Part shown: one piece after another, positions 1 to 64,000 of the stretch | How the letters are laid out: the number at the start of each line of letters is the position of its first letter | Position numbering within the stretch: the first letter of the stretch is position 1 | NCBI GenBank assembly: GCA_035353175.1 | Contig: DAOPZC010000003.1 | Coordinates: forward strand, 62,473 to 126,472 | DNA: 64,000 nucleotides | Origin: Kiritimatiellia bacterium | GTDB lineage: Bacteria; Verrucomicrobiota; Kiritimatiellia; RFP12; UBA1067 | Direction: 5' to 3' | Position numbers and translations under genes: made by a program | The notes under the pieces: generated by a model | The model's database searches: none | The model's input: the letters and a program-made list of their open reading frames with translations, nothing else | Told to the model about the DNA's origin: nothing

Positions 1-640
1 GCACAGGATCGCACCCCTCTGGCCGCCGGAGGCCCTGCGGCCACACCGGCCGGCCCGTCCACGCGTGCACTTCGGCGACGTCGCCGATGACCCCGGACCG
101 CAGAAGCGCGACCGCGCGGCGAAACTCCGGGGCGGCACTTCCTTGGTCGCCCAGCCGCAAGATCACACCGCACGAATCGGCCTTCTCCATCAGATGCTGC
201 GTCTCCGCGAGCGTCCGCGCCAAGGGCGGTTCGACGTAAACGTGGCAGCCTTTCTCCAGCGCCCACGCCGCCTGTACCGCATGGCCGTGATCGGGCGTAG
301 AGATGAACACCGCGTCCACGCCGCGCTCCGCCTCGAACATCACACGGAAGTCCTTGTAGAGCCGCACGTCCGGGCACGTCGCCGCCACCTTTTCGCGCCC
401 GGCCAGCAGCGCGGTCTCATCCACGTCGCACAACGCCACGATCCGGTCGCCCGCCTCGCACACGGCGCTCCAGTTGGCCTGGCCGCGCCCGCCCACGCCG
501 ATCACCGCGACATTCAGCCGCGCCCCGCCCCCTTTCGCCTGCACGACCCCGCGGCTGCGGGAGAAACTCATGCAGCCGCCCGACAGCAGCACGCCCGAGC
601 CTACCGATGTCCGCAGAAAATCTCTCCGTGTCACGCTCAT
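1..640 (-). CDS. Gfo/Idh/MocA family NAD(P)-dependent oxidoreductase, Tat-exported (partial; C-terminal part lies beyond window start)
   Basis: Not in the ORF track because it runs off the window edge. Translating the minus strand from the ATG at 640 gives MSVTRRDFLRTSVGSGVLLSGG... (twin-arginine RRDFL), then a Rossmann N-terminus (LNVAVIGVGGRGQANW...CDVDE...AVFISTPDHGH...LEKGCHVYVEPPLA), typical of the Gfo/Idh/MocA family. The frame stays open to position 1. Confidence 0.75.
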   Translation of the reverse strand, partial: MSVTRRDFLRTSVGSGVLLSGGCMSFSRSRGVVQAKGGGARLNVAVIGVGGRGQANWSAVCEAGDRIVALCDVDETALLAGREKVAATCPDVRLYKDFRVMFEAERGVDAVFISTPDHGHAVQAAWALEKGCHVYVEPPLARTLAETQHLMEKADSCGVILRLGDQGSAAPEFRRAVALLRSGVIGDVAEVHAWTGRPVWPQGLRRPEGCDPV

Positions 641-670
641 TCCGTCGCCTCCTCTTCCAACCGCCTCGCG

Positions 671-2035
671 TCAGTCGGTGTCCGCCAGTTCCCGCCGTCT
701 GAGCACCCAGCAGCCCGCCCCCGCGAAAAGAAGCGGAATCAGCAGGGCGTTCCACGCCAGAGACGTGCTCAACAACTCGGCGTCGAGCCGCTCGCCGCGC
801 GTCAACGCCGTCAGCGGCTCGGCCTGCAGGGCATGGCGGGTCACCTCGTGCACGCCGCGCGAGACCCAGATGCCGACCCGGTTCCGCCACAGTTTCTCGT
901 CCTCCTCCGACACCACCTGCACCACCGAGTTGCCGACCATCGTGAGCGCCAGCAGGACCGTCGCCACAAACGCCGCGACCGGCAGAGAGAAGCAGGCGCT
1001 CAGCGTCAGCCCGAACGCCGCCAGCAGCGCGAGCACGCTCCAGTGGACAAACGCCGAACGCAACAGGTTCGCCTCGAACGTGCCTCCCGGCGCCAGCAGT
1101 GCCACGTCCTGGCGGAACCGCAGCATCAGCCCCGACGCGAGCTTCGGATCGCCCGTGTGCCGGAAACTCAGCTCGAACTCCCGCAGCCCGTTCTCGGGCA
1201 GGGCACCGAACGCCCGCGTATCCACCGCAAACTCGATCTCGTTCTGCGTGAAATCATCCAGCGGCACCTCCACCGCCTGCTCCGGCCGCTCCAGGCTGCG
1301 CAGGACGCACACGCCCGTCACGTGTGCCCGCGTGCTGAACTCCGTGTCGAACCGGACCCGGACCGTCACCGCTTGCGCGCTCCGGACCGGCCGCGCCAAC
1401 TGGAATTTCCACGTCACCCGTTCGCCGGGATTGACGACGTCGTATTTCTCGCGCGCCTTCTCCTCCAGCACCCGCACAACCGTTTTCGCGCCGACCCCTT
1501 TCGGCAGCTCGTTCCGAGCCTTCATCTGCGCATACGCCTGCAGCGCCTCTTCCCGCGGCGGCGGCAGCAGCGGGCGCGCCACGCGGCGGCTCGAAGGCCG
1601 CTCCAGCGCATCCCATGCGCTTTGGTGCATCCGCCACCGCACTTGCCCGTACACGCCCGCGTAGACGGTCAGCAGCGCGGCCGCGTTCAGGAGCAGCAGC
1701 GCCAACCACTTGCCCAGCCAGAACTCCGCCGGGCGCAACGGCTTGACCGCCGAGAGCTGCATGCGCGCGCTGTCGATCTCCGCCGCGAAGAGCGCGCAGG
1801 ACGCCCACAGCGTCGCCAGGCACAGGATGCCGAACGCGAAGCCGAGGGTATAGCTCAGGAGAATATGCAGCTCGCCTTCGGGCGTGCCGTCGCCTTTGAT
1901 CGCGCCCGGCAAAACCGCGAGGCAGAGGGCGAGCAGCGCCAGCAGCGCCGCCACCACCTTGGTCCGCAGCGACGCGCGAAGCGCCAGCACGGTCACTCCG
2001 CCGATGCGGCGCACGCTCTCGGTCAGGCGGTCCAT
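671..2035 (-). CDS. polytopic membrane protein, probable permease/accessory subunit of the adjacent ABC-2 type transporter
   Basis: Internal start MDRLTESVRRIGG... overlaps the upstream ATPase stop in an ATGA arrangement (plus-strand 'tcat' at 2034-2037), indicating translational coupling. The N-terminus has three hydrophobic helices, followed by a ~200-aa soluble region and two C-terminal helices. The upstream part of the listed 584-aa ORF is the ATPase gene read in another frame. Confidence 0.6.
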   Translation of the reverse strand: MDRLTESVRRIGGVTVLALRASLRTKVVAALLALLALCLAVLPGAIKGDGTPEGELHILLSYTLGFAFGILCLATLWASCALFAAEIDSARMQLSAVKPLRPAEFWLGKWLALLLLNAAALLTVYAGVYGQVRWRMHQSAWDALERPSSRRVARPLLPPPREEALQAYAQMKARNELPKGVGAKTVVRVLEEKAREKYDVVNPGERVTWKFQLARPVRSAQAVTVRVRFDTEFSTRAHVTGVCVLRSLERPEQAVEVPLDDFTQNEIEFAVDTRAFGALPENGLREFELSFRHTGDPKLASGLMLRFRQDVALLAPGGTFEANLLRSAFVHWSVLALLAAFGLTLSACFSLPVAAFVATVLLALTMVGNSVVQVVSEEDEKLWRNRVGIWVSRGVHEVTRHALQAEPLTALTRGERLDAELLSTSLAWNALLIPLLFAGAGCWVLRRRELADTD

Positions 2036-2970
2036 CACGCGCCATCCTCTCGCGTAGCGCGCGACGCCTTCAGGAACGGCGCCATCTCGAAATCGCGCAA
2101 CCGGCCCTCCTGCGCCACGACCTGCAGGAAGAACGCCTCCAGGCTCATCGCGGGATAGTCTTGCTGCACCCTCCGGCCCACGCGCGCCTCCAGCTCGCCG
2201 CGCAGCGCCGCGGCGGAGGCCTCGTCCAGCCCTTCGACCAGAAAGCGCACCGCGTCCGGCTGGCGCAGCAGTTCGGCGATCTTGCCCTCGGCCCGCAAAA
2301 CGCCGCGCTCCAGAATCGCCACGCGGCCGCACACGTCCTCCACGTCGGCCAGCAGGTGCGACGTCATCAGCACCGTCACGCCGCCGTTGACCAACACCCG
2401 CACGATATCCTTCACCTCGCGGCACCCGATCGGATCGAGCCCCGAGGTGGGCTCGTCGAGCACCAGCAGCTCCGGGGCATTCACCAGCGCCTGCGCCAGC
2501 CCCACGCGGCGCGCCATGCCCTTCGAGAAACGGCCCACCGCCCGGTCCGCGGCGTGCTCGAGATCCACCATCGCCAGCAGTTCCCCCGTGCGCCGCGCCG
2601 CTTCCTGGCGGGGCAAGCCGAACAGGCTCGCGTAGTACATCAGCGTCTCGCGCGGCGTGAGGAAGGGGTGCAGGTGCGAGACCTCGGGCAGATACCCGAT
2701 CCGCGCTTTGACCCGCGTATCATCGGGCGGCGCGCCCAAGACGCGGATCTCGCCCCCCGTGGGACGCAGCAGTCCGAGCAGCATCTTGATCGTCGTGCTC
2801 TTGCCGGATCCGTTGGGTCCGAGCAGCCCGAACACCTCCCCCCGCCGAACCGTCAGCTCAAGGCCTTTGACCGCCTCCACCGTCGGACGGTGCCAGAAGT
2901 CGCGGAACACCTTCCTCAGCCCCCGCGTCTCAATGACTGTGTCTTGATCGGTCAACGTCTCACTCCTCAT
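2035..2970 (-). CDS. ABC transporter ATP-binding protein
   Basis: Walker A GLLGPNGSGKSTT, ABC signature FSKGMARRVGLA, Walker B LLVLDEPTSGLD, H-loop TSHLL. The ATG at 2970 is in frame with the ORF. Confidence 0.9.
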   Translation of the reverse strand: MRSETLTDQDTVIETRGLRKVFRDFWHRPTVEAVKGLELTVRRGEVFGLLGPNGSGKSTTIKMLLGLLRPTGGEIRVLGAPPDDTRVKARIGYLPEVSHLHPFLTPRETLMYYASLFGLPRQEAARRTGELLAMVDLEHAADRAVGRFSKGMARRVGLAQALVNAPELLVLDEPTSGLDPIGCREVKDIVRVLVNGGVTVLMTSHLLADVEDVCGRVAILERGVLRAEGKIAELLRQPDAVRFLVEGLDEASAAALRGELEARVGRRVQQDYPAMSLEAFFLQVVAQEGRLRDFEMAPFLKASRATREDGA

Positions 2971-2984
2971 TCCTGACTATTACC

Positions 2985-4073
2985 CTAACCCAAGTCCCGC
3001 TCTTGAAATGCCCGCCATCCCGCCGTCAGGCAAAGCGCGCAACAGGTGAGCGCATACGCGCCGGCCTGAGCCACATACGACCAAGCGACGCGGCCGCCGC
3101 GCGCCACCGCATCACACAGCCAAAAGTTCTGAACATCGGGCAACACCCCCGCCGCCACGCCGCGCAGGGAAAACAGCGGCGCGCTTCCGCCGGTCAGCGA
3201 ATCGCCCGCCAGGCCGAGAATCAGCGCCGTCGCACACACCGCCAGCGCCGCGCCCGTCTGCAGACGCGTCGCCAACGCCGTCGCCAGCGCCGCGAAGACC
3301 GCCAGCGCGAACAGCACCAGCAGCGCGACCGGAACCACCCGCAGGTTAAGCTCCGGATGATAGAACAGAAGCCGCACCGCCTCATGCGCGTGTCCGCACG
3401 CGCTCCCCGAGCAGCCGGTTTCGCCCAATGCCGGATACCACTGGCCGAAGCGGTTGTAGAAGCCCGAGAGCGCCGCGACCAGCACCTGCGACCCCGTGAC
3501 ACCGAAAAACGCCGAAACGCCGAAGCGGAACCGCCAGACATAGTGCCGGACCGCCGCCACAATCAGCGCCACCGCCACGCCCGCAAAGCTTAAGGTCAAC
3601 GTGAGTGGATCGGTTGCGTTCCCGGTGAAATCGGGCAGCGTCAGAAAGTGCGCCGAGCAGCGCTCCGCCACCAGCGTCGCGGCCAACACCCCGCACCAGA
3701 ACACGGCGACCACCGCAAACACCCCCAGCCATTTGGCCAGCAGGAACGTCGCGCGCGAGACCGGCTTGCCGATCACCGCCGCCGCGGTGCCGCGCGCGAT
3801 CTCCTCCGCCACCGACCGCCCCGCCGTGCCCGCGGCCAGCACCAGGCCGAACACCAGCATGCAGGAGAGCCCGCTGTCGCGCGCCAACCGGCCGTCTTCG
3901 CTGAAGCGGTGGAACTGGAACACCGGCACCAGCAGCGTCATCAGCACGGCCGACAGCAGGATCAGGAAGGCGATCGGCTGCTGGATCGCCTCAATCAGGG
4001 TGGTGCCCGTGATCGCGAAGACCTGCCCCAGCGTACGCCGCAGCCCCGCACGGGTCTGAAGATTTTGCGTCAT
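2985..4073 (-). CDS. ABC-2 family transporter permease
   Basis: 362 aa with six or more hydrophobic helices. It lies 15 bp upstream of the ATPase on the same strand, matching the ABC-2 (NosY/GldF-like) permease layout. Confidence 0.75.
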   Translation of the reverse strand: MTQNLQTRAGLRRTLGQVFAITGTTLIEAIQQPIAFLILLSAVLMTLLVPVFQFHRFSEDGRLARDSGLSCMLVFGLVLAAGTAGRSVAEEIARGTAAAVIGKPVSRATFLLAKWLGVFAVVAVFWCGVLAATLVAERCSAHFLTLPDFTGNATDPLTLTLSFAGVAVALIVAAVRHYVWRFRFGVSAFFGVTGSQVLVAALSGFYNRFGQWYPALGETGCSGSACGHAHEAVRLLFYHPELNLRVVPVALLVLFALAVFAALATALATRLQTGAALAVCATALILGLAGDSLTGGSAPLFSLRGVAAGVLPDVQNFWLCDAVARGGRVAWSYVAQAGAYALTCCALCLTAGWRAFQERDLG

Positions 4074-4121
4074 ACCGTTACAGTTTATCCGATCTCCCGG
4101 AAAGCGTCAAAGCCCCCTCCT

Positions 4122-4160
4122 GAAAACAAAAAAGCCGCCGGTCTCCCGGCGGCCTCTTTC
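4122..4160 (-). terminator. rho-independent terminator downstream of the Pro/Ala-rich protein gene
   Basis: On the minus strand the sequence reads GCCGCCGG-gaga-CCGGCGGC followed by TTTTTTGTTTT. This is an 8-bp GC stem with a U-tract, about 15 nt after the stop at 4172. Confidence 0.6.
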
Positions 4161-4171
4161 AGCAGCGCGCA

Positions 4172-5218
4172 TCAGTTCACGATGCGCCCGGGGCAGGGCA
4201 GCTCGGGGCCTTCGATGAAGGCTATGGCGTTCTTCCCTTTGACCGGGCCGACCGCCTGCGCGGCCAAGATCCACAGCAAAGCCGCCACGAGCACCGTCGC
4301 CGCGATCGCGGCAATGACCGAAATCGTCGTGAGCACCGAAGACTCCTCTTTCGCGGGGAAATCGATCGGGCTGAGGGGCGTCATCTGAACGCCCTCGGGG
4401 AACGCCTCGCCCTCTGCGGCGGCGCCCTCTTCCTTGGCGGCGCTGGGGCGCTTAATCTTCAGCGTCTTCTTCTGCGTCACAGACGCGTTGTCCGCGGCCA
4501 GCGCTTCGGCGGTCGGCAAGGCGGAGTCCGGAATGCGCGAGGTCTGCCGGGCCGCCGCCGTCGAGGGTTTCTGGACCGTGGGCGAGACCGGCGTCGCCGC
4601 CAGGTCCATCGGACGTTTCAGGCGGATCGTCTTCGGCCCTTCCTTCTCGGCGCCCACGGGGGCCACGCCGATCGCCGAATCCAACGAAATGCGCGAGGTC
4701 TTGGACTTCGCGGCCTGCACTTGCGCGCCCGACGGCGGCTTGGGGCCTTCCGGCAGAGGATTGGAACCGGGCGTCGGCGGATGCTGCGGCTGCAGCGGCG
4801 CGTTCAGGGGCGCGGGAGCGGCCGCCACCGGCTCGATCTTGGTGATCGGCTGCGTGGCCCCCGGCATATGGGCTGGCGCAGCCGAAGGGGCCATCACCGG
4901 GCGGAGCCGGACAGTCGCGGGACGGATCGCCGACGGCGTTACCGCCGCCACGGACTCGGGCACCGGGACGCGCGCGGTCGCGCGAGGATTGGCAGGCGCA
5001 GCCGCCGGAATGCCGACCGCCGGAGCGGCGGGAGCTTCGGCGGCCTCGGCAGGCTTGGCCGCATCCGCCGCAGGCGCGACCGGACGCAGTCGGACCGTGA
5101 TCGGGCGCGGGGCGCCCGGAGCAGCGGCGGGCGTGATCGGCGAAACCCCCTCCGGCTTAGTAAAGGGCAACACTTTCGGGGGAATCGCTCCCTGGGTAAC
5201 CTCATCCTGATCAGCCAT
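4172..5218 (-). CDS. Pro/Ala-rich, C-terminally membrane-anchored hypothetical protein
   Basis: A Shine-Dalgarno GGAGG precedes the ATG at 5218. The protein has a low-complexity P/A/V-rich N-terminal ~290 aa with internal repeats (ITVRLRPVAPA / ATVRLRPVMAPSAAPA) and a single C-terminal TM helix (VLTTISVIAAIAATVLVAALLWILAA). It is followed by a clean terminator. Confidence 0.55.
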   Translation of the reverse strand: MADQDEVTQGAIPPKVLPFTKPEGVSPITPAAAPGAPRPITVRLRPVAPAADAAKPAEAAEAPAAPAVGIPAAAPANPRATARVPVPESVAAVTPSAIRPATVRLRPVMAPSAAPAHMPGATQPITKIEPVAAAPAPLNAPLQPQHPPTPGSNPLPEGPKPPSGAQVQAAKSKTSRISLDSAIGVAPVGAEKEGPKTIRLKRPMDLAATPVSPTVQKPSTAAARQTSRIPDSALPTAEALAADNASVTQKKTLKIKRPSAAKEEGAAAEGEAFPEGVQMTPLSPIDFPAKEESSVLTTISVIAAIAATVLVAALLWILAAQAVGPVKGKNAIAFIEGPELPCPGRIVN

Positions 5219-5251
5219 AACTCGTGCCTCCGTCTCACGTGGACAGCCGTC

Positions 5252-5815
5252 TTACACGGCCATCACTTCCGCCTCTTTGTTTTTCAGTTCGCTGTCAATT
5301 TTCGCGATGTGGGCATCCGTCGCTTTCTGCACCTCATCGAAGCCGCGGTCCCGCTCGTCTTCCGTGATCTTGCCGTTCTTCTGCAGCGTCTTGACCAGTT
5401 CGTTCGCGTCGCGCCGCACATTGCGCACCGCGATGCGGGCCTCTTCGGACTGGCGCTTGGCCACCTTGACGATCTCCTTGCGGCGCTCCTCGTTCAGCTC
5501 CGGAATCGGGACCCGCACCACACGCCCGTCGTTCCGCGGCGTGACGCCGAGGTTGGCCGCGAGAATCGACTTCTCGATCTCCGGCAGGGCCGTGGGATCA
5601 TAGGCGCTGATCACAATCAGGCGCGGCTCCGGCGTCGAGATGTTCGCGATGTCGCGCAGCCGCGTCGGCACGCCGTAGTACATCACCTGCACGCCGTCCA
5701 CCAGCGCGGGCGAAGCCTTGCCCGTGCGCAATCCGGCAAACTGGTCCTTCAACACCTTGAGCGTGTTGTCCATCTTCTCCATCGCGTCGAGAAGCACTTC
5801 GTCTAACGTTTCCAT
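5252..5815 (-). CDS. frr: ribosome recycling factor
   Basis: Full-length RRF-like sequence (METLDEVLLDAMEKMDNTLKVLKDQFAGLRTGKASPALVDGVQV...RVPIPELNEERRKE...). Shine-Dalgarno AGGAGA upstream; sits directly after pyrH as in the conserved pyrH-frr pair. Confidence 0.95.
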   Translation of the reverse strand: METLDEVLLDAMEKMDNTLKVLKDQFAGLRTGKASPALVDGVQVMYYGVPTRLRDIANISTPEPRLIVISAYDPTALPEIEKSILAANLGVTPRNDGRVVRVPIPELNEERRKEIVKVAKRQSEEARIAVRNVRRDANELVKTLQKNGKITEDERDRGFDEVQKATDAHIAKIDSELKNKEAEVMAV

Positions 5816-5830
5816 CCCAGCTCTCCTGCT

Positions 5831-6538
5831 CTATCCGATTTGCGCTTTGTCGCCCACCAGCGTGCCGATGGTCTCACCGCACACGATTCGCTCCAGCGCA
5901 TCCTCGTCATAAAAATCGAACACCACGATCGGAATCCTGTTATCCATGCACAGCGCGAACGCCGCAGAATCCATCACCTTCAGCCGCTTGTGCAACGCGT
6001 CCTCGTAGCTCACCTTGTCGTACCGCGTCGCGTGCGGGTCCAGGTTCGGATCCGCCGTGTAAATCCCGTCCACTTTCGTGGCCTTCAGCAGCACCTCCGC
6101 GCCGATCTCGCTCGCGCGCAGAGCCGCCGCCGAGTCCGTGCTGAAATACGGGTTGCCCGTGCCGCCCGCGAAAATCACCACCCGGCCCTTTTCCAGATGC
6201 CGCATCGCTTTGCGCTGAATGAACGGCTCCGCGACCTGGTGCATCTCGATCGCCGTCTGAAGGCGCGTCTCCAGTCCCAACTGCTCCAGCGCGTTCTGCA
6301 TGGCCAAACCGTTGATGATCGTCGCCAGCATGCCCATGTTGTCGCCCGTGGTGCGGTTGACGCCCTTGGCCTCGCCCTTGAGCCCGCGGAAAATGTTCCC
6401 GCCGCCCAGCACGATGCCGATCTGCACGCCCAGCTCCACGATTTTCGCCACACGGCGGGCCATCGACGCCAACGCGTCGGGGTCAATGCACTCGCCCGAA
6501 GCCCGGTTTCCCAGCACCTCTCCGCTCAGCTTCAACAA
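5831..6538 (-). CDS. pyrH: UMP kinase
   Basis: LLKLSGEVL... GIVLGGGNIFRG ... MGMLATIINGLAMQ ... VIFAGGTGNPYFSTDSAAALRA: amino-acid kinase family, UMP-kinase motifs. The listed start is TTG; the true start is uncertain (see finding). Confidence 0.9.
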   Translation of the reverse strand: MLKLSGEVLGNRASGECIDPDALASMARRVAKIVELGVQIGIVLGGGNIFRGLKGEAKGVNRTTGDNMGMLATIINGLAMQNALEQLGLETRLQTAIEMHQVAEPFIQRKAMRHLEKGRVVIFAGGTGNPYFSTDSAAALRASEIGAEVLLKATKVDGIYTADPNLDPHATRYDKVSYEDALHKRLKVMDSAAFALCMDNRIPIVVFDFYDEDALERIVCGETIGTLVGDKAQIG

Positions 6539-6651
6539 AATCCGCTTATACTTGACACCACTCCGTTGCGTTTCCAGAAACGCCCCCTTTCAGCGCATTA
6601 TCAGAAACGGCAATAGCTTACCTAAACACCCCTGAAAGGTAAACCGCTTTT

Positions 6652-7467
6652 TTACCCCAGCGCCACGTCGAGAAACATCATGGTGGCGAAGCCGGCCATC
6701 ACGCCCATCGTGGGCACGTCCGAGCCGCGCGTCGACTGGGCTTCCGGAATCAGCTCCTCGGCCACCACGTAGATCATCGCCCCCGCCGCGAAGGCCAGCG
6801 CATAGGGCAGCGCCACCGCCATCTGGGTCACTGCGACCGCGCCGGCCACCGCCGCGATCGGCTCCACGACCCCCGAGGCCTGGCCGTACACAAAGGCCTT
6901 CCACCGCGAGAAGCCCTCGCGCCGCAGCGGCACCGAGACCGCCGCGCCCTCCGGAAAATTCTGCAGCCCGATGCCGATGGCCAGCGCCACCGCGCCGCCC
7001 AGCGTCGCCCCGTTGCCGCCCGCCGCCAGCGCGCCGAACGCCACGCCGACGGCCAGTCCCTCCGGAATGTTGTGCAGGGTGATCGCCAGCACCAGCAGCA
7101 CGCTGCGCCGCCAGTGCGTGTGGATGCCCTCGGGCTCTGCGTTGTGGTGCCCGCTCGGGTGCAGATGCGGCAGCAGCTTGTCCGACAGCCACAGAAAGCC
7201 CCCGCCCGCCAGAAAGCCGGTCACCGCAGGGACCACCCCGGAGCCGCCCGCCTTTTCCGCCATCTCGATCGCCGGCGCCAGGAGCGACCAGAACGAGGCC
7301 GCGATCATCACGCCCGAGGCGAAGCCGAGCATGCCGTTGAGCACGCTGCGGTTGATCGTCTTGAAAAAGAAGACGAGGCCCGCCCCGAGCGCCGTCACCC
7401 CCCACGTGAAGAGCGACGCGAAAAACGCCTGCGTCACATGTCCGTACGGTGTCAGCCACTCAGCCAT
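6652..7467 (-). CDS. zupT: ZIP family zinc transporter (ZupT-like)
   Basis: Eight TM helices and the metal-binding signature [13 protein letters not shown] / [10 protein letters not shown]. The ATG at 7467 is preceded by GGGGG; the track starts at an in-frame GTG 6 nt upstream. Confidence 0.85.
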
Positions 7468-7484
7468 TGGCACCCCCTACATAA

Positions 7485-7579
7485 TGAGGAGTTAGGAATG
7501 AGGAATGCGAAGGTGGCGAATTCCTGCTGGTGAAAGAGGATCGTAACTCCTAATTCCTGACTCCTAATTCCTAATTAGC
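7485..7579. promoter_or_regulatory. AT-rich inverted repeat of AGGA-containing pentamers in the murA 3'UTR / zupT leader
   Basis: Arms at 7488-7504 (ggagttaggaatgagga) and 7548-7564 (tcctaattcctgactcc) are 15/17 complementary across a 43-nt spacer, with an extra partial copy at 7562-7575. Local GC is ~40% against a ~64% background. Confidence 0.3.
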
Positions 7580-8872
7580 TTAGTCGTTCACGCGCTCGAT
7601 GCTCGCGCCCAGCCGCCGCAGTTCGACCTCGACCGACTCGTAGCCGCGGTCGATGCTGCCCGCGTTGTGGATCTGGGTCTCACCCTTCGCGCAGAGCGCG
7701 GCGATCAACAGCGCCATGCCCGCCCGGATGTCGGGACTCGCCACGCGCGTGCCGTGAAGCGGCGCGGGGCCCGTCACCACCACGCGATGCGGGTCGCACT
7801 GCACGATGCGCGCGCCCATGCCGATCAGGTGGTCCACAAAGTACATGCGGCTTTCGAACATCTTCTCGAAGAAAAGCGTGGTGCCCCGCGTCTGCGTGGC
7901 CAGCACGATCAGCACGCTCATCAGGTCCGAAGGGAACATCGGCCACGGCCCGTCCTCGATCTTCGGGATCGCGTCGCCGAGGTCGTACGCCGTCTTGAGC
8001 CGCTGCCGGGCGGGGAGCTTGAGCGTCTTGGCCGCGCGGTCGATCACGCAGCGCACGCCGAAGCGTTTGAACGGCTTTTCCAGCGTCTCGAAATCGGCGG
8101 GCTCGATGTCCGCGATGGTCAGCTCGCCGCCGGTGACCAACGCCGCCGCCAGATAACTGCCCGCGTCGATGTAGTCCGGTCCGATCCGCTGCTCCGTGCC
8201 GTGCAGCGACTCGGCGCCCTCGATGGTCAGGCGGTTCGTGCCGAGGCCCTCGATCTTGCCGCCCATGGCGTTGATCATGCGGCAGAGATCCTGCACGTGC
8301 GGTTCGCACGCGGTGTTGTAGAGCGTGGTCGTGCCCTTGGCCAGCGCGGCCGCCATGATCAGGTTTTCGGTGGCGGTCACACTGGCCTCGTCCAGCAGGA
8401 TCCGCTGCGCCTCGAGGCGCTTGGCGGCCTTGAAGATGTACGTGCCGTTGGTGCGGACCGCCGCGCCGAGCTGGCGGAAGCCGTCGAGGTGGGTGTCGAT
8501 GCGGCGGCGGCCGATCACGTCGCCGCCCGGCGGATAGAGCTTGGCCGAGCCGCAACGGGCCAGCAGCGGCCCCGCGAACAGGATGGAGGAGCGCACCTTG
8601 CCGCAGAGCGCCCTGTTGAGATGTGTGCTCTTGACGCGCTTGGCGCAGATTCGGACCGTGTGTGCCTCGGCGTTCAGGTCGACGTCGGCGCCCATGTCGG
8701 AGAGCAGCTCCAGCATGGTGCGGACATCCGCGATGAGCGGCAGATTGCTCAACGTCACGGGCTCGGGCGTCAGCAGGCTCGCGGCCAGCATCGGGAGCGC
8801 GGCGTTCTTGTTGCCGGGCACGCAATGGACGCCGCTCACCGGCTTGCCGCCTTTAATGACAAATCGGGACAT
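7580..8872 (-). CDS. murA: UDP-N-acetylglucosamine 1-carboxyvinyltransferase
   Basis: MSRFVIKGGKPVSGVHCVPGNKNAALPMLAASLLT... is a canonical MurA N-terminus, ~430 aa. The ORF track extends 47 codons upstream to 9013, but the conserved start is the ATG at 8872. Confidence 0.9.
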   Translation of the reverse strand: MSRFVIKGGKPVSGVHCVPGNKNAALPMLAASLLTPEPVTLSNLPLIADVRTMLELLSDMGADVDLNAEAHTVRICAKRVKSTHLNRALCGKVRSSILFAGPLLARCGSAKLYPPGGDVIGRRRIDTHLDGFRQLGAAVRTNGTYIFKAAKRLEAQRILLDEASVTATENLIMAAALAKGTTTLYNTACEPHVQDLCRMINAMGGKIEGLGTNRLTIEGAESLHGTEQRIGPDYIDAGSYLAAALVTGGELTIADIEPADFETLEKPFKRFGVRCVIDRAAKTLKLPARQRLKTAYDLGDAIPKIEDGPWPMFPSDLMSVLIVLATQTRGTTLFFEKMFESRMYFVDHLIGMGARIVQCDPHRVVVTGPAPLHGTRVASPDIRAGMALLIAALCAKGETQIHNAGSIDRGYESVEVELRRLGASIERVND

Positions 8873-9009
8873 ATTTTGGGATTCGCTGGTTAAAAGGATC
8901 ACTCGCGCCCAAAGGCGCTGCTGAAAGGGTTCTGAAACACGGTTAGCAAAGCAAAAAACGGAGCAAAAGAGAATACAAAAAGGAGGCGCGACGCCGAATC
9001 GGAGCCGGA

Positions 9010-10188
9010 TCACCCGCCGTGGGGCTTCCCCATGCCCTTGACCTTCGCCTCGGCGGCTTTGACGGCCGCGTCATACAGCCCTTTGGCCCAGGCGGGGAGA
9101 CGCTCGCGCATTTCGGTGGAGGGTTTGCCTGCGGCGAGTTCACGTCCCGCTTTGTCTTCGACGCGGACCGTGAAACGGAGCGGATCGTCGCTGCGCACCT
9201 CCGCAATGGCCGCGCCCTCCGGGCCTTCGCTCTTGATAGAGTGGATGTCGACGGTGGCCCCGTGGTCGGCGTCGGGCGTCAACGCGGCGGCGACGGCCTC
9301 GGGCGTCATCGTGCCCGTATACGGCTCCGTGAAGTGCGCGAGAATCGTCGCGGCCGGGATGGCGGAGTGCACGTCGTAGGTCGCCGCGTCCGCCTTGAGT
9401 GTCTCGAAGCTGTCAAGCATGCCGACCGCGTTGCCGGCGGCGTCCATAACGGCCCCACCGCTGAATCCGCCGATGGAGCCGATCATCAGATGCAGGCGGG
9501 TGAGCTTGTCCATGCCCGTGCCGGCCTTCAGGCCGTAGCGGGCGATGACCCCTTCGACGGTGAAGAAATACTTGCCCAGCGGGTGCCCGAGCGCCCTCAC
9601 CTTCATGCCCGCCGGCGCGTCCGTCCGCAGCGGCAGCACCGCATCGCCCGCGCCCTCGACCTGAAGAAAAGCCAAGTCCTCCAAAGGATAAACCGCCAGA
9701 ATCTTCGCGATCTTCACGGTCTGCCCGTCCACCGTCACGCCGACCGCCGCGAACGGTTCGGCGAGTCCCTTGAACGCGTGGAAGCAGGTGACCGCCACGT
9801 CCTTGTGAACCAGGAACGCGACGCCCAGCCGCGCGCTGTTGCCCGCACGGTAATCTTTTTCGGAAAGGATGGTGAGGGCGAACGCCGCCCGCACGGCGCG
9901 CGCATGGAACGTCCGGTCGTCCAGCACGTCGGTGTCGGGGAGTCGGGGCGATAGGCCGAGCGGCTCGCGCCGGTTCATGGCCTCCGCCAAATCCCGGGAC
10001 GCGAACGTTTCTTTTTTGGCGAACGCCTCGCTCCGGCCGGCTTTACCCAGGCGCGCATAGAGCGCATCGTCCACGGGCCGTTCCACGCTCCCGCCCAGCG
10101 CCGGCGCGTCGGCGGACGCCGCCGTCGAGACGGCAAGTATCACCGCGGAGAACACGCGCGACACCACCCTGTTTGCGTCAGATCTCAT
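9010..10188 (-). CDS. secreted trypsin-like (S1 family) serine peptidase
   Basis: Signal peptide (VFSAVILAVSTAASADA). Catalytic triad context: VTCFHAF (His), DLAFLQVE (Asp), GSIGGFSGGAV (GxSGG Ser). Shine-Dalgarno GAGGGTGA upstream. Confidence 0.8.
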   Translation of the reverse strand: MRSDANRVVSRVFSAVILAVSTAASADAPALGGSVERPVDDALYARLGKAGRSEAFAKKETFASRDLAEAMNRREPLGLSPRLPDTDVLDDRTFHARAVRAAFALTILSEKDYRAGNSARLGVAFLVHKDVAVTCFHAFKGLAEPFAAVGVTVDGQTVKIAKILAVYPLEDLAFLQVEGAGDAVLPLRTDAPAGMKVRALGHPLGKYFFTVEGVIARYGLKAGTGMDKLTRLHLMIGSIGGFSGGAVMDAAGNAVGMLDSFETLKADAATYDVHSAIPAATILAHFTEPYTGTMTPEAVAAALTPDADHGATVDIHSIKSEGPEGAAIAEVRSDDPLRFTVRVEDKAGRELAAGKPSTEMRERLPAWAKGLYDAAVKAAEAKVKGMGKPHGG

Positions 10189-10197
10189 CCGTCACCC

Positions 10198-10770
10198 TCA
10201 AAAGCCGTACTTGCTCTTGACCGTCTCGAAGAGCCACTCCTTTTCCACTTCGGTCAACCCGACCCCGACATCTCGCCGTTCGATGCCAATGTCGACAGTC
10301 AGCCATCCGCCGCTGAGCTTGAGCGTCCGGATCTGCGGCAGCGTCAGCGACACCTGCCGCCGCTTGGGCAGAAAAGTTTTACTGAACGATCTGCTCTGCA
10401 TCGAATTCGGATCGATCTTGAAAGGATGACGGCCGGTGTCGTAATCGATGGAGGACGAATTGAGCACCAGCGTTTCGGGCACCGCCGGCCGCAGCAGGCA
10501 CACCAGAAAGAGGATCGCCATCACGCCGCCGGCCGTCCAAGCGATCAGCCAAAAAATCTGAAACGCGTCAGCCGCACCGACGTTTAGGCCTTTCTTGAAC
10601 AGGTCGCCGGCCACCCGCCACCAGCCGACCCCCCAACCGCCCAGCCACGCCATGAGGAAAACCGCGGGAAAAATCCGCATCGCCCCGTTCGACGGCAGGG
10701 GCAACACGTACCGCGGAAACCCCCGCTCATCCGTGGTCACGATAATTTTCGACTCTTGCGGCAACTGCAT
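10198..10770 (-). CDS. hypothetical membrane protein (2 TM)
   Basis: The ATG at 10770 is preceded by GAGGGGGG; the track starts at an upstream TTG. Two hydrophobic helices followed by a ~110-aa soluble tail. The gene ends 9 bp upstream of the peptidase gene, so the two probably form an operon. Confidence 0.55.
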   Translation of the reverse strand: MQLPQESKIIVTTDERGFPRYVLPLPSNGAMRIFPAVFLMAWLGGWGVGWWRVAGDLFKKGLNVGAADAFQIFWLIAWTAGGVMAILFLVCLLRPAVPETLVLNSSSIDYDTGRHPFKIDPNSMQSRSFSKTFLPKRRQVSLTLPQIRTLKLSGGWLTVDIGIERRDVGVGLTEVEKEWLFETVKSKYGF

Positions 10771-10918
10771 ATTCCGCCCCCCTCGTTGCACAGACAATAA
10801 CAAAGCCCCTTGCGCAATTCAACGCTTCGTGCCCGCCGCTGCGGGTTTGACCCGTCATCCTTGGCTATGTTATGTTTCGTTTATTATTTTCAGAAAACGA
10901 ACAAGGGAGACGGTTTTC

Positions 10919-13900
10919 ATGCTGGACCCGAGATACCGATCGACGCTCATTCTCGCAGCAGCCTTTTTCCTCTGCATCTCAACGAGTCGCTCCGAGCCGC
11001 CCAAAGCCCTCGCCGACGTCCGCGTCTTCGCGGTCTATGAGCCGGTCATGAGCCGCCAGGACGTCGAGCTTTTGGCGCGCGTCCATCCCGATTTCGTCTG
11101 CCGAGGCTGGTTCAAGTGGCACCACACCCCCGACTGGCGCGCGTACACCCCGCTCGCACAGGCCTGCGCCGAACAGGGCATTCTGCTACAGGGCGGCATC
11201 ACCCTCTCGGCGATCTATCCCGGCGAGAACGGCATGGACGACGCGGCCTTCCGCGATTTCGCAACCCACGGCACCGACGGGCAACCCTACCACTGCCGCA
11301 TGGCGGACAACGGCGGCTGGTACCAGCTCAGCCTCTATAACCCGAAAGTGATCGCGTATCTCAAGCGCGAGGTGCGCCTGCAGATCGACGCCGGCGCGGT
11401 CGGCATCTGGTACGACGAGATCGAAGGTTTCTACGACTGGAACCCGACCGAAGGCTACGACCCTTACGCCTGCGCCGCGTTCCGCGACTGGCTGATCCGC
11501 AAATACTGCGGCGGCCAAGGCTGGCGCGAGAACGACCCGCGCTGGCAGACGCAGTTCGGCATCGATCTCGCGAAACACGGCGGCACCATCCGCACCTTCG
11601 ACTATCTGCGCCACCTCCAGATCACGCCCGGCCGAGACGGTCAACCCCTCGCGGCCAATCCGGCGCAAGGCCACCCGCGCGCCTGGGCAACCTCTGCCAA
11701 CCCGCTCTACCGCGAGTGGGGCTTCGCGTGGGACCGCAAGGCCGCCGGCACCTTCCGTTTCGACACCGTGGCCGCGCTCTTTGCGGACATCCTCGCGGAT
11801 GCCGACCGCTACGCCCGCGAACGTTACGGACGCACGCTGATCAACACCTACAACCACAACGGCACGGCGCGCCCCGGCGTCGCTTTCCTCCAGCCGCACA
11901 ACGGCGCGCAGCCGCCGCTCCGCCACGGACGCCTCGACGGGCGCGCCAGTTACCTCACCTACTATGAGGATCTCATCGCCGATGCCGCGGGCCCTTGCCC
12001 CGGCCAGCCCGTCGTCTTCTTCGTGGACTGGCCCGGCGAGATCGACCGACTGGTCGCCCTGCCGCGCGCCGACCAGACCCACTTCTTCCGGATCTACATC
12101 CCCGAGGCGTATGCCGCCGGCGGCGAATTTGCCCTGCCGCTGCGCGGCTACTCCTATGTGGCCGCCCGGCAAGGCACGCTGGCCGCGCTCACGCGCATGG
12201 CCGACTTCTACCGCGAGTACGCGCCCTTCCTGCGCGGCTCGAAGCCTGGGGGCGCGGGCGGCCTCGTCCGCGATGAGTTCGACCGACTCACGGTCCGTCT
12301 CCGTTCGACCGCAGCCGGCACCGCCGTCCACATCGTCAACCACGCCTTCTCCACGCGTGACGTCTGGCCTTCGCCCCGCACCAACCTCTGTGTGACGCTG
12401 CCCTGGAGCGCCGCCGCGCCAGATTCCGCCTTCGCCGTCTCTCCCGATTTTCCTGACCAGCGTCCCGTGCCGGTATCGCTCAAAGACGGACAGCTCACGC
12501 TCGACGTCGGAACCGTCACCTGCAGTGCGCTCGTGCTGTTGCCCGAGCCCGATGCCCTGCGCCCGCTCACCGGGACCGCACCGAGCGGCACCCACATCGT
12601 CGACCCGCACGGCCGCGCGATGGCGGTCGCGCGCGACGGCCGCTTCACGCTCTGGCTGCCGCCGTCCGAAGGCGTCGGTCTCTGGCGCCGCCTGCTGGGG
12701 CGCGAGGCGTGCGCCACGCGCGAGCTGAAGTGCCTGGAAACCGGCGAGCGCCAGCCCGCGCGCGACGGCGCCGTTTTCGCCGCGCCGCCTGCGGGCGGCT
12801 TCGCCTCCGGCCTGTTGCTCGACGGGTTCGGCATTCCTCTGCGCCACACCGCGCTGACCTGCGGCACGCACCGCTGGCACACCGACGCCTGGGGCCGCTA
12901 CCGCGTGCCGTTGGCGCACGCCTCCGACGCACCGCTGACGGTCTGCGGCGAGGACGGGGCCGTGCACACGCTGGCCCTGTCCGACCGCTTCACCGCCCTC
13001 CGCCTCTTACCTGCCCGCACCCGCATCGGCGACTTCGCCGCATCGCAGGGCGGATACTGGGCCAACTGGCCCGACAAGGAGCGGCTCCGCGGCGTGATCG
13101 CGCTCGCCCGCGAGCGCCACCAAGAGCGCGACGCACTGCGCTGCACCTTCTCGCCCTCGCCATCCGTTCCGTGGTCGAACATCAACTCGCCCGCCTTCAC
13201 CCTCGAAACGGCGGACGCGGTCGAAGTGGTTTACGCAGGCGACGGCACAACGCGCACCGTCCACGCCGTGCTGCATGCGAACGGCCGCTTCTACCGCGCG
13301 CCGCTCGACCTCTCCGCTACAGGGTGGACCGTCAAGCGCATCGCGCTCGGCGAGTTTCGCGACGACCAGGGCGCGCCGTTCGACCCCGCCGCGCACACCG
13401 GCACCGCCGCCTTCCAGCTCGCACCGGCGGGCCTCGGCACCGCGCCCGCCACGCTCTGGCTGCACCGCGTCGCGCTCGTCACCGACACCCCCGTCGTGAC
13501 GCTGTGGCAGAGCGACGCCGCCTTTGACGACGCGGACGTCGACCACCTGCGCGCGGACCACCGCCCGCAACCGCCTCCGCCCCGCGCCGCAGCGCGGCAG
13601 CCGCTGGCGCGCTTCACCGACCCGGCCGCGCGCCACCTCGCCAACTGGGCCGAGAAGAGCGCGGCAGACAAACCGCTGGTCGCCATCGAGCGAGTGGCGC
13701 CGCCGGCCTCGCCGCCCTTCCTGCGGATCACCCTGGCTGCGGGCGAGTGCGCGTGGGGCAACGCCAACATTCCGCTGCCCGCGGACAAACTCGCCGGGAC
13801 GAGCGGCCTCGCCCTGCGGCTGCGCCACTCGCCTGCGACCGAGGATGTGACGGTCGCGCTCCACACGTCCGTCGACGGGAAAAACGCGTTCTTTCAGACG

Positions 13901-14092
13901 AACGTCGAAGCCGGTGAAACGTGGAGCGAACAGACGGTGCGCTGGGCCGAGTTCCGCACGGAATCCGGACGCGCTTTCACCCCTCAGACAGGCCCCTTCC
14001 TCAACCTCCAGATCTGCCGTCCGCCGCACCTGCTGAAACGCGCGCTCGTGATCGAAATCGACGCCGTCGACACCTTCGTTGAAACTCCTTAA
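10919..14092 (+). CDS. large secreted protein, putative TIM-barrel glycoside hydrolase with C-terminal beta-sandwich (CBM/CIA30-like) domain
   Basis: Shine-Dalgarno AAGGGAGA precedes the ATG at 10919. Signal peptide MLDPRYRSTLILAAAFFLCISTSRS. The segment ...GAVGIWYDEIEGFYDWNPTEGYD...FRDWLIRKYCGGQGW... resembles GH42/GH114-type hydrolases. The upstream 108 codons in the track (TTG start at 10595) overlap the divergent promoter and are rejected. Confidence 0.65.
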   Translation: MLDPRYRSTLILAAAFFLCISTSRSEPPKALADVRVFAVYEPVMSRQDVELLARVHPDFVCRGWFKWHHTPDWRAYTPLAQACAEQGILLQGGITLSAIYPGENGMDDAAFRDFATHGTDGQPYHCRMADNGGWYQLSLYNPKVIAYLKREVRLQIDAGAVGIWYDEIEGFYDWNPTEGYDPYACAAFRDWLIRKYCGGQGWRENDPRWQTQFGIDLAKHGGTIRTFDYLRHLQITPGRDGQPLAANPAQGHPRAWATSANPLYREWGFAWDRKAAGTFRFDTVAALFADILADADRYARERYGRTLINTYNHNGTARPGVAFLQPHNGAQPPLRHGRLDGRASYLTYYEDLIADAAGPCPGQPVVFFVDWPGEIDRLVALPRADQTHFFRIYIPEAYAAGGEFALPLRGYSYVAARQGTLAALTRMADFYREYAPFLRGSKPGGAGGLVRDEFDRLTVRLRSTAAGTAVHIVNHAFSTRDVWPSPRTNLCVTLPWSAAAPDSAFAVSPDFPDQRPVPVSLKDGQLTLDVGTVTCSALVLLPEPDALRPLTGTAPSGTHIVDPHGRAMAVARDGRFTLWLPPSEGVGLWRRLLGREACATRELKCLETGERQPARDGAVFAAPPAGGFASGLLLDGFGIPLRHTALTCGTHRWHTDAWGRYRVPLAHASDAPLTVCGEDGAVHTLALSDRFTALRLLPARTRIGDFAASQGGYWANWPDKERLRGVIALARERHQERDALRCTFSPSPSVPWSNINSPAFTLETADAVEVVYAGDGTTRTVHAVLHANGRFYRAPLDLSATGWTVKRIALGEFRDDQGAPFDPAAHTGTAAFQLAPAGLGTAPATLWLHRVALVTDTPVVTLWQSDAAFDDADVDHLRADHRPQPPPPRAAARQPLARFTDPAARHLANWAEKSAADKPLVAIERVAPPASPPFLRITLAAGECAWGNANIPLPADKLAGTSGLALRLRHSPATEDVTVALHTSVDGKNAFFQTNVEAGETWSEQTVRWAEFRTESGRAFTPQTGPFLNLQICRPPHLLKRALVIEIDAVDTFVETP

Positions 14093-14122
14093 ACGTGCAC
14101 GTCGTTCAACCCGGAGTCAGCC

Positions 14123-14932
14123 ATGAAACGCTTCTTCCTTTCATTCGCCTTCTGCTCCCTCATCGCACACGCAGAGGCCCCCGCTTTTCTGAACAACGGC
14201 GTGACCGCGCACCGCGGCAATTCGGGCGAGTGCCCTGAAAATACCCTGTCGGCCTTCGAAAGCGCGATTGCCGTCGGTGCGGACTGGATCGAGACCGACC
14301 TCTACCTCACCAAGGACGGCCAGCTCGTCATTTCCCACGACCGGGACACCGGCCACACCGGCGACAAGAAGCTCAGCGTCACGAATTCGACCTACGCCGA
14401 GCTCCTGACGGTCGACGTGGCCACCGGCTTCCGCACGCGCAAAAAACTCACATTCGTCGAGTGTCCTCCCGCCCGTATACCGCTGTTCGCCGATGTCCTG
14501 AAGCTGATCGTAAAGCAGGACCGCACGCGCCTCTCGATCCAGCCCAAAAACGAATGCGTGCAGGCCGCCTTCGACGTGATCCGCGAGCTGAAAGCCGAGC
14601 GATGGGTCGGCTTCAACGACGGCAGCCTCAACAAAATGCGGCAGGTCAAAACGCAGTCGAAAGCCGTGCCGGTCTTTTGGGACCGCGACGCAAAAACCGA
14701 TATCGACGCGGACATCAGGACCGCGCGCGAAGAAGGCTTCGAAGCCATCGTCGTGAACGCCAAAGGACTCACGAAGGACAAGGTCGACAAAATCCGCGCG
14801 GCCGGTCTAGAAGCCGGCGTCTGGACCGTGAACAGCGAGGCCGAGCTGAAGGCTTTTCTCGCGCTCGGGGTAGCGCGCATCTACACCGACTATCCCGAGA
14901 GGCTGCTGCGCCTGAAAGCCCAGATGAAGTAG
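14123..14932 (+). CDS. glycerophosphodiester phosphodiesterase family protein (secreted)
   Basis: Signal peptide, then the GDPD motifs HRGNSGECPENTLSAFESAIAVGADWIETDLYLTKDGQLVISHD. Confidence 0.85.
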   Translation: MKRFFLSFAFCSLIAHAEAPAFLNNGVTAHRGNSGECPENTLSAFESAIAVGADWIETDLYLTKDGQLVISHDRDTGHTGDKKLSVTNSTYAELLTVDVATGFRTRKKLTFVECPPARIPLFADVLKLIVKQDRTRLSIQPKNECVQAAFDVIRELKAERWVGFNDGSLNKMRQVKTQSKAVPVFWDRDAKTDIDADIRTAREEGFEAIVVNAKGLTKDKVDKIRAAGLEAGVWTVNSEAELKAFLALGVARIYTDYPERLLRLKAQMK

Positions 14933-14934
14933 CC

Positions 14935-14957
14935 GCCGGACCCCGCAAGGCTCCGGC
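14935..14957. terminator. candidate shared hairpin between convergent genes
   Basis: GCCGGA-ccccgcaaggc-TCCGGC lies between the stop codons at 14932 (+) and 14960 (-). There is no clear U-tract on either strand. Confidence 0.2.
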
Positions 14958-14959
14958 CT

Positions 14960-16120
14960 TCACCGCTTCTCTGCGAAATCTTCAGACGTCAGCACACCGT
15001 CACCGTTGCGGTCGAGGCGCGGAAACATCGGCTGCGGACCCTTGAACTCCTCGCGCGTGACGCGGCCGTCGCCGTCCGCGTCTTCCCGCGCCTTGACCTG
15101 TTCGAACGTGGGCCGCCGCTTTTGGGCCCCGTCTTTGCCAGCCGGCCCGGGCCTTGTCCCAGCCTCCCCGACCGCCTCGCTCGAGGTGCAGCTCGACTCT
15201 GCGTGCGGACGTTCCGCCGACTTGAGCCACCTGTCAAAGAAGGCGTTGACCCTATCCGTGATCTCGCCGCCACCGAAACCTTGGCCATGTCCCGCGCCTT
15301 GGATCGTATGGAACTGGACGTTGCCACCCGCCTTTTTGAGCGCCTCATACAGCAGCTCACTCTGATGGTGCGGCACCAGTGGATCGGCGTCGCCGTGCAC
15401 GATCAGGAAAGGCGGCAGGGCGTTTATGGACACATATGTGATCGGATTCACGCGCGTTGCTTTGGCCTTGTTTTTCTGGATCGGCCCGCCGATCAGACTG
15501 GCCTCCGGCGACGCCGCGTCGTCATGCTTGAACGGCGCGCCCGGACGCGCATGGCTGTCCATCTGCAAGAGATCGGTCGGCCCGAAAAAGTCGCACACCG
15601 CCTGCACGCGGCTGGAAACATCGAGATTCGCTCCGACATCGAAAGCCTTCTCGTCGCCGCTCGTGCCGAGCAGCGCGACCAAGTGACCGCCCGCCGAGCT
15701 GCCCCACACGCCGAAGCGATCCGGATCGACCCCGAACTCCTTGGCGTGCGCTCGCAGCCAGCGAATCGCAGCCTTGCAGTCTTCGATCTGCGCGGGAAAA
15801 ATGGCGTCACCGCTCAGCCGATAGCCGACGCTGGCCACCGCATACCCCCGCTGCACAAAGCCCTGCCGCAGCGGCGGGCATCCGTCCTTGCTGCCGCCCT
15901 TCCAGCCTCCGCCGTGAATCCAGATGACCACCGGCAACGCGTTCGTCGCCCGCTCCGGCATATAGAGGTCCAGCTTCTGGCGCGCGTGTCCGTTCTCGAC
16001 ATACGTAAGATCCCGCAAGGCCTTGACGCCTTCGGGAACAAAAGCCGCACCGGCGGAAGGCTGAGCCTGCGCGAGCCCTGCCAGAACGAATGCGGCCGCA
16101 AAAGAAGATGAGGTTTTCAT
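14960..16120 (-). CDS. secreted alpha/beta-hydrolase (esterase/lipase fold) with C-terminal tandem EF-hand calcium-binding loops
   Basis: Signal peptide; VVIWIHGGGW (HGGG oxyanion motif); GVWGSSAGGH (GxSxG nucleophile); His-Asp region LIVHGDADPLV. The C-terminus carries DADGDGRVTREEF and DRNGDGVLTSEDF, two canonical DxDxDG EF-hand loops. Confidence 0.8.
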   Translation of the reverse strand: MKTSSSFAAAFVLAGLAQAQPSAGAAFVPEGVKALRDLTYVENGHARQKLDLYMPERATNALPVVIWIHGGGWKGGSKDGCPPLRQGFVQRGYAVASVGYRLSGDAIFPAQIEDCKAAIRWLRAHAKEFGVDPDRFGVWGSSAGGHLVALLGTSGDEKAFDVGANLDVSSRVQAVCDFFGPTDLLQMDSHARPGAPFKHDDAASPEASLIGGPIQKNKAKATRVNPITYVSINALPPFLIVHGDADPLVPHHQSELLYEALKKAGGNVQFHTIQGAGHGQGFGGGEITDRVNAFFDRWLKSAERPHAESSCTSSEAVGEAGTRPGPAGKDGAQKRRPTFEQVKAREDADGDGRVTREEFKGPQPMFPRLDRNGDGVLTSEDFAEKR

Positions 16121-16194
16121 AGCCGCTTGAACGGACGATCCGGCAACATATTGGGGCGTTTAACAGGAAATTAGAGCCGTCCCCGCCGGCCGCT

Positions 16195-18336
16195 TCACCC
16201 TTCCCTCGGAAGCGCCCGCCTCTTTAAAACGACCTTCACCTGAACGACGTCGTGCCGGTTCTCTTCCGGCACGAAGAAGGTTTTCGCGAGCTTGGCCGAC
16301 GCATACGCCTGTTTCGCACGTCCGTCATCCCCTTCGAGCTTGACCTCCGGGTCGTCGGCTGCGCCGGCCAGAATCGAGACCGTTTGCTTCGCCAGCGCCA
16401 GCGTCTCCCGGTCGACGTTGCAGAACTCGCACGCCGCGTCCTCGTAACCTTCCGCCTTCACACTGGCGCGCAGGTTTGCCTCCGGCATCTTCCCCATGTA
16501 AAACAGCGAGCGCGCGAGATAGAAAAACGAGAGGCGCGGGATATCCGCGAAGAGCGCCTGGCCGTCCGCGTTGACAGGCAGCGTCCGCGACATCGGCTCC
16601 CAGCTGTCTGAGATCCGCCCGCTTCCGTATGCCCGGTCGATGTCGGCTGAATCGCCCAGCAGCCGGATCTCTTTCAACGCGACCTGCGCCCCGCTTACCG
16701 GCTTGCCGCCCTCGTCAACGACCGACACCTTCACGCCGGTTTTGTACCTGTCCTTCAAGAGCGGCATCAGCTCGGCTGACAGCAGCGTCATGTTCCGCAT
16801 CGACATGAAATGCGCTTTCTTAACCGTCGCCAGCACGTTCGTCAACCCTTTCGGCAGCGCGCCGTCGAGATCGGCAGGCAGCGCGTCAGCGATCGCCTTC
16901 GGAAATACGAAGGGTCTGAGCGGCGCAGAAGCCGCGATGGCTTTGGCCGCCGCCTCGTCCGCTGCTTTTTCCTCGGCCGCACGACGGGTCTCCGCAGCTT
17001 GCTTGTCCTGCGCCGCTTGGGCGAGGCGCGCCCGCGCCTGGTCCGGCGTCTCGCCCTTCAAAAGCGGCGCCCAGTATTGATCGTTGCCCGGCTTCACCTC
17101 TTTAGTGAGCTTGCCCTCGCCGGACACGTACGCGACCACCTGCCAGCGCTCGTTGAAGACCGTGTAGAGGATCTCGCCGCTTCGGCGCGTGTTCCTGATA
17201 TAATGCGTTTTTTTGCTCTTCGGAAAAAAGATGCTCTCTTCCGACTCCTGCGGTTTCTCGATGCCCGCGTAATACAGGTTCTTCTCCGACCGCAGCGGCC
17301 AGCCCTCCTCGTCATACGTGTGGTCTGTGATCCGCCACCACGTCCCACGCTCGTCAGTCTCCTTGAAGCGCTTGACTTGCCCTTTCGCAGGGCCCTCCGC
17401 GACCCGTTCCGTCTCCGTGCGGTATCCGTCCGAGCGCACAAAGACCTCTGTGCCGCTCGCGTTCGTGCAGGTGTAGTCGACCGGCGTGGCATAGCACGTG
17501 TTCGTCTCCTTTTGCTGCCAGAGATAGGCCACGCCCGGATACGCGACGTGCATGCCGCCCACATAATGGATCTCGTTTGTCGCGACGTAAGCCAAGATCT
17601 TCTTCCGTGTCTCGACCGCCTGCGCGGCGTCGACGTCGTACGTGACGGCGACCTCGGGGTGCGGAATCTGGAGGAGTGCCGCATGCGTGAGGTCTCCCCA
17701 TATGAGCAGCTTCTTCGTTTGCCCCTCCACGAGAAACACGGTATGGCCGGGCGTGTGGCCATCGGCGGCGAAAGCGGTCACGCCGCGAACGAGCTGGGCA
17801 GGCTTTCCGTCCTCCAGTTTCTGCGGGTGGAACAGGCGAAAGCGGCCGGCGTAAGCGTCAGCGATTATCTGCGCGTCGTCGCCCTTCTGCTTCCAGTGCT
17901 CGAATTCGCGCCGGGCGATGTAGACCGTCGCGTTCGTGAAGACCGCTACGCCGCCGCGCAGCAATCCGCCGATGTGGTCTCGGTGCATATGCGTGATGAG
18001 CACGGCGTCGATGTCGCCCGCGCCGACGCCGGCGGATTTCAGGTTGTCGAGCAGTTTGAGTCCGAGCCCCGTGTCCACGAGAACCGTCTTCCCGGCGGCG
18101 CGCACGAGAAACGCGTTGACCGCGTTGGACACGGAGCCTCCCGGCGCGTAGCGCTTCAAAATATCGTCGGTTGCGCCGATGAGGATCTCTTTCCCGATTG
18201 TCTGCTGCCGCTCGGCAAGCGTCGTCACCGTCGCACCGCCAAGCTGGAACTCGAAGGTCCCTGGCAAAACCGCCTCCTCAGCCCAAGCCGCCCAGCCCGC
18301 GAGGGCGATCATCCCGACGATAATGTTTGTTCTCAT
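16195..18336 (-). CDS. secreted metallo-beta-lactamase-fold hydrolase fused to a ~420-aa uncharacterised C-terminal region
   Basis: Signal peptide. The MBL motifs are ITHMHRDHIGGL (HxHxDH), ADGHTPGHTVFLV and LIWGDLTHAALLQ. Beyond ~aa 290 there is an Ala/Glu-rich linker (ARARLAQAAQDKQAAETRRAAEEKAADEAAAKA) and then a domain with no recognisable signature. The gene lies 8 bp downstream of the GH42 gene, so the two are probably co-transcribed. Confidence 0.8.
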   Translation of the reverse strand: MRTNIIVGMIALAGWAAWAEEAVLPGTFEFQLGGATVTTLAERQQTIGKEILIGATDDILKRYAPGGSVSNAVNAFLVRAAGKTVLVDTGLGLKLLDNLKSAGVGAGDIDAVLITHMHRDHIGGLLRGGVAVFTNATVYIARREFEHWKQKGDDAQIIADAYAGRFRLFHPQKLEDGKPAQLVRGVTAFAADGHTPGHTVFLVEGQTKKLLIWGDLTHAALLQIPHPEVAVTYDVDAAQAVETRKKILAYVATNEIHYVGGMHVAYPGVAYLWQQKETNTCYATPVDYTCTNASGTEVFVRSDGYRTETERVAEGPAKGQVKRFKETDERGTWWRITDHTYDEEGWPLRSEKNLYYAGIEKPQESEESIFFPKSKKTHYIRNTRRSGEILYTVFNERWQVVAYVSGEGKLTKEVKPGNDQYWAPLLKGETPDQARARLAQAAQDKQAAETRRAAEEKAADEAAAKAIAASAPLRPFVFPKAIADALPADLDGALPKGLTNVLATVKKAHFMSMRNMTLLSAELMPLLKDRYKTGVKVSVVDEGGKPVSGAQVALKEIRLLGDSADIDRAYGSGRISDSWEPMSRTLPVNADGQALFADIPRLSFFYLARSLFYMGKMPEANLRASVKAEGYEDAACEFCNVDRETLALAKQTVSILAGAADDPEVKLEGDDGRAKQAYASAKLAKTFFVPEENRHDVVQVKVVLKRRALPREG

Positions 18337-18344
18337 AAGAACCT

Positions 18345-21300
18345 TCAGCGTTGCGTGTTGCCGGCCGCGCGCATCTGGAGCAACAGCGGAACCATCGGCT
18401 CGACGGTGAAGGTCGGCTCCAGACGTTTGCCCGTGATGAGATCCGTCATCGGCGCGTCCGTGACGCCAGCCAGCGTGACGACCTTGGGCTCGCGCAGGTG
18501 ATTGCAGACCGATGCGACCCTGCCGTCGCCCAAGCGCGCCGCGCGGATCTCCACGCCAAATACCGGACGCCCCTGCGTGTCAACGACGCGCAGCGCAGGC
18601 GGCAGGCCCCACGCTTCAGCGCGCGCAGCAAGCGACTCAAACAGCGCCGCCGAATCCGCCGATTTCAAAAGCGTCTCGAAACCGGCGGCGTCGCGGGGCT
18701 GATTGTAGTCGTTCTCTGCCGGTGCCTCACCGACCACCACCGCGCGCACGCCCGCCGTCCGCAACTTCTCGAGCCCGGCCCGCGCGTCGTCGGGCAGGTG
18801 CGTGACACTTGGCAGCATAAGGACCTTGGCCGAATCGAGCGGCCGCGGCGCAACGCCCGTGCGCGCGAGCAACGCGAGCTTCTCTTCGGTCGCAAAGCCG
18901 AGCGGCTGCCCCAAGAAGTTGGCCGCCTCGTAGGCGTCGGTCAGCGCGTGCTCGTGGTTCTTGCCGAGCATGACCGACGACGGGCTCCACAGGAACACGA
19001 TGCTCGGCGCGAGGTTCTGGATCGCGGCGACTTCGCGCGCCAGCCGGTTGAGATCGAGGCCGCAACGCCCGACCGCCTCCACGCAGTCGGGCCGGTGCAG
19101 GATCGAGCCAGAGGCGTCGCTCGCGTAGTCGTTGCTGCGCTCCCAGAGCCAGATGGTCGTGGCGCTCTGCCCGTGGACCGCGTTCTGCCAGAGCGCCGCA
19201 TAGATGTGCGCCGGCGGAATCACGTCGAGGTCGCGGTCGACGATGAGGTGGTTCTCGGAGTTGACGACCGAGAGATCGGCCATGCTGCGCTGGAAGTCGT
19301 AACCCGCCTGGCAGTGCCGCCACCCGTTGATCCACAGCGAGCCGTCTTTGTCGTACATGTTGTACGCGTCGTTGCCGTTGTACTGGCTGAGCGCCGCAAA
19401 GGCACCGGGATCGACCGACCAGAAGCCGTGCAGCGTCTTCTGGAAATGCGCGCCCATCATGATCTTGGCATGCACCGGCAGCCCGGGCGCCATGTCATGC
19501 ACCACGTCCGCCATCCAGCGGTGGAATGCCGCAAAGGTTTCGTTGTTGAAGCGGATGAAGTCGAGGCACGCGGGCGTGTCGGTGAACTCCGGCTGCGGCA
19601 CGGGGATCGACGCGAAATCGGCGTACGCCGTGCCCCACCGCGCGTTGAGCGTCGCGATCGAGCCGTGCCGTTTCTCCAGCCACGCCGGCCACGCCTGGGC
19701 CGTCACGCGGCATTTCGAAAGATCCACGCAGATCGGCTCGTTGCTCAGACAAATCGAATGCAACGCCGGATGGTCCTTCACGCGCGGAATCACCTGCCGC
19801 AACGATTTTTCGATCACGGCGCGGGCGTCCGGATCATGCACGCAGTATTTGAAGAAGCCGCCCTCGCACGCTTTCAGATGCGGCCACTTCTCCAGCGCCC
19901 ACTGCGGAAAGTAGTGCGGACTCAAGAGGAGAATAACGGAGACGTTCGCCTGCGCGGCACGGTCGCAGACCGCCAGAAACTCCTGGATTGCGCGGTCACT
20001 GGTGTCCGTTTCGTTGGGCAGCACCGAGTTGGGGCCGAATTCGATCTGGATGATGTTGCATCCGTAACCGGGAAGCTTTTCGATGTCGCGCTTCACCTGC
20101 CCGAAGTGGCCATAGCCGGTGAACAGCACGGGGCCGCGCTCGGTCGTGCCGTCCGGGAAACGCCGTGTGCCGACCGTCTGCGCGTGCGAAATCTCCAACT
20201 TGCCTGTCGCGTAGCGCGGCACCGGGAAATCGGCGGCCTGTCCATCGAGAATGGCGCGGGCGTGCGCCTCCTCGCGGGCGGACATCTGGTCCAGCAGGCA
20301 GGCGGTGTCCCACGCGCGGTCGACCTTGCCGTCCGCGAGATCGGACGCGACCCATGGCACGAAGTTGTCGAGCACGGTCAGCGTCACGCGCGATGCCGCA
20401 CCGAGCCCCCTCTTCTCCAGCTGCTCCACGTCGGCGCGCAGCCGTTCGCGGGCCGCGACGGCCGGCGCGAGCCGTGCGCGGACGCGCTCGGACGAAACGA
20501 GGTTGACCGTGCCGGTGTGGCAGGCGGCCGGGCGGCCGTCGCGCAGCAGCCGGGCGGTGAGCGCGAGCGTTTCGGGGGCGCGGCCGCCCAGCTCCGCGCG
20601 CAGCGTGAGCAGGGCCGCGCGCGTGCCGGCCGCAAGCGCCGCCTGCTGGCGCGTCAAAACGCGGCCCGCGGCATCCGCCAGCTCGACCTCGACCGCACAG
20701 GCATGCGACGCGTCGCCGACGGTCACGACGCCATCGGCCTTGAACTCATTTCCGCAGAAGCTCCAAGCGTCGTTCGGCCAGCGCTGCGGCGCCCAGCGTG
20801 TGTTGATGGCGTGGCCTTTGTAAAGCACCTCCGGCGGTTCGGCGGGCGCCAGGTCCACGAAATCGGCCAGCGCCGCGCCCTCCAGCGCGGCGGGCACCGG
20901 GCTCACGCCTTCGCGCAGCGAGAGGTCATCCAGCCACACGCCCTCGGTCGGGCGGTCCGAGCAGATGCGCAGCACAAATTCCGTCTCTTTCTCGCCGGTG
21001 ACGAAGGTGTGCGCGACGCGTTCCCAGCGGCCGCGTGTGGCGGGCAGCGAGCGGCGGACCTTCCAGCCCTCGCCGCCGCCGATCCAGATGCCGGGCGAGG
21101 TCTTGCCGGTCTTCACGAACGCCGAGAGCGTGTAGCTGGTACCGGGCTTCACGGGCACGGGACGCGCCAGCCACAGCGTACCGTAGACGTGTGCGCCGAA
21201 AGCGGTGCCGTTGGTGATCTTGACGGCGGTCTTACCCGTATGAGGGCCCGTCGCATCCAGCATGAGCTTGGCGTCGGTGTTACGCCGATCCCAGTGCCAG

Positions 21301-21932
21301 CCCGCCGGGCACCCGTTCTCAATCTCCTCGAACGAGCTGTTCGGCACCAGGTTCGCGCCAGGCTCAAACGGCTGGAGCGTCAGGCGCGACTCGCCGTCGG
21401 CGAGCGGCGCCTCGTGGACGAACGGCGTCGCGGCCGCGCCGGGCTCCAGCATCACATCGTCGATCCACAACCCGGCCGTCGCGCTGTCGGTGTTGATGCG
21501 GAGCGTGAACTGCGTCTCGCCGGCTTCGGTGGCGAACGAACCGACCACGCGCTGCCAGCCCGCCGTCTTGGCGGGCAGCATGAAGCGGTGCTGCCAACGG
21601 CGGCCGCCGCCGATCCAGGCGACCCCGCCGCCGTCGGTCTTGACGTAGCAAGAGAGCGTGTAGCGGCTGTTGGGCGAAACGCCCACGGTCTGCGTGAGCG
21701 AACCGAAGACGTTCGGTTGTTGCGGCGTCGGGTTTTTCAGGCAGAGGGAGGATTTGCCCGAGCGCGCGATGGCCGGATTGGCCTGGCATGTGGCCATGGC
21801 CGCCCCGCCCTGCCAGTCCCAACCCGGAATCCGCTCCCCGTCAGCTTTCTCGAAGCTCGGATTCTCCAGCAGATTCTCCGCGACCGCCATCCACGCGATC
21901 AGCACCGCACACAAAACCGTCCACCCGCGCAT
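18345..21932 (-). CDS. secreted glycoside hydrolase family 42-like beta-galactosidase with two N-terminal CBM (family 4/9/22-like) modules
   Basis: Shine-Dalgarno GGGGAGG; signal peptide. Two ~180-aa N-terminal repeats each start NLLENPSFEKADGERIPGWDW / NLVPNSSFEEIENGCPAGWHW and end ...W(I/L)DD(V/L)(M/S)L. The catalytic region matches GH42-type signatures (WPAWLEKRHGSIATLNARWGTAYADF, HYFPQWALEKWPHL, SNEP). Confidence 0.85.
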   Translation of the reverse strand: MRGWTVLCAVLIAWMAVAENLLENPSFEKADGERIPGWDWQGGAAMATCQANPAIARSGKSSLCLKNPTPQQPNVFGSLTQTVGVSPNSRYTLSCYVKTDGGGVAWIGGGRRWQHRFMLPAKTAGWQRVVGSFATEAGETQFTLRINTDSATAGLWIDDVMLEPGAAATPFVHEAPLADGESRLTLQPFEPGANLVPNSSFEEIENGCPAGWHWDRRNTDAKLMLDATGPHTGKTAVKITNGTAFGAHVYGTLWLARPVPVKPGTSYTLSAFVKTGKTSPGIWIGGGEGWKVRRSLPATRGRWERVAHTFVTGEKETEFVLRICSDRPTEGVWLDDLSLREGVSPVPAALEGAALADFVDLAPAEPPEVLYKGHAINTRWAPQRWPNDAWSFCGNEFKADGVVTVGDASHACAVEVELADAAGRVLTRQQAALAAGTRAALLTLRAELGGRAPETLALTARLLRDGRPAACHTGTVNLVSSERVRARLAPAVAARERLRADVEQLEKRGLGAASRVTLTVLDNFVPWVASDLADGKVDRAWDTACLLDQMSAREEAHARAILDGQAADFPVPRYATGKLEISHAQTVGTRRFPDGTTERGPVLFTGYGHFGQVKRDIEKLPGYGCNIIQIEFGPNSVLPNETDTSDRAIQEFLAVCDRAAQANVSVILLLSPHYFPQWALEKWPHLKACEGGFFKYCVHDPDARAVIEKSLRQVIPRVKDHPALHSICLSNEPICVDLSKCRVTAQAWPAWLEKRHGSIATLNARWGTAYADFASIPVPQPEFTDTPACLDFIRFNNETFAAFHRWMADVVHDMAPGLPVHAKIMMGAHFQKTLHGFWSVDPGAFAALSQYNGNDAYNMYDKDGSLWINGWRHCQAGYDFQRSMADLSVVNSENHLIVDRDLDVIPPAHIYAALWQNAVHGQSATTIWLWERSNDYASDASGSILHRPDCVEAVGRCGLDLNRLAREVAAIQNLAPSIVFLWSPSSVMLGKNHEHALTDAYEAANFLGQPLGFATEEKLALLARTGVAPRPLDSAKVLMLPSVTHLPDDARAGLEKLRTAGVRAVVVGEAPAENDYNQPRDAAGFETLLKSADSAALFESLAARAEAWGLPPALRVVDTQGRPVFGVEIRAARLGDGRVASVCNHLREPKVVTLAGVTDAPMTDLITGKRLEPTFTVEPMVPLLLQMRAAGNTQR

Positions 21933-22160
21933 CAGTACCTCCCCGAAGAGCGCGGCCTATTACAAACTCGCGCAAACATCACAATAAACGAGGAACCGTG
22001 TGCCGTCCACCCTTTTGAGGGCGTTTACGAAATCGGTCTATGGCAAGTGGGATCCTGCGGGAAGACGACGAAGAGTTGCTCGCATGACACGTGCCGCACG
22101 AAACAGTTGGAATGCGTGCGGCAAGCGGTATTCCGCGCGACGCCGCTTTGAATCCGCCCA

Positions 22161-22193
22161 GAAAAAGCGGTGCCGCGCGACGCTTGTCACCGC
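22161..22193 (-). terminator. rho-independent terminator of the alcohol dehydrogenase gene
   Basis: On the minus strand: GCGGTG-acaagcgtcgcgcggc-CACCGC followed by TTTTTCTGG, ~30 nt after the stop at 22225. Confidence 0.55.
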
Positions 22194-22224
22194 ACTCCAG
22201 AACCAAGACGATCACGCCTCATTT

Positions 22225-23217
22225 CTAACTCCTCCGCATCTCCAGCACCGCCGCGCCGATGAGAATCCCCGACCGCAGATCATCCAGCGCCTCGTTGGCC
22301 CGTGCCAGCGGATACGTCGTCACGCGCGTCTCCATGCGGACACCTTCGATGGCCTCGAAAAACGCCACGCCGTCTGCGCGCGTCAGGTTCGCGACCGACC
22401 GCACACAGCGCTCCTTCCACAGCAGGCTGTACGGGAACGACGGGATGTCCGACATGTGGATGCCCGCACACACCACCGTGCCGCCGGGCCGGACATGTGT
22501 CAGCGCGGTCGGTACCAGCCCGCCCGCCGGCGCGAAGATCAGCGCCGCGTCCAGCGCGTGCGGCGGACGTTCCTCGCTGTTTCCCGCCCACACGCAGCCC
22601 AGCCCGCGAGCGAAATTCTGCGCTTCCTCATCGCCCTTGCGCGTGAAGGCGTACACCTCGCGTCCCTGGGCCACCGCGAGCTGCGCCAGCAGATGCGCCG
22701 CCGCGCCGAAGCCGTAGAAGCCGATGCGCCGCGCCTCCGGGACCATGCGGTACGCGCGGTAGCCGATCAGCCCGGCACACAACAGCGGCGCGGCGTGTTC
22801 CGACGACCAGCCCTCCGGTATTCTGAAGCAGTAGCGCTCATCGGCCACGCAATATTCCGCATACCCGCCGTCCAGCGTATAGCCCGTGAACTTCGCCGAT
22901 GCGCAGAGGTTTTCCTGCCCGCTGCGGCAAAAGTCGCAGACGCCGCACGTCCAGCCGAGCCACGGAATGCCGATGCGGTCGCCGATTTTCACGAAGCCGC
23001 ATTGCGGGCCCACCGCCTCGACCACGCCCACGATCTCATGCCCCGGGACCAGCGGCAGCTTCGGCTCTTTGAGCTCGCCGTCCACCACGTGCAGGTCGGT
23101 GCGGCACACGGCGCACGCCTGCACCCTCACCAGCGCCTGCCCCTCGCCCGGCTGCGGCCTCGGCAGATCGCGAAGCGACAAGGGGTTCCCCGCTTTCTCC
23201 AGCACCATCGCTTTCAT
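22225..23217 (-). CDS. zinc-dependent alcohol dehydrogenase (MDR family)
   Basis: Shine-Dalgarno AAGGAGG precedes the ATG at 23217 (MKAMVLEKAG...). Catalytic Zn ligands C..H (CAVCRTDLHVVDG, GHEIVGVV), structural Zn cluster C-x2-C-x2-C-x7-C (CGVCDFCRSGQENLC), and Rossmann GFGAAAH. Confidence 0.85.
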   Translation of the reverse strand: MKAMVLEKAGNPLSLRDLPRPQPGEGQALVRVQACAVCRTDLHVVDGELKEPKLPLVPGHEIVGVVEAVGPQCGFVKIGDRIGIPWLGWTCGVCDFCRSGQENLCASAKFTGYTLDGGYAEYCVADERYCFRIPEGWSSEHAAPLLCAGLIGYRAYRMVPEARRIGFYGFGAAAHLLAQLAVAQGREVYAFTRKGDEEAQNFARGLGCVWAGNSEERPPHALDAALIFAPAGGLVPTALTHVRPGGTVVCAGIHMSDIPSFPYSLLWKERCVRSVANLTRADGVAFFEAIEGVRMETRVTTYPLARANEALDDLRSGILIGAAVLEMRRS

Positions 23218-23328
23218 ACCGCACCTCCTTGTTTTTCGGCACGGGCACTTTAGCATTTTTTGCGGCCAGTCGTTGATTATCCATTCGCGCCACTAGCCGT
23301 CGGCAGACTGCGCGCCCCGGCCTGACGT

Positions 23329-24072
23329 TCAGTACGCCGTCCGGCACGCGATGCCGTGCGCCCGGCACGCCTCCGCGAGCTTCCGCCCCGTGTCCGCGAA
23401 ATACGCGTCGGTGTTCTGATCGGTCCAGCCCCATTTTCTGTAGACCCAGTCGGCGTGACGATAATTCATCCGGTCGATGATGAGGTGCTCGACATTGCCT
23501 TCCAGCATGCCGATCAGACCCTCGGCCCCGGGAAGGATCGGCGCGATCATCACGTACGTCCTGATGCCGTTCCGATGCAGGACTTCGACAGCCCTCAGCC
23601 GATCCGGAATCGGCGGTGCCAGAGGCTCAAAGCGCTTCCTGACGTCGTCGCTCGCCGTGGTGATCGAAAGCCCCACCTCCACCTCTTCCACCCCCTTCAA
23701 GATGTCTACATCGCGCAGCACCAGCGGCGAACGCGTCTGCACAGCCACCGGCCAGCGGTTCTGCACAAGGATCTCAAGGCACTGTCGGCTCAAGCGATAC
23801 GTCGCCTCCAAAGGCTGATACGGATCGCAGACGCCGCTGAGCCAGACGGTTCCCCGCTTTTTCTTCTGAATCTCCTTGCGCAGCAAATCGGGAGCGTTGA
23901 CCTTGACGTCCACAAACGCGCCCCACGGCTCCGCATGCCCGGTGAAGCGCTTCATGAAGCGGGCGTAGCAGTACGAGCACGCGTGCTGACACCCCACGTA
24001 GGGGTTCACGACGTAATCGTAAATCTCCGACTTGGACAGAACGGATTTGGCCTGGATTTCGCGGACAATCAT
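23329..24072 (-). CDS. small radical SAM protein (SPL/'DNA-repair photolyase' COG1533-like)
   Basis: The conserved start MIVREIQAKSVLSKSEIYDYVVNPYVGCQHACSYCYARF carries the CX3CX2C radical-SAM cluster motif; ~247 aa. The ATG overlaps the stop of the upstream SGNH gene in ATGA (24069-24072). The upstream 125 codons in the track belong to another reading frame. Confidence 0.75.
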   Translation of the reverse strand: MIVREIQAKSVLSKSEIYDYVVNPYVGCQHACSYCYARFMKRFTGHAEPWGAFVDVKVNAPDLLRKEIQKKKRGTVWLSGVCDPYQPLEATYRLSRQCLEILVQNRWPVAVQTRSPLVLRDVDILKGVEEVEVGLSITTASDDVRKRFEPLAPPIPDRLRAVEVLHRNGIRTYVMIAPILPGAEGLIGMLEGNVEHLIIDRMNYRHADWVYRKWGWTDQNTDAYFADTGRKLAEACRAHGIACRTAY

Positions 24073-25703
24073 TTGGGCATCGCCGAATACCGCAGGTCGT
24101 CGAGCGTGTCGCCCTCCACCGGAAGCAGCGCGCAGGCGAACTGGCGCTGCCACTGCAGGTGGTCGTTGCGCACCAGCAGGCAATTCCAGCCTTGTTTGAG
24201 CGACGCCTTGCCGATCTCCTTGTTCTTGCCGCCGCGGTTGAGGTCGGCGACCAGACCCCGTTCGCCGTTGATCCAGACCACGAAGCCGTGTGTGGCCGAG
24301 AAGGTGCGGTGCGAAAGCTGGATCTGCACCGGGCGCGCTTTCGCGCTGTAGACCCAGCGCACGGCGTAGAGCACGTCGTTCTCGCTCCCGAAACACAGGC
24401 TGTAGGGCACGATTGAATTCGGATCGTCGCCGGCCGTGTAGTCGACGCACGGCGTGTTCACCTGCCAGCCATACGTTCTCTGACCATCCGTGAACGGTTC
24501 CAGAAAATGTTTCCCAGACACCAAATCAGCCTCCATGAACGGCACGCTGTTGGTCGGCACGTAGCCCCGCTGCGCGCTCCATGCGCCGCCGTTGTCGGGT
24601 CCGCAGAGCACGCGCCACGACGCCGGGATCTGCACAGTTTGGCGAACCGTCTCCTCGCCCACCTTGGCGACGACCGTCACCGGATTCTGCAGCCGCTCGG
24701 GCGCGCCGCAGAGCGTGAATGCCGCCTCGGTCTTGGTCACGGGCGACTCAGCCACGCTCCAGCCCTCCGGCACTTCGAGCGAGAAGGTCGGCACGCGCAG
24801 AGCCGTCGCCTCCTTGCCATCGTTCCAGAAGCATTCAAGCCGGTACGTTTGTTCCGCACGTTCGGCGGGACACCCCGGCTGCGGTTTGAACCAGGTGGTC
24901 ACCGACGGCTTGGCGGGCGCCAGCTTGGCGATCTCGGCGGCGATGCGCGCGTCGAACGCGGCGACCAGCTTGTCGTCCTGCAGCGCCGCGACCATGCCGC
25001 GCGCGATGGCGGCGTGCCCGAGCGGCTGCTGCGGATGCACCGTGTCCGGAATGACGTGATAATCCTGCCGGACCTTGCGGCAACGCGTCACGGCGCCGAA
25101 GACCGACGCCCCGGTCGCGGCGGTGCGGCACTTCTCTTCCTTGGCGAGCTCGTTCGCCAGTTGCGTCAGCCGGTCGCGCACACGGTTCTTGGGCGAAAGC
25201 GGGTCCTCGGTGAGCGGCGTGATCTCGCACAGCACGATCTCGCGCGGCGTGACGCGCGCGCGGATCGCCTTGACCAGCTCGCGGAGTTTCGCCTTCCAGG
25301 TCTGCAAGACCGCCTCGTCGTCCCGCATCGTCGGCCGCAGAATATCGTTCATGCCGAGCAGGATGAAGACGATGTCGCCGTGCCGGGCGAACGCCGTCCG
25401 GACGTCGAAGCCGCCGGTGTTGGCGGGCACGGACTGCGTACGGCTCTTGACCTCCAGGCTGTCCGTCCAGTCGAAGAGCGTGTTGCCGGAGAAGCCGAGG
25501 CCGATGACCTCGTAACCGGACGCAGGATAGGCCTTGTGCAGTTCATTCGTGAACTGATGATAATACCCCTGCGAACCCCCCACGGCTTGCGCCGTGATGC
25601 TGTCGCCCACGAAAATGATGCGGTCGTTCGGCTTGAGCAGCGAGTCCGCAAAACTTAGACTGGCCGCCAGCGCGGCACCCCATGCCACCCGATACACGTT
25701 CAT
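24069..25703 (-). CDS. secreted SGNH/GDSL hydrolase (esterase) fused to a ~330-aa C-terminal beta-rich domain
   Basis: Shine-Dalgarno GAGGGGAGA. Signal peptide, then block I IIFVGDSIT, block III (LGMNDI), block V (DTVHP). The long C-terminal extension has no recognised motif. Confidence 0.8.
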   Translation of the reverse strand: MNVYRVAWGAALAASLSFADSLLKPNDRIIFVGDSITAQAVGGSQGYYHQFTNELHKAYPASGYEVIGLGFSGNTLFDWTDSLEVKSRTQSVPANTGGFDVRTAFARHGDIVFILLGMNDILRPTMRDDEAVLQTWKAKLRELVKAIRARVTPREIVLCEITPLTEDPLSPKNRVRDRLTQLANELAKEEKCRTAATGASVFGAVTRCRKVRQDYHVIPDTVHPQQPLGHAAIARGMVAALQDDKLVAAFDARIAAEIAKLAPAKPSVTTWFKPQPGCPAERAEQTYRLECFWNDGKEATALRVPTFSLEVPEGWSVAESPVTKTEAAFTLCGAPERLQNPVTVVAKVGEETVRQTVQIPASWRVLCGPDNGGAWSAQRGYVPTNSVPFMEADLVSGKHFLEPFTDGQRTYGWQVNTPCVDYTAGDDPNSIVPYSLCFGSENDVLYAVRWVYSAKARPVQIQLSHRTFSATHGFVVWINGERGLVADLNRGGKNKEIGKASLKQGWNCLLVRNDHLQWQRQFACALLPVEGDTLDDLRYSAMPK

Positions 25704-25933
25704 TCGATTCTCCCCTCAGTCAGCACCTTTTGGCGTCTGTCAAAACGCAGTATAACATCTTTCAGCGGCTGGCGCGCTTGCCATTTTCCGCGAAAAAAGG
25801 TACCGCATTCCGCGTCCGCGAAATCTTGTTTGTTCATTGTAATCCCTTTCGTTCCCCTCACAAATAACCGTTGCGCATCCACTTGTCTTTGGCGTATCCT
25901 CAGACAGTTTTCAATCTATATCAAGGGGCTAAC

Positions 25934-27241
25934 ATGATGCAGACTATGCACCGCCGCTCGTTCCTGAAGGGATCTCTTTTCGCCACGCTGGCCGCCGCGA
26001 ACGCGCCGGTTTTTGCAGCCGATGCTCCAAAACCAATCGCAAAGAAAACCGAGCCGCCCGCGCCGCCCTTGGTGAGCACCCCGCCGACCCTTCAGATTCC
26101 CGCGCCGACCTCCATGGGCGTCGCGTGGGGCGTCACCGCCAGAGCCACCGGCTTTGTCGACGTCGGGAGCAAGCCCGACCTTTCCGACGCCCGCAGGATC
26201 TTCGCGGGCGACGGCGGACTGAAAGCCCTGGATGACGCCGCGCTGTCGGTCCGGATCACGGGCCTGAAGCCGGATTCGGTCTACCACTACCGCACCGGCA
26301 CGCTGCCGATCGATTTTCAGGGCGCGTACAAAATTTTTCCGGGCGAGCCGGTCCTGAGCGGCATCCATTCGTTCCGCACCCCTGGCCCGAAGTCCGCGTC
26401 CTCATTCGCGGTCATCAACGACACGCACGAGAACCATCCGGCCTGCGCCCTGCTGGCCGCCCAGATCGACGCGCTCAACCCGGCCGTGACCGTCTGGAAC
26501 GGCGACCTCTGCAACTGGCTGGAGCAGATGCCGAAGATGGTGCAGAGCCTGCTCAACCCGGGCCAGAGCGCGTTCGCGGTCAGCCGCCCGTTCCTTTTCA
26601 CCCCCGGCAACCACGACTACCGGGGCGTGCTGGCCCGCGAACTGCCGCGGATCCTCATGACGCGCGAGCCGGCCGAGCGCGACAGCAAATTCTGGACGTT
26701 GGGCCGCAACTATGCGGTCCGGCAAGGCGACATCGCGCTGATCGGGCTCGACACCGGCGAGGACAAGCCGGACGATCGCAGCGAATGGGGACAGCTGGCG
26801 CAGTTCGCGCCCTACCGCGCGCTTCAGGCGAAGTGGCTGGCCGAAGTCCTGGAGCGTCCGGACATCAAGGCGGCGCCGTATCTCGTGGCCTTCTGCCACA
26901 TTCCGCTTTTCGACGACACCCCCGATGCCAACCCGGGCGACCTCGCAGAGGGCTACGCTTCGTGGCAACGCCAGTGCCACGACCTGTGGTCGCCGCTTTT
27001 CGAAAAGCACGGCGTCCAGCTGGTCGTCACGGCCCACAAGCACAAGTTCCGCTTCGACGCTCCGGCCGCAGGACGGTCGTGGGCCCACGTCGTCGGCGGC
27101 TCCGGCTGCACGCTCAAGCCGGGGGGCGAGTTGACGGTCCTCGAAGGCAAGGTCGTCGACCACCAACTGAAACTGATCGCCCACGACCTGACAGCGAAGT
27201 CGGTCATCGGGGAATACGCCTTCAAGCCGCGCGGCGGATGA
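25934..27241 (+). CDS. Tat-exported metallophosphoesterase (purple acid phosphatase/calcineurin-like)
   Basis: Shine-Dalgarno AAGGGG precedes ATGATG at 25934. Tat motif HRRSFLKGSLFATLAAANAPVFA. Metallophosphoesterase motifs include GDLCNW, TPGNHDY and CHIPLF. Confidence 0.8.
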   Translation: MMQTMHRRSFLKGSLFATLAAANAPVFAADAPKPIAKKTEPPAPPLVSTPPTLQIPAPTSMGVAWGVTARATGFVDVGSKPDLSDARRIFAGDGGLKALDDAALSVRITGLKPDSVYHYRTGTLPIDFQGAYKIFPGEPVLSGIHSFRTPGPKSASSFAVINDTHENHPACALLAAQIDALNPAVTVWNGDLCNWLEQMPKMVQSLLNPGQSAFAVSRPFLFTPGNHDYRGVLARELPRILMTREPAERDSKFWTLGRNYAVRQGDIALIGLDTGEDKPDDRSEWGQLAQFAPYRALQAKWLAEVLERPDIKAAPYLVAFCHIPLFDDTPDANPGDLAEGYASWQRQCHDLWSPLFEKHGVQLVVTAHKHKFRFDAPAAGRSWAHVVGGSGCTLKPGGELTVLEGKVVDHQLKLIAHDLTAKSVIGEYAFKPRGG

Positions 27242-27263
27242 TCAGACGCGCCTCCTGCCGTCC

Positions 27264-30200
27264 TTATCTCAGCATCAGCACGGTTCCGTCGGTGAAGCGG
27301 AGCTTGACGTCGCCATCCGCCGTATAGAGAATGCGCCAGCGTTCATCCGGCAGGTTATGTGAGGCGAAAACGCCGCTTCGGGTGCCCGTGCAGGAGAGCA
27401 GTGTGTACGTCCGCTTGGTGTCGAGATCCGCCGGATTGACGATCGCAAGCGATGCGCCAGTCAGGTCGACGTTCCCGTGGACCGCCAGCAAGTCGCTGGA
27501 ACCGTCGGCCGCGACGTCAGCCGACAAGGTCCCGGAAAGCGCCAGGGCGGCCGCGATCGTGAGCGTGCCGAGCGCGCCGTCGCCGGCGGGGGCGAGGGTG
27601 CCGGTGACCGTCAGCGTGCCGTTGCTGACCAGGCCGCCGCCGCTGAGGCGGTCGAGGGCCTGCACGGAGCCGCCCAGATCGAGCGTCGCGCCGCCCGCGA
27701 CCTCGACGACGGAGGCGGGATCGAGCAGGTTGGTGACGACGTTTCCTTCTCCTCGGAGGGTCACCAGACTGCCGTCGCCGGGATCGGTGAAGGCCACGTA
27801 GTTCGCGATGTTGGTCTCGTTGCGGCCCAAGAAGTCGATGCCGAAGCCGAACACGCTTGTTTTCCACCACTCTCGATTGGCCACGATACCCGCGCCCCCG
27901 GTCCCGTTGTAGAAGCGGACATCAAACGCATGCGCGCCGGGCGACAGCGTGAAATTGCCGGTCTTGGGTGTCATCCAGCTGCCGTCATTGATGACGGTCG
28001 TATCGTCGATGCGCAAGAGTACGGCATCGTCGATGCTCTTGGCGAAGGTCCACGTCACGTTGGTCTCGCCGCGGTTCCAGATGCTGCCGGAATAAATGAT
28101 GGTGGTGTTCGTGGGCCAATCCGTTGTGCCCAGGTTCGCCATGCGGGTGCCGAGCTGTATGGCGGTGCACGGATTGGTGGCGGTCGAGGTCAGTCCCGCG
28201 CTTGTAACAAAGCCTTCGTACAGGCCCGGATCACGTTCCTCCAAACGGACAACGCCCCCGCCGATCACGATCGGCGCGGCGGAATTCAAGGTGGCGCCGA
28301 GGGTGAGCGTGCCGTCAGACGCCTTCGAGAGGCTGCTCCCGGTCAAGGTGCCGTTGACGATCATGCCGCCCGTAGCCGTAATCGCGCCATTGGTCAACGC
28401 GAGCCCGTTCAGATTGTAAATGCCGCCCGCCACCTTGACGGCCGCGTTTGTGGGCAGCGAGTCGGCATGCCCCGCGATCAGCGTGCCCGCGTTGATGGTC
28501 GTGACACCGCCGTAGGTGTTGGTGCCGCCCAGCGTGAGGACGCCGTTCCCATTCTTGGTGAGGCCACCCGCCGCCGAGTTCGGCGTCATCAGCGCCACGC
28601 CGGCCTGTCCGAGGGTGGTGTAGCCGCCGCCGCGCAACTCGACGGTGAGCGCGTCGTCGTACTTGTATCCGACGCCGGGGCTGGTGACCGTGATGCCGGT
28701 CAGCTGGCCGAAGGCCGGGCTGTCCTGATCCAGGCTCACGGTCGCAACGGCCGTCGCGCCGAAGCCGCTGCCGCCGGTGATCATCACGACGGGCGGGGCG
28801 ATGTACCCCGCGCCCGGATTGTAGACGCTGATCCAGCCGACGCCCAGTCCGGTCGGAGCGACCAGAGACTGGTTGAGCGTGAGGATCGCGTTGGTGGTGT
28901 CGATCACGGCGCCGCCGGGGTAAACGGTCGCGGCGGTCAGTCCCTGCATGAACGTCGCCGCATAGGCGGTGCCCGAATTGGCTTTGAGTGTGCCGCCGTT
29001 GAAATTGAAGAGCGACGGCGTGCCGGTGACGCCCGCGCGGATGCGGTTCGCCAACAGCGTGCCCGAATTCAGGTTGATGATAGACGCCAGGTTGCCGGCC
29101 GCGTTGGCCATGTTGAACCCCTTCGAGGTGCCATTGCATGCGGCGTCCATGAGCGCATTGGCTCCCAGCAGGTTGAGCACCGCCAACGATCCGTTGTTGG
29201 CGGCATAAGCCATGGTGGTGTCGTTGCCGGCGGACGGGCCTGCGAGCGTGCCGCCGTAGATGTTGGCCACGCCGTTGCCCTTCGACCAGCCCCAGAACAG
29301 CCAGTCGCCGGTGCAGACAGCGGAGGCGTCGGTGCCGAAAATTTCAAAGACCGCGTTGTTCTCGCCGTTCGCGGCCGTCCCGCCCGGCAGGCCGATGCGG
29401 CCGGAGCGCAGGGTGCCGCTGTTGAGCCGGTAGTAGCCGTAGCCGCCGTTGTGGCCGAGGTTCAGCCGGTCGCCGCCGGTGGGGTTGATCTCGACGGTGC
29501 TGTTGTTGTTCTGGTAAACCGCGCCGTTCGCGATTTGGTTTTGGGCCAGGATGATGCCGTTCAGCGTCAGATCGTCATTAATGAACACGCGGGCGCGGTC
29601 GCCGTTGCCGTTACCCACGTAAAGGATTTCCATGCGGGTGGGGCCGTCGACGGTCAGCGTGCCGCCCAGCGAGGTCGGCTGGACGACGGTGCGGCCGATG
29701 ATGTTCGAACTGCCGTTCGCCAGCGTGAGGCTGGCGCCGTTCACGACGCGCACTTCGCCGTATTGCGAGCTTCCCGTCGAGGTGGCCGTGGCGTTGGTAT
29801 TGAAGCCGCTCATCGTCAGCGTGTTCGTGCCGCGGAGGTAGAGCGTGAAACTGTCCTGCACGTTGGTGAGGGCGAAGGGACCCGACGAGGAGAGGTCGAT
29901 GTCCAAGATGGCGCTGTTGGCCGTGAAGACCGTGTTGCTGATGAGCGCCATGATCTGGTCAGCGTTCCAGCCGATGACGCCGTTGCCGGCTTCAACCCGC
30001 AGGTACTTGCCGGCCACGACGGTCACCGCGCCGGTCTCATAGCCGGGCAGCGAGCCGGGATTGTGCGCGTAAAGCGTGCTGTTGCTGACGATGGTGCCGC
30101 CGCTGTACGTGTTGTTCGTGCCGGTCAGGTGGAACACACAGGTGTCGCTGCCCGCCTTCACCAGCCTGCCGCTGCCGGAAATATCGCCCGCGAAGGTGGC

Positions 30201-33200
30201 CTGCGTGTCGTTGGCGCTCGTCAGGAAGGCCGTTCCGTTGAGCGACACAGGGCCGGCCCAGATATTCTGAAGAGTGCTGTTGCCGTAACGGGCATAGAAG
30301 CGGCCGAGGTCGTTCAGCACCAGGCTCCAGGCGACCGGAAGAGTCGCTTGATAGATGTCGAATGCGGCGTTGCCTTGCACCGTCACGGTATTGGACGCGT
30401 CGCCGCCGAGCGACGTGTTCACCTCGATAGAGAACGAGCCTTCCTGGATATCGATGTGTCCGGGGTTTCTGACGGGGACCGCCGTGAGACCGACCATGTT
30501 GGACCCGACCTTGGTCATCGTAAAACCGTTCATGTCGAAGAAAGGCGGCTTGGACGAGTCTGTGTTGCGGATGTCCCAGCGCGCGCTGCCGTGCTCGCCG
30601 CCGAAGGTCGCGTCTCCCGCGAGCGCCAGGTAGCGGAAAGCGTTGTATTGGGAGCGGGCGGACGAGTTGATGATCGCGCCACGGCCGTTCAGGCCGGTGC
30701 CGCTGACCATAAAGAGTTCGTCGCCGAAGTTGACCGCGTTGTCCGTGGTGCTGAAGCCCACGTCGAGCGTGCCACGGTTCGTGATGATCGTTCCCGCGAG
30801 CGTCGACCCCAAAGCCGCGTTGTTGCTGGGCATCAGGGTGCCTTCCCGGATGAGGGTCAGCCCGTTGTAGGTGTTGGCTGAACCCAGGACGATGCGGCTG
30901 CTGCCCTCCTTCACCAGCGCGCCGGCACCGCTGATCGCGCCCGCGAGGGTCTGCGTCGTCCCGTTCGCCGCCAGGACCAGTTCGCCCGCGTCGATTTGCG
31001 TGGCGCCGGTATAGGCGGTGGCGCCGTTCAGGCGCACGGCACCTTGGCCCAGCTTCACCAGCGAAGAGGCCGAGGTGTTGTTGGTGACGGGGGTGTTGAC
31101 CGACAAGGCGTTGTTGGCCGAATAGTTCGCGAGGGAGAGCGCTTCGCCGGCGGAACGCGGCATCAAGAGCCCGTCAGCCGTGTTGGTGCCGATGGTCAGG
31201 GAGGCCATGTATTCGCCGATGATCAGGCTGGAGGTCTTCAGGATCTGGCCGTTGGTCAGCCCGACTTTCGCATCCCACCCGGTGGCCTGCAGAAGTCCGC
31301 CGAGGCTGGTTTCGGTCTCGGCCTGGAGCGCGATGTCGCCTGTGGTCCCCTCCTCGGTGATCCGGGCGAAGGCGGTCGCATCGTTCGGAAGCACGGAAGG
31401 CCCCTTGGCCGAAATGTTGCTGTAGGCGGAATCGCCGGCCGGGATCACGCCCTGCGCGGCCGTGTAGGAGGCGAGGTTCGTGCCGTTGTGCAAAGCCCAC
31501 GGGCCGATCAGGGCGTTGTCGGCGGCGGGGGGCGTCGCAAACAGGATGCGGTTGCGGTTGTCTTCCGCACCCAGTCCGTTGCCGACGAAGTTCACGGATC
31601 CGCCGCCCGTGCGTGCCAGCGAGGCGAAGGTCAGCGTGGAGGTCTGGTCCGGATCGGCCTGCGAGGCCATCACGGCCGTGCCACCGCTGCCGACCGTCAG
31701 CGCGCCGGCGGTTTCACTGTAGCTGGCCGAACCGCCCGAATGCGTAAAGCTCAAGGTGCCGCCATTGAGCGTGACCGCGCCGCTGTCGCTCAACCGGTTG
31801 GCGTGATTGGCGGAAGGCGAGTTGCTGACGACGAACGTGCCGCCGCCCAGCGTCACCCCGCCGTTGATGGAACCGTTCTCGCCGCCGATCACCAGCGTCC
31901 CGTTGTTCGCGTAGGTGATCGCGTCATACGTGTTCGACCCCGAGAGCGTCCACGTTCCGGAGCCGGCCTCGCGGATGACCGGAAGCCCCATCGTCAGGGT
32001 CCCGTTGTCGATGGTGCCGCGGATCTCGCCGTCGCCGTTGCCCTGCAAGCGCAGGTTTCTCGCCGCGGTCTGGTCGCTCGTCATGTTTCCGGTGAAGAGC
32101 ACCTTGCCCGCGTTGGATTTGAAGATGGAGTCCCCGTCGCCGCCGGTGATGATGACCGGCCCTTGGATCGTATTGTTTCCGGCCTCGTTCAGGAGGGCGC
32201 CGAAGCGGCTGTTGCTTGTGCGGAAGGTGATTTCAGGCGGGATGGTCAAATCGCCGACCGTACCGTCGAAATGGATGTGCGGGTTGGCGTTGTTCGCGTT
32301 GTTGGCGGCTTGCGCGGTCTTGGGGCCGACGCCGAACGCGCCGCTGTTCCTGATGACCAGCGAGCCGTCCTCGACCACAACGTTGCCCTTATAGGTGTTG
32401 TTGCCGGAGAGAATCCAGGCGCCTGAGCCCGTCTTGAAAAGGTTGTTGGTTGAGTTGGCATCGTAATCGGAGATGGCGCCGGCGACCTCGCCGGTGCCCG
32501 ACGTGCTGCCATACAGGCGGAGCTGTTTGTTGCTGGCGACCGCGGCCGTGATGTCGCCCGTAAACTTGAGCAGCCCGTTTCCGGCCTGCTCGAGGTACGT
32601 TCCGCCGGTGGTGCCGCCCATGACGATGGCGCGCTCGGTGGTATCGCCGGTTCCGCGGTAGGTGAGCGTGCCGGTCGAGGTGCCGCTGCCGATGCGGATC
32701 GGCAAGTCGGCGGCCTCCGTGGGCGCGCCGAGCGCGCTGGGCTCGCCTGCATTCCGAAGCGAGTAGGCTTGGACCGCGCCGGCTTTGATCCAGGTGGCGC
32801 CCGCATAGGTGTTGGAGGCCGTCAGAATGAGGGTGCCGTTCCCCATCTTGGTGACCGGATGCGGACCGTTGAGGTCGCTGATCACGCCGCGGATGTAGCC
32901 GTTTCCGTTGGGAACGCCCAGCAAGCCGTCGTTCGCAGGATCGGAAATGTTGTTGGCAAGGTAGACAGGCCCGTTCCATGCCCCGTCCCAATCCAGCCGG
33001 AGTTGGCCGTAGGATTCGCCCGTGTTGCCGCCCTCCAGAATCAGGGTGCCGCTGTGGGGATAGGTCCCGGTGCCGACCATGAGGGTCGAATTGGTGCGCA
33101 CGACAAAGGTCGCGGCGGGGTTGTCCCTGCCGTTCATCATGGCTTTGCCGCCTGAGGCTGCCACGCCGATGTTCCAGACGCCGGTGAACTCCGAATAATC

Positions 33201-35924
33201 CGCGTTCAAATAGCTGGTCGTGCTGCCGGTCTGCAGCGTGACGTTGTTCGTGCCCGCGCCGCTGATCTTGGGGTAACTGAGGGAGACCGTGCTGACCGTC
33301 TTCATGTCGACCGTGCCGTTGTTGACGACCGGCCCCGCGCCAAGGGCGCTGACGTGGTTGGCGACGACCGTGCTCCCCGTGTTGACCGTGAGGCCGCCGC
33401 TGAAGGAGTTGGCACTTCCCAGCGTGAGCGCGCCGGTGCCGGTTTTGGTCAGGCTGCCGCCGCCCGAGAGCGAGCCGGTGAAGGTGGTGCTGGCGTCGTT
33501 CTTGCCGACGGTCAGCGCGATCGGTTTGTCCGCGTTGTCGACGAGGGTCAATCCCTGACTGCCGCTGAGGCCGCCGAACGTGAAGGCGTGCCCGGACACG
33601 CCGCTGTCAAACACGGGCGGCGTGCCGCCGAGGGTGACGGTGCTGTTCTGGAGCGCGTTGCCGTTGGCCAGCACGAGCGCTCCAGCGCTGATCGCGGTAT
33701 TGCCGGAGAAGGTGTTTTCGGCCGCGAGCGTCACGGCGCCGGTGCCGGCCTTGGCCAATGAAGAGGCGCCGGCGTTGTCCGCGATCACGGCGTTGACGGT
33801 GAGGCTGCTCGCGCCGTCGTTGGCGAGGGTCAGGTTTCCGCCCTCTGCGGCGGCCGTGAGGGTTCCGTCGCCCGCCGCCGCGCCGAGGGTGAGAGCGGCC
33901 TTGCCGGCCGGGACTGCGGCGGCGGAGGTGCGCAGCGTTTTGCCCGCCGTGTTCACGGTCGAGTCGAATACGGAGTTCTGGGCCAGCGAATTGATCGCCG
34001 TGGTGGCGTCGCTCAGCTCATTGTTGCCCGTCGTGCCTTCCGTCGTGATGCGGACGTTGCTGGACGGGTTGGAGATGATCGTGTCGCCGCGGGCCGCGAT
34101 GTCCGCGTAGGAAGCGCTCTCAGAGGCATAGACGCCGCGCGCGCTGCTGTAGGCGGCCAGGGCGGAGCCGTTGACCGTGGCCCAGCCGATCGGGCCGTCG
34201 CTTTGACCGTTGATGAAGATCCGGTTGCGGTCGCTCTCGCCGAGGCCGGCGCCCGTGAAGTCGACGGTGCCGGAGGTGCGCGTGAGGCCGCTGAGCGTGA
34301 GGGCGGAGGTGCGGCCCGCGGCGGCTTGCGAGGCAGAGAGGGTGTTCGGTCCGGAGACGAGCGCGACCGTGCCGGCCGTTTCGCTGTAGTCGGCCGCGCC
34401 GGCGGTGTGGGCGAAGCTCAGGGTGCCGCCGTTCATCGTGATGCTGCCGCTGTCCTTGACGCGGTTGGGCAGGTTGGCGTCGGGGGTGTTGCTGATTTGA
34501 AGCGTGCCGCCGGCATTGATCGTGATGCCGCTGGTGGAGAGGATCGAGCCGCTGGCGCCCTTGATAACGAGGGTTCCGCCGTCGACGAACGTGCCGCCGC
34601 CGTAGAGGTTCGCGCCTGAGAGCGCCCACAGGCCGGTGCCCTGCTTATAGACGGCAACATTCCCCGCGTTGTTCACGATGACGCCGCTGATCTCGGCCGT
34701 GCCGGCCGTCGAGCCCATCAGGGTGAGGCTCAGTCCGCTCGTGGTCGCGCAGACCGTGTTGGTGGTGAAAGCCAAGTGCCCGGCGCCGGCGTGCTCGATC
34801 CGCGCGTGGGAATTGAATTCGAGGGTGCGGTCGGTGGACTCGCCCGCGCCGATGTACTTCAGCTTGGGCCCGCCATCGTTGTTGCTGTTGAAGCGGATCT
34901 TGGAGCCCGCGCCGAGGTTACTGTCGGTGGCGCCGCGGTTGCCGAAACGGGCGGCGCTGATGGTGCCGGCGGCGTTCATCACGACGTATCCCGCGAAATC
35001 GTTGATGCCGTTGAGCTCGAACGTGCCCGCCCGGCCTGCCGGGGAATAGAGCTCGAAGCCGCCGGGGCCGGTGATGCGGCAGTTGATGGCGCAGGTGGCA
35101 TTGACGTCGTCCACGCGGTTGTCGGAGTAGCTCTCGGCACCGCCCGTGCTGAATTGGATCGCGCCGGTTCCCGTGATCGTACCGCCGGCCGCGCAGACGA
35201 TGTTGTCGCCGCCCAAGTTGGTGAACGTGGTGTAGCCTTGGCCGATGTCGAGCACGCTGCGGGGTCCGCCGTTCAGATACAGGATGCGGAGGACGTTCGT
35301 TCCGGAAAGCGTCGTGGTCCCCGAGTTGTTGACGCTGATGTCGAGGGTGGTCGCCCCCCCCTTTGTGATGTTGCCGAGGAGCTTGACCGGACCAACGCCG
35401 TTCACGTTGAGCGTTTTGCCGCCCGCCGTGCCGCCGCTCGCCGCGCCAAAAATATTCCCGTAAACGGTGAGGGCGTTGAACGCATGATCATTCTGGAAGG
35501 TGTAGCTGTTGCCGGTCGTGTCGGGGCCGAGCTGGATTCCGGCGGCGATGAAATGGCTGTTTTTCGAGTCGCTGAGGACCCGATAGTTTGCGCCGTGACG
35601 CGCGACGAGCGTCTGGCTGTTGACGGGCCAGTCGCCGATGTAGTAGGAAGGCACGCTCGTTCCCGAGAAATTGATGTAGCGGATGGCCGAAAGGCCCGCG
35701 AGGTTGATGTTGGTGCGGTTGTTTCCCGATCCGCTGAAGGTGGCCGTGTCTTCGCTGACGGGATAGGCCGCGTTGTTGTCGGACCAGTTGACTTTGTTTG
35801 TCCAGTACCCGCTGTTGGCGCCGCCGTCCCAGGTTCCGCTCGTCGCCCACACCTGACGACCGCACAGCATCATGAGCATTGCGGCGGAAAACGAGCCACA
35901 GGTGAATAACCGATTACGAGTCAT
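27264..35924 (-). CDS. giant (2886 aa) secreted repeat protein: autotransporter-associated beta-strand (PATR) repeats plus a PA14 domain; putative cell-surface adhesin
   Basis: Shine-Dalgarno AAGGAG sits 8 nt upstream of the ATG at 35924 (MTRNRLFTCGSFSAAMLMMLCGRQVWA). Dozens of ~30-aa G/T/N/S-rich repeats of the GGTL.....G.GTLTL.G.NTY.G.T.I..G.L type. A PA14-like segment near the C-terminus (GLYEGFVTSAGL...FTLSPGAHAFDVRFYNGTGGAG). There is an internal duplication of a ~150-aa block (see finding). Confidence 0.85.
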   Translation of the reverse strand: MTRNRLFTCGSFSAAMLMMLCGRQVWATSGTWDGGANSGYWTNKVNWSDNNAAYPVSEDTATFSGSGNNRTNINLAGLSAIRYINFSGTSVPSYYIGDWPVNSQTLVARHGANYRVLSDSKNSHFIAAGIQLGPDTTGNSYTFQNDHAFNALTVYGNIFGAASGGTAGGKTLNVNGVGPVKLLGNITKGGATTLDISVNNSGTTTLSGTNVLRILYLNGGPRSVLDIGQGYTTFTNLGGDNIVCAAGGTITGTGAIQFSTGGAESYSDNRVDDVNATCAINCRITGPGGFELYSPAGRAGTFELNGINDFAGYVVMNAAGTISAARFGNRGATDSNLGAGSKIRFNSNNDGGPKLKYIGAGESTDRTLEFNSHARIEHAGAGHLAFTTNTVCATTSGLSLTLMGSTAGTAEISGVIVNNAGNVAVYKQGTGLWALSGANLYGGGTFVDGGTLVIKGASGSILSTSGITINAGGTLQISNTPDANLPNRVKDSGSITMNGGTLSFAHTAGAADYSETAGTVALVSGPNTLSASQAAAGRTSALTLSGLTRTSGTVDFTGAGLGESDRNRIFINGQSDGPIGWATVNGSALAAYSSARGVYASESASYADIAARGDTIISNPSSNVRITTEGTTGNNELSDATTAINSLAQNSVFDSTVNTAGKTLRTSAAAVPAGKAALTLGAAAGDGTLTAAAEGGNLTLANDGASSLTVNAVIADNAGASSLAKAGTGAVTLAAENTFSGNTAISAGALVLANGNALQNSTVTLGGTPPVFDSGVSGHAFTFGGLSGSQGLTLVDNADKPIALTVGKNDASTTFTGSLSGGGSLTKTGTGALTLGSANSFSGGLTVNTGSTVVANHVSALGAGPVVNNGTVDMKTVSTVSLSYPKISGAGTNNVTLQTGSTTSYLNADYSEFTGVWNIGVAASGGKAMMNGRDNPAATFVVRTNSTLMVGTGTYPHSGTLILEGGNTGESYGQLRLDWDGAWNGPVYLANNISDPANDGLLGVPNGNGYIRGVISDLNGPHPVTKMGNGTLILTASNTYAGATWIKAGAVQAYSLRNAGEPSALGAPTEAADLPIRIGSGTSTGTLTYRGTGDTTERAIVMGGTTGGTYLEQAGNGLLKFTGDITAAVASNKQLRLYGSTSGTGEVAGAISDYDANSTNNLFKTGSGAWILSGNNTYKGNVVVEDGSLVIRNSGAFGVGPKTAQAANNANNANPHIHFDGTVGDLTIPPEITFRTSNSRFGALLNEAGNNTIQGPVIITGGDGDSIFKSNAGKVLFTGNMTSDQTAARNLRLQGNGDGEIRGTIDNGTLTMGLPVIREAGSGTWTLSGSNTYDAITYANNGTLVIGGENGSINGGVTLGGGTFVVSNSPSANHANRLSDSGAVTLNGGTLSFTHSGGSASYSETAGALTVGSGGTAVMASQADPDQTSTLTFASLARTGGGSVNFVGNGLGAEDNRNRILFATPPAADNALIGPWALHNGTNLASYTAAQGVIPAGDSAYSNISAKGPSVLPNDATAFARITEEGTTGDIALQAETETSLGGLLQATGWDAKVGLTNGQILKTSSLIIGEYMASLTIGTNTADGLLMPRSAGEALSLANYSANNALSVNTPVTNNTSASSLVKLGQGAVRLNGATAYTGATQIDAGELVLAANGTTQTLAGAISGAGALVKEGSSRIVLGSANTYNGLTLIREGTLMPSNNAALGSTLAGTIITNRGTLDVGFSTTDNAVNFGDELFMVSGTGLNGRGAIINSSARSQYNAFRYLALAGDATFGGEHGSARWDIRNTDSSKPPFFDMNGFTMTKVGSNMVGLTAVPVRNPGHIDIQEGSFSIEVNTSLGGDASNTVTVQGNAAFDIYQATLPVAWSLVLNDLGRFYARYGNSTLQNIWAGPVSLNGTAFLTSANDTQATFAGDISGSGRLVKAGSDTCVFHLTGTNNTYSGGTIVSNSTLYAHNPGSLPGYETGAVTVVAGKYLRVEAGNGVIGWNADQIMALISNTVFTANSAILDIDLSSSGPFALTNVQDSFTLYLRGTNTLTMSGFNTNATATSTGSSQYGEVRVVNGASLTLANGSSNIIGRTVVQPTSLGGTLTVDGPTRMEILYVGNGNGDRARVFINDDLTLNGIILAQNQIANGAVYQNNNSTVEINPTGGDRLNLGHNGGYGYYRLNSGTLRSGRIGLPGGTAANGENNAVFEIFGTDASAVCTGDWLFWGWSKGNGVANIYGGTLAGPSAGNDTTMAYAANNGSLAVLNLLGANALMDAACNGTSKGFNMANAAGNLASIINLNSGTLLANRIRAGVTGTPSLFNFNGGTLKANSGTAYAATFMQGLTAATVYPGGAVIDTTNAILTLNQSLVAPTGLGVGWISVYNPGAGYIAPPVVMITGGSGFGATAVATVSLDQDSPAFGQLTGITVTSPGVGYKYDDALTVELRGGGYTTLGQAGVALMTPNSAAGGLTKNGNGVLTLGGTNTYGGVTTINAGTLIAGHADSLPTNAAVKVAGGIYNLNGLALTNGAITATGGMIVNGTLTGSSLSKASDGTLTLGATLNSAAPIVIGGGVVRLEERDPGLYEGFVTSAGLTSTATNPCTAIQLGTRMANLGTTDWPTNTTIIYSGSIWNRGETNVTWTFAKSIDDAVLLRIDDTTVINDGSWMTPKTGNFTLSPGAHAFDVRFYNGTGGAGIVANREWWKTSVFGFGIDFLGRNETNIANYVAFTDPGDGSLVTLRGEGNVVTNLLDPASVVEVAGGATLDLGGSVQALDRLSGGGLVSNGTLTVTGTLAPAGDGALGTLTIAAALALSGTLSADVAADGSSDLLAVHGNVDLTGASLAIVNPADLDTKRTYTLLSCTGTRSGVFASHNLPDERWRILYTADGDVKLRFTDGTVLMLR

Positions 35925-36229
35925 AATAACACTCCTTGTTTGCCACACCGGAAGTTCGACCGAGAACCCAAATTTAAATAACCTAAGTTATGTTACATGC
36001 GGGTGCTAAGCGCGGTCAAGGCGCAATGCCCGAAAACGGGGAAAACTTTCGCGAAAAGACGGTCAGCCTTCGGGCGGTCGACGGTCTTTTGAACGTCGGC
36101 CGCGCGTTGGCCTTGCGTGACCGTTCATCACGCGGACGGGGCCGCCCGCCCCAGATGTTCCGCATACGCCACGCACGAACCTTGCCCCTCCCCGCCACCA
36201 ACCGGCGGCCTCCGTACCGCTCAAAACCG

Positions 36230-36259
36230 TTGACACGCTTTGTCGACCCGCCGCATACT
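36230..36259 (+). promoter_or_regulatory. candidate sigma70-like promoter for the LRR protein gene
   Basis: TTGACA, an 18-bp spacer, then CATACT, ~70 nt upstream of the ATG at 36330. This is the best -35/-10 match in the divergent 400-bp spacer. The assignment is inferential. Confidence 0.25.
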
Positions 36260-36329
36260 GATGCCGTTTGATGTCTTTCACATTTTTCGAGATGCGTCTC
36301 CATTTGCCCGTATCAAGAAAGGTGAAGCC

Positions 36330-38348
36330 ATGAAATCGGACGTCCGCATTCACGCGCCGCTGTTCTCCCTCGGCCTCGCGCTGGCCTTCGCGCCGTTCAC
36401 CTCCCGAGCCGATTTGACCCAGGGGGACTACACCTACACCGTCGCCAACGGCCAAGCGACCATCACGGGGTTCAGCACGGCGTACTCGGGCGCGTTGACG
36501 ATCACGAACCTGCTGGGCGGCTTCCCGGTCACCGCCATCCGCTACACGGCGTTCGCGACCTGTGCCGGCATCACCGGCGTCGTCATCCCGCCCGGCGTGG
36601 GCGACATCGGCGACCACGCGTTCTCGGCGTGCTCCGGCATGGCCGCTCTCACGATGCCCGACACCGTCACCAATCTCGGCAGCTACGCCCTCTACAATTG
36701 CACCGCCCTGACCAACGCCTCTCTTTCCGGCACCCTCGCCCGTATCGGCCAAGGCGCCTTCACGCACTGCGCCAGTCTGACCGACGTCGCCCTTCCAAAC
36801 AGCGTCAGCAGCCTCGGCTCCTCCGCGTTCTATTCCTGCACCCAGCTGGCAAGCATCACCCTCAGCACCAACATCGCCTGCATCGGAGAAGGAACCTTCG
36901 ACACCTGCACGAACCTGGCCAGCGTCACGATTCCCGCGGGGGCGCGCGAAATCGGGAAGATAGCCTTCAACAAGTGCTCCGCCCTGAAGAGCGTCGCGAT
37001 CGCCAGCACCGTCACGAACATCGGCGAAAGCGCTTTCGCCTTCTGCGTCAATCTGGGCGGCATCGTCCTGCCCGCCGGCGTGGCGGCCATCGGGGCATCG
37101 CCGTTCGCCTCGTGCACCACGCTGAGCAACATCACCGTGGTGGCGGCCAACCCGTACTACAGCAGCTCCGAAGGCGTGCTGTTCAACAAGGCCCAGACCG
37201 CGCTCATCCAATACCCCGCCGCCAAGGCCGGAACCTACGCCATCCCCGACGGCGTCACTGCCATCGGGAGCGCCGCCTTTGAGGGCGCCAACCTACTCAC
37301 GAGCATCACCCTCCCCGACAGCGCCACCGACATCGGGACCTACGCGTTCAGCCACTGCGCCACCCTCACCAACGCCGTCCTGGGGGCCAACGTCACAAAC
37401 ATCGGCGCCTGCGCCTTCTCGGCCTGCGCCTTCCTGCGGGCCATCGCGGTCCCGGACAGCGTCGTCCGCCTCGGCGACTCCGCGTTCGACGGCTGCGACC
37501 GCCTGGCCACGGCCGCGTTCGGCAGCAACGTCGTCAGCATCGGCGACAACGCGTTCCACCACTGCATCTCCCTGAAAGCCGTGGTTCTTCCCGCCAGCGT
37601 CGCCGACATCGGGGACGGCGCTTTCAACGACTGTACCTCGCTGACCAATATCGCGCTCGCTTACGGCGTCGCCAGTATCGGAAATCAGGCGTTCGCCCAC
37701 TGTACGGCGCTGACCCGCATGACGATCCCCGACAGCGTCACCAACCTCGGCGCCATGATGTTCCTCTACAGCTCCATGCTGACCAACGTCACGATCGGCG
37801 CGCAGGTCCCCGCCATCGGTCATTCCACCTTCGAGGGCTGCCTCGCCCTGACCAGCGTCACACTCGGCGCAGGGGTCACCCACATCGAGGAATGGGCCTT
37901 CTACGCCTGCACCGGCCTCACCCGGATCGTCATCCCCGGCAGCGTCACGTCCATTGCCAAAGGGGCGTTCGCCAACAGCACCGCCCTCGCGGGCGTCTGT
38001 TTCACGGGGGAACCGCCGGCCTTCGGCGCCTCGGTCTTCGACTCAACCTGCGCCACCCTCTATCACCTCCCGGCCTTTGCCGCCCAGTGGCCGGACACCT
38101 GTGCCGACCGGCCCACGCTCCTCTGGAACCCGCTCTTCACCCATGCCATCTACGCCGACGCCGCCTTCTCCTCCGCCATCGCCGGCACCACAAACATCCC
38201 CCTCACGGTCGAGGCCGCCACAAACCTATCTGCCGGCCTCTGGACGCCGCTCCTCACCGGCACCCTCGGCCCGGCGGGCTCGCTCGCCTTCAGCGACCCT
38301 TCCGCGACCAATCTCCCCTCGCGTTTCTACCGCATCGTCTGGCCTTAA
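36330..38348 (+). CDS. secreted BspA-type leucine-rich repeat protein
   Basis: Shine-Dalgarno AAAGGTGA; signal peptide. About 25 tandem ~23-aa repeats of the pattern IP.SVT.IG..AF..C..LT.V.I, as in BspA/Treponema-type LRR surface proteins. Confidence 0.8.
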   Translation: MKSDVRIHAPLFSLGLALAFAPFTSRADLTQGDYTYTVANGQATITGFSTAYSGALTITNLLGGFPVTAIRYTAFATCAGITGVVIPPGVGDIGDHAFSACSGMAALTMPDTVTNLGSYALYNCTALTNASLSGTLARIGQGAFTHCASLTDVALPNSVSSLGSSAFYSCTQLASITLSTNIACIGEGTFDTCTNLASVTIPAGAREIGKIAFNKCSALKSVAIASTVTNIGESAFAFCVNLGGIVLPAGVAAIGASPFASCTTLSNITVVAANPYYSSSEGVLFNKAQTALIQYPAAKAGTYAIPDGVTAIGSAAFEGANLLTSITLPDSATDIGTYAFSHCATLTNAVLGANVTNIGACAFSACAFLRAIAVPDSVVRLGDSAFDGCDRLATAAFGSNVVSIGDNAFHHCISLKAVVLPASVADIGDGAFNDCTSLTNIALAYGVASIGNQAFAHCTALTRMTIPDSVTNLGAMMFLYSSMLTNVTIGAQVPAIGHSTFEGCLALTSVTLGAGVTHIEEWAFYACTGLTRIVIPGSVTSIAKGAFANSTALAGVCFTGEPPAFGASVFDSTCATLYHLPAFAAQWPDTCADRPTLLWNPLFTHAIYADAAFSSAIAGTTNIPLTVEAATNLSAGLWTPLLTGTLGPAGSLAFSDPSATNLPSRFYRIVWP

Positions 38349-38432
38349 ACCTTTGCCACGACAGGAGAACGTGTGGTGAAGATTTGGAGAGGGCGACAAG
38401 CGGCAGCCCGTGCGACGCCGCTTTAAACGCCA

Positions 38433-38472
38433 GAAAAAGTTTCGCCACGCCCGGAAAACCGAGCGTGGCGAA
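38433..38472 (-). terminator. rho-independent terminator of the GH109-like oxidoreductase gene; the hairpin is shared with the convergent LRR gene
   Basis: TTCGCCACGC-ccggaaaaccga-GCGTGGCGAA forms a 10-bp stem. On the minus strand it is followed by ACTTTTTCTGG, ~20 nt after the stop at 38493. Confidence 0.55.
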
Positions 38473-38492
38473 CAGGGAAATCCTTGCCGATT

Positions 38493-39869
38493 TTATACTT
38501 TCGGTTCGAAGCCTTCGCGCTTGAAACCCTGCAGGAGCGCGGTTGCCTCGGGGCTGTTGCTGAAGACGCGCTTGTCGTTGTCCCAGACCAGTTCCTTGCC
38601 CGGGAACCGCTGCGCGATACATCCGAACAGGAGCGCCTCGGTCAGGCGGGCGGCGTATTCGAAGCGGCTGCCCGTGGCGTCGGGGGTGTGCGCCTTGCAG
38701 GCGTCGACCCACTCCTTGTAGTGGTTGTACTGCCACTTGCCGGGATCCTCCAGCAGCTTGTTGCAGGCGCGCTCGGCGTCTTTGGTCGCAGGCCCGAACG
38801 GCTGGCCGCCGACCGCGACGGCCTGCGGCTTGCTGGCGTGGGAGCCGCCCAGGGTGGTCACCTTGGAGCCCACGATCATGCAGCCGTTGTCGCCCACGTT
38901 CAGCTTCGGATGCGAGCCGAGCGGACGCTTGGGAAGGATGCCGCTCTCGTACCAGTAGACGTTGAGGCCTTTCGGGCAGACCGGCGACGGGCCGAAGTGG
39001 TAGTCAATGGTCGAATACGTGGAATAGGCGAGGTTGGCGGGCTTGTCGCACCAGGCCTTGATGGTCTCGGGCAGGCCCAGCTTCAGCACGAAGAACGCGG
39101 GATCGAAATTGTGCACGGCCATGTCGCCGATGGCGCCGCACCCGAAGTCGCACCAGCCGCGCCAGGCGAAAGGCGCGTAGCCCTTGCCGTAAGGACGCAT
39201 CTTCGCCGGCCCGATCCAGCAGTCCCAGTTGAAGCCTTCCGGAACTTTCTCTTCCGGCGGAAGGGCGGTCATGCCTTGCGGCCACCATTTGCCGCCGGCG
39301 CGGTCCGTCCACGAATGCACCTCCAGGATGTCGCCCCAGAACTGGCTCTCCATGAGCTTCTCATAGCGGAAAACGCCGGGATGCCCCTGGTTGCCCATCT
39401 GCGTCACGACGCCGTATTTCTTGGCCGCCTCCATCAGCATTTCGCACTCCTCGTACGAATGGGCGAGGGGCTTCTGCACGTAGACGTGCTTGCCGAGGCG
39501 CATCGCGGCCAGCGCGATCGTCGCGTGCGTGTGGTCGGCCGTGGAGACGCAGACGCCGTCGCATTCCTTGGCGATCTTGTCCAGCATCTGGCGATAGTCC
39601 GTGAAGGTCGGGATGCCCGGGAATTTCTTCGCCGCGTTGGCGAGGGCGACCGGGTTGACGTCGCACAGCCCGGTGCAGATGGCTCCGTTGCCGGTCAGCG
39701 AATTGAGATCCCCGCCGCCCATGCCGCCGACGCCCACCTTCAGAAACCTGAACTGCTTTCCGGGGCTGTCCTTCACGGCCTGCCCAAAAACCTTACTGGC
39801 CGGGATGAAAAACCCCGCCATCGCGCTTGTCGCCAAAAAAGAACGCCTCGATACGCCCCGATATTTCAT
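38493..39869 (-). CDS. Tat-exported Gfo/Idh/MocA oxidoreductase (GH109-like / glycoside dehydrogenase-like)
   Basis: Shine-Dalgarno AAGGAGAA. Tat motif SRRSFLATSAMAGFFIPA. Rossmann LKVGVGGMGGGD; CDVNP...DGVCVSTADHTHA...VYVQKPLAHS. Confidence 0.85.
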   Translation of the reverse strand: MKYRGVSRRSFLATSAMAGFFIPASKVFGQAVKDSPGKQFRFLKVGVGGMGGGDLNSLTGNGAICTGLCDVNPVALANAAKKFPGIPTFTDYRQMLDKIAKECDGVCVSTADHTHATIALAAMRLGKHVYVQKPLAHSYEECEMLMEAAKKYGVVTQMGNQGHPGVFRYEKLMESQFWGDILEVHSWTDRAGGKWWPQGMTALPPEEKVPEGFNWDCWIGPAKMRPYGKGYAPFAWRGWCDFGCGAIGDMAVHNFDPAFFVLKLGLPETIKAWCDKPANLAYSTYSTIDYHFGPSPVCPKGLNVYWYESGILPKRPLGSHPKLNVGDNGCMIVGSKVTTLGGSHASKPQAVAVGGQPFGPATKDAERACNKLLEDPGKWQYNHYKEWVDACKAHTPDATGSRFEYAARLTEALLFGCIAQRFPGKELVWDNDKRVFSNSPEATALLQGFKREGFEPKV

Positions 39870-40093
39870 TCATTTCTCCTTCGTGGTTGAGCCCTGCGGT
39901 ATCCTAATCCGCAAACGAGACAGAGTATAACGGAAGGAAGAGAAAGAGGGTAATGAAAGTTGATCGCCCCGCCGTTCGCGTTTGATGGCCAGGGCACGTC
40001 AATCACCGTCCTGTCAAAAGGCGAAGACGACGATGACATCTGTTTGACCGATATTCGGCTCCATTCTACGAACGGCCCAGCGAGATTGGCACT

Positions 40094-40195
40094 TAGGAAT
40101 TATCTAGTTCCTGATCGTAATCATAATCGTAATCCTCTCACACCCGCAAATCGGGATTAAGATTATGAGAAAGATGAAGATTAGGATTAGAATCA
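40094..40195. repeat. AT-rich island with inverted pentamer repeats (TAATC x3 facing GATTA x4) plus a small AGGAA/TTCCT hairpin
   Basis: TAATC at 40118, 40124 and 40130; GATTA at 40155, 40161, 40178 and 40185; the arms are ~12/16 complementary. A hairpin AGGAA-ttatctag-TTCCT sits at 40095-40112. GC is ~32% against a ~64% background. The island lies in the 5' leader/promoter region of the GH109-like gene. Confidence 0.5.
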
Positions 40196-40228
40196 AGATT
40201 TCCGCGCCGACACCCTTTTATGTCCCCT

Positions 40229-41413
40229 CTATTTCCAACGCTTCAGGGGATGCGAGCGGTTGACCAAGGGTAAAGCGACACGCCCCCCTCCCTGGACGCA
40301 CGATTCAAACACGGCCTGAGTCATCTCCCACGACCTGAGACCGTCCTGAATGCTGATGGCCGGACGGCGATTTTCTTCAATGGCGGCAATGAGGTCATCG
40401 GTAATGATTTTGTTGCGTTCCCGCTGCTTGTCTTTCGTCTGGACGACAGGCGCATCCGGCAGCGGTCTCCAGCCCGAGCTCTTCTTGCCGGGGGCCCAGG
40501 ACGAACTGTCGAACCATAGCACGTTTACCCCCAAGTCGTCTGGAAGGACGCGGATGGAAACCACACCTCGGCTTCCAAAGATGTCGATGCCGAAACGACC
40601 GCCGTTTCCATCGGGGTTCTTCATGGAGTCGAAATAGCCCACCGCACCGCCTTGGAAACCATACATCGCATGAATGCGATCGCCTACGATAGGCCCCAGC
40701 GGTTCGCGAGCCTTGCACACGTCGGCAGGCGTTGCCGTGTGTCCGTTCGTCGTAACATCGGCCGCGCACCACAAGGGTTTTCCGCCCATGAAGAAGCACA
40801 TCAGGTCGAGCACATGTGCGCCGAGTACGATCAGGTCCTCGCCGCCTGCCCGATGGTCCTCTTTGCCGCGGGCACGCGCCTCCAACACGGTGCCGATGAG
40901 ACCTTTTTCGCACACCATTTTCCAAGCGTGCTGTACCTCCGGCATACCGCGAAAATTGAAAGCGATCGCCCACTTCAAGTTCTTCGCCTCGGCGGCGGCC
41001 ACCATTTTGTCACCGCTGGCCAGATCGTCACAGAAGGGTTTCTCGATGAAGCCGTGGGCGCCGACCGCCGCGCAAGCCAGAAGGTACTCCTGATGCTTGA
41101 TGGTGCAACGCGGCCCGACTGCGACCAGGTCAGGTCGTTCTTTCTCAAGCATCTCGCGATAATCCGCATAGTGACGCTCAGCACCGACGGCCTTGGCGTA
41201 CTTTGCCCGCTCACTCTCGACCGGATCCGCCAAAGCGACGTGGACCACATCGTCCCGCAGCGCAAATGCGTGATGGATCCAGTGTCCGTATCCCCCCTGC
41301 TTGCTGTCGCCAATAATACAGGCTTTGTATTTCTTTTTTGACGGCGCGCCCACCGCCGTGGCCGCGACTGCCGCAGATGACACCGCAATGAATTTCCGAC
41401 GGCTGAACTGCAT
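40229..41413 (-). CDS. Tat-exported Gfo/Idh/MocA oxidoreductase
   Basis: Shine-Dalgarno GGGGAGGA. Tat motif MQFSRRKFIAVSSAAVAATAV. ACIIGDSKQGGYGH Rossmann; EKPFCDD. Confidence 0.85.
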   Translation of the reverse strand: MQFSRRKFIAVSSAAVAATAVGAPSKKKYKACIIGDSKQGGYGHWIHHAFALRDDVVHVALADPVESERAKYAKAVGAERHYADYREMLEKERPDLVAVGPRCTIKHQEYLLACAAVGAHGFIEKPFCDDLASGDKMVAAAEAKNLKWAIAFNFRGMPEVQHAWKMVCEKGLIGTVLEARARGKEDHRAGGEDLIVLGAHVLDLMCFFMGGKPLWCAADVTTNGHTATPADVCKAREPLGPIVGDRIHAMYGFQGGAVGYFDSMKNPDGNGGRFGIDIFGSRGVVSIRVLPDDLGVNVLWFDSSSWAPGKKSSGWRPLPDAPVVQTKDKQRERNKIITDDLIAAIEENRRPAISIQDGLRSWEMTQAVFESCVQGGGRVALPLVNRSHPLKRWK

Positions 41414-41658
41414 GATCGATCCTCCCCATGATACGAATCAACTTCATTAGTATCGTTCTTCGCCGAGATTTGGTCAAGAAACTGGACTTGATCCGTGACC
41501 TGCTGACAATCAGGTACGCAACCGTTTTCTCCCTAACGGCCGTCTCTTCGATTTTCACGTGTCTGCGTAAAGATGTCATTGAAGAAACAAGCATCCTCGC
41601 CGTATGCTTAAGGCCTTACCGAGATTGGCCAGGGGAAAATCAATCACAAGGGGGAAAC

Positions 41659-43173
41659 ATGAGGGTAGCGATCATCGCGGCCGCCGCGGGGCTGCTGTGC
41701 AGCGCGGGAGCAGGAGAGATTTCCGGCGCGTTGTCGGGGTCAAGCGCTGTCGATCCCGCCGCATATGGCTTTGCGCCCGACGCGCCGGCGGCGACGAACG
41801 CGGCCGCGTTGCAAAAGGCGCTGGACGGCGGGATGAAACGGGTCCAGGTCTCGCGTGCGGGGGTCTATGGCCTGGACCGGACGGTTTTCATCGACAGCGA
41901 CACGGAGATCGATTTCGCCCCCGGCGTCGTCCTGCAGAAGCGCGCGGCCTACGCCAACATCCTCGTCAACCGCGGGGCCTTCCAATACGCTTGGAACACG
42001 AACATCGCCGTGCGGGGCCTCCGCATCAGCGTGAACGGCTTCCAGTCCATTCCGGGCCCGGACTCTGCGGCGCCCGGCCTGCGCGGGCAGTTCGCGCTCT
42101 ACCATGTGCGGCACGCCCGCGTCTATGATTTCACCTGCCTGGACATCGAGGGCGGGCAGTACTGCTTCCACATCGCAGGCTTCGAGGACGTCATCCTCGA
42201 CGGGTTCGAGATCCGCGGCAAGAAGGACGGCGTCCACGTCAACGCGGGCCGCAACTTCGCCATCCGCAACGGGATCCTCGAAACCGGCGACGACGGCATC
42301 GCGCTCAACGCTGGCGACTGGCCGGGGGGCTGCACGCCCGTCATGGGCAGCATCGAGGACGGGGTCATCGAGAACATCCATGACCTGGCGGGCGGCAAGT
42401 GCAATTTCGCGCGCGTCATCACCGGCGCCTGGACGGACTGGCACAAGGGCATGCGCCTGCAGCGGGGGGACATCTTCCGCGTCGGCCAAAACGTCTACGC
42501 GGTCCACCCCATGCCGCTCGGCACGAACGAATACGTCTCCCTGACCGCGCCGATGCATACGCGCGGGGTGTGGAAGTCGCCGGAGGGCATCCAGTTCCAG
42601 TACCTGCAGAACGACGGCGAGACCCGCGCGGACATCCGCAACGTCGTCTTCCGCGATCTTTTCCTGTATGCCGGACGCCCCATTTCCTGCAGCTGGGAGT
42701 TTGGCGAATACGCCCGTCTGGTCCATCCGGAAATCAAGCCGGCCGACCTGCCCGTCTGCGACATCACGGTGGAGAACGTCTTCTCGCCGACGGCCCGCCC
42801 CGTCATCAGCGGCAACAGCTGCGCGACGCTCCGGCTGGACAACATCCGCGCCAACGGCCCCATCGTGTCGCTGACCAGCCTGCGCGCCCACCCCGCCACC
42901 TGGCGCGTGATCTGCACCGGCACCTATTTCAGCCGACGAGACAACCGCGAGCCTGATTTCCGGTTCGGGGGTTTTGAAGGCGACCTCGACCTCCAGATCG
43001 GCTCCGCGCTGCAAGACCGCGACGTGCGTCTTTCCGTCGCCGGCACGCTCACCTCCGCCCGCGTCAACGGCGAGGCCTCCGTGGACACGCTGGACAACCT
43101 GAAGCCCAAGGCCGGGGATGCCGTCCGCGTCAACAACCGGCGCCGAACATTCAACGGGACGAAATGGGAATAA
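41659..43173 (+). CDS. secreted right-handed parallel beta-helix protein (pectate-lyase/GH28-like fold)
   Basis: Shine-Dalgarno AGGGGGAA; signal peptide. Repeated beta-helix turns (IRGKKDGVHVNAGRNFAIRNGILETGDDGIALNAG...); the N-terminal part resembles pectate-lyase-3 / glycosyl-hydrolase-28-like beta-helix proteins. Confidence 0.7.
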   Translation: MRVAIIAAAAGLLCSAGAGEISGALSGSSAVDPAAYGFAPDAPAATNAAALQKALDGGMKRVQVSRAGVYGLDRTVFIDSDTEIDFAPGVVLQKRAAYANILVNRGAFQYAWNTNIAVRGLRISVNGFQSIPGPDSAAPGLRGQFALYHVRHARVYDFTCLDIEGGQYCFHIAGFEDVILDGFEIRGKKDGVHVNAGRNFAIRNGILETGDDGIALNAGDWPGGCTPVMGSIEDGVIENIHDLAGGKCNFARVITGAWTDWHKGMRLQRGDIFRVGQNVYAVHPMPLGTNEYVSLTAPMHTRGVWKSPEGIQFQYLQNDGETRADIRNVVFRDLFLYAGRPISCSWEFGEYARLVHPEIKPADLPVCDITVENVFSPTARPVISGNSCATLRLDNIRANGPIVSLTSLRAHPATWRVICTGTYFSRRDNREPDFRFGGFEGDLDLQIGSALQDRDVRLSVAGTLTSARVNGEASVDTLDNLKPKAGDAVRVNNRRRTFNGTKWE

Positions 43174-43190
43174 TCCGAGAGGAAAAAACA

Positions 43191-45878
43191 ATGTCGCTTT
43201 ACTCAAAGAACCTGATTTGCGGACGAGCCGTCCGCGTGATGCTCCGCGCCTTCATCTGCGCGGGATGGGCGCTGTTCGCCGGTGCGCGCGAAACGGTCTT
43301 TCGCGTGGATTTCGGCGAAGAGGGCAAGCCCTGCCCGTATGAGAAGGTCGGACGCTTCGAGGGCGCGCTGCCGCCGAAGGTACACGAGAATTTCGCCGCC
43401 TGGAACGCCTCCGTGGCGCGGGCGGAACGCCTCACAGAAAACGGGCGTGCCTTTCTGCGGGTCCACGCGGAAAAGATCGATTCCGCCACGCAGTTCTGGA
43501 TCGACGGGGGAGACATCGCGCTGCCCGGCGTGTTCGAACTGGTCGTGACGGCGCGGCCGCAGGCAGCCACCCTCCAGTTCGGCCTGCGCCAGATCAACGC
43601 GCCCTACCACGGCTTCGGCGGCGCGGACTTCCCGGCCTCCGACGAGTGGAAGGAACGGCGCTTTCTCATCCAGACGCGGGAGCGCTGCGATTCCAAGGTG
43701 GCGCTCTATTTCTACACGGGCGGCGGCGACACGGACATCGCCTCCGTGGAGCTGGCGCGCCTCGGCAAAGAGGAGCTCGCGGCCACGGTACCGCGGCCGG
43801 ACGCCGCGGTGAAGAATTTCTTCCGCAACAGCCGCTTTCCGCTGGGCCTTCCCTGCGGCTGGAACCTCGACCGCGACAGCCGCACGGCCACCTGCGGAGC
43901 GGACGCCGCGCACCCCGGCGCAGGAGGCATCCCCTCGCTGGAGACGAAAGCCGAAAAAGCGTTCACCCTGTACTCTGAACCTTTTCAGACCAACCAGCCG
44001 GACAAACCCCATACCGTCGCGTTCGCATATCAGGGCGAAGGCGCGTGCCGTGTCGACGTGCTGTGCGAAGGCCGCCCCCTCTCCGGCAAAACGCTGGCGC
44101 CTTCGAACAACTGGCAGACGGCAACGCTGGCCTTTGTGCCGCCCGGCGAGGCGCTCTGTTTCTGCCTGCGGTTCACCGGCAACGGGACCTTCCGGCTCGA
44201 TGCCCTGCGCGCGTTCGCCGGCGCGGCGGGTGCCGATTTTTCGGACCGCGCGTGCGAAGTGGCGCTGGCGCCGGGCTCTTCCGAAATCGCCGAGACGCGC
44301 ATCCAGTTCGCAGACGAGCCCGCCGAGGTGCGCTTCTGCGTGACGGGCGAGGCAGGCGGCGCGGTGTTGAAAAGCTGCGTGACGGACCTTTACGGGAAAA
44401 GCGTGCCGCTGGCGGACCGCCCCGTCCCGGCCGGCGCGAAGCGGTTCGAAGGCGCACTGCGGTTCGACGTCTTTCCCGCCCGGCCTCTCGGGCAGTTCCG
44501 GCTCGAAGCATGGGTGGAGCGCGACGGCCAGCGCGTCTCGCCGTATAACGAGATCGTGCTGACGCGCTTGGAGCGCCCGGTGTTCTGGGATCAGGACGCG
44601 CCGGACTCGCCCTTCGGCTGCCACTTTATCGCCTCGGCGCCGACCATCCGCATGATGAAGGCCTGCGGCATCAACTGGGCGCGCCTGCACGACGCCGGCA
44701 CAGAATACAGCGGCTGGTGGAACCTGGAGCCCGAAAAGGGCCAGTGGACGTTCATGGACGACGACCTTCAGCGCTACCGCGAAAACAAAATCAAGATCTT
44801 CGCGCAACTGGGAACCACGCCCGCCTGGGCCTCGCACTACGGCGACTTGGGCTGCAAACACATGGGCTACTTCGAGAAATTCCTGCGCCCGAAAAACAAC
44901 GAGGAGTTCAACGCCTACGTGAAGACGTTCGTGGCGCGCTACAAGGGCGTGATCGACGAGTACTTCGTCTGGAACGAACCTTGGGGAAGATGGTGGGAAG
45001 AGGGACAGGACGCGCGGTTCTTCGGCAAGGACGAGGCGAAGAAAGATTTCGCGGAACTCTGCCGCGGCGCCTACCGGACCGTGAAGGCCGTCGACCCGTC
45101 CATCAAGGTCGCCGGCTTCAACTCCACGGGCGGCGGGAGCGGCCGACAGTGGACGGCGGGCGTCCTCGCCGCCGGAGGCATGGCCAACTGCGACATGATC
45201 GACTTCCACCTCTACACCAAGAACGCCACCGCCCTCGCCGACGACAGCGTGGAACAGGCCTATCAGGACGCGGTCGGCGAGATTTTCGCCAAGATCCCGA
45301 ACGCGGGCGATAAGCCGATCTACATGAGCGAAGGGCAGGGCGCCAGCACCGGCTCGTCAGGGGTCGGAAACCGCATGACCGGCCTTTACAAGCGGACCAT
45401 CACTTGGCAGCCGGAAGACGACCTGGCGGACACGGCGCAGAAGAACTGCCGCTACACGGTCAGCCTCCTGGCGCAAAAGGTCGCCAAGATATTTCTCTAC
45501 ACGGCGCACGGCTACACCTCGCTCGCCCAGGCGCCAAGCTTCACGGTGCTGCTGGGCGCGGACGGCTACCCGCATCCGGGCCTGGCCGCCTACGCCCACC
45601 TCACGCATTCGCTGGAGGGCAAGCGTTTCGAGAGGAAAGTCGCGCTGGGCGAGAACCGCTTCGCCTATCTCTTCAAGGGACGCGGCGGAACCTGCGCGGT
45701 GCTCTGCGGCGGACGCGAAGCCAAGTTGCCGTTCATCCAAGACCCCGCGATCCGCTGGACCGATCTTTACGGCAATCCGCCGTCCGACGCCGCCACGCTT
45801 CCCGGCACGATGCGCTACGCGGCGAGCGCGCTCTCGCCGGAGGAACTGGCGAAGCGTTTGGTGGCGATCCCGCAGTAA
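43191..45878 (+). CDS. secreted putative glycoside hydrolase (clan GH-A-like TIM barrel) with N-terminal beta-sandwich domains
   Basis: Shine-Dalgarno GAGAGGA; signal peptide. In the C-terminal half, WARLHDAGTEYSGWWNLEPEKGQW, then KIFAQLGTTPAW, then EYFVWNEPWG (an NEP catalytic-acid-type motif of GH-A families such as GH5/GH39). Confidence 0.7.
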   Translation: MSLYSKNLICGRAVRVMLRAFICAGWALFAGARETVFRVDFGEEGKPCPYEKVGRFEGALPPKVHENFAAWNASVARAERLTENGRAFLRVHAEKIDSATQFWIDGGDIALPGVFELVVTARPQAATLQFGLRQINAPYHGFGGADFPASDEWKERRFLIQTRERCDSKVALYFYTGGGDTDIASVELARLGKEELAATVPRPDAAVKNFFRNSRFPLGLPCGWNLDRDSRTATCGADAAHPGAGGIPSLETKAEKAFTLYSEPFQTNQPDKPHTVAFAYQGEGACRVDVLCEGRPLSGKTLAPSNNWQTATLAFVPPGEALCFCLRFTGNGTFRLDALRAFAGAAGADFSDRACEVALAPGSSEIAETRIQFADEPAEVRFCVTGEAGGAVLKSCVTDLYGKSVPLADRPVPAGAKRFEGALRFDVFPARPLGQFRLEAWVERDGQRVSPYNEIVLTRLERPVFWDQDAPDSPFGCHFIASAPTIRMMKACGINWARLHDAGTEYSGWWNLEPEKGQWTFMDDDLQRYRENKIKIFAQLGTTPAWASHYGDLGCKHMGYFEKFLRPKNNEEFNAYVKTFVARYKGVIDEYFVWNEPWGRWWEEGQDARFFGKDEAKKDFAELCRGAYRTVKAVDPSIKVAGFNSTGGGSGRQWTAGVLAAGGMANCDMIDFHLYTKNATALADDSVEQAYQDAVGEIFAKIPNAGDKPIYMSEGQGASTGSSGVGNRMTGLYKRTITWQPEDDLADTAQKNCRYTVSLLAQKVAKIFLYTAHGYTSLAQAPSFTVLLGADGYPHPGLAAYAHLTHSLEGKRFERKVALGENRFAYLFKGRGGTCAVLCGGREAKLPFIQDPAIRWTDLYGNPPSDAATLPGTMRYAASALSPEELAKRLVAIPQ

Positions 45879-45930
45879 CGGCTCTGTCAGCCTGTCCCGC
45901 GAACATGACCGCCGCGAACAACATGCGTTC

Positions 45931-47799
45931 TCAAAAGAGGAAGAATAGTGTGCCTGAAATGATCACTGCGACCCCGTTTCCGGCGGCGTCCAACTGGAGG
46001 TAGATGTTGTTGCCCCTGATCGCGCTCTTTCCCTCGCCCAGCGAGAGACCGGATACGGGTTTCCAGCGCCGGCCGCCGACCACCCGCTCCTGACCGGTCA
46101 AGAAGACGTTGAACAAATCCCGCATCTGCGTCTGGTCGAAACCCAAGACCGGTTCATAAAGCGCAATCGCCATGCCGTCAGTCAGCGCATCGTACCACAG
46201 GGCCACCTCGTCCAGACGGCCAATGAATTTTCCTTCGTTATTGAACTCAAGCGGGTTCGTGTTGCCAAATCCCGTGCCGTGGTTGTAAGTCTGGCTCAGC
46301 TTCAGCACCCCGTCCACAAACTTCTTTGTTGTTCCGTTTGCGGTTGTGCCGCTGCCGTTGTCATAGGCGACGACAACCACATGGTGCCAAGTGCCATCAA
46401 TCTCGTTGCCGGAGGAGAAAAGCCTGTTCTGGTTGAACAGACCGCCGCCGCCAGCCGTATCGTACCGGACTCCGATGTTGATACTGCTGCTGTCGCGGTC
46501 GACGAGCCACCCGTTGTGTACGGCGTTCTCGTCGCTTTTCCTGAGAAAGCGGGACCAGCTCGGGGTGTTGGTATACATTTTCACCCAAAAACTCAGCGTC
46601 ATGGCGTCGTTGACCGCCAGCGTCTGGCTGTTGGGCACGCTGATCTGGGCGAGAGTGTCGCCCCCCCCGAAGAAGGCCGCCGCTCGTCCGGTCCCGGTCG
46701 GGGTGTCATTGGTGAACGCCACGTTGGACTCGACCGTGCCGTCGTTGCCGAAGCCGGAACGGTCTGAGGCGTCCTCGCCGTCGAAGGTCCAGTAACCGAC
46801 GAGATCGACCGCGGTGGTGGCAAGGTTGGTCGAGGCCACGCCTTTGCCGGCGGCGTCAAGCTGCAGGTAGTATTCGTTGCGGTTGGTCCACACGAAGCTC
46901 TGACCCTCGCCCAACAGCAGGTTGCTTACCGCGTGCCATTGCCGCTCGCCAATCGTGGCCGGCACGCCGCTGGTGTAGACGTTGAACAGGGTCTGCATCT
47001 GCGTCACATCGTACCCGCAGATCGGGCGATAGAGCGCGGTCGCCATCCCGTGGTTCAGCGCCGTGTCCCAGACCGCCACGTCATCCATGAGACCATCATA
47101 CTCGCGGGCACCTTCTTGAAAGCTGCGGCCCATGATCAAGTCGGCGGTGTTATCAAATCCACCGGTGTGGAAATACGCGCCGTTGTTGACTGCGCGCACA
47201 CCGTTCAGCCAGACGTTGGCCTTCCCGTTATTCAAAGAGAAGACGATGTGGTTCCACGCGCCGTTCCAAGCCGAGCCGATGGCTGTCGATTGGTTGTTGG
47301 TGGCCGTGTCGATTCGGAGCACGGCGGTGGCGCCGGCATTGTTGCGCTGGATCTCGAACCCGTGCGAGCCCCCGTTATCCTTGTTGATGACGCGCAGCCA
47401 AGGGCTCGGGTCTGCCGCGTTCGCCTTCATCCAGAAGGACACGGTGACCGTTCCTCCGGTGAATGAAAGGGAATCGGCATGGGGGATCTGAACATACGAC
47501 CCGGTGTTGTCGACCCCGTTAAACGAAATCGAGCGCGTCGAGGGGATTGTCGCGGGCACATCGCCGGTGAAGACGGGGCCGTTGACCAGCGCCCCGTCGT
47601 TGCCGTAACCGGAACCGTCCGACGCGTCGTCGGTCTCGAAGGCCCAATAGCCGACAAGATCAGCCGCGGCTTGGCTTGCGGTGAGCAGTGTGAGGCAGAG
47701 AAGGCCGGCGACAGCCCTACACCCCGGCCCCTGATGCGCCTTCACGGCTTGGGAAGAGGAAGAGACCCTACACGCACTGTGGTGATGTCGTTCGAACAT
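45931..47799 (-). CDS. secreted protein with two tandem LamG/concanavalin-A-like lectin domains
   Basis: Shine-Dalgarno AAGGAAGGAG. Two ~280-aa repeats, each starting DLVGYW(A/T)F(E/D)(T/G)(D/E)DASD.SG.GNDG and containing ...FW(M/V)K...WNH.V... and ...DDVAVWD / DEVALWYDALT, the LamG (laminin-G/pentraxin-like) signature. Confidence 0.75.
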   Translation of the reverse strand: MFERHHHSACRVSSSSQAVKAHQGPGCRAVAGLLCLTLLTASQAAADLVGYWAFETDDASDGSGYGNDGALVNGPVFTGDVPATIPSTRSISFNGVDNTGSYVQIPHADSLSFTGGTVTVSFWMKANAADPSPWLRVINKDNGGSHGFEIQRNNAGATAVLRIDTATNNQSTAIGSAWNGAWNHIVFSLNNGKANVWLNGVRAVNNGAYFHTGGFDNTADLIMGRSFQEGAREYDGLMDDVAVWDTALNHGMATALYRPICGYDVTQMQTLFNVYTSGVPATIGERQWHAVSNLLLGEGQSFVWTNRNEYYLQLDAAGKGVASTNLATTAVDLVGYWTFDGEDASDRSGFGNDGTVESNVAFTNDTPTGTGRAAAFFGGGDTLAQISVPNSQTLAVNDAMTLSFWVKMYTNTPSWSRFLRKSDENAVHNGWLVDRDSSSINIGVRYDTAGGGGLFNQNRLFSSGNEIDGTWHHVVVVAYDNGSGTTANGTTKKFVDGVLKLSQTYNHGTGFGNTNPLEFNNEGKFIGRLDEVALWYDALTDGMAIALYEPVLGFDQTQMRDLFNVFLTGQERVVGGRRWKPVSGLSLGEGKSAIRGNNIYLQLDAAGNGVAVIISGTLFFLF

Positions 47800-48224
47800 T
47801 GCGATTACTCCTTCCTTAGTCCGTGCGTTCCGAACCTAATACATCGCCATTTTAAGGCTTCCGGCGTATGCCGTCAATGCTGGGGGTTGCTGAGGGTCGC
47901 GGCAGAGGGTTGCGAGGACGGGCGCATCCTTGAGTCAGGCGGCTGATGCCCCGTCCATAGGGAGTCGATCAAGATAAGCGTGTTGGAATAGGAGCATCGA
48001 AATCGGCATCGGGATCGAATACCTTGCGATTCAATCACGATAGGAACCACGCTGGACTGCTCAAAATGGACGATTCCGATCCCGATATCGATAGCGATTT
48101 GGAGGGAGAGAAGACTGTCGGCATGGGCTGGCTAAGGAAAGAGAGAGGACGGAGTTGCCGAAACCAGAAAACAGAAATCAGTTCAGGCGCATGGTCCTCG
48201 AACGCTGAGACGCGAAACCGGCAG

Positions 48225-48245
48225 GGCGGTCTCGCCGAGACCGCC
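48225..48245 (-). terminator. candidate terminator hairpin downstream of the LVIVD-repeat gene
   Basis: GGCGGTCTCG/CGAGACCGCC is a near-perfect palindrome ~100 nt after the stop at 48341. The following U-tract is weak (GGTTTCG). Confidence 0.35.
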
Positions 48246-48340
48246 GCCGAGACGCACGCCCGCTTGTCGTTCACCAACCCCCAGCTCCGAAGCATGATCC
48301 CGTTCCCCATTCTGCAGTTGTGCGGACGCCACACCTATTT

Positions 48341-50440
48341 CTATTTCTGCAGCAGCACGCCGGCGTAACCGCAAGGGATCACCACCTTGCCGGCGTGGAA
48401 ATCGGCGATGTCCGGATTGCCGGAGAATTTCCAAGCGGTCAGCAGCGCGGGACGCTCGGCATCCGTGAAATCGTAAAGCGCGGCGCGACGGTCGATGCGG
48501 CTGGTGAAGACCACCCGCTTGCCATCCGAACGCGGAATGCCGTTGATCGCGCCACGCCCTCCGTCGCCCGGGAACGCCGCCGGCAGCTTGAAGAATTTCC
48601 ATGTGCTTCCGTCCGCCGGGTCGCCTTCGCCAGGCCGGAGCAGCACGTAACTGCCGTGCGCGCTGGCGATGGACAGCCCGTCGCGGAAGGTGCAGATCCC
48701 ATTCGAAAGGCTCAGCCGGTTCACCGTCGTCTCAACGCTTTGCCGCGGCGCGGGAAGGGCGGAGAGGTCAAACCACTTGACGGAGGTGTTGGCGTTGTTG
48801 AACGCGAAATGACGTCCGTCGGGCGAACCGTCCGCGAGGTACTTGTCCCACCCCGGACACGATCCGCTGTGGAGCGCGTGCTTGAACTCCGGCAACGTCC
48901 GGACGTCATACAGCTCGAACCCGCGCCGGTCGGAGCAGAACAGCCAACCCGGCACGGCCGGCTGGACGTAAAGCGCCAGGTTCTTTTCACCGGAGATTCT
49001 CGGCAGGCGCGCGACTTCCTTGAAGCGCGCCGCGCCGTCCAGCTCGTACACGCCGAAGCCGTCATGTCCTTCGGCCGTGTACAGGCGGTCCCCTGCCACC
49101 TTCACATCGAACACCTGGTCGTGCCCCGGCAGTTTGGCGAGCTCCTTGAGCCCGCCGTTGTTCGGCAGAATCTGCAGGGCATAAAGCCCCGCGTCGCCGC
49201 AGGCGGCGTAGACCACATCGCCCCTCACCGCGACGCCGCGCGCCTGGCCGACGTCGCGCGGCTTCCACACGTGCCAGGCGGACGCGTCCACGGAATACGG
49301 TTCGCGGGAGGACGCGTTTTGGGGCGGCGCGCCGCGGTCGAACGGCTCCGCCTTCGCGCGCGGACACGGAATCGCGAATACGCCCGCGCCGTTCACGGCC
49401 GCGTACACGACGCCGTCGGCCACAGCCAGGGATCCGACGCAATCGCTCGGCCACTCCGGATGCTTCGGGTTCGGCGAAACCCAGCGGTCGAGCGTGCGGG
49501 GATTGGCTTTGTCCGAGATGTCCACGGCGAACACGCCGTTGTGCGTCTGGGCGGCGACCAGCAGGTCGCCGGACGTGCGGGGCGTCCACATGTCGAGCCC
49601 GCGCGCGTAGAACGGCGGATAGTCCACGCGGCCGACGCGTTTCGGATGCGCCGGGTCCGCGACGTCATAAATATCGAGCCCGTGCCCCATGCCGCCGCCG
49701 TCGGCGGGGCCGCCGAAACGTTTCATCTCGGAGGTTATCACGCCGCCTGACACCTTGCGGTGCTTGGAATGGTGTCCCGTAGCGGCGTACAGGTACTTGC
49801 CCTGCAGCCACACGCCGTCACCGTAACCGTAGAGTTCCACATGGTCGGTCTGGCGGATGGCCTTCATATCGTGCGCGTCGAAGACGGTGACGTACGCCGA
49901 TCCCCAGTCGCCGGAATAAAGCCACCCGTCGCGGTAGACGACGCTTTGGGACTCGTCCGTCTTACGCATCGCGATATGGCGCGGATGGTCCGGATCGGAA
50001 ACGTCGATGAACTCCACACCGTTCTGGCGCTGCCCGAGGAAGCAGACGTCGCCCGCGACGTCCACGCCGGTCGCGAGTTCGCAGCAGTCGAAACGGGAAC
50101 GGATACGCGGCTTTTGCGGCTTCGTCGCGTCGACGATCCACAGTCCGTATTCGCGCGTGGAGACATACGCCATCCCCTTTTGCACGGCGATCTGTCGGAC
50201 TCCGCCCAAGCCGTCCACCTCGCCGAGTTTCTGCGGCGCAAGCGGTTTCGAAACGTCGTAGACAGACAAACACGAGCCTGCGCCCGCATACAGCTTATCG
50301 CCCTCGAGGCACAGCGCCATCGCCTTGTCGCCGATTCCTTCCACCCGGAACGCCGCGCCGAAAACTTTTACGTCTTCGGCCTTCGCCACCGCCAAAAACG
50401 CCACCGCGAACGAAATCAAAAACGCCACCACTGTCTTCAT
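48341..50440 (-). CDS. secreted LVIVD-repeat beta-propeller protein
   Basis: Shine-Dalgarno AAGGAGG; signal peptide. Repeated blades of the LVIVD type (G.AYVS..E.GLWIVDATKPQKP; DIYDVADPAHP; GVFAVDISDKANP; GFELYDVRTLPE). Confidence 0.75.
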   Translation of the reverse strand: MKTVVAFLISFAVAFLAVAKAEDVKVFGAAFRVEGIGDKAMALCLEGDKLYAGAGSCLSVYDVSKPLAPQKLGEVDGLGGVRQIAVQKGMAYVSTREYGLWIVDATKPQKPRIRSRFDCCELATGVDVAGDVCFLGQRQNGVEFIDVSDPDHPRHIAMRKTDESQSVVYRDGWLYSGDWGSAYVTVFDAHDMKAIRQTDHVELYGYGDGVWLQGKYLYAATGHHSKHRKVSGGVITSEMKRFGGPADGGGMGHGLDIYDVADPAHPKRVGRVDYPPFYARGLDMWTPRTSGDLLVAAQTHNGVFAVDISDKANPRTLDRWVSPNPKHPEWPSDCVGSLAVADGVVYAAVNGAGVFAIPCPRAKAEPFDRGAPPQNASSREPYSVDASAWHVWKPRDVGQARGVAVRGDVVYAACGDAGLYALQILPNNGGLKELAKLPGHDQVFDVKVAGDRLYTAEGHDGFGVYELDGAARFKEVARLPRISGEKNLALYVQPAVPGWLFCSDRRGFELYDVRTLPEFKHALHSGSCPGWDKYLADGSPDGRHFAFNNANTSVKWFDLSALPAPRQSVETTVNRLSLSNGICTFRDGLSIASAHGSYVLLRPGEGDPADGSTWKFFKLPAAFPGDGGRGAINGIPRSDGKRVVFTSRIDRRAALYDFTDAERPALLTAWKFSGNPDIADFHAGKVVIPCGYAGVLLQK

Positions 50441-50482
50441 TGTTCTTCCTCCTTACCGCACACCTGACACCCCGTCATTCCA

Positions 50483-52930
50483 TCATCGTTTCGCGGCCTG
50501 CTGCTGCCGAAGCGTCCCGAGCTCTTGCCGGAACCGTTCGAAGAACAAGTCCGCGCGCTTGTTTTCGTCGGCCCACTTCTCGCTGTTGCCGATGAAATAG
50601 AGCCGCGTCCGGCACGCGTCGATCGTGTCTTTGAACTGCGTGGCGTCGCGGGCGAGCACGTCGCCGCTGAACACCTCCACCACGTCGGCCTTGCGCCGCA
50701 GGCTGAACGTGCGCTCGCCGGCCGCGCGCGTGTGGATCGCCAGAAAACTCTTGTCGGCGTAAACGATCTCGTCGGCGTCGCAGAAAAGATGGCAGCCGGC
50801 GCGGCGGGCGATGCCGCGCAGGAGATCGGCGGGCGCCACCACCGACCCGATCCAGATGTCCGTGGCCTTCGAGGTGCAGCGCCTGACCATGGCGGGCTGG
50901 CCGCCCTCTTCGAAACGCGCGAGGACCTCTCCCTCCTCCGACCCGTAGAACCGTTCCGGCAGGTCGCGCGCGGCAGGAACTTGCTGTTTGACGGCCCCGC
51001 TCGCGGGATCAGTCACCCATTCCGGCCGCTCGAAGCTGCCGAAAGCCCGCTGGGGATCGAACCCCTCGAAGGCGCGCGCCCCGGCCTCGGTCAGCTTCAT
51101 GTTCAGCTTGCGCCGCTGGCCCGCCTCGGAATTCAGCGTGAAGCCCAGCAGATCCTTCGTGTATGCGACATCCCGCTCGGGAACCCGGTCCGGATTGAAC
51201 ACGCCGGGCGCGAACATCCACACCAGCACCGCCCCTCGGCGGCGCAGCCGTTTCTCAATCAGCCGGCGCTCGGCATCGCTCAGGCTGAAACAGTTGAGCA
51301 TCAGATACAGCTTGTAGCGCTTTGCATCGCTTGCGAGGATGTCGTCCAGCTCGTAGTAGTCCACCGGCGCGCCCAGGCGGCACGTCTCCTGCACCTTGAA
51401 CGCGTCGATCAGCGACGTCGTGACCGGCCAGGGAGGTCCGGTCAGGATGCTGTCGAGGTCCACCACGGCCGCGATATCCGTATCGCTTGTCCGGTCAAAG
51501 CCCATCGCGGCTTCGCCGCAGTGCTGCATGCGGTCGAACAGCGCGAGGACCGGCTCGTGGTGATACCACTCCTTGCCCATCTGGAACCACCAGCCGTTGC
51601 CGCCCTCGCAGAGCTGATGGGCGAACTCGCGCTGCAGGCAGGCCTGCGTTTCTTCGAGGCTCGGCGGCCGGCCGTACATTGAAGGATTGCCCGGCGCCGG
51701 CTCGGAGAAGTTGGTGCGGATGTCCGACTCGCTGATCCAAAGCTTGCCGTGCTGCTTGAGGCTGGCCATAAGGAAGCGGATGCAGGCGTGCTCGCCGGGG
51801 CCGCGGCGGTTGTACTGGGGCGGGCCCGACCAGAAGTCCACGTCCGGCGAGCGCAGCAGCTCTTTCAGGGTCGCCTGGCCGCCTTCGAGCAACCAGTGAT
51901 TCTGCAAGTAACCGTGGAACATGCCGACCAGCTGCTCGCGGTTGCAGGCCTGCTTCACGGCGTGCGAAAAGATCAGCAGGCTGTCCTCCATGACCTTGTT
52001 GTGCACATAGTAGTAGTCGCGGTTGCGCTGGCCCTTGTCGGCGCCCCAGAACACGCCCGCCTCGGTGGCTTTGCGGCTGAGCGGATCGGGCGGCAGCGCG
52101 GTATCAAAGTCGACCGCGGGATCGTTCCAGGCCGCTCGCAGCTTGCCGACGTCGCCGCCGTATTTGACGCGCAGATAATTGCGGAACGCCTTCAGCATCG
52201 GCTTGGAGAAGTCCAGGGCATACTTGTCGTGGTCGTAGTCGCCCCAGTAGTACCACTCCTCCGTGCCGCCGCCGCAGATGAAGTAGCCGATGATGTTCTT
52301 CGAATAGGCCGACTGCCGGACATGCGTGACGTAGTTGAAAAGCGCCTCGGCCGTTTTCTGCCGCCACACCCCGGAGGCGAAACTCGGGTAGCCGCGTTCC
52401 TCCAGCGGCCGGTCGGTCATGGCATACCATTTGGTGAAATGGTCGCGGGCGCCGTCGTTGAACGTGAGCGTCTCATCCGGATAGTCGCGCGCAAAGTTCC
52501 GCGGGTTGCAGAGATAGAGCCGCAACAGGATGCGCGCGTTCGGCACGCGCTCAAGGAAACGGGCCAGTTGCCCGTCGAGCCGTTTGAACGTCTCCTCCTG
52601 CTCGCCGGGCCACCCGACGCTGCCGACCATTTCGAAATGGACCGGGAAGTCGCGGTCCGCGATCTGCCCGATCTGCTCCAGCGTTCCCGCGCAGCGCGTG
52701 TAGATCATCGGCCCGTAAGGCTTGCCGTCGATCACAAGGGTCGGCACGCCCTGCACGGGCTTGACCCGCGCGATGGACTGGGGCCGGTCGGTGGGCTGCG
52801 CCTTGAAGGCCGGCAGCCGGGCGTCGCTGCCGGGCAGAAAGCCGACGTCAGAGGCCCGCGCCTCGGCGGCCGCCAGCGCGCATGATAGAAAACACAGGCC
52901 GAAGGAAAAGGGCAACGCATGTTTCTTCAT
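50483..52930 (-). CDS. secreted GH42-like glycoside hydrolase
   Basis: Signal peptide. FSKPMLKAFRNYLRVKYGGDVGKLRAAWND matches the GH42 'A..FR.WL..KYG....LN.AWG' block. WYYWGDYDHD and a TIM-barrel-like N-terminal half. Confidence 0.7.
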   Translation of the reverse strand: MKKHALPFSFGLCFLSCALAAAEARASDVGFLPGSDARLPAFKAQPTDRPQSIARVKPVQGVPTLVIDGKPYGPMIYTRCAGTLEQIGQIADRDFPVHFEMVGSVGWPGEQEETFKRLDGQLARFLERVPNARILLRLYLCNPRNFARDYPDETLTFNDGARDHFTKWYAMTDRPLEERGYPSFASGVWRQKTAEALFNYVTHVRQSAYSKNIIGYFICGGGTEEWYYWGDYDHDKYALDFSKPMLKAFRNYLRVKYGGDVGKLRAAWNDPAVDFDTALPPDPLSRKATEAGVFWGADKGQRNRDYYYVHNKVMEDSLLIFSHAVKQACNREQLVGMFHGYLQNHWLLEGGQATLKELLRSPDVDFWSGPPQYNRRGPGEHACIRFLMASLKQHGKLWISESDIRTNFSEPAPGNPSMYGRPPSLEETQACLQREFAHQLCEGGNGWWFQMGKEWYHHEPVLALFDRMQHCGEAAMGFDRTSDTDIAAVVDLDSILTGPPWPVTTSLIDAFKVQETCRLGAPVDYYELDDILASDAKRYKLYLMLNCFSLSDAERRLIEKRLRRRGAVLVWMFAPGVFNPDRVPERDVAYTKDLLGFTLNSEAGQRRKLNMKLTEAGARAFEGFDPQRAFGSFERPEWVTDPASGAVKQQVPAARDLPERFYGSEEGEVLARFEEGGQPAMVRRCTSKATDIWIGSVVAPADLLRGIARRAGCHLFCDADEIVYADKSFLAIHTRAAGERTFSLRRKADVVEVFSGDVLARDATQFKDTIDACRTRLYFIGNSEKWADENKRADLFFERFRQELGTLRQQQAAKR

Positions 52931-52995
52931 AGGAGGATGTCTTGGCAGAAGGACCCTGCAACCAGAGCGTTTTTACAAATTGTGTAGCCTATGTT

Positions 52996-53065
52996 CGGCT
53001 CGACGCAGCCTCGCCCTCCATGTAAAAACGGTCGAATTTCTGGAGGGCGAGGCTGCGCCGAGCCG
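52996..53065. repeat. long near-perfect inverted repeat (25-bp stem, 20-nt loop)
   Basis: Left arm CGGCTCGACGCAGCCTCGCCCTCCA (52996-53020), loop tgtaaaaacggtcgaatttc, right arm TGGAGGGCGAGGCTGCGCCGAGCCG (53041-53065); 24/25 complementary. It lies in the 190-bp spacer between two minus-strand genes. Confidence 0.6.
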
Positions 53066-53119
53066 TTTCGCAAGGGACGCACCGTTCAAACAAACAGCCG
53101 CAAAATAAGTTAACCCGCT

Positions 53120-56100
53120 CTAGCGCACGTCGGCCGCCAGCTTCGCGATCTCGTCGGCGGACAGCACGCGCCGATAGACGCGCACGTCGTCGAGGCAGCC
53201 GCGGAAGCGCGCGCGGTCCATGTCGGCGCTGTGCGCGCCGACGGTGATGGCGTTGCCGGGATTGATGAAGCCGCGGCGCTCGAGCGTGCCGACATCCTTG
53301 CCGTTCACATAGAGACGCATGACCTTGTTGTCGAAGGTCGCGGCCACGTGCGACCACGCGTCGACGGGCAGCGGCTCCGGACCGATCAGCGAATGGCTCC
53401 AGTTCTCGCGCGGCACCTGCCAGTCGGGCCGCCCGTTGCCGAGCCCGAGGCGGTAGCCGTCCGTGCCGGTCGACACCGTGTTGAGCATCCAGCGGTCGCT
53501 CTGTCCCTTTTCGGAGGGTTTGCACCAGAGCGCCACGGTCACGCCGCCAGGGCTGAAGAACGGCGCGGGGACAGTCGCGGTCGCGCCGCCCTCGCCACAG
53601 CGCAGCACCTGACCGCCGCGGCCGGCTTCGCGCACGACGCCCTCGCACTTGAGATTGCAGCCGTTCGGCGAGGCGTCCGCCAAGAGACCGTCGGCCGTCT
53701 GGGACTCGAAGGTCCAGTCGGCCAGCAGGTCGCCGGTGATGCGGATCGACTGCCACGGCATGCGGCTGCCGAAGCCGGCGCGCACGGCCTCGTAGCGCCG
53801 CTGCGGCGGAGGCAGCCCCACGTCTTCGGGAATGATGTCGGTCACCGCCTCCGGCGCCCAAGCGGTGCAGAAGACGCGCTTGATGGCGTTGACGAACGTG
53901 AAGCCCGTGCCGGTGGTCGGCTCGATGTAGTGGCCCTCGCCGAACTCGGTCCAGTTGTCGAAGACGACGATCTTGCTGTCCCAGCGCCCCGCCGGCTTGG
54001 CGTCGACGAGCGCCTTGGCGTCGCGGCAGGCGGCCTCGAAGTTCTCGGCCTTGGGGTCTTTGATGTAGTTGCCGTTGCCGCGTTTGACGCGGCCCCACGG
54101 GCGGTCGTCGCGGCCCATCATCACGTTCGGGATGTCCGGCACGGGGGCCGTGCTGGCGGCGCGGTCGATCCACGTTTGCTTGTAGCGGCTGAGCACGTCC
54201 GCGTGATCGCGGTAAGAGAGCCCCGCCGGGTCCTCGCCGACCGTCTTCAGGCCGGAGGGCGTGACCCCGTAGCCGGAGACCGCGTCCCACCCGCTGGCGG
54301 CGATGTCCGCGCCGAGCTTACCCTGCGCCGCGTCCATGCAGGCGATCACGCGCAGGCCGCTGAAGCCGGCCCTGCGGCACTGCTCGCGCATCTTGTCGAG
54401 CGCGACCTTGGTCTTCTCGGGCCCGCCCAGCTGGGCGAGCATGACGCGCGGCTGCCACACGAAGAGGACCGGCTTGTTCTCGATCTTGAGGTACGAGGGA
54501 TGGGTGAAGTAGTTCTTGATCCAGAACGGCAGCACGTTGTCGAGCAGGTCGGCCTCGTCCTTCACGCCTTTGGCGCAGCCGTTCTCCCACATGATGGTGA
54601 AGGTGAACTGGTCGCGGTATTTGGCGTTGAGGAGTCCCTCGTGGATCGCGTGGCCGAGGCTCTGGCTGATCGTCGGCTCGAAATCGGCGCGGTACCAGCA
54701 GTAGATGAAGCCGTTGATGCCGTGGTCGAGCGCGTACTTGATGTGCCAGTCGGCCACCTCGGGCGTGCCCTCGTCATACCAGCCGATGGCCGGACGTTTC
54801 TCCGGCCACGGCTCGATCCTCTTCCAGCCCCAGTGCGTGCCTTCCTTCCAAAGCGCGCAGTAGTGCATCAGGCTGATATAGTCGGTTTTGGCCGGCTGCG
54901 GCTGCGGCACGTAGCCGGTCTTGGTCATCTCGGGCCACGGCTCGACCTTCAGCGCGAGCTCCTGCACGCTCGTCTCCGCGCCCTTGGAGGCGATTGCCAC
55001 GCGGACGGTGTAGGTGCCGGGACGCTCGGCCCGGATGTGCCAAGTCGCCAGGTCGAAGTCATCCATGCCCAGCCATGCGATGTTCCGCTTCGCGCCGCCG
55101 ATGACCTTGACACCCTTAGGAACCTCAAGCCGCGCGGTGATCCCTTCGGCTTCGCCGCCGACGTTCTGGATGCCGGCCACCACGCTCTCCTCGCGGCCGG
55201 GACGCAGCTTGGCGCGGCCGGCGGCGAGCGAGCGGATGTAGAAGACGGGGGTCCCGATCGGCCGATCCGCCAAGGCCAGCTTGCGGATGCGGACCGGCGC
55301 CGAGACGCCGGAGAAGCTCACCGCGAGGCGACGGAGCTTGCCGGTCCAAGCGTCGGACATCGTGCCGGAAACGACCGTGGGCCGCCCGCCTGACTGCGGC
55401 TGGAAGCTGATCGAGCCCGAGCCCGTGTCGGTCGTGAAGTCGAGCGTGCCGGTCACGCCGCGCCCGCCCGCCTCCACGTCGAGGCAGAGGAACGGATACG
55501 GCGCGAGGTCGACGGACAGCGTCGGGCTCACCAGCATCGCCGTGGCGCCGGGGAAGTCGACGGCGAGCGCGGCCTTCTCCTCTTTGCAGGCCGCGCCGTT
55601 CTTGGCCTGCCAGCCGGCCCACGCCGCGGGGCCGCCCAACACGCGGGCCGCGCCTTGGCTTTCGGAGCCGCCGAAGAGAGAACGCCACAGCGAAGCGAAG
55701 AAGCCGGGCTTGGATTCGGCGGATGCCTCCTCAGCGGGCAGGCCCGCGAGGAGCGCCGCGCGTTCCAGGCTCGGGTTGAAGAGGTCGAGACTCGCCAGCT
55801 CGCCCGCGATCGGGCCGACCTGCACGGGCTTGGAGCCCGGATTGATCCGGCCGAAGCGCGGCTGGCTGAAGGTCTCGCCGTTGATGGTCATCTCCATCGA
55901 CTGGCCGGTCCACGCCGCGCGCACGTCGTACCACGTGTTCGTCTGAATCGCCGGGCCGCGCAGCCGGGTCTCCCACTTGCCCTCGATCTGGACGAAGAAG
56001 ACCAGGTTCCCGCCGTCGCCGGGATTGTCCACGCGCAGCAGATACTCGCCGTCCTTGACGACCAGGTTCTGGGCCCAGCTCTTGTGCGTGTCGAGGCGGA

Positions 56101-56311
56101 AACGGCAGCCGATTTCCAGCCCCGGCCGCAGGCGCAGCTCCGGGCGGTCGGCGGCTTCGACCGGCTTGCCGGCGGAGAGGCGCTTGTCCTGACGGTCGAG
56201 CGCGAAAACGGGCTTACCGGCCGGCTCCGCAGCATCCGCGCGCGGCGCGGCACAGGTTAAAAGCGCCAAAGAAAGCGTGAAAACAGTCCCGATGTTTCTG
56301 ATTGCCTGCAT
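53120..56311 (-). CDS. secreted multidomain protein: N-terminal LamG-like domain, central WbsX/GH99-like glycoside-hydrolase domain, C-terminal LamG-like domain
   Basis: Shine-Dalgarno GAGGGGA precedes the ATG at 56311 (MQAIRNIGTVFTLSLALLTCAAPRADA). Central IGWYDEGTPEVADWHIKYALDHGINGFIYCWYRAD matches the WbsX-like (PF14307, GH99-related) family. C-terminal ...FFSPGGVTVALWCKP...WSHVAATFD...LYVNGKDVG...DDVRVY is LamG-like. The track extends 142 codons upstream of the real start. Confidence 0.75.
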   Translation of the reverse strand: MQAIRNIGTVFTLSLALLTCAAPRADAAEPAGKPVFALDRQDKRLSAGKPVEAADRPELRLRPGLEIGCRFRLDTHKSWAQNLVVKDGEYLLRVDNPGDGGNLVFFVQIEGKWETRLRGPAIQTNTWYDVRAAWTGQSMEMTINGETFSQPRFGRINPGSKPVQVGPIAGELASLDLFNPSLERAALLAGLPAEEASAESKPGFFASLWRSLFGGSESQGAARVLGGPAAWAGWQAKNGAACKEEKAALAVDFPGATAMLVSPTLSVDLAPYPFLCLDVEAGGRGVTGTLDFTTDTGSGSISFQPQSGGRPTVVSGTMSDAWTGKLRRLAVSFSGVSAPVRIRKLALADRPIGTPVFYIRSLAAGRAKLRPGREESVVAGIQNVGGEAEGITARLEVPKGVKVIGGAKRNIAWLGMDDFDLATWHIRAERPGTYTVRVAIASKGAETSVQELALKVEPWPEMTKTGYVPQPQPAKTDYISLMHYCALWKEGTHWGWKRIEPWPEKRPAIGWYDEGTPEVADWHIKYALDHGINGFIYCWYRADFEPTISQSLGHAIHEGLLNAKYRDQFTFTIMWENGCAKGVKDEADLLDNVLPFWIKNYFTHPSYLKIENKPVLFVWQPRVMLAQLGGPEKTKVALDKMREQCRRAGFSGLRVIACMDAAQGKLGADIAASGWDAVSGYGVTPSGLKTVGEDPAGLSYRDHADVLSRYKQTWIDRAASTAPVPDIPNVMMGRDDRPWGRVKRGNGNYIKDPKAENFEAACRDAKALVDAKPAGRWDSKIVVFDNWTEFGEGHYIEPTTGTGFTFVNAIKRVFCTAWAPEAVTDIIPEDVGLPPPQRRYEAVRAGFGSRMPWQSIRITGDLLADWTFESQTADGLLADASPNGCNLKCEGVVREAGRGGQVLRCGEGGATATVPAPFFSPGGVTVALWCKPSEKGQSDRWMLNTVSTGTDGYRLGLGNGRPDWQVPRENWSHSLIGPEPLPVDAWSHVAATFDNKVMRLYVNGKDVGTLERRGFINPGNAITVGAHSADMDRARFRGCLDDVRVYRRVLSADEIAKLAADVR

Positions 56312-56489
56312 GAATTTTCCCCTCTTGTTCAAACCCCAATATCGGCAAGACCATAACAAATCCGGCGCGGCGAAAGCGATAGAAAACCTGTGAACCCCGT
56401 GCGTCGCGTCGTTCCTCCAGAAGCCGATGCCGCCCGAGCGCTCGCCTAGCGCCACACCTTGAAACGGTCGCCGAACGGTCTGGGCGGTT

Positions 56490-58805
56490 TTACTGCACGC
56501 GAGGCGGCGGGACCGCCTGGCCGGCGCACTGGGCGGCCTGCTCCTGCCGGCCGTACGTGCCGTAGAACGCGGCATTGCCGTCGAGCCACACGCAAAGCCG
56601 CAGCCGGTCGTCATCCGACAGCCGAATGCGGCCCCTGTGGCTGTTGCCGTCGAGAACCTTGAGCAGCGGGCTCTCGTCGGCACCCATATGGCCCGGCAGG
56701 GTGACGGCCTGAGCGATGCTCTTGTCTCCCCATTCATACCACCGCACCTGCCCTTTCAGGCTGTTGTACGCTTTGCTGAACTCGCCTTCGGGCGTGCCGG
56801 TCAGAATGAGCGTGCCGCGCTGCGGCCCTTTCGCGCCGTCGTGACAACGCACGCAATGGCGGTCGAGCACCGGCTGCACCAGCCGCGGAAAACACCACGG
56901 CCGCGTACCGTCCGGCCCGGCGAGTATCTTCGACAGCGCATGGCGCGACGCGAGCGGCTGACGATCCGGCGGCGGGCTCTCTGGCCGCTCGTGGCAACCC
57001 ACGCAGCTTCGGCGCTCCCCGGGCTGCAGATAGACCGCGCTGCGCATCGTGTGAACGGCCCGGCCTGACGCGTCCACCGCCTGAAAGAAAAGCGGCCGGC
57101 GCGCAGGCGCACGAAAGAAGGCCGAGCCGTCGGACTCAACCGGCACCGTGCCCAGCAGCATACGCGCACACTCCGCATTGGCGTAGCCGATGCGCGGCTG
57201 GTTGGCCACGTGCGTCTCGCTCTTGGGCAGCAGCTGAAAGATCCGCAGGCTGCGAACCGGACGGTCAGACGGCAGCGGCGTCAGGCTGGCACGCACGTCG
57301 CTGAGGACAAGCTCCCCCTCGTCGCCCAAAGCCGGGTCACACGAACGGGTCGGTGCCGGCGGTTTGGGGCGCGGGCCCAGAGGCGTCGGATACATCGACG
57401 AGATCCCCGGCGCGCGATACAGCAGCTCCATGTTTCCGAAGCGGTCGAAGTAGTAAAGGCCCGTCTCGCCGTCGCGCACGACCTTCGGCCCCATGCCCGG
57501 CAACGGATCGAAGCTGAACGAGACCAGGTAATAGTCCTCCGACAGCGGACAGGGGCTGTGGAAATAGCTGTCGGGCCAGCCGGCGGCCTCCGGAAAACAG
57601 ACCTCCGGCGTGAGCACTTCCAGCGAATCGAAATTGTCCTCGCCGCTCTTCGGGTCGAGGCTGGTCCGCGAGGGATCGACCACCACCAGCGAGCCGCCCA
57701 CGGCGGCGTGATGCGCGCCCGCCACAAACACGATCCGGTTCGAGCCGGGAATCGCCCGCGGCTGATAGCAGGCGTTGATCCGCATGGTGTAGTTGCCGAA
57801 GAGAATGCTCGGGCTGGTGCCGTCCGGGTTGCTCGTCCAGATACCGTGAAACTGGGCGGCCGAGCGATCGACGTAGTCCCAGCGGCTATAGGCGATGCGC
57901 CCGTCGGCGAGCACGGACGGATGCCACTCGTTCGTCTCGTGCCAAGAAAGCGTCTGCACGCCGCTGCCGTCGCCGTTCATCCGGTGCAGGGTGTAGGTCG
58001 GCAGCGGCTCCCACGGATTGTGGCATCGTCCGAAGCCGCCGCGCCGCGTCGACATAAACGCCACGCCGCCGTCCGGCAGCGGGCACGGATCGAAATCGTC
58101 GTTCGGCCCGTCGGTCAACTGCCGCAGCCCCGAACCGTCGGTCTGCACGGTGTAGAGGTGAAAGCAGCGACGCTGAGGCGAACGGAAGTCGGGCTTCTCC
58201 GGCGCGCGCTCGGCATAGGCGAAATAGATTGTGTGCCCGTCCCAGCCCAGCGAAAGCGTCGTGAAATTGCCGCGCGGAAGCCGCCCGGCGATCAGATCGC
58301 GCGTCCTCAGCGACCGTCCTGGCGTCTCCAGCACGTACACGCCGCCGCCCGCGATATCGCCGTAGTCGTAATAATAGCCCAAGTATTCGTGCAACATTTG
58401 GGTGACGAACCGCCGTCGCTGCATGAAGACCACCGGACGAGCACCCAGCAAAGGATTCTTCAGCGCCGCCTCGCGGCCAATCCAGCGGATGCCGCGGTAC
58501 AGGGACAGCCGCTCCGCCTCGGGGAGCGTCGCGGACTTCGCCGCTGCGGTTTGTAGTTTCGCCAGGTCGGCCCGTTCGCGGGTGAGCTCCAGAGGCCGGG
58601 GGGCGCGACTGAGCCCGTCCAGCAGGCGGGCGACGCGCTGACACGCGAGCTGGATCGCCTCGGGCGACTGTGCGAGGCGACCGGCCCGTTTCTCCTGCGC
58701 CGCCCAGTCCGCCTCCACGGTCGCGCGAAAGGCCGCGTCATCGTCAACCGCGCCCGCCAGTACCGCAACCGACACGAGGGCGACCAGAATTATTTTCCCG
58801 TTCAT
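56490..58805 (-). CDS. secreted TolB/PD40-type beta-propeller protein with a C-terminal di-haem (2x CXXCH) cytochrome-c-like region
   Basis: Shine-Dalgarno AAGGGAAGAGG precedes the ATG at 58805 (MNGKIILVALVSVAVLAGA). PD40-like blades (LTDGPNDDFDPCPLPDGGVAFMSTRRG; WHPSVLADGRIAYSRWDY; TSNPDGTSPSILFGN). C-terminal CVGCHE and CVRCHD are haem-c attachment motifs. Confidence 0.75.
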   Translation of the reverse strand: MNGKIILVALVSVAVLAGAVDDDAAFRATVEADWAAQEKRAGRLAQSPEAIQLACQRVARLLDGLSRAPRPLELTRERADLAKLQTAAAKSATLPEAERLSLYRGIRWIGREAALKNPLLGARPVVFMQRRRFVTQMLHEYLGYYYDYGDIAGGGVYVLETPGRSLRTRDLIAGRLPRGNFTTLSLGWDGHTIYFAYAERAPEKPDFRSPQRRCFHLYTVQTDGSGLRQLTDGPNDDFDPCPLPDGGVAFMSTRRGGFGRCHNPWEPLPTYTLHRMNGDGSGVQTLSWHETNEWHPSVLADGRIAYSRWDYVDRSAAQFHGIWTSNPDGTSPSILFGNYTMRINACYQPRAIPGSNRIVFVAGAHHAAVGGSLVVVDPSRTSLDPKSGEDNFDSLEVLTPEVCFPEAAGWPDSYFHSPCPLSEDYYLVSFSFDPLPGMGPKVVRDGETGLYYFDRFGNMELLYRAPGISSMYPTPLGPRPKPPAPTRSCDPALGDEGELVLSDVRASLTPLPSDRPVRSLRIFQLLPKSETHVANQPRIGYANAECARMLLGTVPVESDGSAFFRAPARRPLFFQAVDASGRAVHTMRSAVYLQPGERRSCVGCHERPESPPPDRQPLASRHALSKILAGPDGTRPWCFPRLVQPVLDRHCVRCHDGAKGPQRGTLILTGTPEGEFSKAYNSLKGQVRWYEWGDKSIAQAVTLPGHMGADESPLLKVLDGNSHRGRIRLSDDDRLRLCVWLDGNAAFYGTYGRQEQAAQCAGQAVPPPRVQ

Positions 58806-59006
58806 CCTCTTCCCTTTCTGTGACTTCACCCGCTGCAAGTGACGCAAAGTCGATCTATATCCACATGAGGCAGGATTTTACATGCCCGCAACGACACTTT
58901 CAAGCAGCCCGCCCTCAAGAAGCCAAGGCGGAAAGGACGTGCAAGCGCGCGCCCCTCCGTATGCCGCAAGGATCAGCACAACCGCGCGGCGCGTGTCGCC
59001 GGACCT

Positions 59007-59205
59007 CATCACTGCGCCGTCCTCGCTACCAACGGCCACATCGGCAAGCTGACAAACGTGCTGAAAATGGCCTCGACAAATCTACTTAGCGCGTACACTC
59101 TCCGGCCAACACCACCATAATGCGTTCAAAGGCCGCCAGGTTCCTGATCTGCGCAAGTCGACTCAGGTCCCTCTCGACATAGGTCATGAAGGCGTAATTT
59201 TCAAG
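59007..59205 (-). pseudogene. decayed fragment of a DUF4143/COG1373-type AAA+ ATPase gene
   Basis: Minus-strand frame A (59205-59086): LENYAFMTYVERDLSRLAQIRNLAAFERIMVVLAGECTR*. Frame +1 (59084-59007): RFVEAIFSTFVSLPMW... Together these mirror the conserved COG1373 segment '..TYLERDV..L..IRDL..F.RFLRLLA...GQ... / ..LEDAFLVF.LPPW..', broken by a stop and a frameshift. No intact ATPase N-terminus is present. Confidence 0.45.
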
Positions 59206-59296
59206 TTGAATATTAAAAATACGCTGTAAAGCCACAATGACTTTAACGCCGCCCCTCCAACGGTCGCGGAAGGGCTGCGCCCCCGCGGTCCGCAGC

Positions 59297-61840
59297 TCAC
59301 CGCCGGACCGTCAGCTCGCGGATGCCAAAGGCAGGCAGCGTCAGAGCATCGCCGCCGCAGCTGACCGCGCACGGCGTCTCGCCGAGGTTGTTCACGACCG
59401 CTCGGCACTCGCCCTGGCTGACCCGGAAGGCCGTCACGCGCGCAGACGGCGCGTCGAGCGCGATCAGGCTCTGCTGCGCGGGCCACTCTCCGTTGCCCGG
59501 CCGGACGCGGAACAGCGGCACGCCGACGCGCAGCCGGTCCGCAGCCGCGGCCACCTCCGCAGGGGGGCACAGCACAAGGCCGAAGCGGTGCTCGTACGCG
59601 CCCAGAAACGGGTCGCCGCCCGACGTGATCAGGTGGTCGGCGTAGCCGCTGGGAAGAATTTTGCACTCGGGCCGCTTGTCCGCCCGGCCCTGGATGGAGG
59701 CCCCCAGGCTCGCCGCCACAACGCCGTCCAGCGGCGCGACGCGGAACGACTGGTTCCCGCCCAGCGCCACCACGGCGAAAGCCGCATCGCCGGAAGCGAT
59801 GGAGGCGAAGCGTTGCGCCGCGATGAACGACGGCTCGGGATTGGCGTGCTCGATCGTTGCGTAAGGGATGTCGTAGCGGACGCGGCCGGGCCAGCCGCGA
59901 AACTCCAAGAGCAAGCCCGCGGGGTCGTACTTGCCCTTCCCGATCCGGCGCGGCATGTCGACCTGGACGCAGGCCGTCACCTCGACGCGGTCCAGCCGGA
60001 GACCGATCACCAGCCGGATCCAGACGGCCCACGCCAGCTCGGTGAAGACCTCCAGCTCGGGCCCGAACGGCGTCTCCCGCACGCGAGCCGTCGCGCGGGC
60101 CCAGTCCGGCCGCACCTCTTCCGCCGCTGCGGCGCCCGAAGGATCGCTGAGCTTGAAAGGCGCGACCGCGATCTCGATCTGGCGCGAGCCCTCGGCCACA
60201 AGCAGGCGTCCCTCCGTCAGTCCCGCGCGCTGGCCTTCGGCCGACACCTCGCTGCCCGCCCGCCACTCCGCGGCCGGCTGCGCGCCCGGCTGCTCCCGCA
60301 ATCCGAGCAGGCAATAGCCGTAAGCGGGAAGCTCGACCCGCGCGGAGGCAGTCCACTGTCCCGCGCGGCAGGCGAGATCCCCCGGCAGCGGCGAACCGTC
60401 CGCGGCCACGAGCGCCAGCGGGCCGTCGACCGGGAGCGAGACCTCCGCCGTGCGGGAGGGCGCGGGGTTCAGCGCGAGCACGTAGCCCGCGCAGCCCGGC
60501 GCGGGCGTGCGGAGGCGCGCCGCCACCTGCTGCGCGAAGCGCGCCAGCAGCTCGTTCGAGTAGGCGCGTGACGCGTCCAGCACGGTCTCGCGGTGAAGCG
60601 TGCGCGGCGTCCAGGGAAACCAGCCGCTGGAGTCGGAGTTGAGGCCGATCAGCGCGTGGTGCCAGGCGCGCGAGAGCACGGTCGGCTCGCCGCCCAGGGC
60701 CAGGCAAAGGGCTTCGGTCTCCGGGAACTCGCCCACCTCTTCGAAGCGCGTGTCCCATGGGTTGTCGGGCGGCGTCGTCCACGCTTGCTTCAGCGGCACG
60801 TCCACCGGTCCGAGGCGGTGAAGCGCGGCCGCGGCATGGGCAAACCCCGCGGCGCGCAGGGCGTCCAGCGTTTTCACGGCGTGCCCGTGCCAGCTCATGT
60901 CCATCGGATGAGAGGTCCAGCGCGAGAAGCTGGGGCTGGGCTCGCGGTCCTCCTGCGCCTGGCCGAACGGATGGGGCGCCGCGCACGTGACGTGAATGCC
61001 GACCTCCTGCGTGTACCGCTCGACCGTGGTCCAGCGGATGATTTTGCCCTTTTGCGCCAGACGCGCGATCTCCGCGACGTAGGCATCGATGTCGCCAAGT
61101 TGCTCGAAGTCGCCGCCGGCCATGATGAAACTGCCGTCCGCGTGCGAGTCGTAATACGCCTCAAGCTGGCCGAGCCGGATCGTGCGGAGGTCGAGGGGAA
61201 AAACGTCTACCGCGCTGCCGTCGATTCCCTGCACGCGCCGCGGCCGGTCCCAGCCGTCGGGCATAACGATCAGCCGCCGGACGCCGATCTGGTTCATGAC
61301 ATACGGCAGCTGGGGATGAAACACAATCTCCTGGGGGAAGAAGGCCGAGCAATCGGGCTGCAGCTCCCGGCGCATCAGCTCCATGCTGACGCGGCTCGCG
61401 ACCAGGTCGGACTCTTCGTCCGACGCGAGCGCGTGGCTCGCGGCGTACTGGCACCCCACCATCGCGATCTGCCGGCGGTCCACCAGCGGCTTCAGCTCTT
61501 CCAAAAACCCGGGCGCATAGCGCTTCAGGCTGAGCAGCGTCAGCCCCGGGAAGTCGATGTGGGCCGTCACCTCCGGATGGGCCTTGAGCGCGCGCAGGCC
61601 TGTGGCGTAGATGCGGGGGAACTTCTCGCGGATCTCCTGCTTGGTGTAGCGGTCGTAGCACATGTTGCCGTGCAGCAGGAACGAGAGGTAAACGGTCTTG
61701 GGCTTCGCGGGCTCCGGCGCGGACGCGGCCGACAGCGGGACGCCGACAGCCGCAAGCCCCGCCACCCCCTGCAACACGCGCCTCCTGGAAACGCACCCGC
61801 ACGTCTGGAAAATCCCCCGACTCCGCGACTGCTCAAACAT
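59297..61840 (-). CDS. Tat-exported putative glycoside hydrolase (GH38/GH57-like N-terminal domain)
   Basis: Shine-Dalgarno AGGAGGGG precedes the ATG at 61840. Tat-like SRRRVLQGVAGLAAVGVPLSAASA. N-terminal VYLSFLLHGNMCYDRY...IDFPGLTL resembles the metal-binding N-domain of GH38/GH57-type enzymes. The remainder carries no signature I can name. Confidence 0.6.
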   Translation of the reverse strand: MFEQSRSRGIFQTCGCVSRRRVLQGVAGLAAVGVPLSAASAPEPAKPKTVYLSFLLHGNMCYDRYTKQEIREKFPRIYATGLRALKAHPEVTAHIDFPGLTLLSLKRYAPGFLEELKPLVDRRQIAMVGCQYAASHALASDEESDLVASRVSMELMRRELQPDCSAFFPQEIVFHPQLPYVMNQIGVRRLIVMPDGWDRPRRVQGIDGSAVDVFPLDLRTIRLGQLEAYYDSHADGSFIMAGGDFEQLGDIDAYVAEIARLAQKGKIIRWTTVERYTQEVGIHVTCAAPHPFGQAQEDREPSPSFSRWTSHPMDMSWHGHAVKTLDALRAAGFAHAAAALHRLGPVDVPLKQAWTTPPDNPWDTRFEEVGEFPETEALCLALGGEPTVLSRAWHHALIGLNSDSSGWFPWTPRTLHRETVLDASRAYSNELLARFAQQVAARLRTPAPGCAGYVLALNPAPSRTAEVSLPVDGPLALVAADGSPLPGDLACRAGQWTASARVELPAYGYCLLGLREQPGAQPAAEWRAGSEVSAEGQRAGLTEGRLLVAEGSRQIEIAVAPFKLSDPSGAAAAEEVRPDWARATARVRETPFGPELEVFTELAWAVWIRLVIGLRLDRVEVTACVQVDMPRRIGKGKYDPAGLLLEFRGWPGRVRYDIPYATIEHANPEPSFIAAQRFASIASGDAAFAVVALGGNQSFRVAPLDGVVAASLGASIQGRADKRPECKILPSGYADHLITSGGDPFLGAYEHRFGLVLCPPAEVAAAADRLRVGVPLFRVRPGNGEWPAQQSLIALDAPSARVTAFRVSQGECRAVVNNLGETPCAVSCGGDALTLPAFGIRELTVRR

Positions 61841-61931
61841 ATCCCCTCCTGTTTTAAACATTTCTCTGATCATATAGAACCTTTCACAGTCGCAGCGCAT
61901 ACCGCGCGGCAATGCAAGCGGAGGCAGCGGC

Positions 61932-63149
61932 TCAGCGCGTCTTCTCCGCCAAAGGCGCAACGGGCGTGACCGACAGGTCCATGCGGCCGTCACCGCGGTT
62001 GATCGTGCAGATGATGTACTTGTCCCCGCAGACAAACTGCGGGTGCGGGTCGGGGTGGAGCTTGCTGGGTTTGTCTTTAGTGGTGAAGGCAGGCCGTTCG
62101 GCATAGAGGAAGACTTCCTTCTTCGTCTCCGCGTTGTAGAAGCCCACCTGCCACGCGCAACCGCGATACCAAGGGCCGACGCTGTTGTCGTAAGTGAAAT
62201 AGCGCCGGTCCCGCGTCATCGTAGCGTGAGCCGCGTGGACGGGGGCGATGCGCCGCTGCTGGCCGGTGGCCAGGTCGTAATAGATGACGCCGTATTCCTT
62301 GCCGTGGCTGCAGTAGTAGAAACCCAAGCCGTCGTCGGCCCAGTATTCGTGGGTGGCGTAGTTGTTCATCGGCGGGACCACGCGTCGTTTGCCGTTGGGC
62401 TCGACCAGCAGCAGGCGGGGATAGACGCCGTCGATGTTCTGGATGCGGTGCTCGACTTTGTCGGTCCCCGTCCACCGGGTTTCGTGGGCGCACAGGGCCA
62501 GCCGGCCGTTCACGGGATTGACCTGCCCGTGGTTCACGCAGACGGATTCCTCGCCCCACTTCTCGAATCGGCCGGTTTTAATATCCAGCATGCCTTGGAT
62601 GAAGCGGTCGTCCACGCGCGCGTCCATAAACACCTGGGCGCGGTCGGGCGTCAGCGTCACATGGGTCGCATAGCCTGACACGTTGGTGCCTTCGGCCTTG
62701 AGCTGTGCCGGGATCTCGCACAGCTTCTCCTTCGCGGGCGCGTCGGCCCGCAGGTTCAACTTGTAAAACCCGCCGGACTCAAACCAGTACAGGAGGGCCG
62801 ACTCCGTATCGAGGAAGGGAATGCTGCCGCGGATCTCCAGCGGCCTGACCTCATCCTTGAGCAGATCGGCCAGTGCGAAGGTTTTCTGGTTGCGTCGATC
62901 GCCGCCCGACACGTCGAACACGATAAAGCGTCCGTCCTCGGTCATCGACTTCTGGGTGAAATAGAGGCTCTGCTGATTCGCTGCGACCCGCGTTTCGAGG
63001 ATGTAGGAAACGACGCCCGAGGCGGGCTCGACGTATTTGCGGAAAAGCTTCGAGGTCTCCGGAGTGTACACCGCCAGCGGGAGAGACTCCACCGCATGGC
63101 ACGACACCGCAAAGAGTGAGAACAGCCACGGCAGCAGACAAGACTTCAT
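61932..63149 (-). CDS. secreted oligogalacturonate lyase-like (PL22-like) beta-propeller protein
   Basis: Shine-Dalgarno GGGGAGG precedes the ATG at 63149. Signal peptide MKSCLLPWLFSLFAVSCHA. About 405 aa with ...HPDPHPQFVCGDKYIICT... and repeated propeller blades, resembling the Ogl/PL22 family. The assignment is tentative. Confidence 0.5.
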   Translation of the reverse strand: MKSCLLPWLFSLFAVSCHAVESLPLAVYTPETSKLFRKYVEPASGVVSYILETRVAANQQSLYFTQKSMTEDGRFIVFDVSGGDRRNQKTFALADLLKDEVRPLEIRGSIPFLDTESALLYWFESGGFYKLNLRADAPAKEKLCEIPAQLKAEGTNVSGYATHVTLTPDRAQVFMDARVDDRFIQGMLDIKTGRFEKWGEESVCVNHGQVNPVNGRLALCAHETRWTGTDKVEHRIQNIDGVYPRLLLVEPNGKRRVVPPMNNYATHEYWADDGLGFYYCSHGKEYGVIYYDLATGQQRRIAPVHAAHATMTRDRRYFTYDNSVGPWYRGCAWQVGFYNAETKKEVFLYAERPAFTTKDKPSKLHPDPHPQFVCGDKYIICTINRGDGRMDLSVTPVAPLAEKTR

Positions 63150-63410
63150 CCTTTTTCCTCCCCAACGACCGGACGGTCTCCCCCGACCTGGCCGGCGTAT
63201 GGCCCCATCATACGGCTTTTGGCGGCGCCCGGCAACGGGAGGCGTCAGAAATCGCGCATCCGAGGCACCGCAGACGCGCGTCGAAAAAAGCGCCGTCACT
63301 GACTCGCGGGACGCGACCGCGATGCCGAACGGAAGCAGAATTGCCTCGCCTCCAAGCGGCAGAGATCATATCCTTTGCCCATTATTCTAGAATTGCAGGG
63401 AGGCAAAAAT

Positions 63411-64000
63411 CATGAGAAGTACGCGGAGAGAGTTTGTGTGTCGTATGGCCGCGGGCGCCGCCGCGGCGGTTGCCGCGCCGGCGATCCTGCCGTCGTCGGC
63501 GCTGGGAGCCTCCGGGCAGACGGCGCCGGGCAACCGGGTCGCCGTCGGGCTGATCGGCATGGGCAAGATGATGTGGGGGCACCTGCGCGGCTGCCTCAGC
63601 CGCGAGGATGTCCAGGTGGTCGCGATCTGCGATGTCGAGCGGAACCGCCTCAAGGTCTGCCAGGACCTCGTCACGGAAACCTATTCCAAGCGCTTCGGCC
63701 AAGCCTACAAGGGGGTGGCGGTCCACCACGACTTCCGCGAGTTGCTCGCCCGCCCCGACATCGAGGCGGTGATGATCGCCACGCCCACCAACTGGCACGC
63801 CATTCAGGCGGTCGACGCCATGAAGGCCGGCAAGGACGTCTACTGCGAGAAACCGCTGGCGCTGACCGTCCGCGAGGCTCAGGCGGTCGCCGAGGCGGCC
63901 CGCCGCTACGGCCGCATCTTTCAGGTGGGCAGCCAGCAGCGCTCCGACTACAACTTCCGCTTCGCCTGCGAGCTGGTGCGCAACGGCGCCATCGGCAAGC
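63411..64000 (+). CDS. Tat-exported Gfo/Idh/MocA oxidoreductase (partial; continues beyond window end)
   Basis: Shine-Dalgarno GGGAGG precedes the ATG at 63411. MRSTRREFVCRMAAGAAAAVAAPA (Tat). VAVGLIGMGKMMWGH Rossmann; ICDVERNR; MIATPTNWHA; YCEKPLALTVREA. Confidence 0.8.

Follow-up and report, generated by a model that had tools for sequence, protein, structure and literature searches.

Does a 17-kb run of genes for exported, mostly glycan-directed proteins in the MAG of an uncultured Kiritimatiellia bacterium constitute one dedicated utilisation locus, as a sequence-only reading had proposed, or have its members been brought together piecemeal? We examined the run within a 64,000-nucleotide stretch of contig DAOPZC010000003.1 (the window), together with 59 related loci. 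Our data favour a mosaic of carbohydrate-active enzyme genes, clustered in a lineage-specific way, over a conserved operon, and we put the probability of this reading at roughly 0.55. Specifically, G4 and G2, sometimes joined by G3, would form a small conserved core, and G6, G7, G5 and G1 would be independently placed additions.

The gene run and its surroundings

Seven co-directional genes form an uninterrupted run between positions 45931 and 63149, and the coding signature of every one of them is strong (GC3 0.79-0.92):

45931-47799, minus strand: G1, 622 aa, LamG modules
48341-50440, minus strand: G2, 699 aa, LVIVD repeats
50483-52930, minus strand: G3, 815 aa, GH42-like
53120-56311, minus strand: G4, 1063 aa, LamG and WbsX domains
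56490-58805, minus strand: G5, 771 aa, propeller with two haem-c motifs
59297-61840, minus strand: G6, 847 aa, GH57/GH38-like
61932-63149, minus strand: G7, 405 aa, PL22-like

Six of the seven are annotated as "hypothetical protein" at NCBI, where G4 is named 'GH99-like domain-containing protein'. On contigs of the same strain, independent gene calling by JGI/ENA reproduced the protein lengths (405, 847/826, 771, 1063/1111 and 815 aa). Eight genes had been claimed for this interval; the 541-nt gap between G2 and G1 holds just ORFs of 58-114 aa that lack a coding signature (GC3 0.63-0.70, GC2 0.50-0.56), and its sequence is not conserved among the relatives compared. The NCBI locus tags jump one number here, and the skipped tag (PKM57_02160) may correspond to the eighth gene.

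All seven N-termini carry a hydrophobic signal-like segment, in line with the export signals claimed, and a twin-arginine motif (SRRRVLQG) is present in G6 as the sole Tat case. Judged by these segments, six proteins are probably exported by a Sec-type route and G6 by the Tat route, their destination being the periplasm or the cell surface. Good Shine-Dalgarno sites had been claimed throughout, and six genes do have a purine-rich stretch of this kind (e.g. AAGGAAGGAG ahead of G1, which encodes a signal-like N-terminus), with none found for G3. Local density of genes for secreted hydrolase-type proteins is high because these occupy the greater part of the window beyond ~10.5 kb, on both strands, and a run of seven on the same strand is unremarkable against chance.

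The genes on either side are as follows:

38493-39869, minus strand: Tat-type Gfo/Idh/MocA gene
40229-41413, minus strand: Tat-type Gfo/Idh/MocA gene
41428-43173, plus strand: GH28-like gene
43164-45878, plus strand: GH39-like gene, convergent with G1
63391-64000, plus strand: Gfo/Idh/MocA oxidoreductase (PF01408, 86 bits), divergent from G7 and truncated by the window end

The description of the run as flanked by Tat-exported Gfo/Idh/MocA oxidoreductases is thus exact at the right (63391 onwards), but at the left two plus-strand genes intervene before G1. The right-hand protein has a Tat signal with a TRREFV motif. Among the NCBIfam models the BT_2158 glycoside 3-dehydrogenase family fits it best, though below cut-off, and the next gene on the full contig encodes a ThuA-HEAT-F5/8C protein. 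On the same full contig (L024) the first MFS gene past G7 is ~5 kb away and the first AraC/Peripla_BP regulator ~9 kb away. Searches with Pfam and NCBIfam bore out the reported absence of SusC/SusD, TonB-dependent receptor and regulator domains from G1-G7 and gave no transporter domain there either. For SusC/SusD, by which a Bacteroidota-type PUL would be recognised, the negative result extends to the flanks (38.5-64 kb), and neither a transporter nor a transcription factor, the signature genes of a CAZyme gene cluster, is encoded within 45931-63149.

Families and folds of the encoded proteins

The domain assignments proposed earlier for G1, G2 and G4 agree with Pfam. G4 matches LamG_3 (PF13385, 126.8 bits) and WbsX (PF14307, 63.4 bits, cut-off 25.1), and its score against GH99 (PF16317) is 16.7 bits, below the cut-off of 33. 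It is predicted to be a GH99-like/WbsX TIM-barrel enzyme set between LamG binding modules and to act on glycans or oligosaccharides, and it would work together with the LVIVD propeller G2, the sole pairing retained in relatives. G2 matches PF08309 with 56.8 bits. LVIVD repeats had been called an established non-catalytic scaffold, a status that our searches did not support: no relative was found in the PDB, and the literature search on LVIVD function yielded no experimental function, the only relevant paper being the 2004 description of the repeat. In G1 two stretches match LamG_3 (PF13385, 120 bits); each of these ConA-like modules is followed by a repeated module of ~90 aa, and the C-terminal tail is hydrophobic. 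G1 is a candidate tandem-LamG binder.

G3, G6 and G7 are each without a Pfam or NCBIfam match of their own, and their assignments come from family profiles and structure comparison. G3 did not match any family model even at E≤10 (the PF02449 gathering score was not reached), but distant homologues (28-33% identity) do carry PF02449, the family profile matches GH42 structures (E 4e-6), and the AF2 model (pLDDT 88.8) gave twenty GH42 entries as the top 20 in Foldseek (best 3tts, E 7e-24, TM 0.58/0.68), followed by GH35, GH164 and GH151. Profile and model therefore agree on the GH42-like character claimed for it. According to Foldseek, G3 has the three-domain architecture (TIM barrel, trimerisation domain and beta-sandwich) of the GH42 beta-galactosidases and alpha-L-arabinopyranosidases (3tts, 4uni, 5xb7), whereas its identity to these structures is only 12-14% and it is exported; characterised GH42 enzymes are mostly cytoplasmic. 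Two glutamates are invariant, E225 after predicted strand 4 and E401 at the end of predicted strand 7, the strand ends at which a GH42 enzyme would have its catalytic Glu pair. In the HMM alignment the NE acid/base of GH42 falls on the non-conserved G230-D231, with the invariant Glu six residues upstream. G3 would be a GH42-like clan GH-A glycosidase, loosely attached to the G4-G2 core as its third member.

Fold comparison also supports the GH38/57-like nature of G6, which is predicted to have a catalytic core of GH57 type and, towards the C-terminus, beta domains resembling those of GH38. It has no match to PF03065 (GH57) or PF01074 (GH38); the family members P0129 and P0252 do match PF03065. 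The G6 family, found in MAGs only and without Pfam coverage, is very small, with 48 representatives at E≤1e-30. G6 differs from the GH57 enzymes AmyC (2b5d), amylopullulanase (7e1y) and TLGT (1k1w) in lacking the Pfam match and in being Tat-exported. Its overall architecture matches that of GH38 alpha-mannosidases (2wyh, Ams1 6lz1), but its N-terminal motif is H-G-N in place of the H-x-D metal motif, and Q170-E171 occupies the position of the Asp in PDTFGY of Ams1. We consider G6 a putative GH57/GH38-type alpha-glycosidase, probably retaining.

For G7, the proposed PL22-like identity held: although the protein itself does not match PF14583, seven of 27 family members do (best E 1.9e-9), three of the 27 are fused to GH88, and the family profile matches the oligogalacturonate lyase (Ogl) structure 3pe7 over nearly its full length (E 1e-12). 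The invariant R245, H267, H308 and H369 align with R217, H242, H287 and H355 of YeOGL, which we take to be the catalytic His and Arg and two metal-ligand histidines, roles reportedly described by Abbott et al. in 2010. PL22 homology is indicated both by the match to a solved Ogl structure and by the invariance of these positions. YeOGL H353 aligns with D367, and the motif reads HPDPHP in place of Q-x-x-H-P-H-P. Compared with the PL22 lyases (YeOGL 3pe7, Vibrio 3c5m), G7 further differs in that no Kdu/Kdg genes stand next to it and in bearing an N-terminal signal-like peptide (MKSCLLPWLFSLFAVSC), classical Ogl being cytoplasmic. G7 may act as a PL22-like metal-dependent beta-eliminase on uronate-containing oligosaccharides.

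The PD40-cytochrome description of G5 held: the protein has a propeller and two CxxCH motifs (CVGCH at 601 and CVRCH at 651), an architecture equivalent to that of the hydrazine synthase alpha subunit. G5 scores 83.3 bits against the HZS_alpha domain (PF18582, cut-off 26.6) and matches the alpha subunit in PDB 5c2v (E 4e-10). Hydrazine synthase alpha proper was rejected as an identity: G5 reaches 49.6 bits with NCBIfam NF052339 (hydrazine_alpha), whose cut-off is 800, and the window encodes neither a cytochrome-c-peroxidase-like protein nor another haem protein that could serve as a beta-gamma partner. Alpha-domain homologues from Planctomycetota and Desulfobacterota have been described, and no function has been assigned to these non-anammox proteins (PMC12758564). 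G5 shares with them the propeller, the HZS_alpha middle domain and the two haem-c motifs, and differs in belonging to Kiritimatiellia and in its location among glycan-active genes with no beta-gamma-like partner nearby. We regard it as a putative two-haem propeller protein resembling hydrazine synthase alpha.

Gene order in relatives and transcription-unit signs

Many of the 59 related loci are short contigs, and some absences among them are uninformative. Gene order is not kept among the relatives except for G4 and an LVIVD gene, which adjoin in 9 of the 16 loci whose G4 is at least 77% identical, and for G3 in L001; the number of independent G4 observations is smaller than these counts, since L037, L038, L039 and L057 probably represent one species. 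At ≤74% identity no LVIVD gene lies beside G4 (0/16). The G2 orthologue is found directly downstream of G4, often only ~44 nt away, in L001, L031, L033, L035, L036, L040 and L041, and a 34%-identical G2 paralogue is located upstream of G4 in L032 and L043. The arrangement of a Gfo/Idh/MocA gene, G4-G2 and a GH39-like gene is retained in L031 and L033. G3 joins the pair in one other close lineage (L001), where it follows G2 rather than standing between G4 and G2 as here.

For the remaining genes, linkage elsewhere is limited to two cases among the loci compared: L006, with G7 and G6 separated by one gene (1 of 19 G6-anchored genome loci with G7 nearby), and L035, where alone a G1 orthologue follows G2. 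Orthologues of G6 with ~90% identity are embedded among housekeeping genes (in L007, at 89%, next to helicase, GYF and 2-oxoacid dehydrogenase genes), and G7 homologues occur in unrelated genomic contexts. Part of the gap upstream of G4 is conserved in relatives without G5. Even between strains the run is interrupted: L025, from a 99% identical strain, matches the window down to 59095 only, after which DUF4143 and helicase genes replace G5.

The intergenic gaps are 91, 491, 178, 189, 42 and 541 nt in G7 to G1 order, and the following features lie in or near them:

63235-63207, minus strand: promoter-like site upstream of G7
58806-59296, minus strand: G6-G5 gap, 491 nt, with the strain-level synteny breakpoint inside
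58903-58875, minus strand: promoter-like site upstream of G5
52996-53065, minus strand: hairpin in the G4-G3 gap (25-bp stem, 20-nt loop, inverted repeat 96% complementary)
47877-47849, minus strand: promoter-like site upstream of G1

The three promoter-like sites, the only ones on the minus strand, are weak consensus matches (3 found, 1.6 expected). RNA folding of the G4-G3 gap gives z -5.1; its hairpin lacks a U-tract and is therefore not a canonical intrinsic terminator. From this anatomy we infer several transcription units, at least three (G7-G6; one beginning at G5; G1) and likely more, but longer transcripts would also fit the short G7-G6 (91 nt) and G3-G2 (42 nt) gaps and the uniform strand.

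Mosaic, dedicated locus or chance neighbourhood

The unconserved order, which the sequence-only reading had itself listed among the things that would refute it, the several-unit anatomy and the sister-strain breakpoint contradict, for most of the locus, the claim of a single PVC-type utilisation locus in which all seven genes are co-regulated and degrade one complex glycan, acidic or rich in galactose, of the rhamnogalacturonan, mucin or algal type. We hold this to be improbable, at about one chance in five in our estimate, although several observations speak for it. The strand is uniform, every product is exported, and a lyase-like gene, three glycosidase-like genes and binding modules share one stretch with GH28-like and GH39-like genes at its left flank; GH88 fusions occur among the G7 homologues, and the G4-G2-G3 trio of L001 adjoins an AraC-type regulator and PfkB, aldolase and MR_MLE genes, which are typical of keto-deoxy-sugar/uronate catabolism. 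However, order is lost even at ~90% protein identity, the run contains two gaps of ~500 nt besides the hairpin and the breakpoint, and it extends over 17 kb with no transporter or regulator. The folds, moreover, suggest differing linkages (beta-galactoside/alpha-arabinopyranoside-type, alpha-glucan/alpha-mannoside-type and uronate) and do not imply a single substrate. Missing synteny may still be compatible with co-regulation in this strain, which tempers the mosaic reading.

Equally doubtful is pure juxtaposition, whereby the seven genes would have only export in common, as a chance run among the many secreted hydrolase genes that fill most of the window on both strands, with G4-G2 as an inherited neighbourhood. 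The unrelated contexts of G6 and G7 relatives fit this, as do the quite different neighbours (e.g. GH95 and CBM9/CBM4_9 proteins) of G4 relatives at 42-68% identity. Against it, an LVIVD gene accompanies G4 in two ways, as the downstream orthologue or the upstream paralogue, and G3 stays with the pair in two orders, which selection for linkage explains more easily than inertia.

Very unlikely is redox-assisted breakdown, in which G5 as periplasmic electron partner of the flanking Tat Gfo/Idh/MocA proteins would combine oxidative (3-keto-glycoside) with hydrolytic/lytic cleavage: the three flanking Tat-type genes (the right one with its BT_2158-family match and the ThuA-domain protein after it), the export signal and haem motifs of G5 and an HZS_alpha domain fused to F5/8-type-C carbohydrate-binding modules in L002 are consistent with it, but it is built on inference, G5-Gfo/Idh/MocA linkage is conserved in none of the fetched loci, the NCBIfam matches fall far under the family cut-offs, and the published homologues have no assigned function.

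The mosaic reading places the cluster beside the non-Sus 'PUL-like' clusters of Verrucomicrobiota, Kiritimatiellia and Planctomycetota, with which it shares exported hydrolases, lyases and binding modules and the lack of a SusC/SusD pair. An arrangement that varies between strains is also common to both, fucoidan loci being dispersed in one strain of Planctomycetota but grouped together in a second (PMC11685898). It differs from them in that its 17 kb lack a transporter, a regulator and a sulfatase and keep no order beyond G4 and the LVIVD gene. The enzymatic activities of G1-G7 and the G4-G2 partnership are predictions. As a whole this is an ordinary cluster of CAZyme genes of PVC type, and its value is that it points to poorly covered enzyme families.

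Gene content of the 17-kb run and its surroundings

We report that the minus-strand run at 45931-63149 holds seven convincing genes (G1 to G7, numbered from the lower coordinate up), one fewer than the sequence-only reading had counted. Because the window is GC-rich (≈65%), codon-position GC was used to tell true genes from spurious ORFs.

Exported-protein genes of the run (gene, coordinates, strand, product)
G1, 45931-47799, minus strand, 622 aa, tandem LamG
G2, 48341-50440, minus strand, 699 aa, LVIVD propeller
G3, 50483-52930, minus strand, 815 aa, GH42-like
G4, 53120-56311, minus strand, 1063 aa, LamG-WbsX-LamG
G5, 56490-58805, minus strand, 771 aa, two-haem HZS_alpha-like
G6, 59297-61840, minus strand, 847 aa, GH57/GH38-like
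G7, 61932-63149, minus strand, 405 aa, PL22-like

A longer G4 ORF, up to 56737, represents an upstream extension lacking a signal peptide, and independent gene calls on same-strain metagenome contigs (JGI and ENA) gave identical products for the locus genes. A "Kiritimatiellia bacterium" MAG (locus tags PKM57_02155 to 02190) encodes proteins identical to G3 and G7; all its deposited names for the run are hypothetical except that of G4, "GH99-like domain-containing protein". An eighth gene in the 541-nt G2-G1 gap was considered and rejected: the gap contains short ORFs only, has non-coding composition and is unconserved in relatives. The NCBI locus tags skip one number here (PKM57_02160), implying an annotated feature, and this may be the source of the count of eight. 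The same gap carries an imperfect inverted repeat (47996-48098; 22-nt arms, 82% complementary, 59 nt apart).

All seven products have a hydrophobic, signal-like N-terminus, in keeping with the export by signal or Tat peptides proposed earlier, and the twin-arginine motif SRRRVLQG marks the G6 signal as Tat. The good Shine-Dalgarno sites reported for every gene correspond to a purine-rich ribosome-binding stretch at six of the seven, the exception being G3. Domain searches of G1-G7 also bore out the claim that SusC/SusD, TonB-type and regulator genes are missing from the run, and a transporter was likewise absent. Flanking Tat-exported Gfo/Idh/MocA genes had been described on both sides; the right one directly adjoins G7 in divergent orientation, while on the left GH28-like and GH39-like plus-strand genes intervene before G1.

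The left flank has tandem minus-strand Gfo/Idh/MocA genes (38493-39869 and 40229-41413) with the twin-arginine motifs SRRSFL and SRRKFI, the second of which was passed over by the composition filter and has a GC3 of 0.70, below that of its neighbours. The right-flank gene (63391-64000) runs past the window and is followed, on the full contig (L024 1-9705), by a gene for a 1199-aa ThuA-HEAT-F5/8-type-C protein, beyond which lie MFS, glycerol-3-phosphate dehydrogenase, GDPD and AraC/Peripla_BP regulator genes; the pairing of Gfo/Idh/MocA with ThuA resembles 3-keto-sugar-forming systems. Just upstream of the glycan-enzyme region are two large surface-type proteins, one of 2907 aa with eight PATR (autotransporter-associated) repeats (27264-35987) followed by a 704-aa BspA-type leucine-rich-repeat protein (36234-38348). 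Further genes of secreted glycan type are a 1176-aa ORF without Pfam match (10562-14092) and a 1203-aa CBM4_9 + GH42 protein (18345-21956), so that genes of this kind abound throughout the window and not just in the flagged 17 kb. Structured RNAs and tRNAs were not found in the window.

Probable transcription units and gene order in relatives

Our data suggest, with a probability of about 0.55, that the run is a mosaic CAZyme cluster in which a small conserved core (G4 and the LVIVD gene G2, loosely joined by G3) is combined with the independently placed G7-G6, G5 and G1, probably as several transcription units. The intergenic gaps are 91 nt (G7-G6), 491 nt (G6-G5), 178 nt (G5-G4), 189 nt (G4-G3), 42 nt (G3-G2) and 541 nt (G2-G1). 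A consensus promoter scan of the minus strand gave three sites only, located exactly upstream of G7, G5 and G1; the signal is weak (3 versus 1.6 expected). The G4-G3 gap contains a hairpin (52996-53065) with a near-perfect 25-bp stem, a 20-nt loop and an RNA fold z of -5.1, without U-tract, which might serve in processing or stabilisation, act like a terminator, or be a relic of G3 insertion. Relatives without G5 still keep part of the G5-G4 gap upstream of G4, a sign that G4 may have a control region of its own.

Gene order was compared in 40 G4-anchored metagenome loci together with the related locus L001. Where G4 is at least 77% identical, an LVIVD gene adjoins it in nine of 16 loci, as a G2 orthologue downstream in seven (often ≈44 nt away) and as a 34%-identical paralogue upstream in two; of the 16 loci in which G4 is 74% identical or less, none has an LVIVD gene beside it. 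G3 accompanies the pair in L001, in the order G4-G2-G3, unlike the window. G1 follows G2 in a single locus (L035), at a spacing of ≈120 nt versus 541 nt in the window, and G5 precedes G4 in same-strain contigs only. Two loci (L031 and L033) keep the frame Gfo/Idh/MocA ... G4-G2 ... GH39-like, and G3, G1 and G5-G7 therefore appear to have been inserted into a variable region in a lineage-specific manner.

Among 19 G6-anchored genome loci, G7 is nearby in one (L006, with one gene between) and a Gfo/Idh/MocA neighbour is present in one (L017). In L007, where G6 is 89% identical and the flanks are complete, the neighbours are housekeeping genes. In a 99%-identical strain, contig L025 follows the window no further down than 59095, within the G6-G5 gap; in place of G5 onward it has a DUF4143 fragment and an AEP-TOTE/DEAD/ResIII/DUF559 helicase-like gene (13957-17465), and the divergence at ≈59095 is suggestive of an insertion or rearrangement at the strain level.

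The sequence-only reading took the run for one utilisation locus. A locus devoted to a single substrate would find backing in L001, where G4-G2-G3 adjoins an AraC-type regulator and keto-deoxy-sugar genes; in the relatives at large only G4 with the LVIVD gene recurs, G3 joining in L001, and we regard this explanation as unlikely. Pure chance juxtaposition of the genes is improbable too; the unrelated contexts of G6 and G7 relatives stand on its side, and the repeated G4-LVIVD adjacency on the other. That G5 is linked by redox chemistry to the glycoside-3-dehydrogenase-like enzymes of the flanks is speculative and very improbable. The mosaic cluster that we favour matches, at the system level, the PVC-type, non-Sus CAZyme cluster, a known kind; the 17-kb run shows neither what defines a Bacteroidota PUL nor what defines a conserved operon.

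Folds and predicted activities

The fold-level calls made from the sequence proved right for these proteins, given the domain, profile and model matches of G1-G7 (Pfam, family profiles and AF2/Foldseek). By Pfam, G1 has two LamG_3 modules and G2 has LVIVD repeats. G2 was also considered as a relative of the hydrazine synthase beta subunit and this was rejected, similarity to the 5c2v chains being undetected at the sequence level. In G4 (LamG-WbsX-LamG) the WbsX model scores above threshold, and the GH99 model gives 16.7 bits, under its cut-off of 33; literature searches on WbsX (PF14307) as a hydrolase and on LVIVD function returned nothing useful. G5 has the HZS_alpha middle domain (Pfam), two CxxCH motifs, a match to the hydrazine synthase alpha subunit in PDB (E 4e-10) and a score far under the hydrazine-synthase equivalog cut-off (NCBIfam), which together place it among the non-anammox alpha-subunit homologues, a recently described class of unknown function (PMC12758564); G5 differs from these in having no nearby beta-gamma-like partner.

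G3, G6 and G7 gave zero matches against Pfam and NCBIfam, even at E≤10. Direct PDB sequence searches with these three, G2 and the G4 WbsX domain were empty or uninformative, and structural links were instead drawn from family profiles and AF2 models. We conclude that G3 is a distant sister group of GH42, G6 of GH57/GH38 and G7 of PL22, all outside the current models of Pfam and NCBIfam, the two collections against which this was measured.

For G3, PF02449 is present in distant homologues, the family profile matches GH42 structures (E 4e-6), and all three domains of the AF2 model (pLDDT 88.8) match GH42 (E 7e-24), then GH35, GH164 and GH151. The invariant E225 lies after predicted strand 4 and the invariant E401 after predicted strand 7, the placement typical of clan GH-A; however, the HMM alignment sets the NE motif of GH42 six residues further downstream than E225, so that E225 is only a candidate acid/base. 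Most close homologues (P0003-P0042) are 1190-1420 aa long with a ≈400-aa N-terminal extension that the 815-aa G3 lacks, and a few homologues carry bacterial TSP3 repeats. In a Rosetta-stone test the extension was unlike every other gene of the locus.

The G6 profile weakly matches the GH38 N-domain, its AF2 model (pLDDT 85) resembles GH38 over the full length (Foldseek, E 4e-26), and its nearest sequence neighbours match both GH57 and GH38 Pfam models. E171 and D244 are invariant, in motifs that we take to be like GH57 conserved regions 3 and 4. The family is small, with 48 representatives at E≤1e-30 among 1.84 billion. No gene of the locus was among the recurrent G6 neighbours; a linkage to a glycyl-radical enzyme in other phyla emerged instead. 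Homologues that are 53-79% identical occur in Acidobacteriota, Chloroflexota and Armatimonadota MAGs (L008 5350-12475, L012, L020, L021 and L015), the match in most beginning past the signal-peptide region. Genes adjoining homologues of this type encode an orphan glycyl-radical enzyme of the PFL2/glycerol-dehydratase family (275-300 bits versus a 678-bit cut-off), a radical-SAM activase, an MFS sugar transporter and an AraC/periplasmic-binding-type regulator, and the enzyme, activase and transporter may hint at a new anaerobic sugar pathway.

With PL22 oligogalacturonate lyase the G7 family profile gives an almost full-length match (E 1e-12), and the family is invariant at positions aligned to YeOGL R217, H242, H287 and H355, which are candidate active-site positions of G7. 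PF14583 is matched by seven of 27 family members, and three (P0194, P0214 and P0229) are PL22-like propellers fused to GH88, the domain of unsaturated glucuronyl hydrolases, and such naturally occurring fusions speak for a lyase role of the G7 family. G7 has a signal peptide, unlike classical Ogl. Its homologues adjoin GH20-like, GHL6 or kinase/binding-protein genes, and uronate-pathway genes were not found beside them.

Folds and conserved residues predict, for G4, a TIM-barrel glycanase of GH99-like/WbsX type that carries LamG binding modules; for G3, a glycosidase of clan GH-A; for G6, an alpha-glycosidase of GH57/38 type, probably retaining; and for G7, a metal-dependent beta-eliminase for uronate-containing oligosaccharides. 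The products would act at the cell surface or in the periplasm. More tentatively, and as one joint proposal, G6 might represent an uncharacterised GH family (a GH57-type Glu/Asp site on a GH38 multi-domain body) that is rare, confined to uncultured anaerobes and Tat-exported here, G4 with the LVIVD protein a two-component glycanase whose propeller is catalytic or essential, and G3 and G7 sister families of GH42 and PL22 missed by current models.

Significance

As a system the run is ordinary, one more CAZyme cluster with a loose organisation in a PVC bacterium; it cautions that co-directional CAZyme runs in such genomes should not be equated with utilisation loci absent comparative or expression data. 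Three of its seven proteins (G3, G6 and G7) have no Pfam or NCBIfam match and are named hypothetical in the deposited record, yet their folds are confidently assigned and their candidate catalytic residues conserved. Recurrence of the G4-LVIVD pair provides a genomic handle on a possible role of the LVIVD propeller, and we know of no earlier one. None of these overturns current understanding; G3, G6, G7 and the G4-LVIVD pair are good targets for enzyme discovery.

Follow-up and report, generated by a model that had tools for sequence, protein, structure and literature searches.

Results

Geometry and setting of the hairpin

In the window, by which we mean the whole 64-kb stretch of Kiritimatiellia DNA that was analysed, a long hairpin at positions 52996-53065 separates two genes for glycoside-hydrolase-like proteins, and the question arises whether it is a signal of this operon or a repeat that came to lie there. 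The initial annotation had offered three candidates: an RNase III processing or stability element, a REP/MITE-like element, and a protein-binding palindrome. An inverted-repeat search recovered the hairpin exactly as it had been described, with 25-nt arms, 24 of 25 arm positions paired (96%), and 20 nt between the arms. The left arm, CGGCTCGACGCAGCCTCGCCCTCCA, occupies 52996..53020 (+ strand); the AT-rich loop of 20 nt occupies 53021..53040; and the right arm, TGGAGGGCGAGGCTGCGCCGAGCCG, occupies 53041..53065 (- strand). This hairpin was the longest and best inverted repeat within the 64-kb window, in which no second copy of the 25-mer arm was found (0 expected by chance). The sole mismatch on the + strand is A·C at 53003/53058, which is G·U on the - strand; hence, 25/25 positions pair in the sense-strand RNA of both flanking genes. 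RNA folding, which had been suggested as a check, gave about -58 and -52 kcal/mol for the - and + strands of the 70-mer, respectively. When the 70-mer was folded as DNA, the values were -34.5 kcal/mol for the - strand (z = -10.9) and -32.8 kcal/mol for the + strand (z = -8.9), and none of 200 shuffles folded as well.

The upstream gene (56737..53120, - strand) encodes a Laminin_G_3 and Glyco_tran_WbsX protein according to Pfam (LamG/WbsX), and the alignment to the orthologue in L001 places its true start probably near 56320. The downstream gene (52930..50483, - strand) encodes an 815-aa protein that has no Pfam match of its own and has distant homologues with Glyco_hydro_42. Because both genes are on the - strand, the hairpin lies in a 189-nt intercistronic spacer. 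Its earlier placement in the 3' UTR of the LamG/WbsX gene and the 5' leader of the GH42-like gene was thus correct, and the element even enters the last codons of the upstream gene. The complete spacer folds into one long imperfect hairpin (z = -5.1). No Shine-Dalgarno sequence was found before the 815-aa gene (52931-52945), where the sense strand reads CATCCTCCT immediately before the ATG.

The remark that the hairpin lacks a U-tract and is not a textbook intrinsic terminator also stood. No U-tract adjoins it on the - strand, which is the sense strand, and the + strand has only TTT on the 3' side. A stem of 25 bp and a loop of 20 nt differ from the 5-12 bp stem, short loop and U-tract of intrinsic terminators, and a terminator consensus scan did not call the hairpin. 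Furthermore, Rfam covariance models gave no relevant match in the window at E <= 10.

A segment at 52965..52977, 18 nt outside the left arm, was complementary at 12 of 13 positions to the 5' half of the loop (53021-53033). The two segments are interleaved with the stem, as a pseudoknot-like or alternative pairing (p = 0.005 in the window). The related locus L060, in another genome, retains a 7-nt version of this pairing with a paired T>C / A>G difference. As a family-wide pseudoknot the pairing was rejected, since p <= 0.05 was reached in only 4 of the 37 family dimers described below.

Dispersal of the arm sequence in related bacteria

The initial annotation had proposed a search for further copies of the arm. 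We searched contigs, with one genome per species, for an exact 20-mer of the arm, and at least 119 genome stretches were matched. About 95 or more of the matched loci came from at least 24 assemblies of the PVC superphylum, which among the listed matches were labelled Kiritimatiellae, Kiritimatiellales, Lentisphaerae/Lentisphaeraceae, Victivallales, and Verrucomicrobiota. The arm, although single-copy within the 64-kb window, is therefore dispersed in related genomes; in one MAG, Kiritimatiellae Zod_Metabat.16, at least 25 loci with at least 48 units were found. The few listed matches in other phyla extended over the 20-mer only and were chance-like. At least 12 family copies stood at the ends of contigs, where a repeat that interrupts assembly would be expected.

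Comparison of the loci indicated that the conserved entity is the 25-mer CGGCTCGGCGCAGCCTCGCCCTCCA, which has sharp edges, whereas loops and flanks are unrelated among loci. The 25-mer hardly varied between assemblies whose labels name different orders and classes. The right arm of the window hairpin, read on the - strand, is exactly this consensus, and the left arm differs from it by one base (G8>A). The same G8>A variant was also present in L051, L102, and L121.

Other collections were also searched. Metagenome scans with flank-specific and loop-specific patterns of the window sub-type yielded no copies, a scan of viral contigs for the repeat yielded none, and a plasmid search gave only a chance 30-nt match. 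Sixteen representative family loci had no Rfam match at the gathering score. In the papers searched we found no report of this sequence, nor of REP/MITE families in Kiritimatiellae, Lentisphaerae, or Victivallales.

Structure of the 25-nt unit

The unit, which can be written as CGGCTC-N9-TCGCCCTCCA, was analysed in a set of 161 units collected with strict flanks. Each unit has a (T)GGAG tag at its 5' end and an imperfect palindrome behind it, an order of parts that is also that of the GTAG-tagged REPs of proteobacteria; on the + strand, the right arm of the window hairpin consists of the tag TGGAG and the palindrome GGCGAGGC-TGC-GCCGAGCC. The unit folds as.(((..(((...)))..)))....., a stem of 3+3 bp interrupted by a 2x2 internal loop, with CTCCA unpaired. 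The unpaired tag (TGGAG at the 5' end, or CTCCA at the 3' end of the other strand) is invariant. It reads GGAG at the position where described REP superfamilies have GTAG or CGTC, and is a variant of the canonical tag.

Among units, differences are seen in the central nine bases, for example GGC-GCA-GCC, AGC-ACA-GCT, GCG-AGA-CGC, GCC-ACA-GGC, and ACC-GCA-GGT. At the inner stem, positions 7-9 x 13-15, 92.6% of cells were paired compared with 70% in shuffles (0 of 500 as high), and all three pairs varied on both sides. As the outer 3-bp stem is invariant, this covariation supports the inner stem only. The hairpin of a lone unit is weak (-3.4 kcal/mol), no better than shuffles. The G8>A change in the left arm of the window hairpin breaks the middle pair of the inner mini-stem of that unit.

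A cluster of unit-like sequences was also noted in L009, where 42-nt tandem repeats with CGGCTCGCGAGACGCTCGCCCTCCA lie within a 1210-aa ORF (2079-2240). They represent either REP variants clustered in frame or a coding repeat that resembles the unit by coincidence.

Arrangement and genomic placement of the units

In the window, both unit tags point toward the spacer, so that the dimer is tail-to-tail (TT). The clustered units of the family comprised 33 TT, 15 HH, and 3-4 direct arrangements. The TT spacer measured 19-23 nt in 31 of the 33 dimers, with a mode of 22, and the spacer sequences differed. A reverse-complement partner was found downstream for 51% of units and upstream for 17%; about a third had neither, and degenerate partners were observed beside many seeming singletons. 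The partners of a dimer often differ in sub-type, which weakens the long hairpin while each unit retains its own mini-stem.

Most units (132 of 161, 82%) were intergenic according to a crude GC3-based gene caller, and most of the others were in over-extended ORF starts. Elements occupied 40% of convergent, 17% of tandem, and 15% of divergent spacers (chi-square p = 0.001); family elements thus lie mostly at gene 3' ends and are depleted in divergent, promoter-bearing spacers. The 114 adjoining genes contained 145 Pfam families. The protein-binding palindrome proposed at the outset, if understood as a locus-specific operator, is difficult to reconcile with this placement, because the same sequence stands beside unrelated genes and mostly at their 3' ends.

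The neighbouring genes were examined further by Pfam scans of 114 + 150 ORFs from about 0.8 Mb, leaving out ORFs that overlap units. These were ordinary genes together with a few toxin-antitoxin and similar small cassettes. As a separate observation, PIN, MazE, nucleotidyltransferase, PD-(D/E)XK, and AAA_14/DUF4143 genes recurred among low-GC3 ORFs near units.

These data bear on the possibility that the hairpin is an RNA element of this operon, namely an RNase III site, a 3'-5' exonuclease barrier, or a U-less terminator, selected to set the level of LamG/WbsX relative to that of the GH42-like protein. RNase III substrates include stems of comparable length and stability. The position between two co-directional genes, the 25/25 pairing of the sense strand with its one G·U, and the enrichment of the family at gene 3' ends all agree with an RNA function, and the Correia hairpins of Neisseria bind RNase III and are cleaved or protected (PMC2649163). 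However, this sequence is found in either orientation at about a hundred loci that are unrelated to one another, and in tandem contexts the strand that folds better was sense in 9 cases and antisense in 10. The family thus has no sense-strand bias that would point to selection at the RNA level; the G·U in the window, which we had considered as a sign of such selection, is most simply a coincidence and was rejected as evidence. Together with the missing U-tract, the lack of an Rfam match, and the lack of a hairpin at these genes in the closest relative compared, these results make an operon-specific RNA element unlikely, whereas a secondary, incidental effect of the hairpin on the mRNA is possible.

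A longer composite element at the gene end

The dimer in the window is carried by a longer palindromic element of about 160 nt (52965..53126), whose extent was defined by homology to L060 with an uncertainty of ±3 nt at the ends. Its outer inverted ends are imperfect: AGAGCGKKTTWAC. Between the window and L060, the arms were identical at 49 of 50 positions, the remaining element at 75%, and the sequence outside at about 40%. Under the divergence of the element itself, this excess identity of the arms had P = 1e-5; accordingly, the arms are constrained or homogenised relative to the rest of the element.

We had considered L060 as an orthologous locus. This reading was dropped, since its flanking genes, encoding a glucuronyl esterase and a pyrimidine nucleoside phosphorylase, are unrelated to those of the window; L060 therefore represents a second insertion of the composite element. 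In both genomes the terminal block GCGCTAGAGCGG holds the TAG stop of the upstream gene, which for the LamG/WbsX gene lies at 53120..53122 (- strand). The homology of LamG/WbsX to its L001 orthologue ends a few codons before this TAG. Judging from these alignments, the composite element has replaced the 3' end of the LamG/WbsX gene, that is, its last codons and stop.

L001 was the closest relative compared (88% amino acid identity). The gene order in the window is WbsX-[REPIN]-815aa-LVIVD (48341-56737), whereas that in L001 is WbsX-LVIVD-815aa (4484-12448), and the window REPIN is located at the junction where the two orders depart from each other. No hairpin was found between the corresponding three genes of L001, which has the arm sequence after a different gene. 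With another gene order and no hairpin at these genes, L001 does not provide a clean empty site, and the REPIN may have caused the change of gene order or may have arrived later. For the first ~34 codons of LVIVD in L001 the window has no equivalent sequence, so the window LVIVD protein may differ from that of L001 at its N-terminus or lack this part.

Just downstream of the LVIVD gene in the window, we observed another inverted repeat (47996-48098; ATCGAAATCGGCATCGGGATCG) with 22-nt arms that are 82% complementary and 59 nt apart. Its sequence is unrelated to the REP unit.

Other composite repeats were seen in the family. A sub-family of composite palindromes of about 135 nt (L041:5920-6080, L022, L034, L083, L096, L098, and L001:3505-3620) has an outer inverted repeat, GAATGGCGCTAAGATAAGC, around a heterodimer of a consensus unit and an AGC-ACA-GCT unit with a partly conserved 22-nt spacer, cctgcggatttgcttgagaaa. 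In Kiritimatiellae Zod_Metabat.16, a non-coding repeat of about 250 nt (L031, L054, L058, L081, L097, L109, and L110; 82-92% identity) contains an HH dimer, a conserved 29-nt spacer, and about 100 nt conserved downstream.

RAYT-like genes associated with the units

A tblastn search with E. coli RayT against all family loci gave weak matches, two of which lay amid units (L112 and L085). The ORFs at these two loci bear the motifs MPDH(I/V)HLF and KWEYVRQNPVR. Among their homologues (P0076-P0090), one is named 'REP element-mobilizing transposase RayT' in its source and one has Pfam Y1_Tnp. A profile of this clade, from which the E. coli protein was left out, matched PDB 4ER8 (TnpA-REP) over nearly the whole domain with E 8e-13; the second-best matches, 2XM3 and 2F4F (IS200/IS605 transposases), were far behind. 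In NCBIfam the best family was REP_Tyr_transpos (NF047646; E 1e-14 to 1e-16, below the equivalog cut-off), and the clade also fell below the curated cut-off of Pfam Y1_Tnp. Throughout the clade, the HUH histidines and the catalytic Tyr were invariant, as was the Asn that follows this Tyr by four residues.

Subsequently, the positions of units relative to these genes were determined. L112 has one unit 31 nt upstream of the RAYT gene, one inside, and two downstream (16 and 54 nt). The loci L128, L132, and L133 were retrieved by protein similarity alone. In L128, two units precede the gene, one dimer lies within it, and another dimer follows at 36 nt; in L132, a dimer lies 6 nt past the gene, and a third unit is also present; in L133, two units precede the gene and four are within it. 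In these four loci, flanking units are 6-110 nt from the gene, and a unit within the RAYT gene was also found in L085. No units were found around the clade members L131 and L127, and only a degenerate one was found at L126. A RAYT gene was present in 2 of about 95 loci matched by the arm pattern, as expected for a single-copy gene, and none was present within the 64-kb window.

Within the RAYT-like frame, REP units or dimers were located at L112:3299-3838, L085:219-764, L128:610-1152, L133:139-783, and L126:3001-3513. All five occupy one fixed linker, between YLKERITKRL and WxWQxDCWDTQ, and are read through in frame as LEGEAAPSR, GSAQPRPP, or RLGAASPS. The arrangement varies by gene, being a single unit, a TT dimer, an HH dimer, or four units, and the clade members P0078 and P0081-P0087 have no insert.

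Two further features of these loci were noted. At L112:3999-4700, a VapB/VapC-like (PIN domain) toxin-antitoxin cassette with a promoter-like site (TTGACA-16-TATGAT) adjoins the RAYT gene, with equally oriented REP units at either end of the cassette. In L085, a different direct repeat of 36 nt, GCGCCATGGCGGGCGCGCCTCCCGCCGGCGCGGCGC, stands on each side of the RAYT-like gene (180-218 and 830-875) and may be a second repeat family.

The association with Y1/HUH genes is also informative about a classical MITE, that is, a deletion derivative of a DDE-type IS whose 25-bp arms would be terminal inverted repeats and which would move by cut-and-paste with target-site duplication. The window element resembles a MITE in being small (70 nt for the core and about 160 nt for the composite), non-coding, and dispersed, with terminal inverted repeats. 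However, no direct repeats adjoined the arms in any of 37 dimers, single and tandem units were common, no IS-length repeat adjoined the units, and neither a DDE nor a recurrent transposase was detected by Pfam among the 264 ORFs within 1.2-3 kb of units, which cluster instead at Y1/HUH RAYT-like genes. We therefore regard a MITE in this classical sense as very improbable. The REP/MITE-like candidate of the initial annotation was right, as the arm is dispersed, mostly extragenic, present in dozens per genome in related bacteria, and physically linked to RAYT-type genes.

Neisseria uptake sequences occur as inverted pairs downstream of genes, which is a similar arrangement. A host-level DNA signal of that kind, such as an inverted pair of DNA-uptake sequences or a site for a nucleoid or regulatory protein, could account for a 25-mer conserved via a host factor and nearly invariant across differently labelled orders and classes, but it is highly improbable given the low density (a single dimer in the 64-kb window and tens per genome in other assemblies, compared with about one uptake sequence per kb), an inner-stem covariation that indicates a folded single strand and speaks against base-specific recognition of a duplex, and the tight RAYT association, which is a sufficient explanation. 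Readings as an integron attC, a CRISPR, a dif or recombinase site, or an uptake sequence were dropped as unfit in size, symmetry, density, or arrangement.

Discussion

Taken together, the dispersed units and the RAYT-like genes that they flank and enter lead us to conclude that the window hairpin is very probably a REPIN, an inverted TT pair of 25-nt REP units, belonging to a RAYT-linked family of PVC bacteria. It is an ordinary REP/REPIN element and not an operon-specific signal.

By analogy with TnpA-REP of E. coli (PMC3479197) and the REPINs of Pseudomonas, the predicted RAYT would bind the folded, single-stranded unit with its tag. It would then cut and join DNA and thereby spread dimers in trans, leaving no target-site duplication. 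The E. coli enzyme requires the 5' GTAG both to bind and to cleave, and within this tag A3 and G4 are free for pairing with the CT cleavage site (PMC3479197); the A and G of that tag are also kept in the GGAG tag here. At the locus studied, the composite element of about 160 nt landed in the last codons of the LamG/WbsX gene, giving it a new TAG stop and widening the spacer. As the flanking genes are co-directional, the element is probably transcribed, and the 25-bp stem could then have incidental effects on the mRNA, by hindering 3'-5' exonucleases, by attracting RNase III, or by weak termination. From general RNA biology and the Correia precedent (PMC2649163), the transcribed stem might also slow polymerase or ribosomes.

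A more far-reaching proposal, which we put forward as speculation and consider rather doubtful, is that these sequences represent an undescribed GGAG-tagged REPIN-RAYT system, with a near-invariant 25-nt unit in assemblies of Kiritimatiellae, Lentisphaerae/Victivallales, and Verrucomicrobiota, in which dimers recurrently occupy one in-frame site in the RAYT linker. If it were true, and if the intragenic copy were conserved and functional and not a repeated accidental insertion, it would add a new wrinkle to RAYT biology, for example an enzyme that senses or regulates its own gene via its own substrate. It would also be evidence of long-term vertical persistence of REPINs outside Proteobacteria.

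For the annotation of the window, the identification of the hairpin as a REPIN replaces a regulatory story with a simpler one, in which repeat DNA, selfish or domesticated, happened to insert where a glycoside-hydrolase-like gene ends. More generally, PVC bacteria, which have been little studied, gain a REP/RAYT pair. As a practical marker, the 25-mer interrupts MAG assemblies at contig ends and could serve for genome typing or for following REPIN populations.

Comparison with known systems

Among small dispersed elements, the Correia elements (CREE/NEMIS) of Neisseria are the best functional analogy for a 25-bp stem in an intercistronic spacer. They are co-transcribed and have inverted ends of about 26 bp, and their RNA hairpin is cleaved by RNase III or blocks it (PMC2649163). 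They differ in their length of 100-155 bp, in their conserved core, in duplicating a TA target, and in having no RAYT, whereas the present family has a 25-nt unit, unrelated spacers, no target duplication seen, and a RAYT association.

The IS200/IS605 elements with TnpA (Y1) share with the present family a related HUH/Y1 fold, imperfect hairpins with a short guide or tag, and the absence of terminal duplications. Their hairpins, however, are the ends of an autonomous IS with its own transposase gene, whereas the repeats here are dispersed alone and few loci have a transposase gene (2 of about 95).

Rickettsia palindromic elements (RPE) and the intragenic REPs of Opitutus terrae are in-frame palindromic inserts in coding sequences that lengthen the protein by 20-30 residues (PMC3733652). 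The LEGEAAPSR and GSAQPRPP peptides in the RAYT genes and the new stop codon of the LamG/WbsX gene resemble these inserts. The sequences and hosts are different, and the window element replaces only the last codons and the stop.

The closest match is the REP/REPIN-RAYT group, comprising REP/BIME of E. coli with TnpA-REP, the REPINs of Pseudomonas fluorescens, and the GTAG/CGTC superfamilies. GTAG repeats have been reported in a verrucomicrobium, Opitutus terrae (PMC3733652). Published REPs form HH and TT homo- or heterodimers with spacers of equal length and unlike sequence, and their singletons are decayed dimers; dimers are nested in longer palindromes, copies lie at gene ends, and REPs flank RAYT genes (PMC3733652, PMC3116915, PMC5581495). 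As in these systems, the unit of the family described here is an imperfect palindrome of small size, and an unpaired variant tag stands at its 5' foot. Further shared traits are tens or more copies per genome (counted here in related genomes), most of them outside genes, HH and TT dimers that are able to form a single long hairpin and are nested in longer palindromes, dimer spacers alike in length and unlike in sequence, singletons that resemble decayed dimers, some copies at the ends of genes or within them in frame, and units flanking a Y1/HUH gene with conserved HUH, Tyr, and Asn (PMC3733652, PMC3116915, PMC3479197, PMC5581495). It differs from known REPs in that the tag is (T)GGAG and not GTAG/CGTC, and in the very short stem of the unit (3+3 bp around a 2x2 internal loop). 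The family occurs in PVC bacteria of the Kiritimatiellia/Lentisphaerae type, and the RAYT clade is distant, below curated cut-offs. Finally, five members of this clade hold REP units in the RAYT frame at one fixed site.

Follow-up and report, generated by a model that had tools for sequence, protein, structure and literature searches.

An HzsA-related beta-propeller protein with two conserved haem c motifs from a Kiritimatiellia genome

The minus-strand gene at 56490..58805 encodes a 771-residue protein which can be assigned with near certainty to the HzsA-related family (Pfam PF18582). It resembles the alpha subunit of hydrazine synthase (HzsA) over its whole length, and its sequence makes it very probable that it is secreted and binds two c-type haems, but it lacks two ligands found at the catalytic haem of HzsA. 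The fuller reading is of a stand-alone periplasmic dihaem redox enzyme which would act on a glycan-derived substrate; for this reading as a whole, belief and doubt are evenly balanced. The gene lies in a 64-kb window, which is the whole stretch of DNA that was analysed.

PF18582 matches residues 517-606 with 83.3 bits against a cut-off of 26.6 (E=1.8e-23). It is also precomputed on all 120 close homologues among the matches listed, and 'HzsA-related protein' is the NCBI name of close homologues. A phmmer search finds the HzsA chain 5c2v_A with E=3.8e-10, or E=5.4e-34 when the family profile is used. The same chain is the only whole-length match in the PDB (Foldseek E=4e-25, about 800 columns). 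The three-domain HzsA-like architecture extends over the whole length, and two CXXCH motifs are located at the positions of haems alpha-I and alpha-II. Hydrazine synthase alpha proper is rejected by the NCBIfam equivalog NF052339 (49.7 bits against a cut-off of 800); TolB is rejected by TIGR02800 (14.1 bits against 343). The family, which the sequence-only reading had not recognised, is already named by NCBI and discussed in the literature; no HzsA homologue has a confirmed function (PMC12758564). It comprises 8,490 clusters at 50% identity, mainly in MAGs of the PVC group. Orthologues 60-70% identical to the protein are found across Kiritimatiellia, Planctomycetota, Verrucomicrobiota and Omnitrophota. 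Many hosts of the family are anaerobic fermenters, a point against reading its members as redox enzymes.

At E<=1 the Pfam scan lists HZS_alpha, Paired_CXXCH_1, Cytochrome_CBB3, PD40 and Tll0287-like only. The relationship to PSCyt and PSD proteins that had been proposed is thus not borne out, as neither gives a Pfam match even at this level. PSCyt1-3 and PSD1-5 are likewise large, PVC-restricted families of exported c-type cytochromes, often fused to carbohydrate-binding modules (CBMs) and near sulfatases (PMC5615132), but they have no sequence relationship to the protein and lack its combination of propeller and HZS_alpha middle domain. Pfam finds no GH, PL, CBM or AA-type domain in the 771 residues, in agreement with the earlier expectation that CAZyme annotation would miss the gene.

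The open reading frame is listed at 56490..58847 (minus strand), and the complete gene occupies 56490..58805 (771 codons and a stop). Translation probably begins with the ATG at 58805, because a GGGAAGAGG-type ribosome binding site lies just upstream and the 771-residue product matches database protein P0001, from a Kiritimatiellia MAG, with 100% identity and coverage. A sigma-70-like promoter match (TTGAAA-17-TAAAAT, 58875..58903, minus strand) is found 70 nt upstream of the ATG, within a 491-nt intergenic gap; it is a consensus match only, and the scan found one site where 0.3 were expected. Residues 1-20 (MNGKIILVALVSVAVLAGAV; 58746..58805, minus strand) form a signal-peptide-like N-terminus. 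By sequence, MNGKIILVALVSVAVLAGA|VDDD resembles a Sec signal peptide, as had been noted before, and a comparable hydrophobic stretch precedes a conserved EADWAAQE motif in 49/57 orthologues. The protein would thus be exported via Sec to the periplasm.

The AF2 model (pTM 0.80), with Pfam and the HzsA alignment for the middle domain, divides the protein into the following parts, all encoded on the minus strand. An N-terminal four-helix domain (residues 21-115, 58461..58745; helices 4-40, 48-66, 75-89 and 96-115) has a pLDDT of about 85-96. It is followed by a six-bladed TolB/YWTD-type beta-propeller (residues ~122-480, 57366..58442). The HZS_alpha middle domain (residues 517-606, 56988..57257) is a beta-sandwich which ends in the first haem motif and aligns to HzsA chain residues 502-560. 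The C-terminal domain (residues 634-771, 56493..56906) is mostly helical and cytochrome-like, with helices 639-650, 678-684, 708-724, 731-743 and 753-760, and aligns to HzsA chain residues 639-765. The propeller had previously been called TolB/PD40-style; the likeness is strong at the level of the fold, but the PD40 model itself reaches 12 bits against a cut-off of 20.9. HzsA (kuste2861; PDB 5c2v/5c2w) has the same core of six-bladed propeller, beta-sandwich with CXXCH and helical domain with CXXCH. It comes from an anammox bacterium of the Brocadiia, whereas the present host is a Kiritimatiellia MAG, and despite the whole-length fold match the two proteins are only ~19% identical.

The protein contains exactly two CXXCH motifs, as originally described. 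The first (C601-V-G-C604-H605, 56991..57005, minus strand) aligns to CSGCH of 5c2v_A and is the predicted haem I site, equivalent to haem alpha-I; the second (C651-V-R-C654-H655, 56841..56855, minus strand) aligns to CAMCH and is the predicted haem II site, equivalent to haem alpha-II. Two or more CXXCH motifs arose in 0/20,000 shuffles of the protein, and this gene is the only reading frame in the window (at least 150 codons, any frame) to contain the motif. No substitution of C601, C604, H605, C651, C654 or H655 occurs in 57 orthologues or in two diverse sets of paralogues, and each histidine is as invariant as its cysteines; the loss of these residues from orthologues, which the sequence-only reading had named as grounds for refutation, is not seen. 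All 118 close homologues of full length keep at least two motifs, as do 114 of the 119 distant representatives of full length, and the median spacing of the motifs in full-length homologues is 51 residues. An export signal and conserved CXXCH are the criteria for c-type cytochromes, and the protein has both. In all likelihood both predicted haems are covalently bound.

The surroundings of haem I differ from those in HzsA. There, Tyr591 is the proximal ligand of haem alpha-I, and the CXXCH histidine is displaced to a Zn site shared with Cys303 (PMC12758564, PMC12607021). The 771-residue protein has no equivalent of Tyr591, as there is no tyrosine between H605 and Y680 (74 residues), and Cys303 (chain residue 276, 'YGNCDG') aligns to Y339 ('FGNYT'); both differences speak against identity with HzsA. 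Haem I, held by C601 and C604 at the junction of middle domain and propeller, would have H605 as a canonical proximal ligand in place of the Tyr/Zn arrangement. M587 (57045..57047, minus strand), 14 residues before the first motif, is conserved at 98% in 42 diverse family members and is alanine in HzsA; it is a candidate sixth ligand of haem I or a pocket residue. Haem II, attached through C651, C654 and H655, would be a low-spin bis-His relay to or from an external partner, with H723 (56637..56639, minus strand) as candidate distal ligand. H723 is invariant in orthologues, and its G-H-H/Y loop holds a histidine in nearly all family members. The loop aligns with HzsA chain residue 745, which is His772, with an ambiguity of 1-2 residues. 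His772 is the distal ligand of haem alpha-II (PMC12758564).

Conservation in the family is not confined to the haem surroundings. Across paralogues of 30-55% identity, the most conserved stretches are the propeller blades at 221-340 and the middle domain. Three propeller motifs, all encoded on the minus strand, are near-invariant and absent from HzsA. In STRRGGFGRCH (residues 252-262, 58020..58052), S252, R254, R260 and C261 are at least 95% conserved in 42 diverse family members; the motif is not conserved in HzsA and overlaps a low-confidence loop of the model (258-266). In RWDYVDR (residues 308-314, 57864..57884), one of the two peptide patterns with which 301 genomic homologues were retrieved, R308, W309, D310, Y311, D313 and R314 are 90-98% conserved across the family, and the region has no alignment to HzsA. 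In AGAHHA (residues 362-367, 57705..57722), H365 and H366 are 95% conserved across the family and align to P-Y-M in HzsA; the motif overlaps the low-confidence loop 364-369. C261, H365, H366, Y311, D310, D313 and R314 fall within 90-98% conservation, and TolB has neither such C/H/D/Y/R loops nor haem domains. In the model, which is confident elsewhere, pLDDT is low at these conserved loops, as would be expected of loops that depend on a cofactor or ligand. By homology to HzsA the motifs would lie near haem I, and H723 near haem II.

These near-invariant motifs argue that the protein is more than an electron shuttle. The three loops may form a substrate pocket, possibly with a second metal site, and a stand-alone redox enzyme is slightly favoured over a shuttle or scaffold. 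A catalytic beta-propeller wired to a cytochrome is known from cytochrome cd1 nitrite reductase, PQQ alcohol dehydrogenases and fungal AA12 pyranose dehydrogenase, the last of which combines propeller and cytochrome domain with a CBM. The likeness is in design only, and none has detectable homology to the protein; Pfam Cytochrom_D1 and PQQ models match other proteins, and no d1-haem or PQQ signature was found in this one. The leading candidate for the substrate, put forward tentatively, would be a small molecule derived from glycans (a sugar or keto-sugar, or an alcohol or aldehyde formed from a sugar) rather than nitrogen oxides.

The link to sugar chemistry is plausible at the level of the family. 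About 14/43 longer paralogues have N-terminal carbohydrate-binding modules (F5/8-type-C 7, NPCBM 4, CBM_4_9 1, Laminin_G_3 1, CBM_AftD 1), and 2/43 have FGE-sulfatase domains. F5/8 type C domains do not always bind glycans; they can also mediate contacts between proteins. Among orthologue loci, only an Fe-type alcohol dehydrogenase recurs strongly, as the nearest downstream gene in 17/67 loci; at another locus an aldo-keto reductase takes this place, and at some loci an SSF symporter comes after. On the upstream side, AP_endonuc_2 comes nearest at 5/70 loci. Looser associations are with sulfatases, Gfo/Idh/MocA together with xylose-isomerase-like genes, GH127 and ABC/SSF transporters. These include sulfatases near orthologues at 17 loci, GH127 directly adjoining orthologues in two phyla, and Gfo/Idh/MocA_C2 with AP_endonuc_2 and at times also 3keto-disac_hyd. 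GH42/GH67N and an ABC sugar transporter with beta-helix proteins are also found. At about a third of loci the recurrent neighbours are lacking altogether. PVC genomes are very rich in sulfatase and Gfo/Idh/MocA genes, which may turn up within 10 kb simply as background. The downstream pattern of alcohol dehydrogenase or aldo-keto reductase, with a symporter in some cases, suggests a route from periplasmic conversion through import to cytoplasmic alcohol/aldehyde redox.

The context in the window itself is a weaker guide. The downstream neighbour (53120..56326, minus strand) encodes a secreted protein with LamG, WbsX/GH99-like and LamG_3 domains (Pfam). The gap between the two genes is 34-163 nt, depending on the start call; no terminator-like site was found between them, and they are probably co-transcribed. 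This pairing is unseen at other orthologue loci, save one where a WbsX-domain protein is the nearest upstream gene. The sequence-only reading had placed the gene mid-way in an 'all-CAZyme operon', which overstates the case: several neighbours are orphan secreted proteins without a family match. It also swapped the flanks, as the LamG-WbsX gene is downstream and the GH57-like gene (59297-61843) upstream. The label 'GH38/57-like' for the latter comes down to one weak match to a GH57 4-alpha-glucanotransferase (E=0.003), and 'PL22-like' for 61932-63149 has no Pfam, NCBIfam or PDB match behind it. The window's own neighbours recur beside orthologues at 0/84 other loci. The CAZyme-rich context is thus not conserved, and the argument from the operon is weak.

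A pure electron-transfer cytochrome is a rather unlikely alternative. It would re-oxidise a Tat-exported periplasmic Gfo/Idh/MocA enzyme or another oxidoreductase and hand the electrons on, with the propeller as a docking platform only; in essence this is the redox partner which the sequence-only reading had put first. The Gfo/Idh/MocA genes reported near the gene are indeed present: three with Tat-type RRxF motifs lie in the window (38493-39869 and 40229-41413 on the minus strand, 63412 to the end on the plus strand) and a fourth just outside it. The predicted bis-His character of haem II suits a relay, M587 could make haem I a six-coordinate His/Met electron-transfer haem without an open site, and an extra, third cytochrome c domain is present on 4/43 longer paralogues. 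The association with Gfo/Idh/MocA genes is, however, limited to 11/85 orthologue loci (~13%; Gfo/Idh/MocA_C2, sometimes in the same operon with AP_endonuc_2), which by our rough estimate is about what chance would give at the copy number of these genes in PVC genomes. The cofactor of Gfo/Idh/MocA enzymes is NAD(P), and we know of none which donates directly to a c-type cytochrome. A shuttle would also leave unexplained both the CBM fusions and the 90-98% conserved Cys/His/Asp/Tyr/Arg loops of the paralogue propellers.

An enzyme of nitrogen oxides or hydroxylamine is improbable. It would resemble hydrazine synthase alpha or an ancestral complex, with a partner of beta-gamma-like propeller and CCP/MauG dihaem type encoded elsewhere in the genome. 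HzsA is the only characterised relative, and one paralogue is fused to CCP_MauG/RoxA-like domains. A gene for a YNCE-propeller with a CCP_MauG dihaem domain directly adjoins the orthologue at 5/85 loci (L005, L015, L039, L041 and L049), matching the alpha/beta-gamma pairing of PMC12758564. This partner is missing at ~94% of orthologue loci. In the 64-kb window no hzsB/hzsC-type beta-gamma gene was found (tblastn of the beta-gamma-like protein L005:6835-8682 against the whole window, best E=0.076), nor any second CXXCH reading frame to serve as a dihaem partner. No nitrogen-cycle genes were seen in any orthologue neighbourhood. The low HzsA equivalog score and the missing Tyr591 and Cys303 equivalents count against this alternative as well, and the non-anammox homologues studied in PMC12758564 are concluded there to be unable to make hydrazine. 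These homologues, of clades I-IV (Hagglund et al. 2025) and also known as 'HZS_alpha domain-containing' proteins, occur in Planctomycetota and relatives. They share with the 771-residue protein the Pfam domain, the predicted canonical His ligation of haem I and the absence of Tyr591/Cys303 equivalents. They were selected for adjoining beta-gamma-like genes, whereas the present orthologue group is mostly stand-alone; the protein also appears to keep a histidine at the haem alpha-II distal position, where none is reported for clade I.

A TolB-type protein that serves for binding or as a scaffold and has no redox role, and whose CXXCH motifs would be metal sites or disulfides without haem, or hold purely structural haems, is very improbable: the propeller fold is nearest to the binding modules of TolB and YWTD receptors, Pfam cytochrome models match below threshold only and no cytochrome c maturation genes (ccm/ccs) were seen in the window, but both motifs align residue-for-residue with the haem-bearing motifs of the HzsA crystal structure, their histidines are as invariant as their cysteines, a conserved distal His candidate is present, the protein is predicted to be exported, and the lack of ccm/ccs in 64 kb of a several-Mb genome says nothing.

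The favoured reading, a stand-alone redox enzyme, has a wider and speculative extension, which we consider unlikely: HzsA-related proteins would be an unrecognised, very large haem-c-dependent class of carbohydrate-active redox proteins of PVC bacteria, of the 'auxiliary activity' type. In the propeller pocket, possibly with a Cys/His-bound metal beside haem I, substrates derived from glycans would be oxidised or converted in some other way, and modular CBMs would target different glycans. The anammox hydrazine synthase alpha would have been recruited from this stock.

The family matters for annotation. PF18582 is used as the hzsA marker in pipelines such as DRAM (PMC9325076), so the protein and its thousands of non-anammox PVC relatives can be miscalled as evidence of anammox. 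According to PMC12758564, HzsA homologues outside anammox bacteria are few, and most have a beta-gamma-like gene as partner; in contrast, the family seen here is very large and mostly stand-alone, with CBMs on a sizeable minority of its longer members. This points to an origin of hydrazine synthase alpha from a stock of periplasmic redox proteins which may have been linked to glycans or sugars. PVC bacteria have many uncharacterised exported cytochromes near sulfatases and glycoside hydrolases (PMC5615132). The HzsA-related proteins are a second, structurally defined family of exported cytochromes, and with a solved relative, a compact stand-alone member of 771 residues and strongly conserved candidate active-site residues, they offer a tractable entry point to glycan degradation in PVC bacteria.

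The open reading frame at 56490..58847 (-) has its preferred start at the ATG at 58805, with a purine-rich ribosome binding site directly 5' of it, and then encodes a protein of 771 aa. Database protein P0001, which comes from a Kiritimatiellia MAG, has exactly this sequence; the gene order of the window is also found on a JGI contig of 225 kb and on ENA contigs. The N-terminus (MNGKIILVALVSVAVLAGA, followed by VDDD) resembles a Sec signal peptide, judged from its residues; an equivalent hydrophobic N-terminus is present in 49 of 57 orthologues. CXXCH occurs exactly twice in the protein, as CVGCH (601-605) and CVRCH (651-655). Shuffling the protein 20,000 times never produced two such motifs, and CXXCH is absent from the other window reading frames of at least 150 codons. 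Both motifs are kept in all 118 full-length close homologues and in 114 of 119 full-length distant representatives, with a median spacing of 51 residues; the lengths and match ranges of the five distant exceptions are those expected of truncated ORFs. The protein very probably carries two covalently bound haems. The sequence-only reading was right to see a secreted c-type haem protein, and also right that the gene escapes CAZyme annotation.

The relatives of this protein lead to HzsA, the alpha subunit of the hydrazine synthase of anammox bacteria. Pfam assigns residues 517-606 to the middle domain of hydrazine synthase alpha (PF18582; 83.3 bits, cut-off 26.6), and the sole match in a PDB sequence search is hydrazine synthase alpha (5c2v_A, E=3.8e-10). 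In the alignment to 5c2v_A, CVGCH pairs with CSGCH of haem alpha-I and CVRCH with CAMCH of haem alpha-II. With a profile built from 42 diverse members of the family, the same chain is matched in four collinear segments (E=5.4e-34). The protein is almost certainly a member of an HzsA-related family. The sequence-only reading did not recognise this relationship, and the kinship to PSCyt/PSD proteins which it suggested was discarded: Pfam gives no match to these families at E<=1.

The protein was rejected as a true hydrazine synthase: it scores 49.7 bits against the NCBIfam HzsA equivalog, for which the cut-off is 800, and the 64 kb encode no beta-gamma-like protein (propeller joined to a CCP/MauG dihaem domain). 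A paralogue was also looked for in the 64-kb window, and none was found. Haem alpha-I of HzsA is unusual, with a proximal Tyr591 and a Zn on the displaced His587 and Cys303 (PMC12758564; PMC12607021). In the 771-aa protein the Tyr591 counterpart is missing (the 74 residues after H605 hold no Tyr), and Cys303 aligns to Tyr339. The second haem site may be closer to that of HzsA: His772, which in HzsA is the distal ligand of haem alpha-II (bis-His), lines up with a G-H-H/Y loop where almost all family members have a His; here the candidate is H723, which is invariant in orthologues.

HzsA homologues outside anammox bacteria were reported in December 2025, and these have likewise lost Tyr591 and Cys303 (PMC12758564). 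They were called few and judged unable to make hydrazine; the focus was on those accompanied by beta-gamma-like genes, and no function was put forward (PMC12758564). A literature search for 'HzsA-related' returned nothing, HZS_alpha/PF18582 returned anammox work only, and no glycan link was found in the literature for PF18582 proteins. Nothing useful was found on glycoside 3-dehydrogenases with cytochrome c.

Close homologues (60-92% identity, full length) come from MAGs of Kiritimatiellia, Planctomycetota (Pirellulales, Thermoguttaceae, Phycisphaerae and Sedimentisphaerales), Verrucomicrobiota and Omnitrophota; all retrieved records that carry an orthologue are MAGs. A species-representative genome collection contains 301 stretches encoding a relative, and an exhaustive HMMER scan of 50%-identity representatives gave 8,490 clusters with E<=1e-3, of which 1,498 reach E<=1e-30. 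The studied gene is an ordinary member of a known, uncharacterised family. One Pirellulaceae MAG has two close copies with 61-63% identity to the query (L025 on CAZURK010000088.1, L075 on CAZURK010000054.1), so the orthologue group can duplicate within a genome. Some members have four CXXCH motifs; P0144 (1,774 aa) apparently contains the whole HzsA-related unit duplicated in tandem, and P0166 (2,267 aa) and P0186 (1,429 aa) have two additional motifs beyond the core.

In carbohydrate-active enzymes, carbohydrate-binding modules (CBMs) are attached modularly to a conserved core, and the HzsA-related family shows this pattern. Among 43 longer paralogues with N- or C-terminal extensions, a Pfam scan finds F5/8 type C (NedA-like galactose-binding) domains in seven, NPCBM in four, and CBM_4_9, Laminin_G_3 and CBM_AftD in one each. 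FGE-sulfatase domains are found in two, an additional cytochrome c domain in four, and CCP_MauG/RoxA-like domains in one. A parallel attachment of CBMs has been reported for the PSCyt proteins of Verrucomicrobia, which are unrelated to the HzsA-related family (PMC5615132).

An AF2 model made with 57 orthologues as input (pLDDT 75.8, pTM 0.80) consists, from N to C, of a four-helix domain, a six-bladed propeller, a beta-sandwich middle domain, which ends in the first CXXCH, and a helical C-terminal domain, which contains the second. The best conserved regions among paralogues (30-55% identity) are the middle domain and blades 221-340 of the propeller. Residues C261, W309, D310, Y311, D313, R314, H365 and H366 are 90-98% conserved; they lie in the propeller loops STRRGGFGRC261H (window 58020-58052), R308-WDYVDR314 (57864-57884) and AGAH365H366A (57705-57722). 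Conservation reaches 98% at M587, shortly N-terminal of the first haem motif. Neither the three loop motifs nor M587 are conserved in HzsA. The model is confident except in loops at residues 135-150, 258-266, 312-318, 364-369, 401-410, 533-545 and 690-700, several of which overlap the motifs with the highest conservation in the family. Such an overlap is expected if these loops take their shape from a cofactor or ligand that the prediction does not contain; it suggests a cofactor- or ligand-dependent site that AF2 cannot form.

Gene neighbourhoods were compared by clustering every ORF of 84 related loci together with the window. No recurrent cluster contains a window neighbour: a conserved CAZyme operon was rejected, since none of the window neighbours recurs beside orthologues in the 84 loci, and the operon argument of the sequence-only reading is not general. 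What does recur is an Fe-type (class III) alcohol dehydrogenase, encoded on the same strand immediately downstream (10-273 nt) in 16 loci (among them L004, L007, L008, L017, L018, L019, L026, L034, L044, L046, L067, L071, L078, L079 and L083); in the Pfam annotation it is the nearest downstream gene in 17 of 67 non-redundant cases. It is cytoplasmic and generic in NCBIfam, below every equivalog cut-off, and the window does not encode it. An SSF symporter comes next in some loci, and in L090 an aldo-keto reductase takes the position of the dehydrogenase. Of the recurrent adjacencies, that of the dehydrogenase alone clearly exceeds any plausible background. Sulfatases are found in 17 loci (adjacent in seven), a ceramidase-like secreted protein in 14, URO-D/MtaA-like proteins in 11, SSF symporters in 10 and heparinase II/III-like proteins in three. 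AP_endonuc_2 is the nearest upstream gene in 5 of 70 cases. GH127 is directly adjacent in one Kiritimatiellia-like and one Thermoguttaceae locus; other individual loci have GH42, GH67N and DUF6259 together, 3keto-disac_hyd with AP_endonuc_2 and GH20, or an ABC sugar transporter with beta-helix proteins. The L091 operon combines the orthologue with Gfo/Idh/MocA_C2, AP_endonuc_2, URO-D and a GH120-like gene. Also in this locus, 5.6 kb upstream of the orthologue, L091:1081-2358 (+) encodes a 425-aa multihaem cytochrome (Paired_CXXCH_1, with faint NrfB/c554/MtrC-like matches). About one third of loci are without any recurrent neighbour.

In the window, a 491-nt intergenic gap 5' of the gene contains a match to the sigma-70-like promoter consensus, and a LamG-WbsX gene lies 34-163 nt 3' with no terminator-like site in between; co-transcription with the downstream secreted-protein genes is therefore plausible. 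The sequence-only reading had the flanking genes swapped: on the minus strand, LamG-WbsX is downstream and the 'GH57-like' gene upstream. Two of its labels could not be confirmed. GH57-like for 59297-61843 corresponds to one weak match (E=0.003), and PL22-like for 61932-63149 to no match in Pfam, NCBIfam or PDB. Pfam and NCBIfam gave nothing significant for 50483-52930 (-), 59297-61843 (-), 61932-63149 (-), 10595-14092 (+) and 41428-43173 (+), and no significant PDB sequence match exists for the first three. These large unmatched proteins, several of which have secretion-type N-termini, are encoded among glycan-related genes and are candidate orphan glycan-active proteins. The 2,894-aa product of 27264-35948 (-), with at least eight PATR (passenger-associated transport) repeats and a signal-like N-terminus, is predicted to be a giant autotransporter-style surface protein. 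The adjoining gene, 36240-38348 (+), has a BspA-type leucine-rich-repeat product of 702 aa (LRR_5 in five stretches, E=8e-123). CBM_4_9 and GH42-like domains are both present in the 1,195-aa product of 18345-21932 (-), which is followed by a 713-aa secreted protein of metallo-beta-lactamase fold (16195-18336 (-)), a pairing unusual for a glycan cluster. Rfam and tRNA scans of the window found nothing.

Under the favoured mechanism the protein would be a stand-alone periplasmic redox enzyme. It would be exported by Sec and then receive its haems. Haem I (proximal H605) would sit at the interface of middle domain and propeller, as in HzsA, and haem II (H655/H723, bis-His) would act as an electron relay; these ligands and the pocket geometry are inferred from the alignment to HzsA. 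The Cys/His/Asp/Tyr/Arg loops of the propeller would form a substrate pocket near haem I, possibly with a second metal site. A small glycan-derived substrate is suggested by the CBM fusions together with the transporter and alcohol dehydrogenase neighbours; the product made from it would be imported and processed by a cytoplasmic alcohol/aldehyde oxidoreductase. An enzyme is slightly favoured over a shuttle; a glycan-derived substrate is a tentative assignment, a little short of an even chance.

The foremost alternative, put forward in the sequence-only reading, is a pure electron shuttle serving Tat-exported Gfo/Idh/MocA dehydrogenases. Three Gfo/Idh/MocA oxidoreductase genes with Tat-type motifs are confirmed nearby, at 38493-39869 (-), 40229-41413 (-) and 63412-64000 (+), with the N-termini SRRSFL, SRRKFI and TRREFV. 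A fourth lies just outside the window on the JGI contig, adjoining L085:464-4063, whose 1,199-aa product combines ThuA, HEAT and two F5/8-type-C domains. Tat-type Gfo/Idh/MocA_C2 proteins are encoded in 11 of the related loci. PVC genomes contain very numerous sulfatase and Gfo/Idh/MocA genes, so their presence within 10 kb, given here as raw counts, may be background. The shuttle is unlikely. Still less probable is an N-oxide or hydroxylamine enzyme of HZS-like type, whose beta-gamma partner would be unlinked. A beta-gamma-like protein is encoded directly adjacent to the orthologue in 5 of 85 loci (L005, at 6835-8682 (+), and L015, L039, L041 and L049); it joins a YNCE-type propeller to a CCP/MauG-like dihaem domain with two CXXCH, and resembles the fused beta-gamma hydrazine-synthase-like partner of PMC12758564. 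A non-redox, TolB-like scaffold, in a family where both haem motifs are so widely kept, is highly improbable.

PF18582 serves as an hzsA marker in DRAM-based studies (PMC9325076), and proteins such as this one are thus a source of false anammox calls. The gene merits follow-up for the size of its family, the independence of beta-gamma partners, the conserved propeller site and the CBM fusions. Taken as a whole, these are a lead, open to test, both on how hydrazine synthase originated and on glycan-linked haem enzymes as a possible new class.

Follow-up and report, generated by a model that had tools for sequence, protein, structure and literature searches.

The stretch of DNA analysed here, a 64,000-nucleotide segment referred to as the window, contains a 491-bp spacer (58806-59296) that separates two minus-strand genes. 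The upstream gene (59297..61777) encodes a protein of 826 aa without a Pfam domain, and the downstream gene (56490..58805) encodes a protein of 771 aa with an HZS_alpha middle domain. No other gap between called genes in the vicinity is as long, although gaps of 296 and 321 bp also occur. GC content drops from about 70% in the flanking genes to 42–55% around 59050-59250. A sigma-70-like promoter match on the minus strand (58875..58903; TTGAAA-17-TAAAAT, 10 of 12 positions), which is a consensus match only, is positioned to drive the downstream gene. An Rfam search of the spacer gave no match at E ≤ 1, and a terminator scan of the same interval found none.

Homologues of the 826-aa protein number at least 61, in MAGs of Kiritimatiellae, Lentisphaerae, Hydrogenedentes and other groups. 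One of them (P0024), from a 92–94% relative, bears a Kiritimatiellae label, which makes that class the probable home of the window's organism too. A precomputed match to Glyco_hydro_57 (PF03065) is on record for two distant homologues (P0059 and P0062), and in some relatives (L093 and L100) the homologue is preceded by a glycyl-radical enzyme and an activase. For the HZS_alpha-domain protein, at least 80 loci (L011-L090) were found among 185k species genomes, in Planctomycetota, Verrucomicrobiota, Hydrogenedentota and other MAGs. Synteny through this downstream gene was set aside as uninformative, because its relatives are merely 58–69% identical and none of the 80 loci has a relative of the 826-aa gene or a DUF4143 gene within 10 kb. 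Elsewhere in the window, a very long minus-strand ORF of 2894 aa occupies positions 27264-35948.

A sequence-only reading of this DNA had quoted two translations from the spacer as parts of one DUF4143 ATPase. Both exist in the sequence, on the minus strand and in two frames; the homology to DUF4143 ATPases was confirmed for the first (block 1) and is unsupported for the second (block 2). Block 1 (FMTYVERDLSRLAQIRNLAAFERIMVVLAG; LENYAFMTYVERDLSRLAQIRNLAAFERIMVVLAGECTR followed by a stop) terminates at a TAA at 59086-59088 and is a true remnant of an AAA_14+DUF4143 ATPase gene (COG1373, PADLOC candidate PDC-S01). DUF4143 (PF13635) is its sole Pfam match and falls below the gathering threshold, at 12.8 bits compared with a cut-off of 28.1 (E=0.1, profile positions 1-26 of 160), and the stitched peptide has no match in NCBIfam. 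A phmmer search of the fragment against 1.84 billion protein cluster representatives returned nothing at E ≤ 0.001 except the 49-aa ORF P0001 from this very locus, and a word-indexed protein search returned that ORF alone. The fragment is too short and too decayed for a database-wide search to reach significance.

Searches directed at the window itself gave a clear signal. The sequence-only reading had proposed searching the spacer with DUF4143 proteins or an HMM, and the result was significant for block 1, with an HMM E-value of 9.7e-7 and tblastn E-values down to 2e-10. A tblastn search of the peptide against plasmids produced 33 weak matches; among those listed, nearly every one falls in a gene with the annotation 'ATP-binding protein', and four of these genes were retrieved and confirmed to encode AAA_14+DUF4143 proteins. 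When these four proteins were searched back against the whole 64-kb window by tblastn, the best match of each fell at 59074-59307 on the minus strand (E 2e-4 to 2e-2), and the next-best matches had E-values of about 1. An HMM built from 124 family members and run against 1722 six-frame segments of the window selected the segment 59310-59089 at 24.5 bits, through HMM positions 162-200, with a runner-up at E=6.7. A frameshift-aware profile-to-DNA alignment, made with a frameshift-tolerant aligner custom-written for this analysis, scored 39.9 on the relic, compared with 14.2 ± 1.8 (maximum 20.9) in 248 control chunks of the window. The strongest match was to the ATPase of a metagenome contig, L101, which aligned by tblastn with window positions 59199-59074 at 71% identity over 42 aa (E=2e-10) and continued through the stop (GRVGQIVNLS in L101, GECTR*VDLS in the window). 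The homology to bona fide family members is thus significant and collinear, and all matches fall at aa ~165-208.

L101 (Ga0265295_1016566) and a second contig, L102 (Ga0265297_10058484), were recovered in a metagenome scan with a 74-aa peptide. Both carry complete AAA_14+DUF4143 genes, encoding 386 aa in L101 and a similar product in L102. In L101, the gene is flanked by the 3′ end of a ligase-like gene on one side and by a ParE toxin gene on the other, with housekeeping genes adjoining. The two contigs have only the ATPase gene and a palindrome upstream of it in common, with 75% nucleotide identity from the palindrome onward and unrelated flanks, and to judge from these two contigs the palindrome and the gene behave as a discrete accessory unit. 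The intact proteins match PADLOC models of PDC-S01 with E-values of 9e-96 and 3e-110; PDC-S01 denotes the fusion of an ATPase with a domain of the PD-(D/E)XK superfamily (Pfam PF13173+PF13635; COG1373). The suggestion that such ATPases are linked to mobile or defence islands therefore stands in so far as the family is a PADLOC defence candidate, which is a database fact; as to function, it is a candidate only.

Alignment with the intact genes defines the anatomy of the remnant. Its 5′ part is a 40-nt relic of the AT-rich palindrome (59191..59230, minus strand), which in intact relatives lies 41-43 nt upstream of the start codon. By blastn, positions 59230-59191 of the window correspond at 87.5% identity to L101 1132-1171, a stretch 45-84 nt 5′ of the L101 start codon. 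Of the two palindrome arms, the right one (59191-59201, AAAATTACGCC) is intact and the left one (59215-59224, GCGTATTTTT) is degraded. The 3′ part (59074..59190, minus strand) consists of 39 codons corresponding to aa 170-208 of the intact 386-aa ATPase, at the start of the DUF4143 domain, and reads FMTYVERDLSRLAQIRNLAAFERIMVVLAGECTR*VDLS. Codon 170 and those that follow it (TTC ATG ACC TAT GTC GAG) directly abut the palindrome right arm. At this junction ~550 bp are missing between the palindrome and codon 170, and with them the P-loop domain in full as well as the -10 region and the RBS. Because the palindrome is fused to codon 170 in native order and orientation, the arrangement shows an internal deletion within a once-contiguous gene copy.

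The remainder of the gene was sought in the window with negative results. No match to family aa 1-160 or to HMM positions 1-161, which would represent the AAA_14 (PF13173) P-loop domain, occurs anywhere in the window. The 3′ half is likewise gone: nothing recognisable of codons 209-387 is left in the spacer, and HMM positions 200-386, which cover the C-terminal PD-(D/E)XK-type core (the second half of DUF4143), find nothing above the null in 58806-59100. Instead of an uninterrupted frame of ~380-420 aa, the locus retains 39 homologous codons, which are broken by an in-frame TAA and by local frameshifts. Two candidate extensions on the 5′ side were rejected. The 'NYA' that opens block 1 was considered as the family 'NY' motif and is the non-coding palindrome right arm (AAT TAC GCC). 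The 'WRGG' at 59248-59259, aligned with the family 'FKGGYP' in an 81-aa tblastn alignment to an Allochromatium protein, lies 5′ of the palindrome and is spurious. Comparison with L101 identifies 59191-59230 as non-coding palindrome, which excludes collinear coding sequence at any position further 5′. Taken together, positions 59074-59230 on the minus strand (157 bases) are very probably a defunct remnant of a stand-alone AAA_14+DUF4143 ATPase gene (COG1373, PDC-S01) that would formerly have stood, with its own palindrome, between the 826-aa and HZS_alpha-like genes. The proposal of an inactivated and largely deleted stand-alone DUF4143/COG1373 ATPase gene at this site is borne out by the fusion of the gene's own upstream palindrome to codon 170.

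The surviving codons carry the marks of decay. Over these 39 codons, the intact copies in L101 and L102 are separated by 27 nucleotide differences, which give 24 synonymous codon changes and a single non-synonymous one. The same comparison between the window and L101 yields 17 synonymous and 11 non-synonymous codons, TAA included, and seven of these 11 fall in the last nine codons. A Smith-Waterman nucleotide alignment to L101 explains this cluster by three indels at 59086..59104 on the minus strand, two of them deletions (of 1 nt and 2 nt) and one, between these, an insertion of 3 nt. They would account for the in-frame TAA at 59086-59088. The palindrome has eroded as well: DNA folding gives z=-7.3 in L101, -4.9 in L102 and only -1.5 in the window, so the window hairpin is not stable.

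The sequence-only reading had joined both blocks through one stop and one frameshift. In that model, the two peptides derive from one gene with a deletion of ~20 codons and a frameshift between them, and the relic reaches ~59036. Block 2 (RFVEAIFSTFVSLPMW; 59036..59083, minus strand) sits where the collinear LEASF..LxP motif would be expected after a ~60-nt deletion. In our own reading, it has six identities in 11 positions with L101 (EAxFxTFxxxP), and the stretch that encodes it is old, being common to the relative L091. Set against this, block 2 is indistinguishable from chance. It scores ~5 bits in the expected HMM register and more in other registers, and the sub-HMM of positions 200-386 reaches 12.5 on 58806-59100, a value equalled by 24% of control chunks. 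When random 280-nt pieces of the window are scored in the same way, 90% of them attain the raw BLOSUM62 score of 23 that block 2 has with the closest intact protein, and at the nucleotide level 58806-59085 resembles the rest of the L101 gene with its 3′ flank no more closely than shuffled sequence does. Moreover, the homology past the stop stays in the same frame (VDLS in the window, VNLS in L101), without a jump to the block 2 frame, and this continuation overlaps block 2. A single gene spanning both blocks is therefore rather unlikely. Block 2 could conceivably be a very decayed piece of the gene, but it adds no evidence.

To place the relic in its genomic context, we collected contigs carrying homologues of the upstream 826-aa gene, which form a graded identity series. 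In L091 and L092 (~94% nucleotide identity), the homology runs past the stop codon through the adjoining spacer segment (59231..59296) as far as 59238 by blastn, and then skips 59105-59237, which contains the palindrome and most of the codons. It resumes at 59025..59104 (77.5% identity in L091), a segment that holds the distal end of the relic, and again at 58897..58990 (83% identity). Between the segments matching 59104-59025 and 58990-58897, L091 has a 2.9-kb stretch that the window lacks. It holds a gene at 8606-11482, on the minus strand in the locus and the same in L092, which encodes, on the opposite strand, a 958-aa protein with AEP-TOTE primase (PADLOC PrimPol), ResIII/DEAD helicase and DUF559/MTES_1575 endonuclease domains. 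The last 27 codons of this gene, past the DUF559 domain (which ends at aa 931), read into the shared 80-bp segment on the other strand. Inspection by eye for signs of an insertion in L091 or a deletion in the window revealed no target-site duplication or clear end homology. The homology that stops at 58897 ends just past the -35 hexamer of the promoter match, so that the window lineage alone has this -10 hexamer and 5′ UTR.

Across GGAGAGTG…GTAGAT, L091 and the window agree in length and in indel pattern. As L091 shares this pattern at the distal end of the relic, inactivation would predate the split of the two lineages, and we infer that L091 lost a further ~125-130 bp, with the relic core, after the split.

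More distant relatives are broken at the same place in other ways. In L098 (~92%), the position equivalent to 59297 is joined directly to 58709; the whole spacer is lost and 172 bp of the HZS_alpha-like gene are left. The upstream gene of L098 is itself split into ORFs of 550 and 213 aa (2931-3743 in L098, also in L096 and L097; window 58538-58709 and 59297-60433), with an internal deletion and a 127-bp duplication, and the whole gene block is decaying in this lineage. In L095 (88%), L094 (82%) and L093, L099 and L100 (78–79%), homology is lost at the stop codon or no more than ~20 bp from it, and other genes follow. The downstream neighbours of the upstream gene differ in every sampled relative, and its 3′ end is the recurrent breakpoint. 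The site is a rearrangement boundary, and from this pattern we infer a hotspot for accessory-gene gain and loss. The idea of an insertion scar or recombination boundary is accordingly supported by L091/L092, by L098 and by the 78–88% set. The sequence-only reading had also proposed to compare related genomes for an intact ATPase or other cargo at this position: none of the sampled relatives has an intact ATPase there, and different cargo lies at the boundary in relatives.

These observations are consistent with a stepwise history. A whole ATPase gene with its own palindrome would once have lain between the 826-aa gene and the HZS_alpha-like gene. Small indels would have disabled it first, and larger deletions would have whittled the copy down later. 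The inactivation would have preceded the split between the window and L091 lineages, with L091 then losing the relic core. The present DNA would do nothing as a gene, and the spacer would amount to a terminator-to-promoter gap containing the putative sigma-70-like promoter.

Since no sampled relative has an intact ATPase at the locus, the residence of a whole gene rests on the arrangement of palindrome plus codons. The internal deletion could have occurred before the piece arrived at the locus. A fragment that was never a whole gene here, and came already truncated by recombination or by the event that joined the flanking genes, would fit the lack of an intact copy in relatives, the heavy rearrangement of the locus between close relatives, and the GC content of the relic, which at 42–55% is below the ~70% of the flanks. 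Yet the palindrome and codons stand in native order and orientation, as an in-place internal deletion leaves them, and the distal relic end common to L091 indicates that the piece was resident before the split and has been shrinking in place since. Both of these points are compatible with an earlier truncation elsewhere. On balance, we consider arrival in truncated form distinctly improbable and favour decay of a resident gene.

The relic overlaps a 49-aa ORF (P0001; 59086..59235, minus strand) that is called as a gene in JGI data, in two of the five same-species contigs (L001 and L004). We read this ORF as an over-called artefact, its 5′ third apparently palindrome relic and its remainder pseudogene. 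That it encodes a functional small protein, or that the palindrome relic is a working regulatory site, might be argued from the open and called frame, the intact right arm of the palindrome, and a spacer that is 100% identical across five same-species metagenome contigs with overall identities of 99.3–99.9% (differences of 0.1–0.75%). With at most ~4 differences expected in 491 bp, however, this identity says little, and five contigs with an identical spacer carry no population signal for or against constraint. Furthermore, the first 15 codons of the ORF are non-coding palindrome sequence and its last codons are frameshifted, it has no homologue among the 1.84 billion representatives, it is deleted in the closest relative (L091), and the hairpin is no longer stable (z=-1.5). 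A present function for either element is very improbable. Chance resemblance in a high-GC spacer, which a Pfam E-value of merely 0.1 might suggest, is refuted by the family-HMM score (window-wide E=1e-6), the frameshift-aware score and the L101 score (2e-10), together with an independent 40-nt non-coding match at the right place, and we regard it as next to impossible.

The palindrome led to an observation on the family as a whole. We examined the upstream regions of 16 AAA_14+DUF4143 genes (12 from plasmids, two from metagenome contigs and two from viral contigs) and found an AT-rich inverted repeat with arms of 12-21 nt in ten of them, from at least three phyla, ending 0-45 nt before the start codon or overlapping the start. 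The repeats lie at 958-990 in L007, 963-1003 in L008, 836-880 in L010, 1128-1180 in L101 and 899-937 in L102, and just before position 401 in L105, L107, L108 and L110. Against 100 dinucleotide shuffles, nine of the ten palindromes outperform 96 or more; the remaining one, in L009, is a weaker repeat with 78% complementarity. The L101 palindrome reads GGGCGTAATTTT-N13-AAAATTACGCCC, and that of L102, GGGCGTAATATT…AATATTACGCCC, has a paired change relative to L101 that preserves the symmetry. Half-sites are alike across phyla (GGGCGTAATTTT, GGTGTAATTTC, TATGTAATTTC, TCGTACATTT and TTGCATATTT), with a core close to YGTAATTTY. In the window, a relic of such a palindrome is present with one arm intact and the other degraded, and it no longer folds stably. 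A scan of viral contigs for further family members yielded two loci, neither with a palindrome. As a family feature the palindrome is an observation of this analysis and not a published criterion, and we found no mention of an upstream palindrome in the literature on DUF4143 or COG1373. We tentatively put forward that it could represent a hitherto undescribed cis element, common to PDC-S01-type genes throughout the family, which might act either as an operator bound by the DNA-binding part of the protein itself or as a hairpin masking the ribosome-binding site. If true, this would provide a first experimental handle on the control or DNA recognition of a very common uncharacterised candidate defence gene.

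For this genome, the relic is of little importance: it accounts for a single long spacer and for the over-calling of a 49-aa gene. Beyond this, it marks a boundary at which accessory genes come and go between CAZyme-type genes in a probable Kiritimatiellae lineage, and offers a clean worked example of stepwise deletional decay across sister lineages. Nothing else here leads further except the recurrent palindrome, which could guide experiments, PDC-S01 being among the most abundant unvalidated 'defence candidates'.

DUF4143/COG1373 proteins are catalogued in the PD-(D/E)XK superfamily with function unknown (PMC3424549). PDC-S01, an ATPase with a PD-(D/E)XK domain, is reported to be the fourth most common 'defence' system across prokaryotes, and most PDC candidates await validation (PMC12988326). 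One representative of PDC-S01, a putative defence system, was tried against T7, T5 and T4 and was outside the protective candidates (bioRxiv 10.1101/2024.09.26.614923). Unlike such a system, the window has neither the ATPase domain nor the nuclease core, so it cannot act as one. The closest intact counterparts, L101 and L102, resemble the window relic in order and orientation and in sequence, with 71% aa identity over aa 168-208 by tblastn and 82% over the best 33-aa segment. They differ from it in being complete genes under strong purifying selection, in genomes of 48–60% GC and with unrelated flanks, whereas the window retains 39 codons and a broken palindrome. The relic is genuine and ordinary in kind, a pseudogene scar that a common accessory ATPase has left at a variable boundary. 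It is like the ordinary decay of pseudogenes at accessory-gene hotspots in its succession of small indels and then larger deletions, in the differing remains left in sister lineages, and in the different cargo found at the same boundary in relatives; the sole unusual point of the window is that part of a cis element has survived beside the codons.
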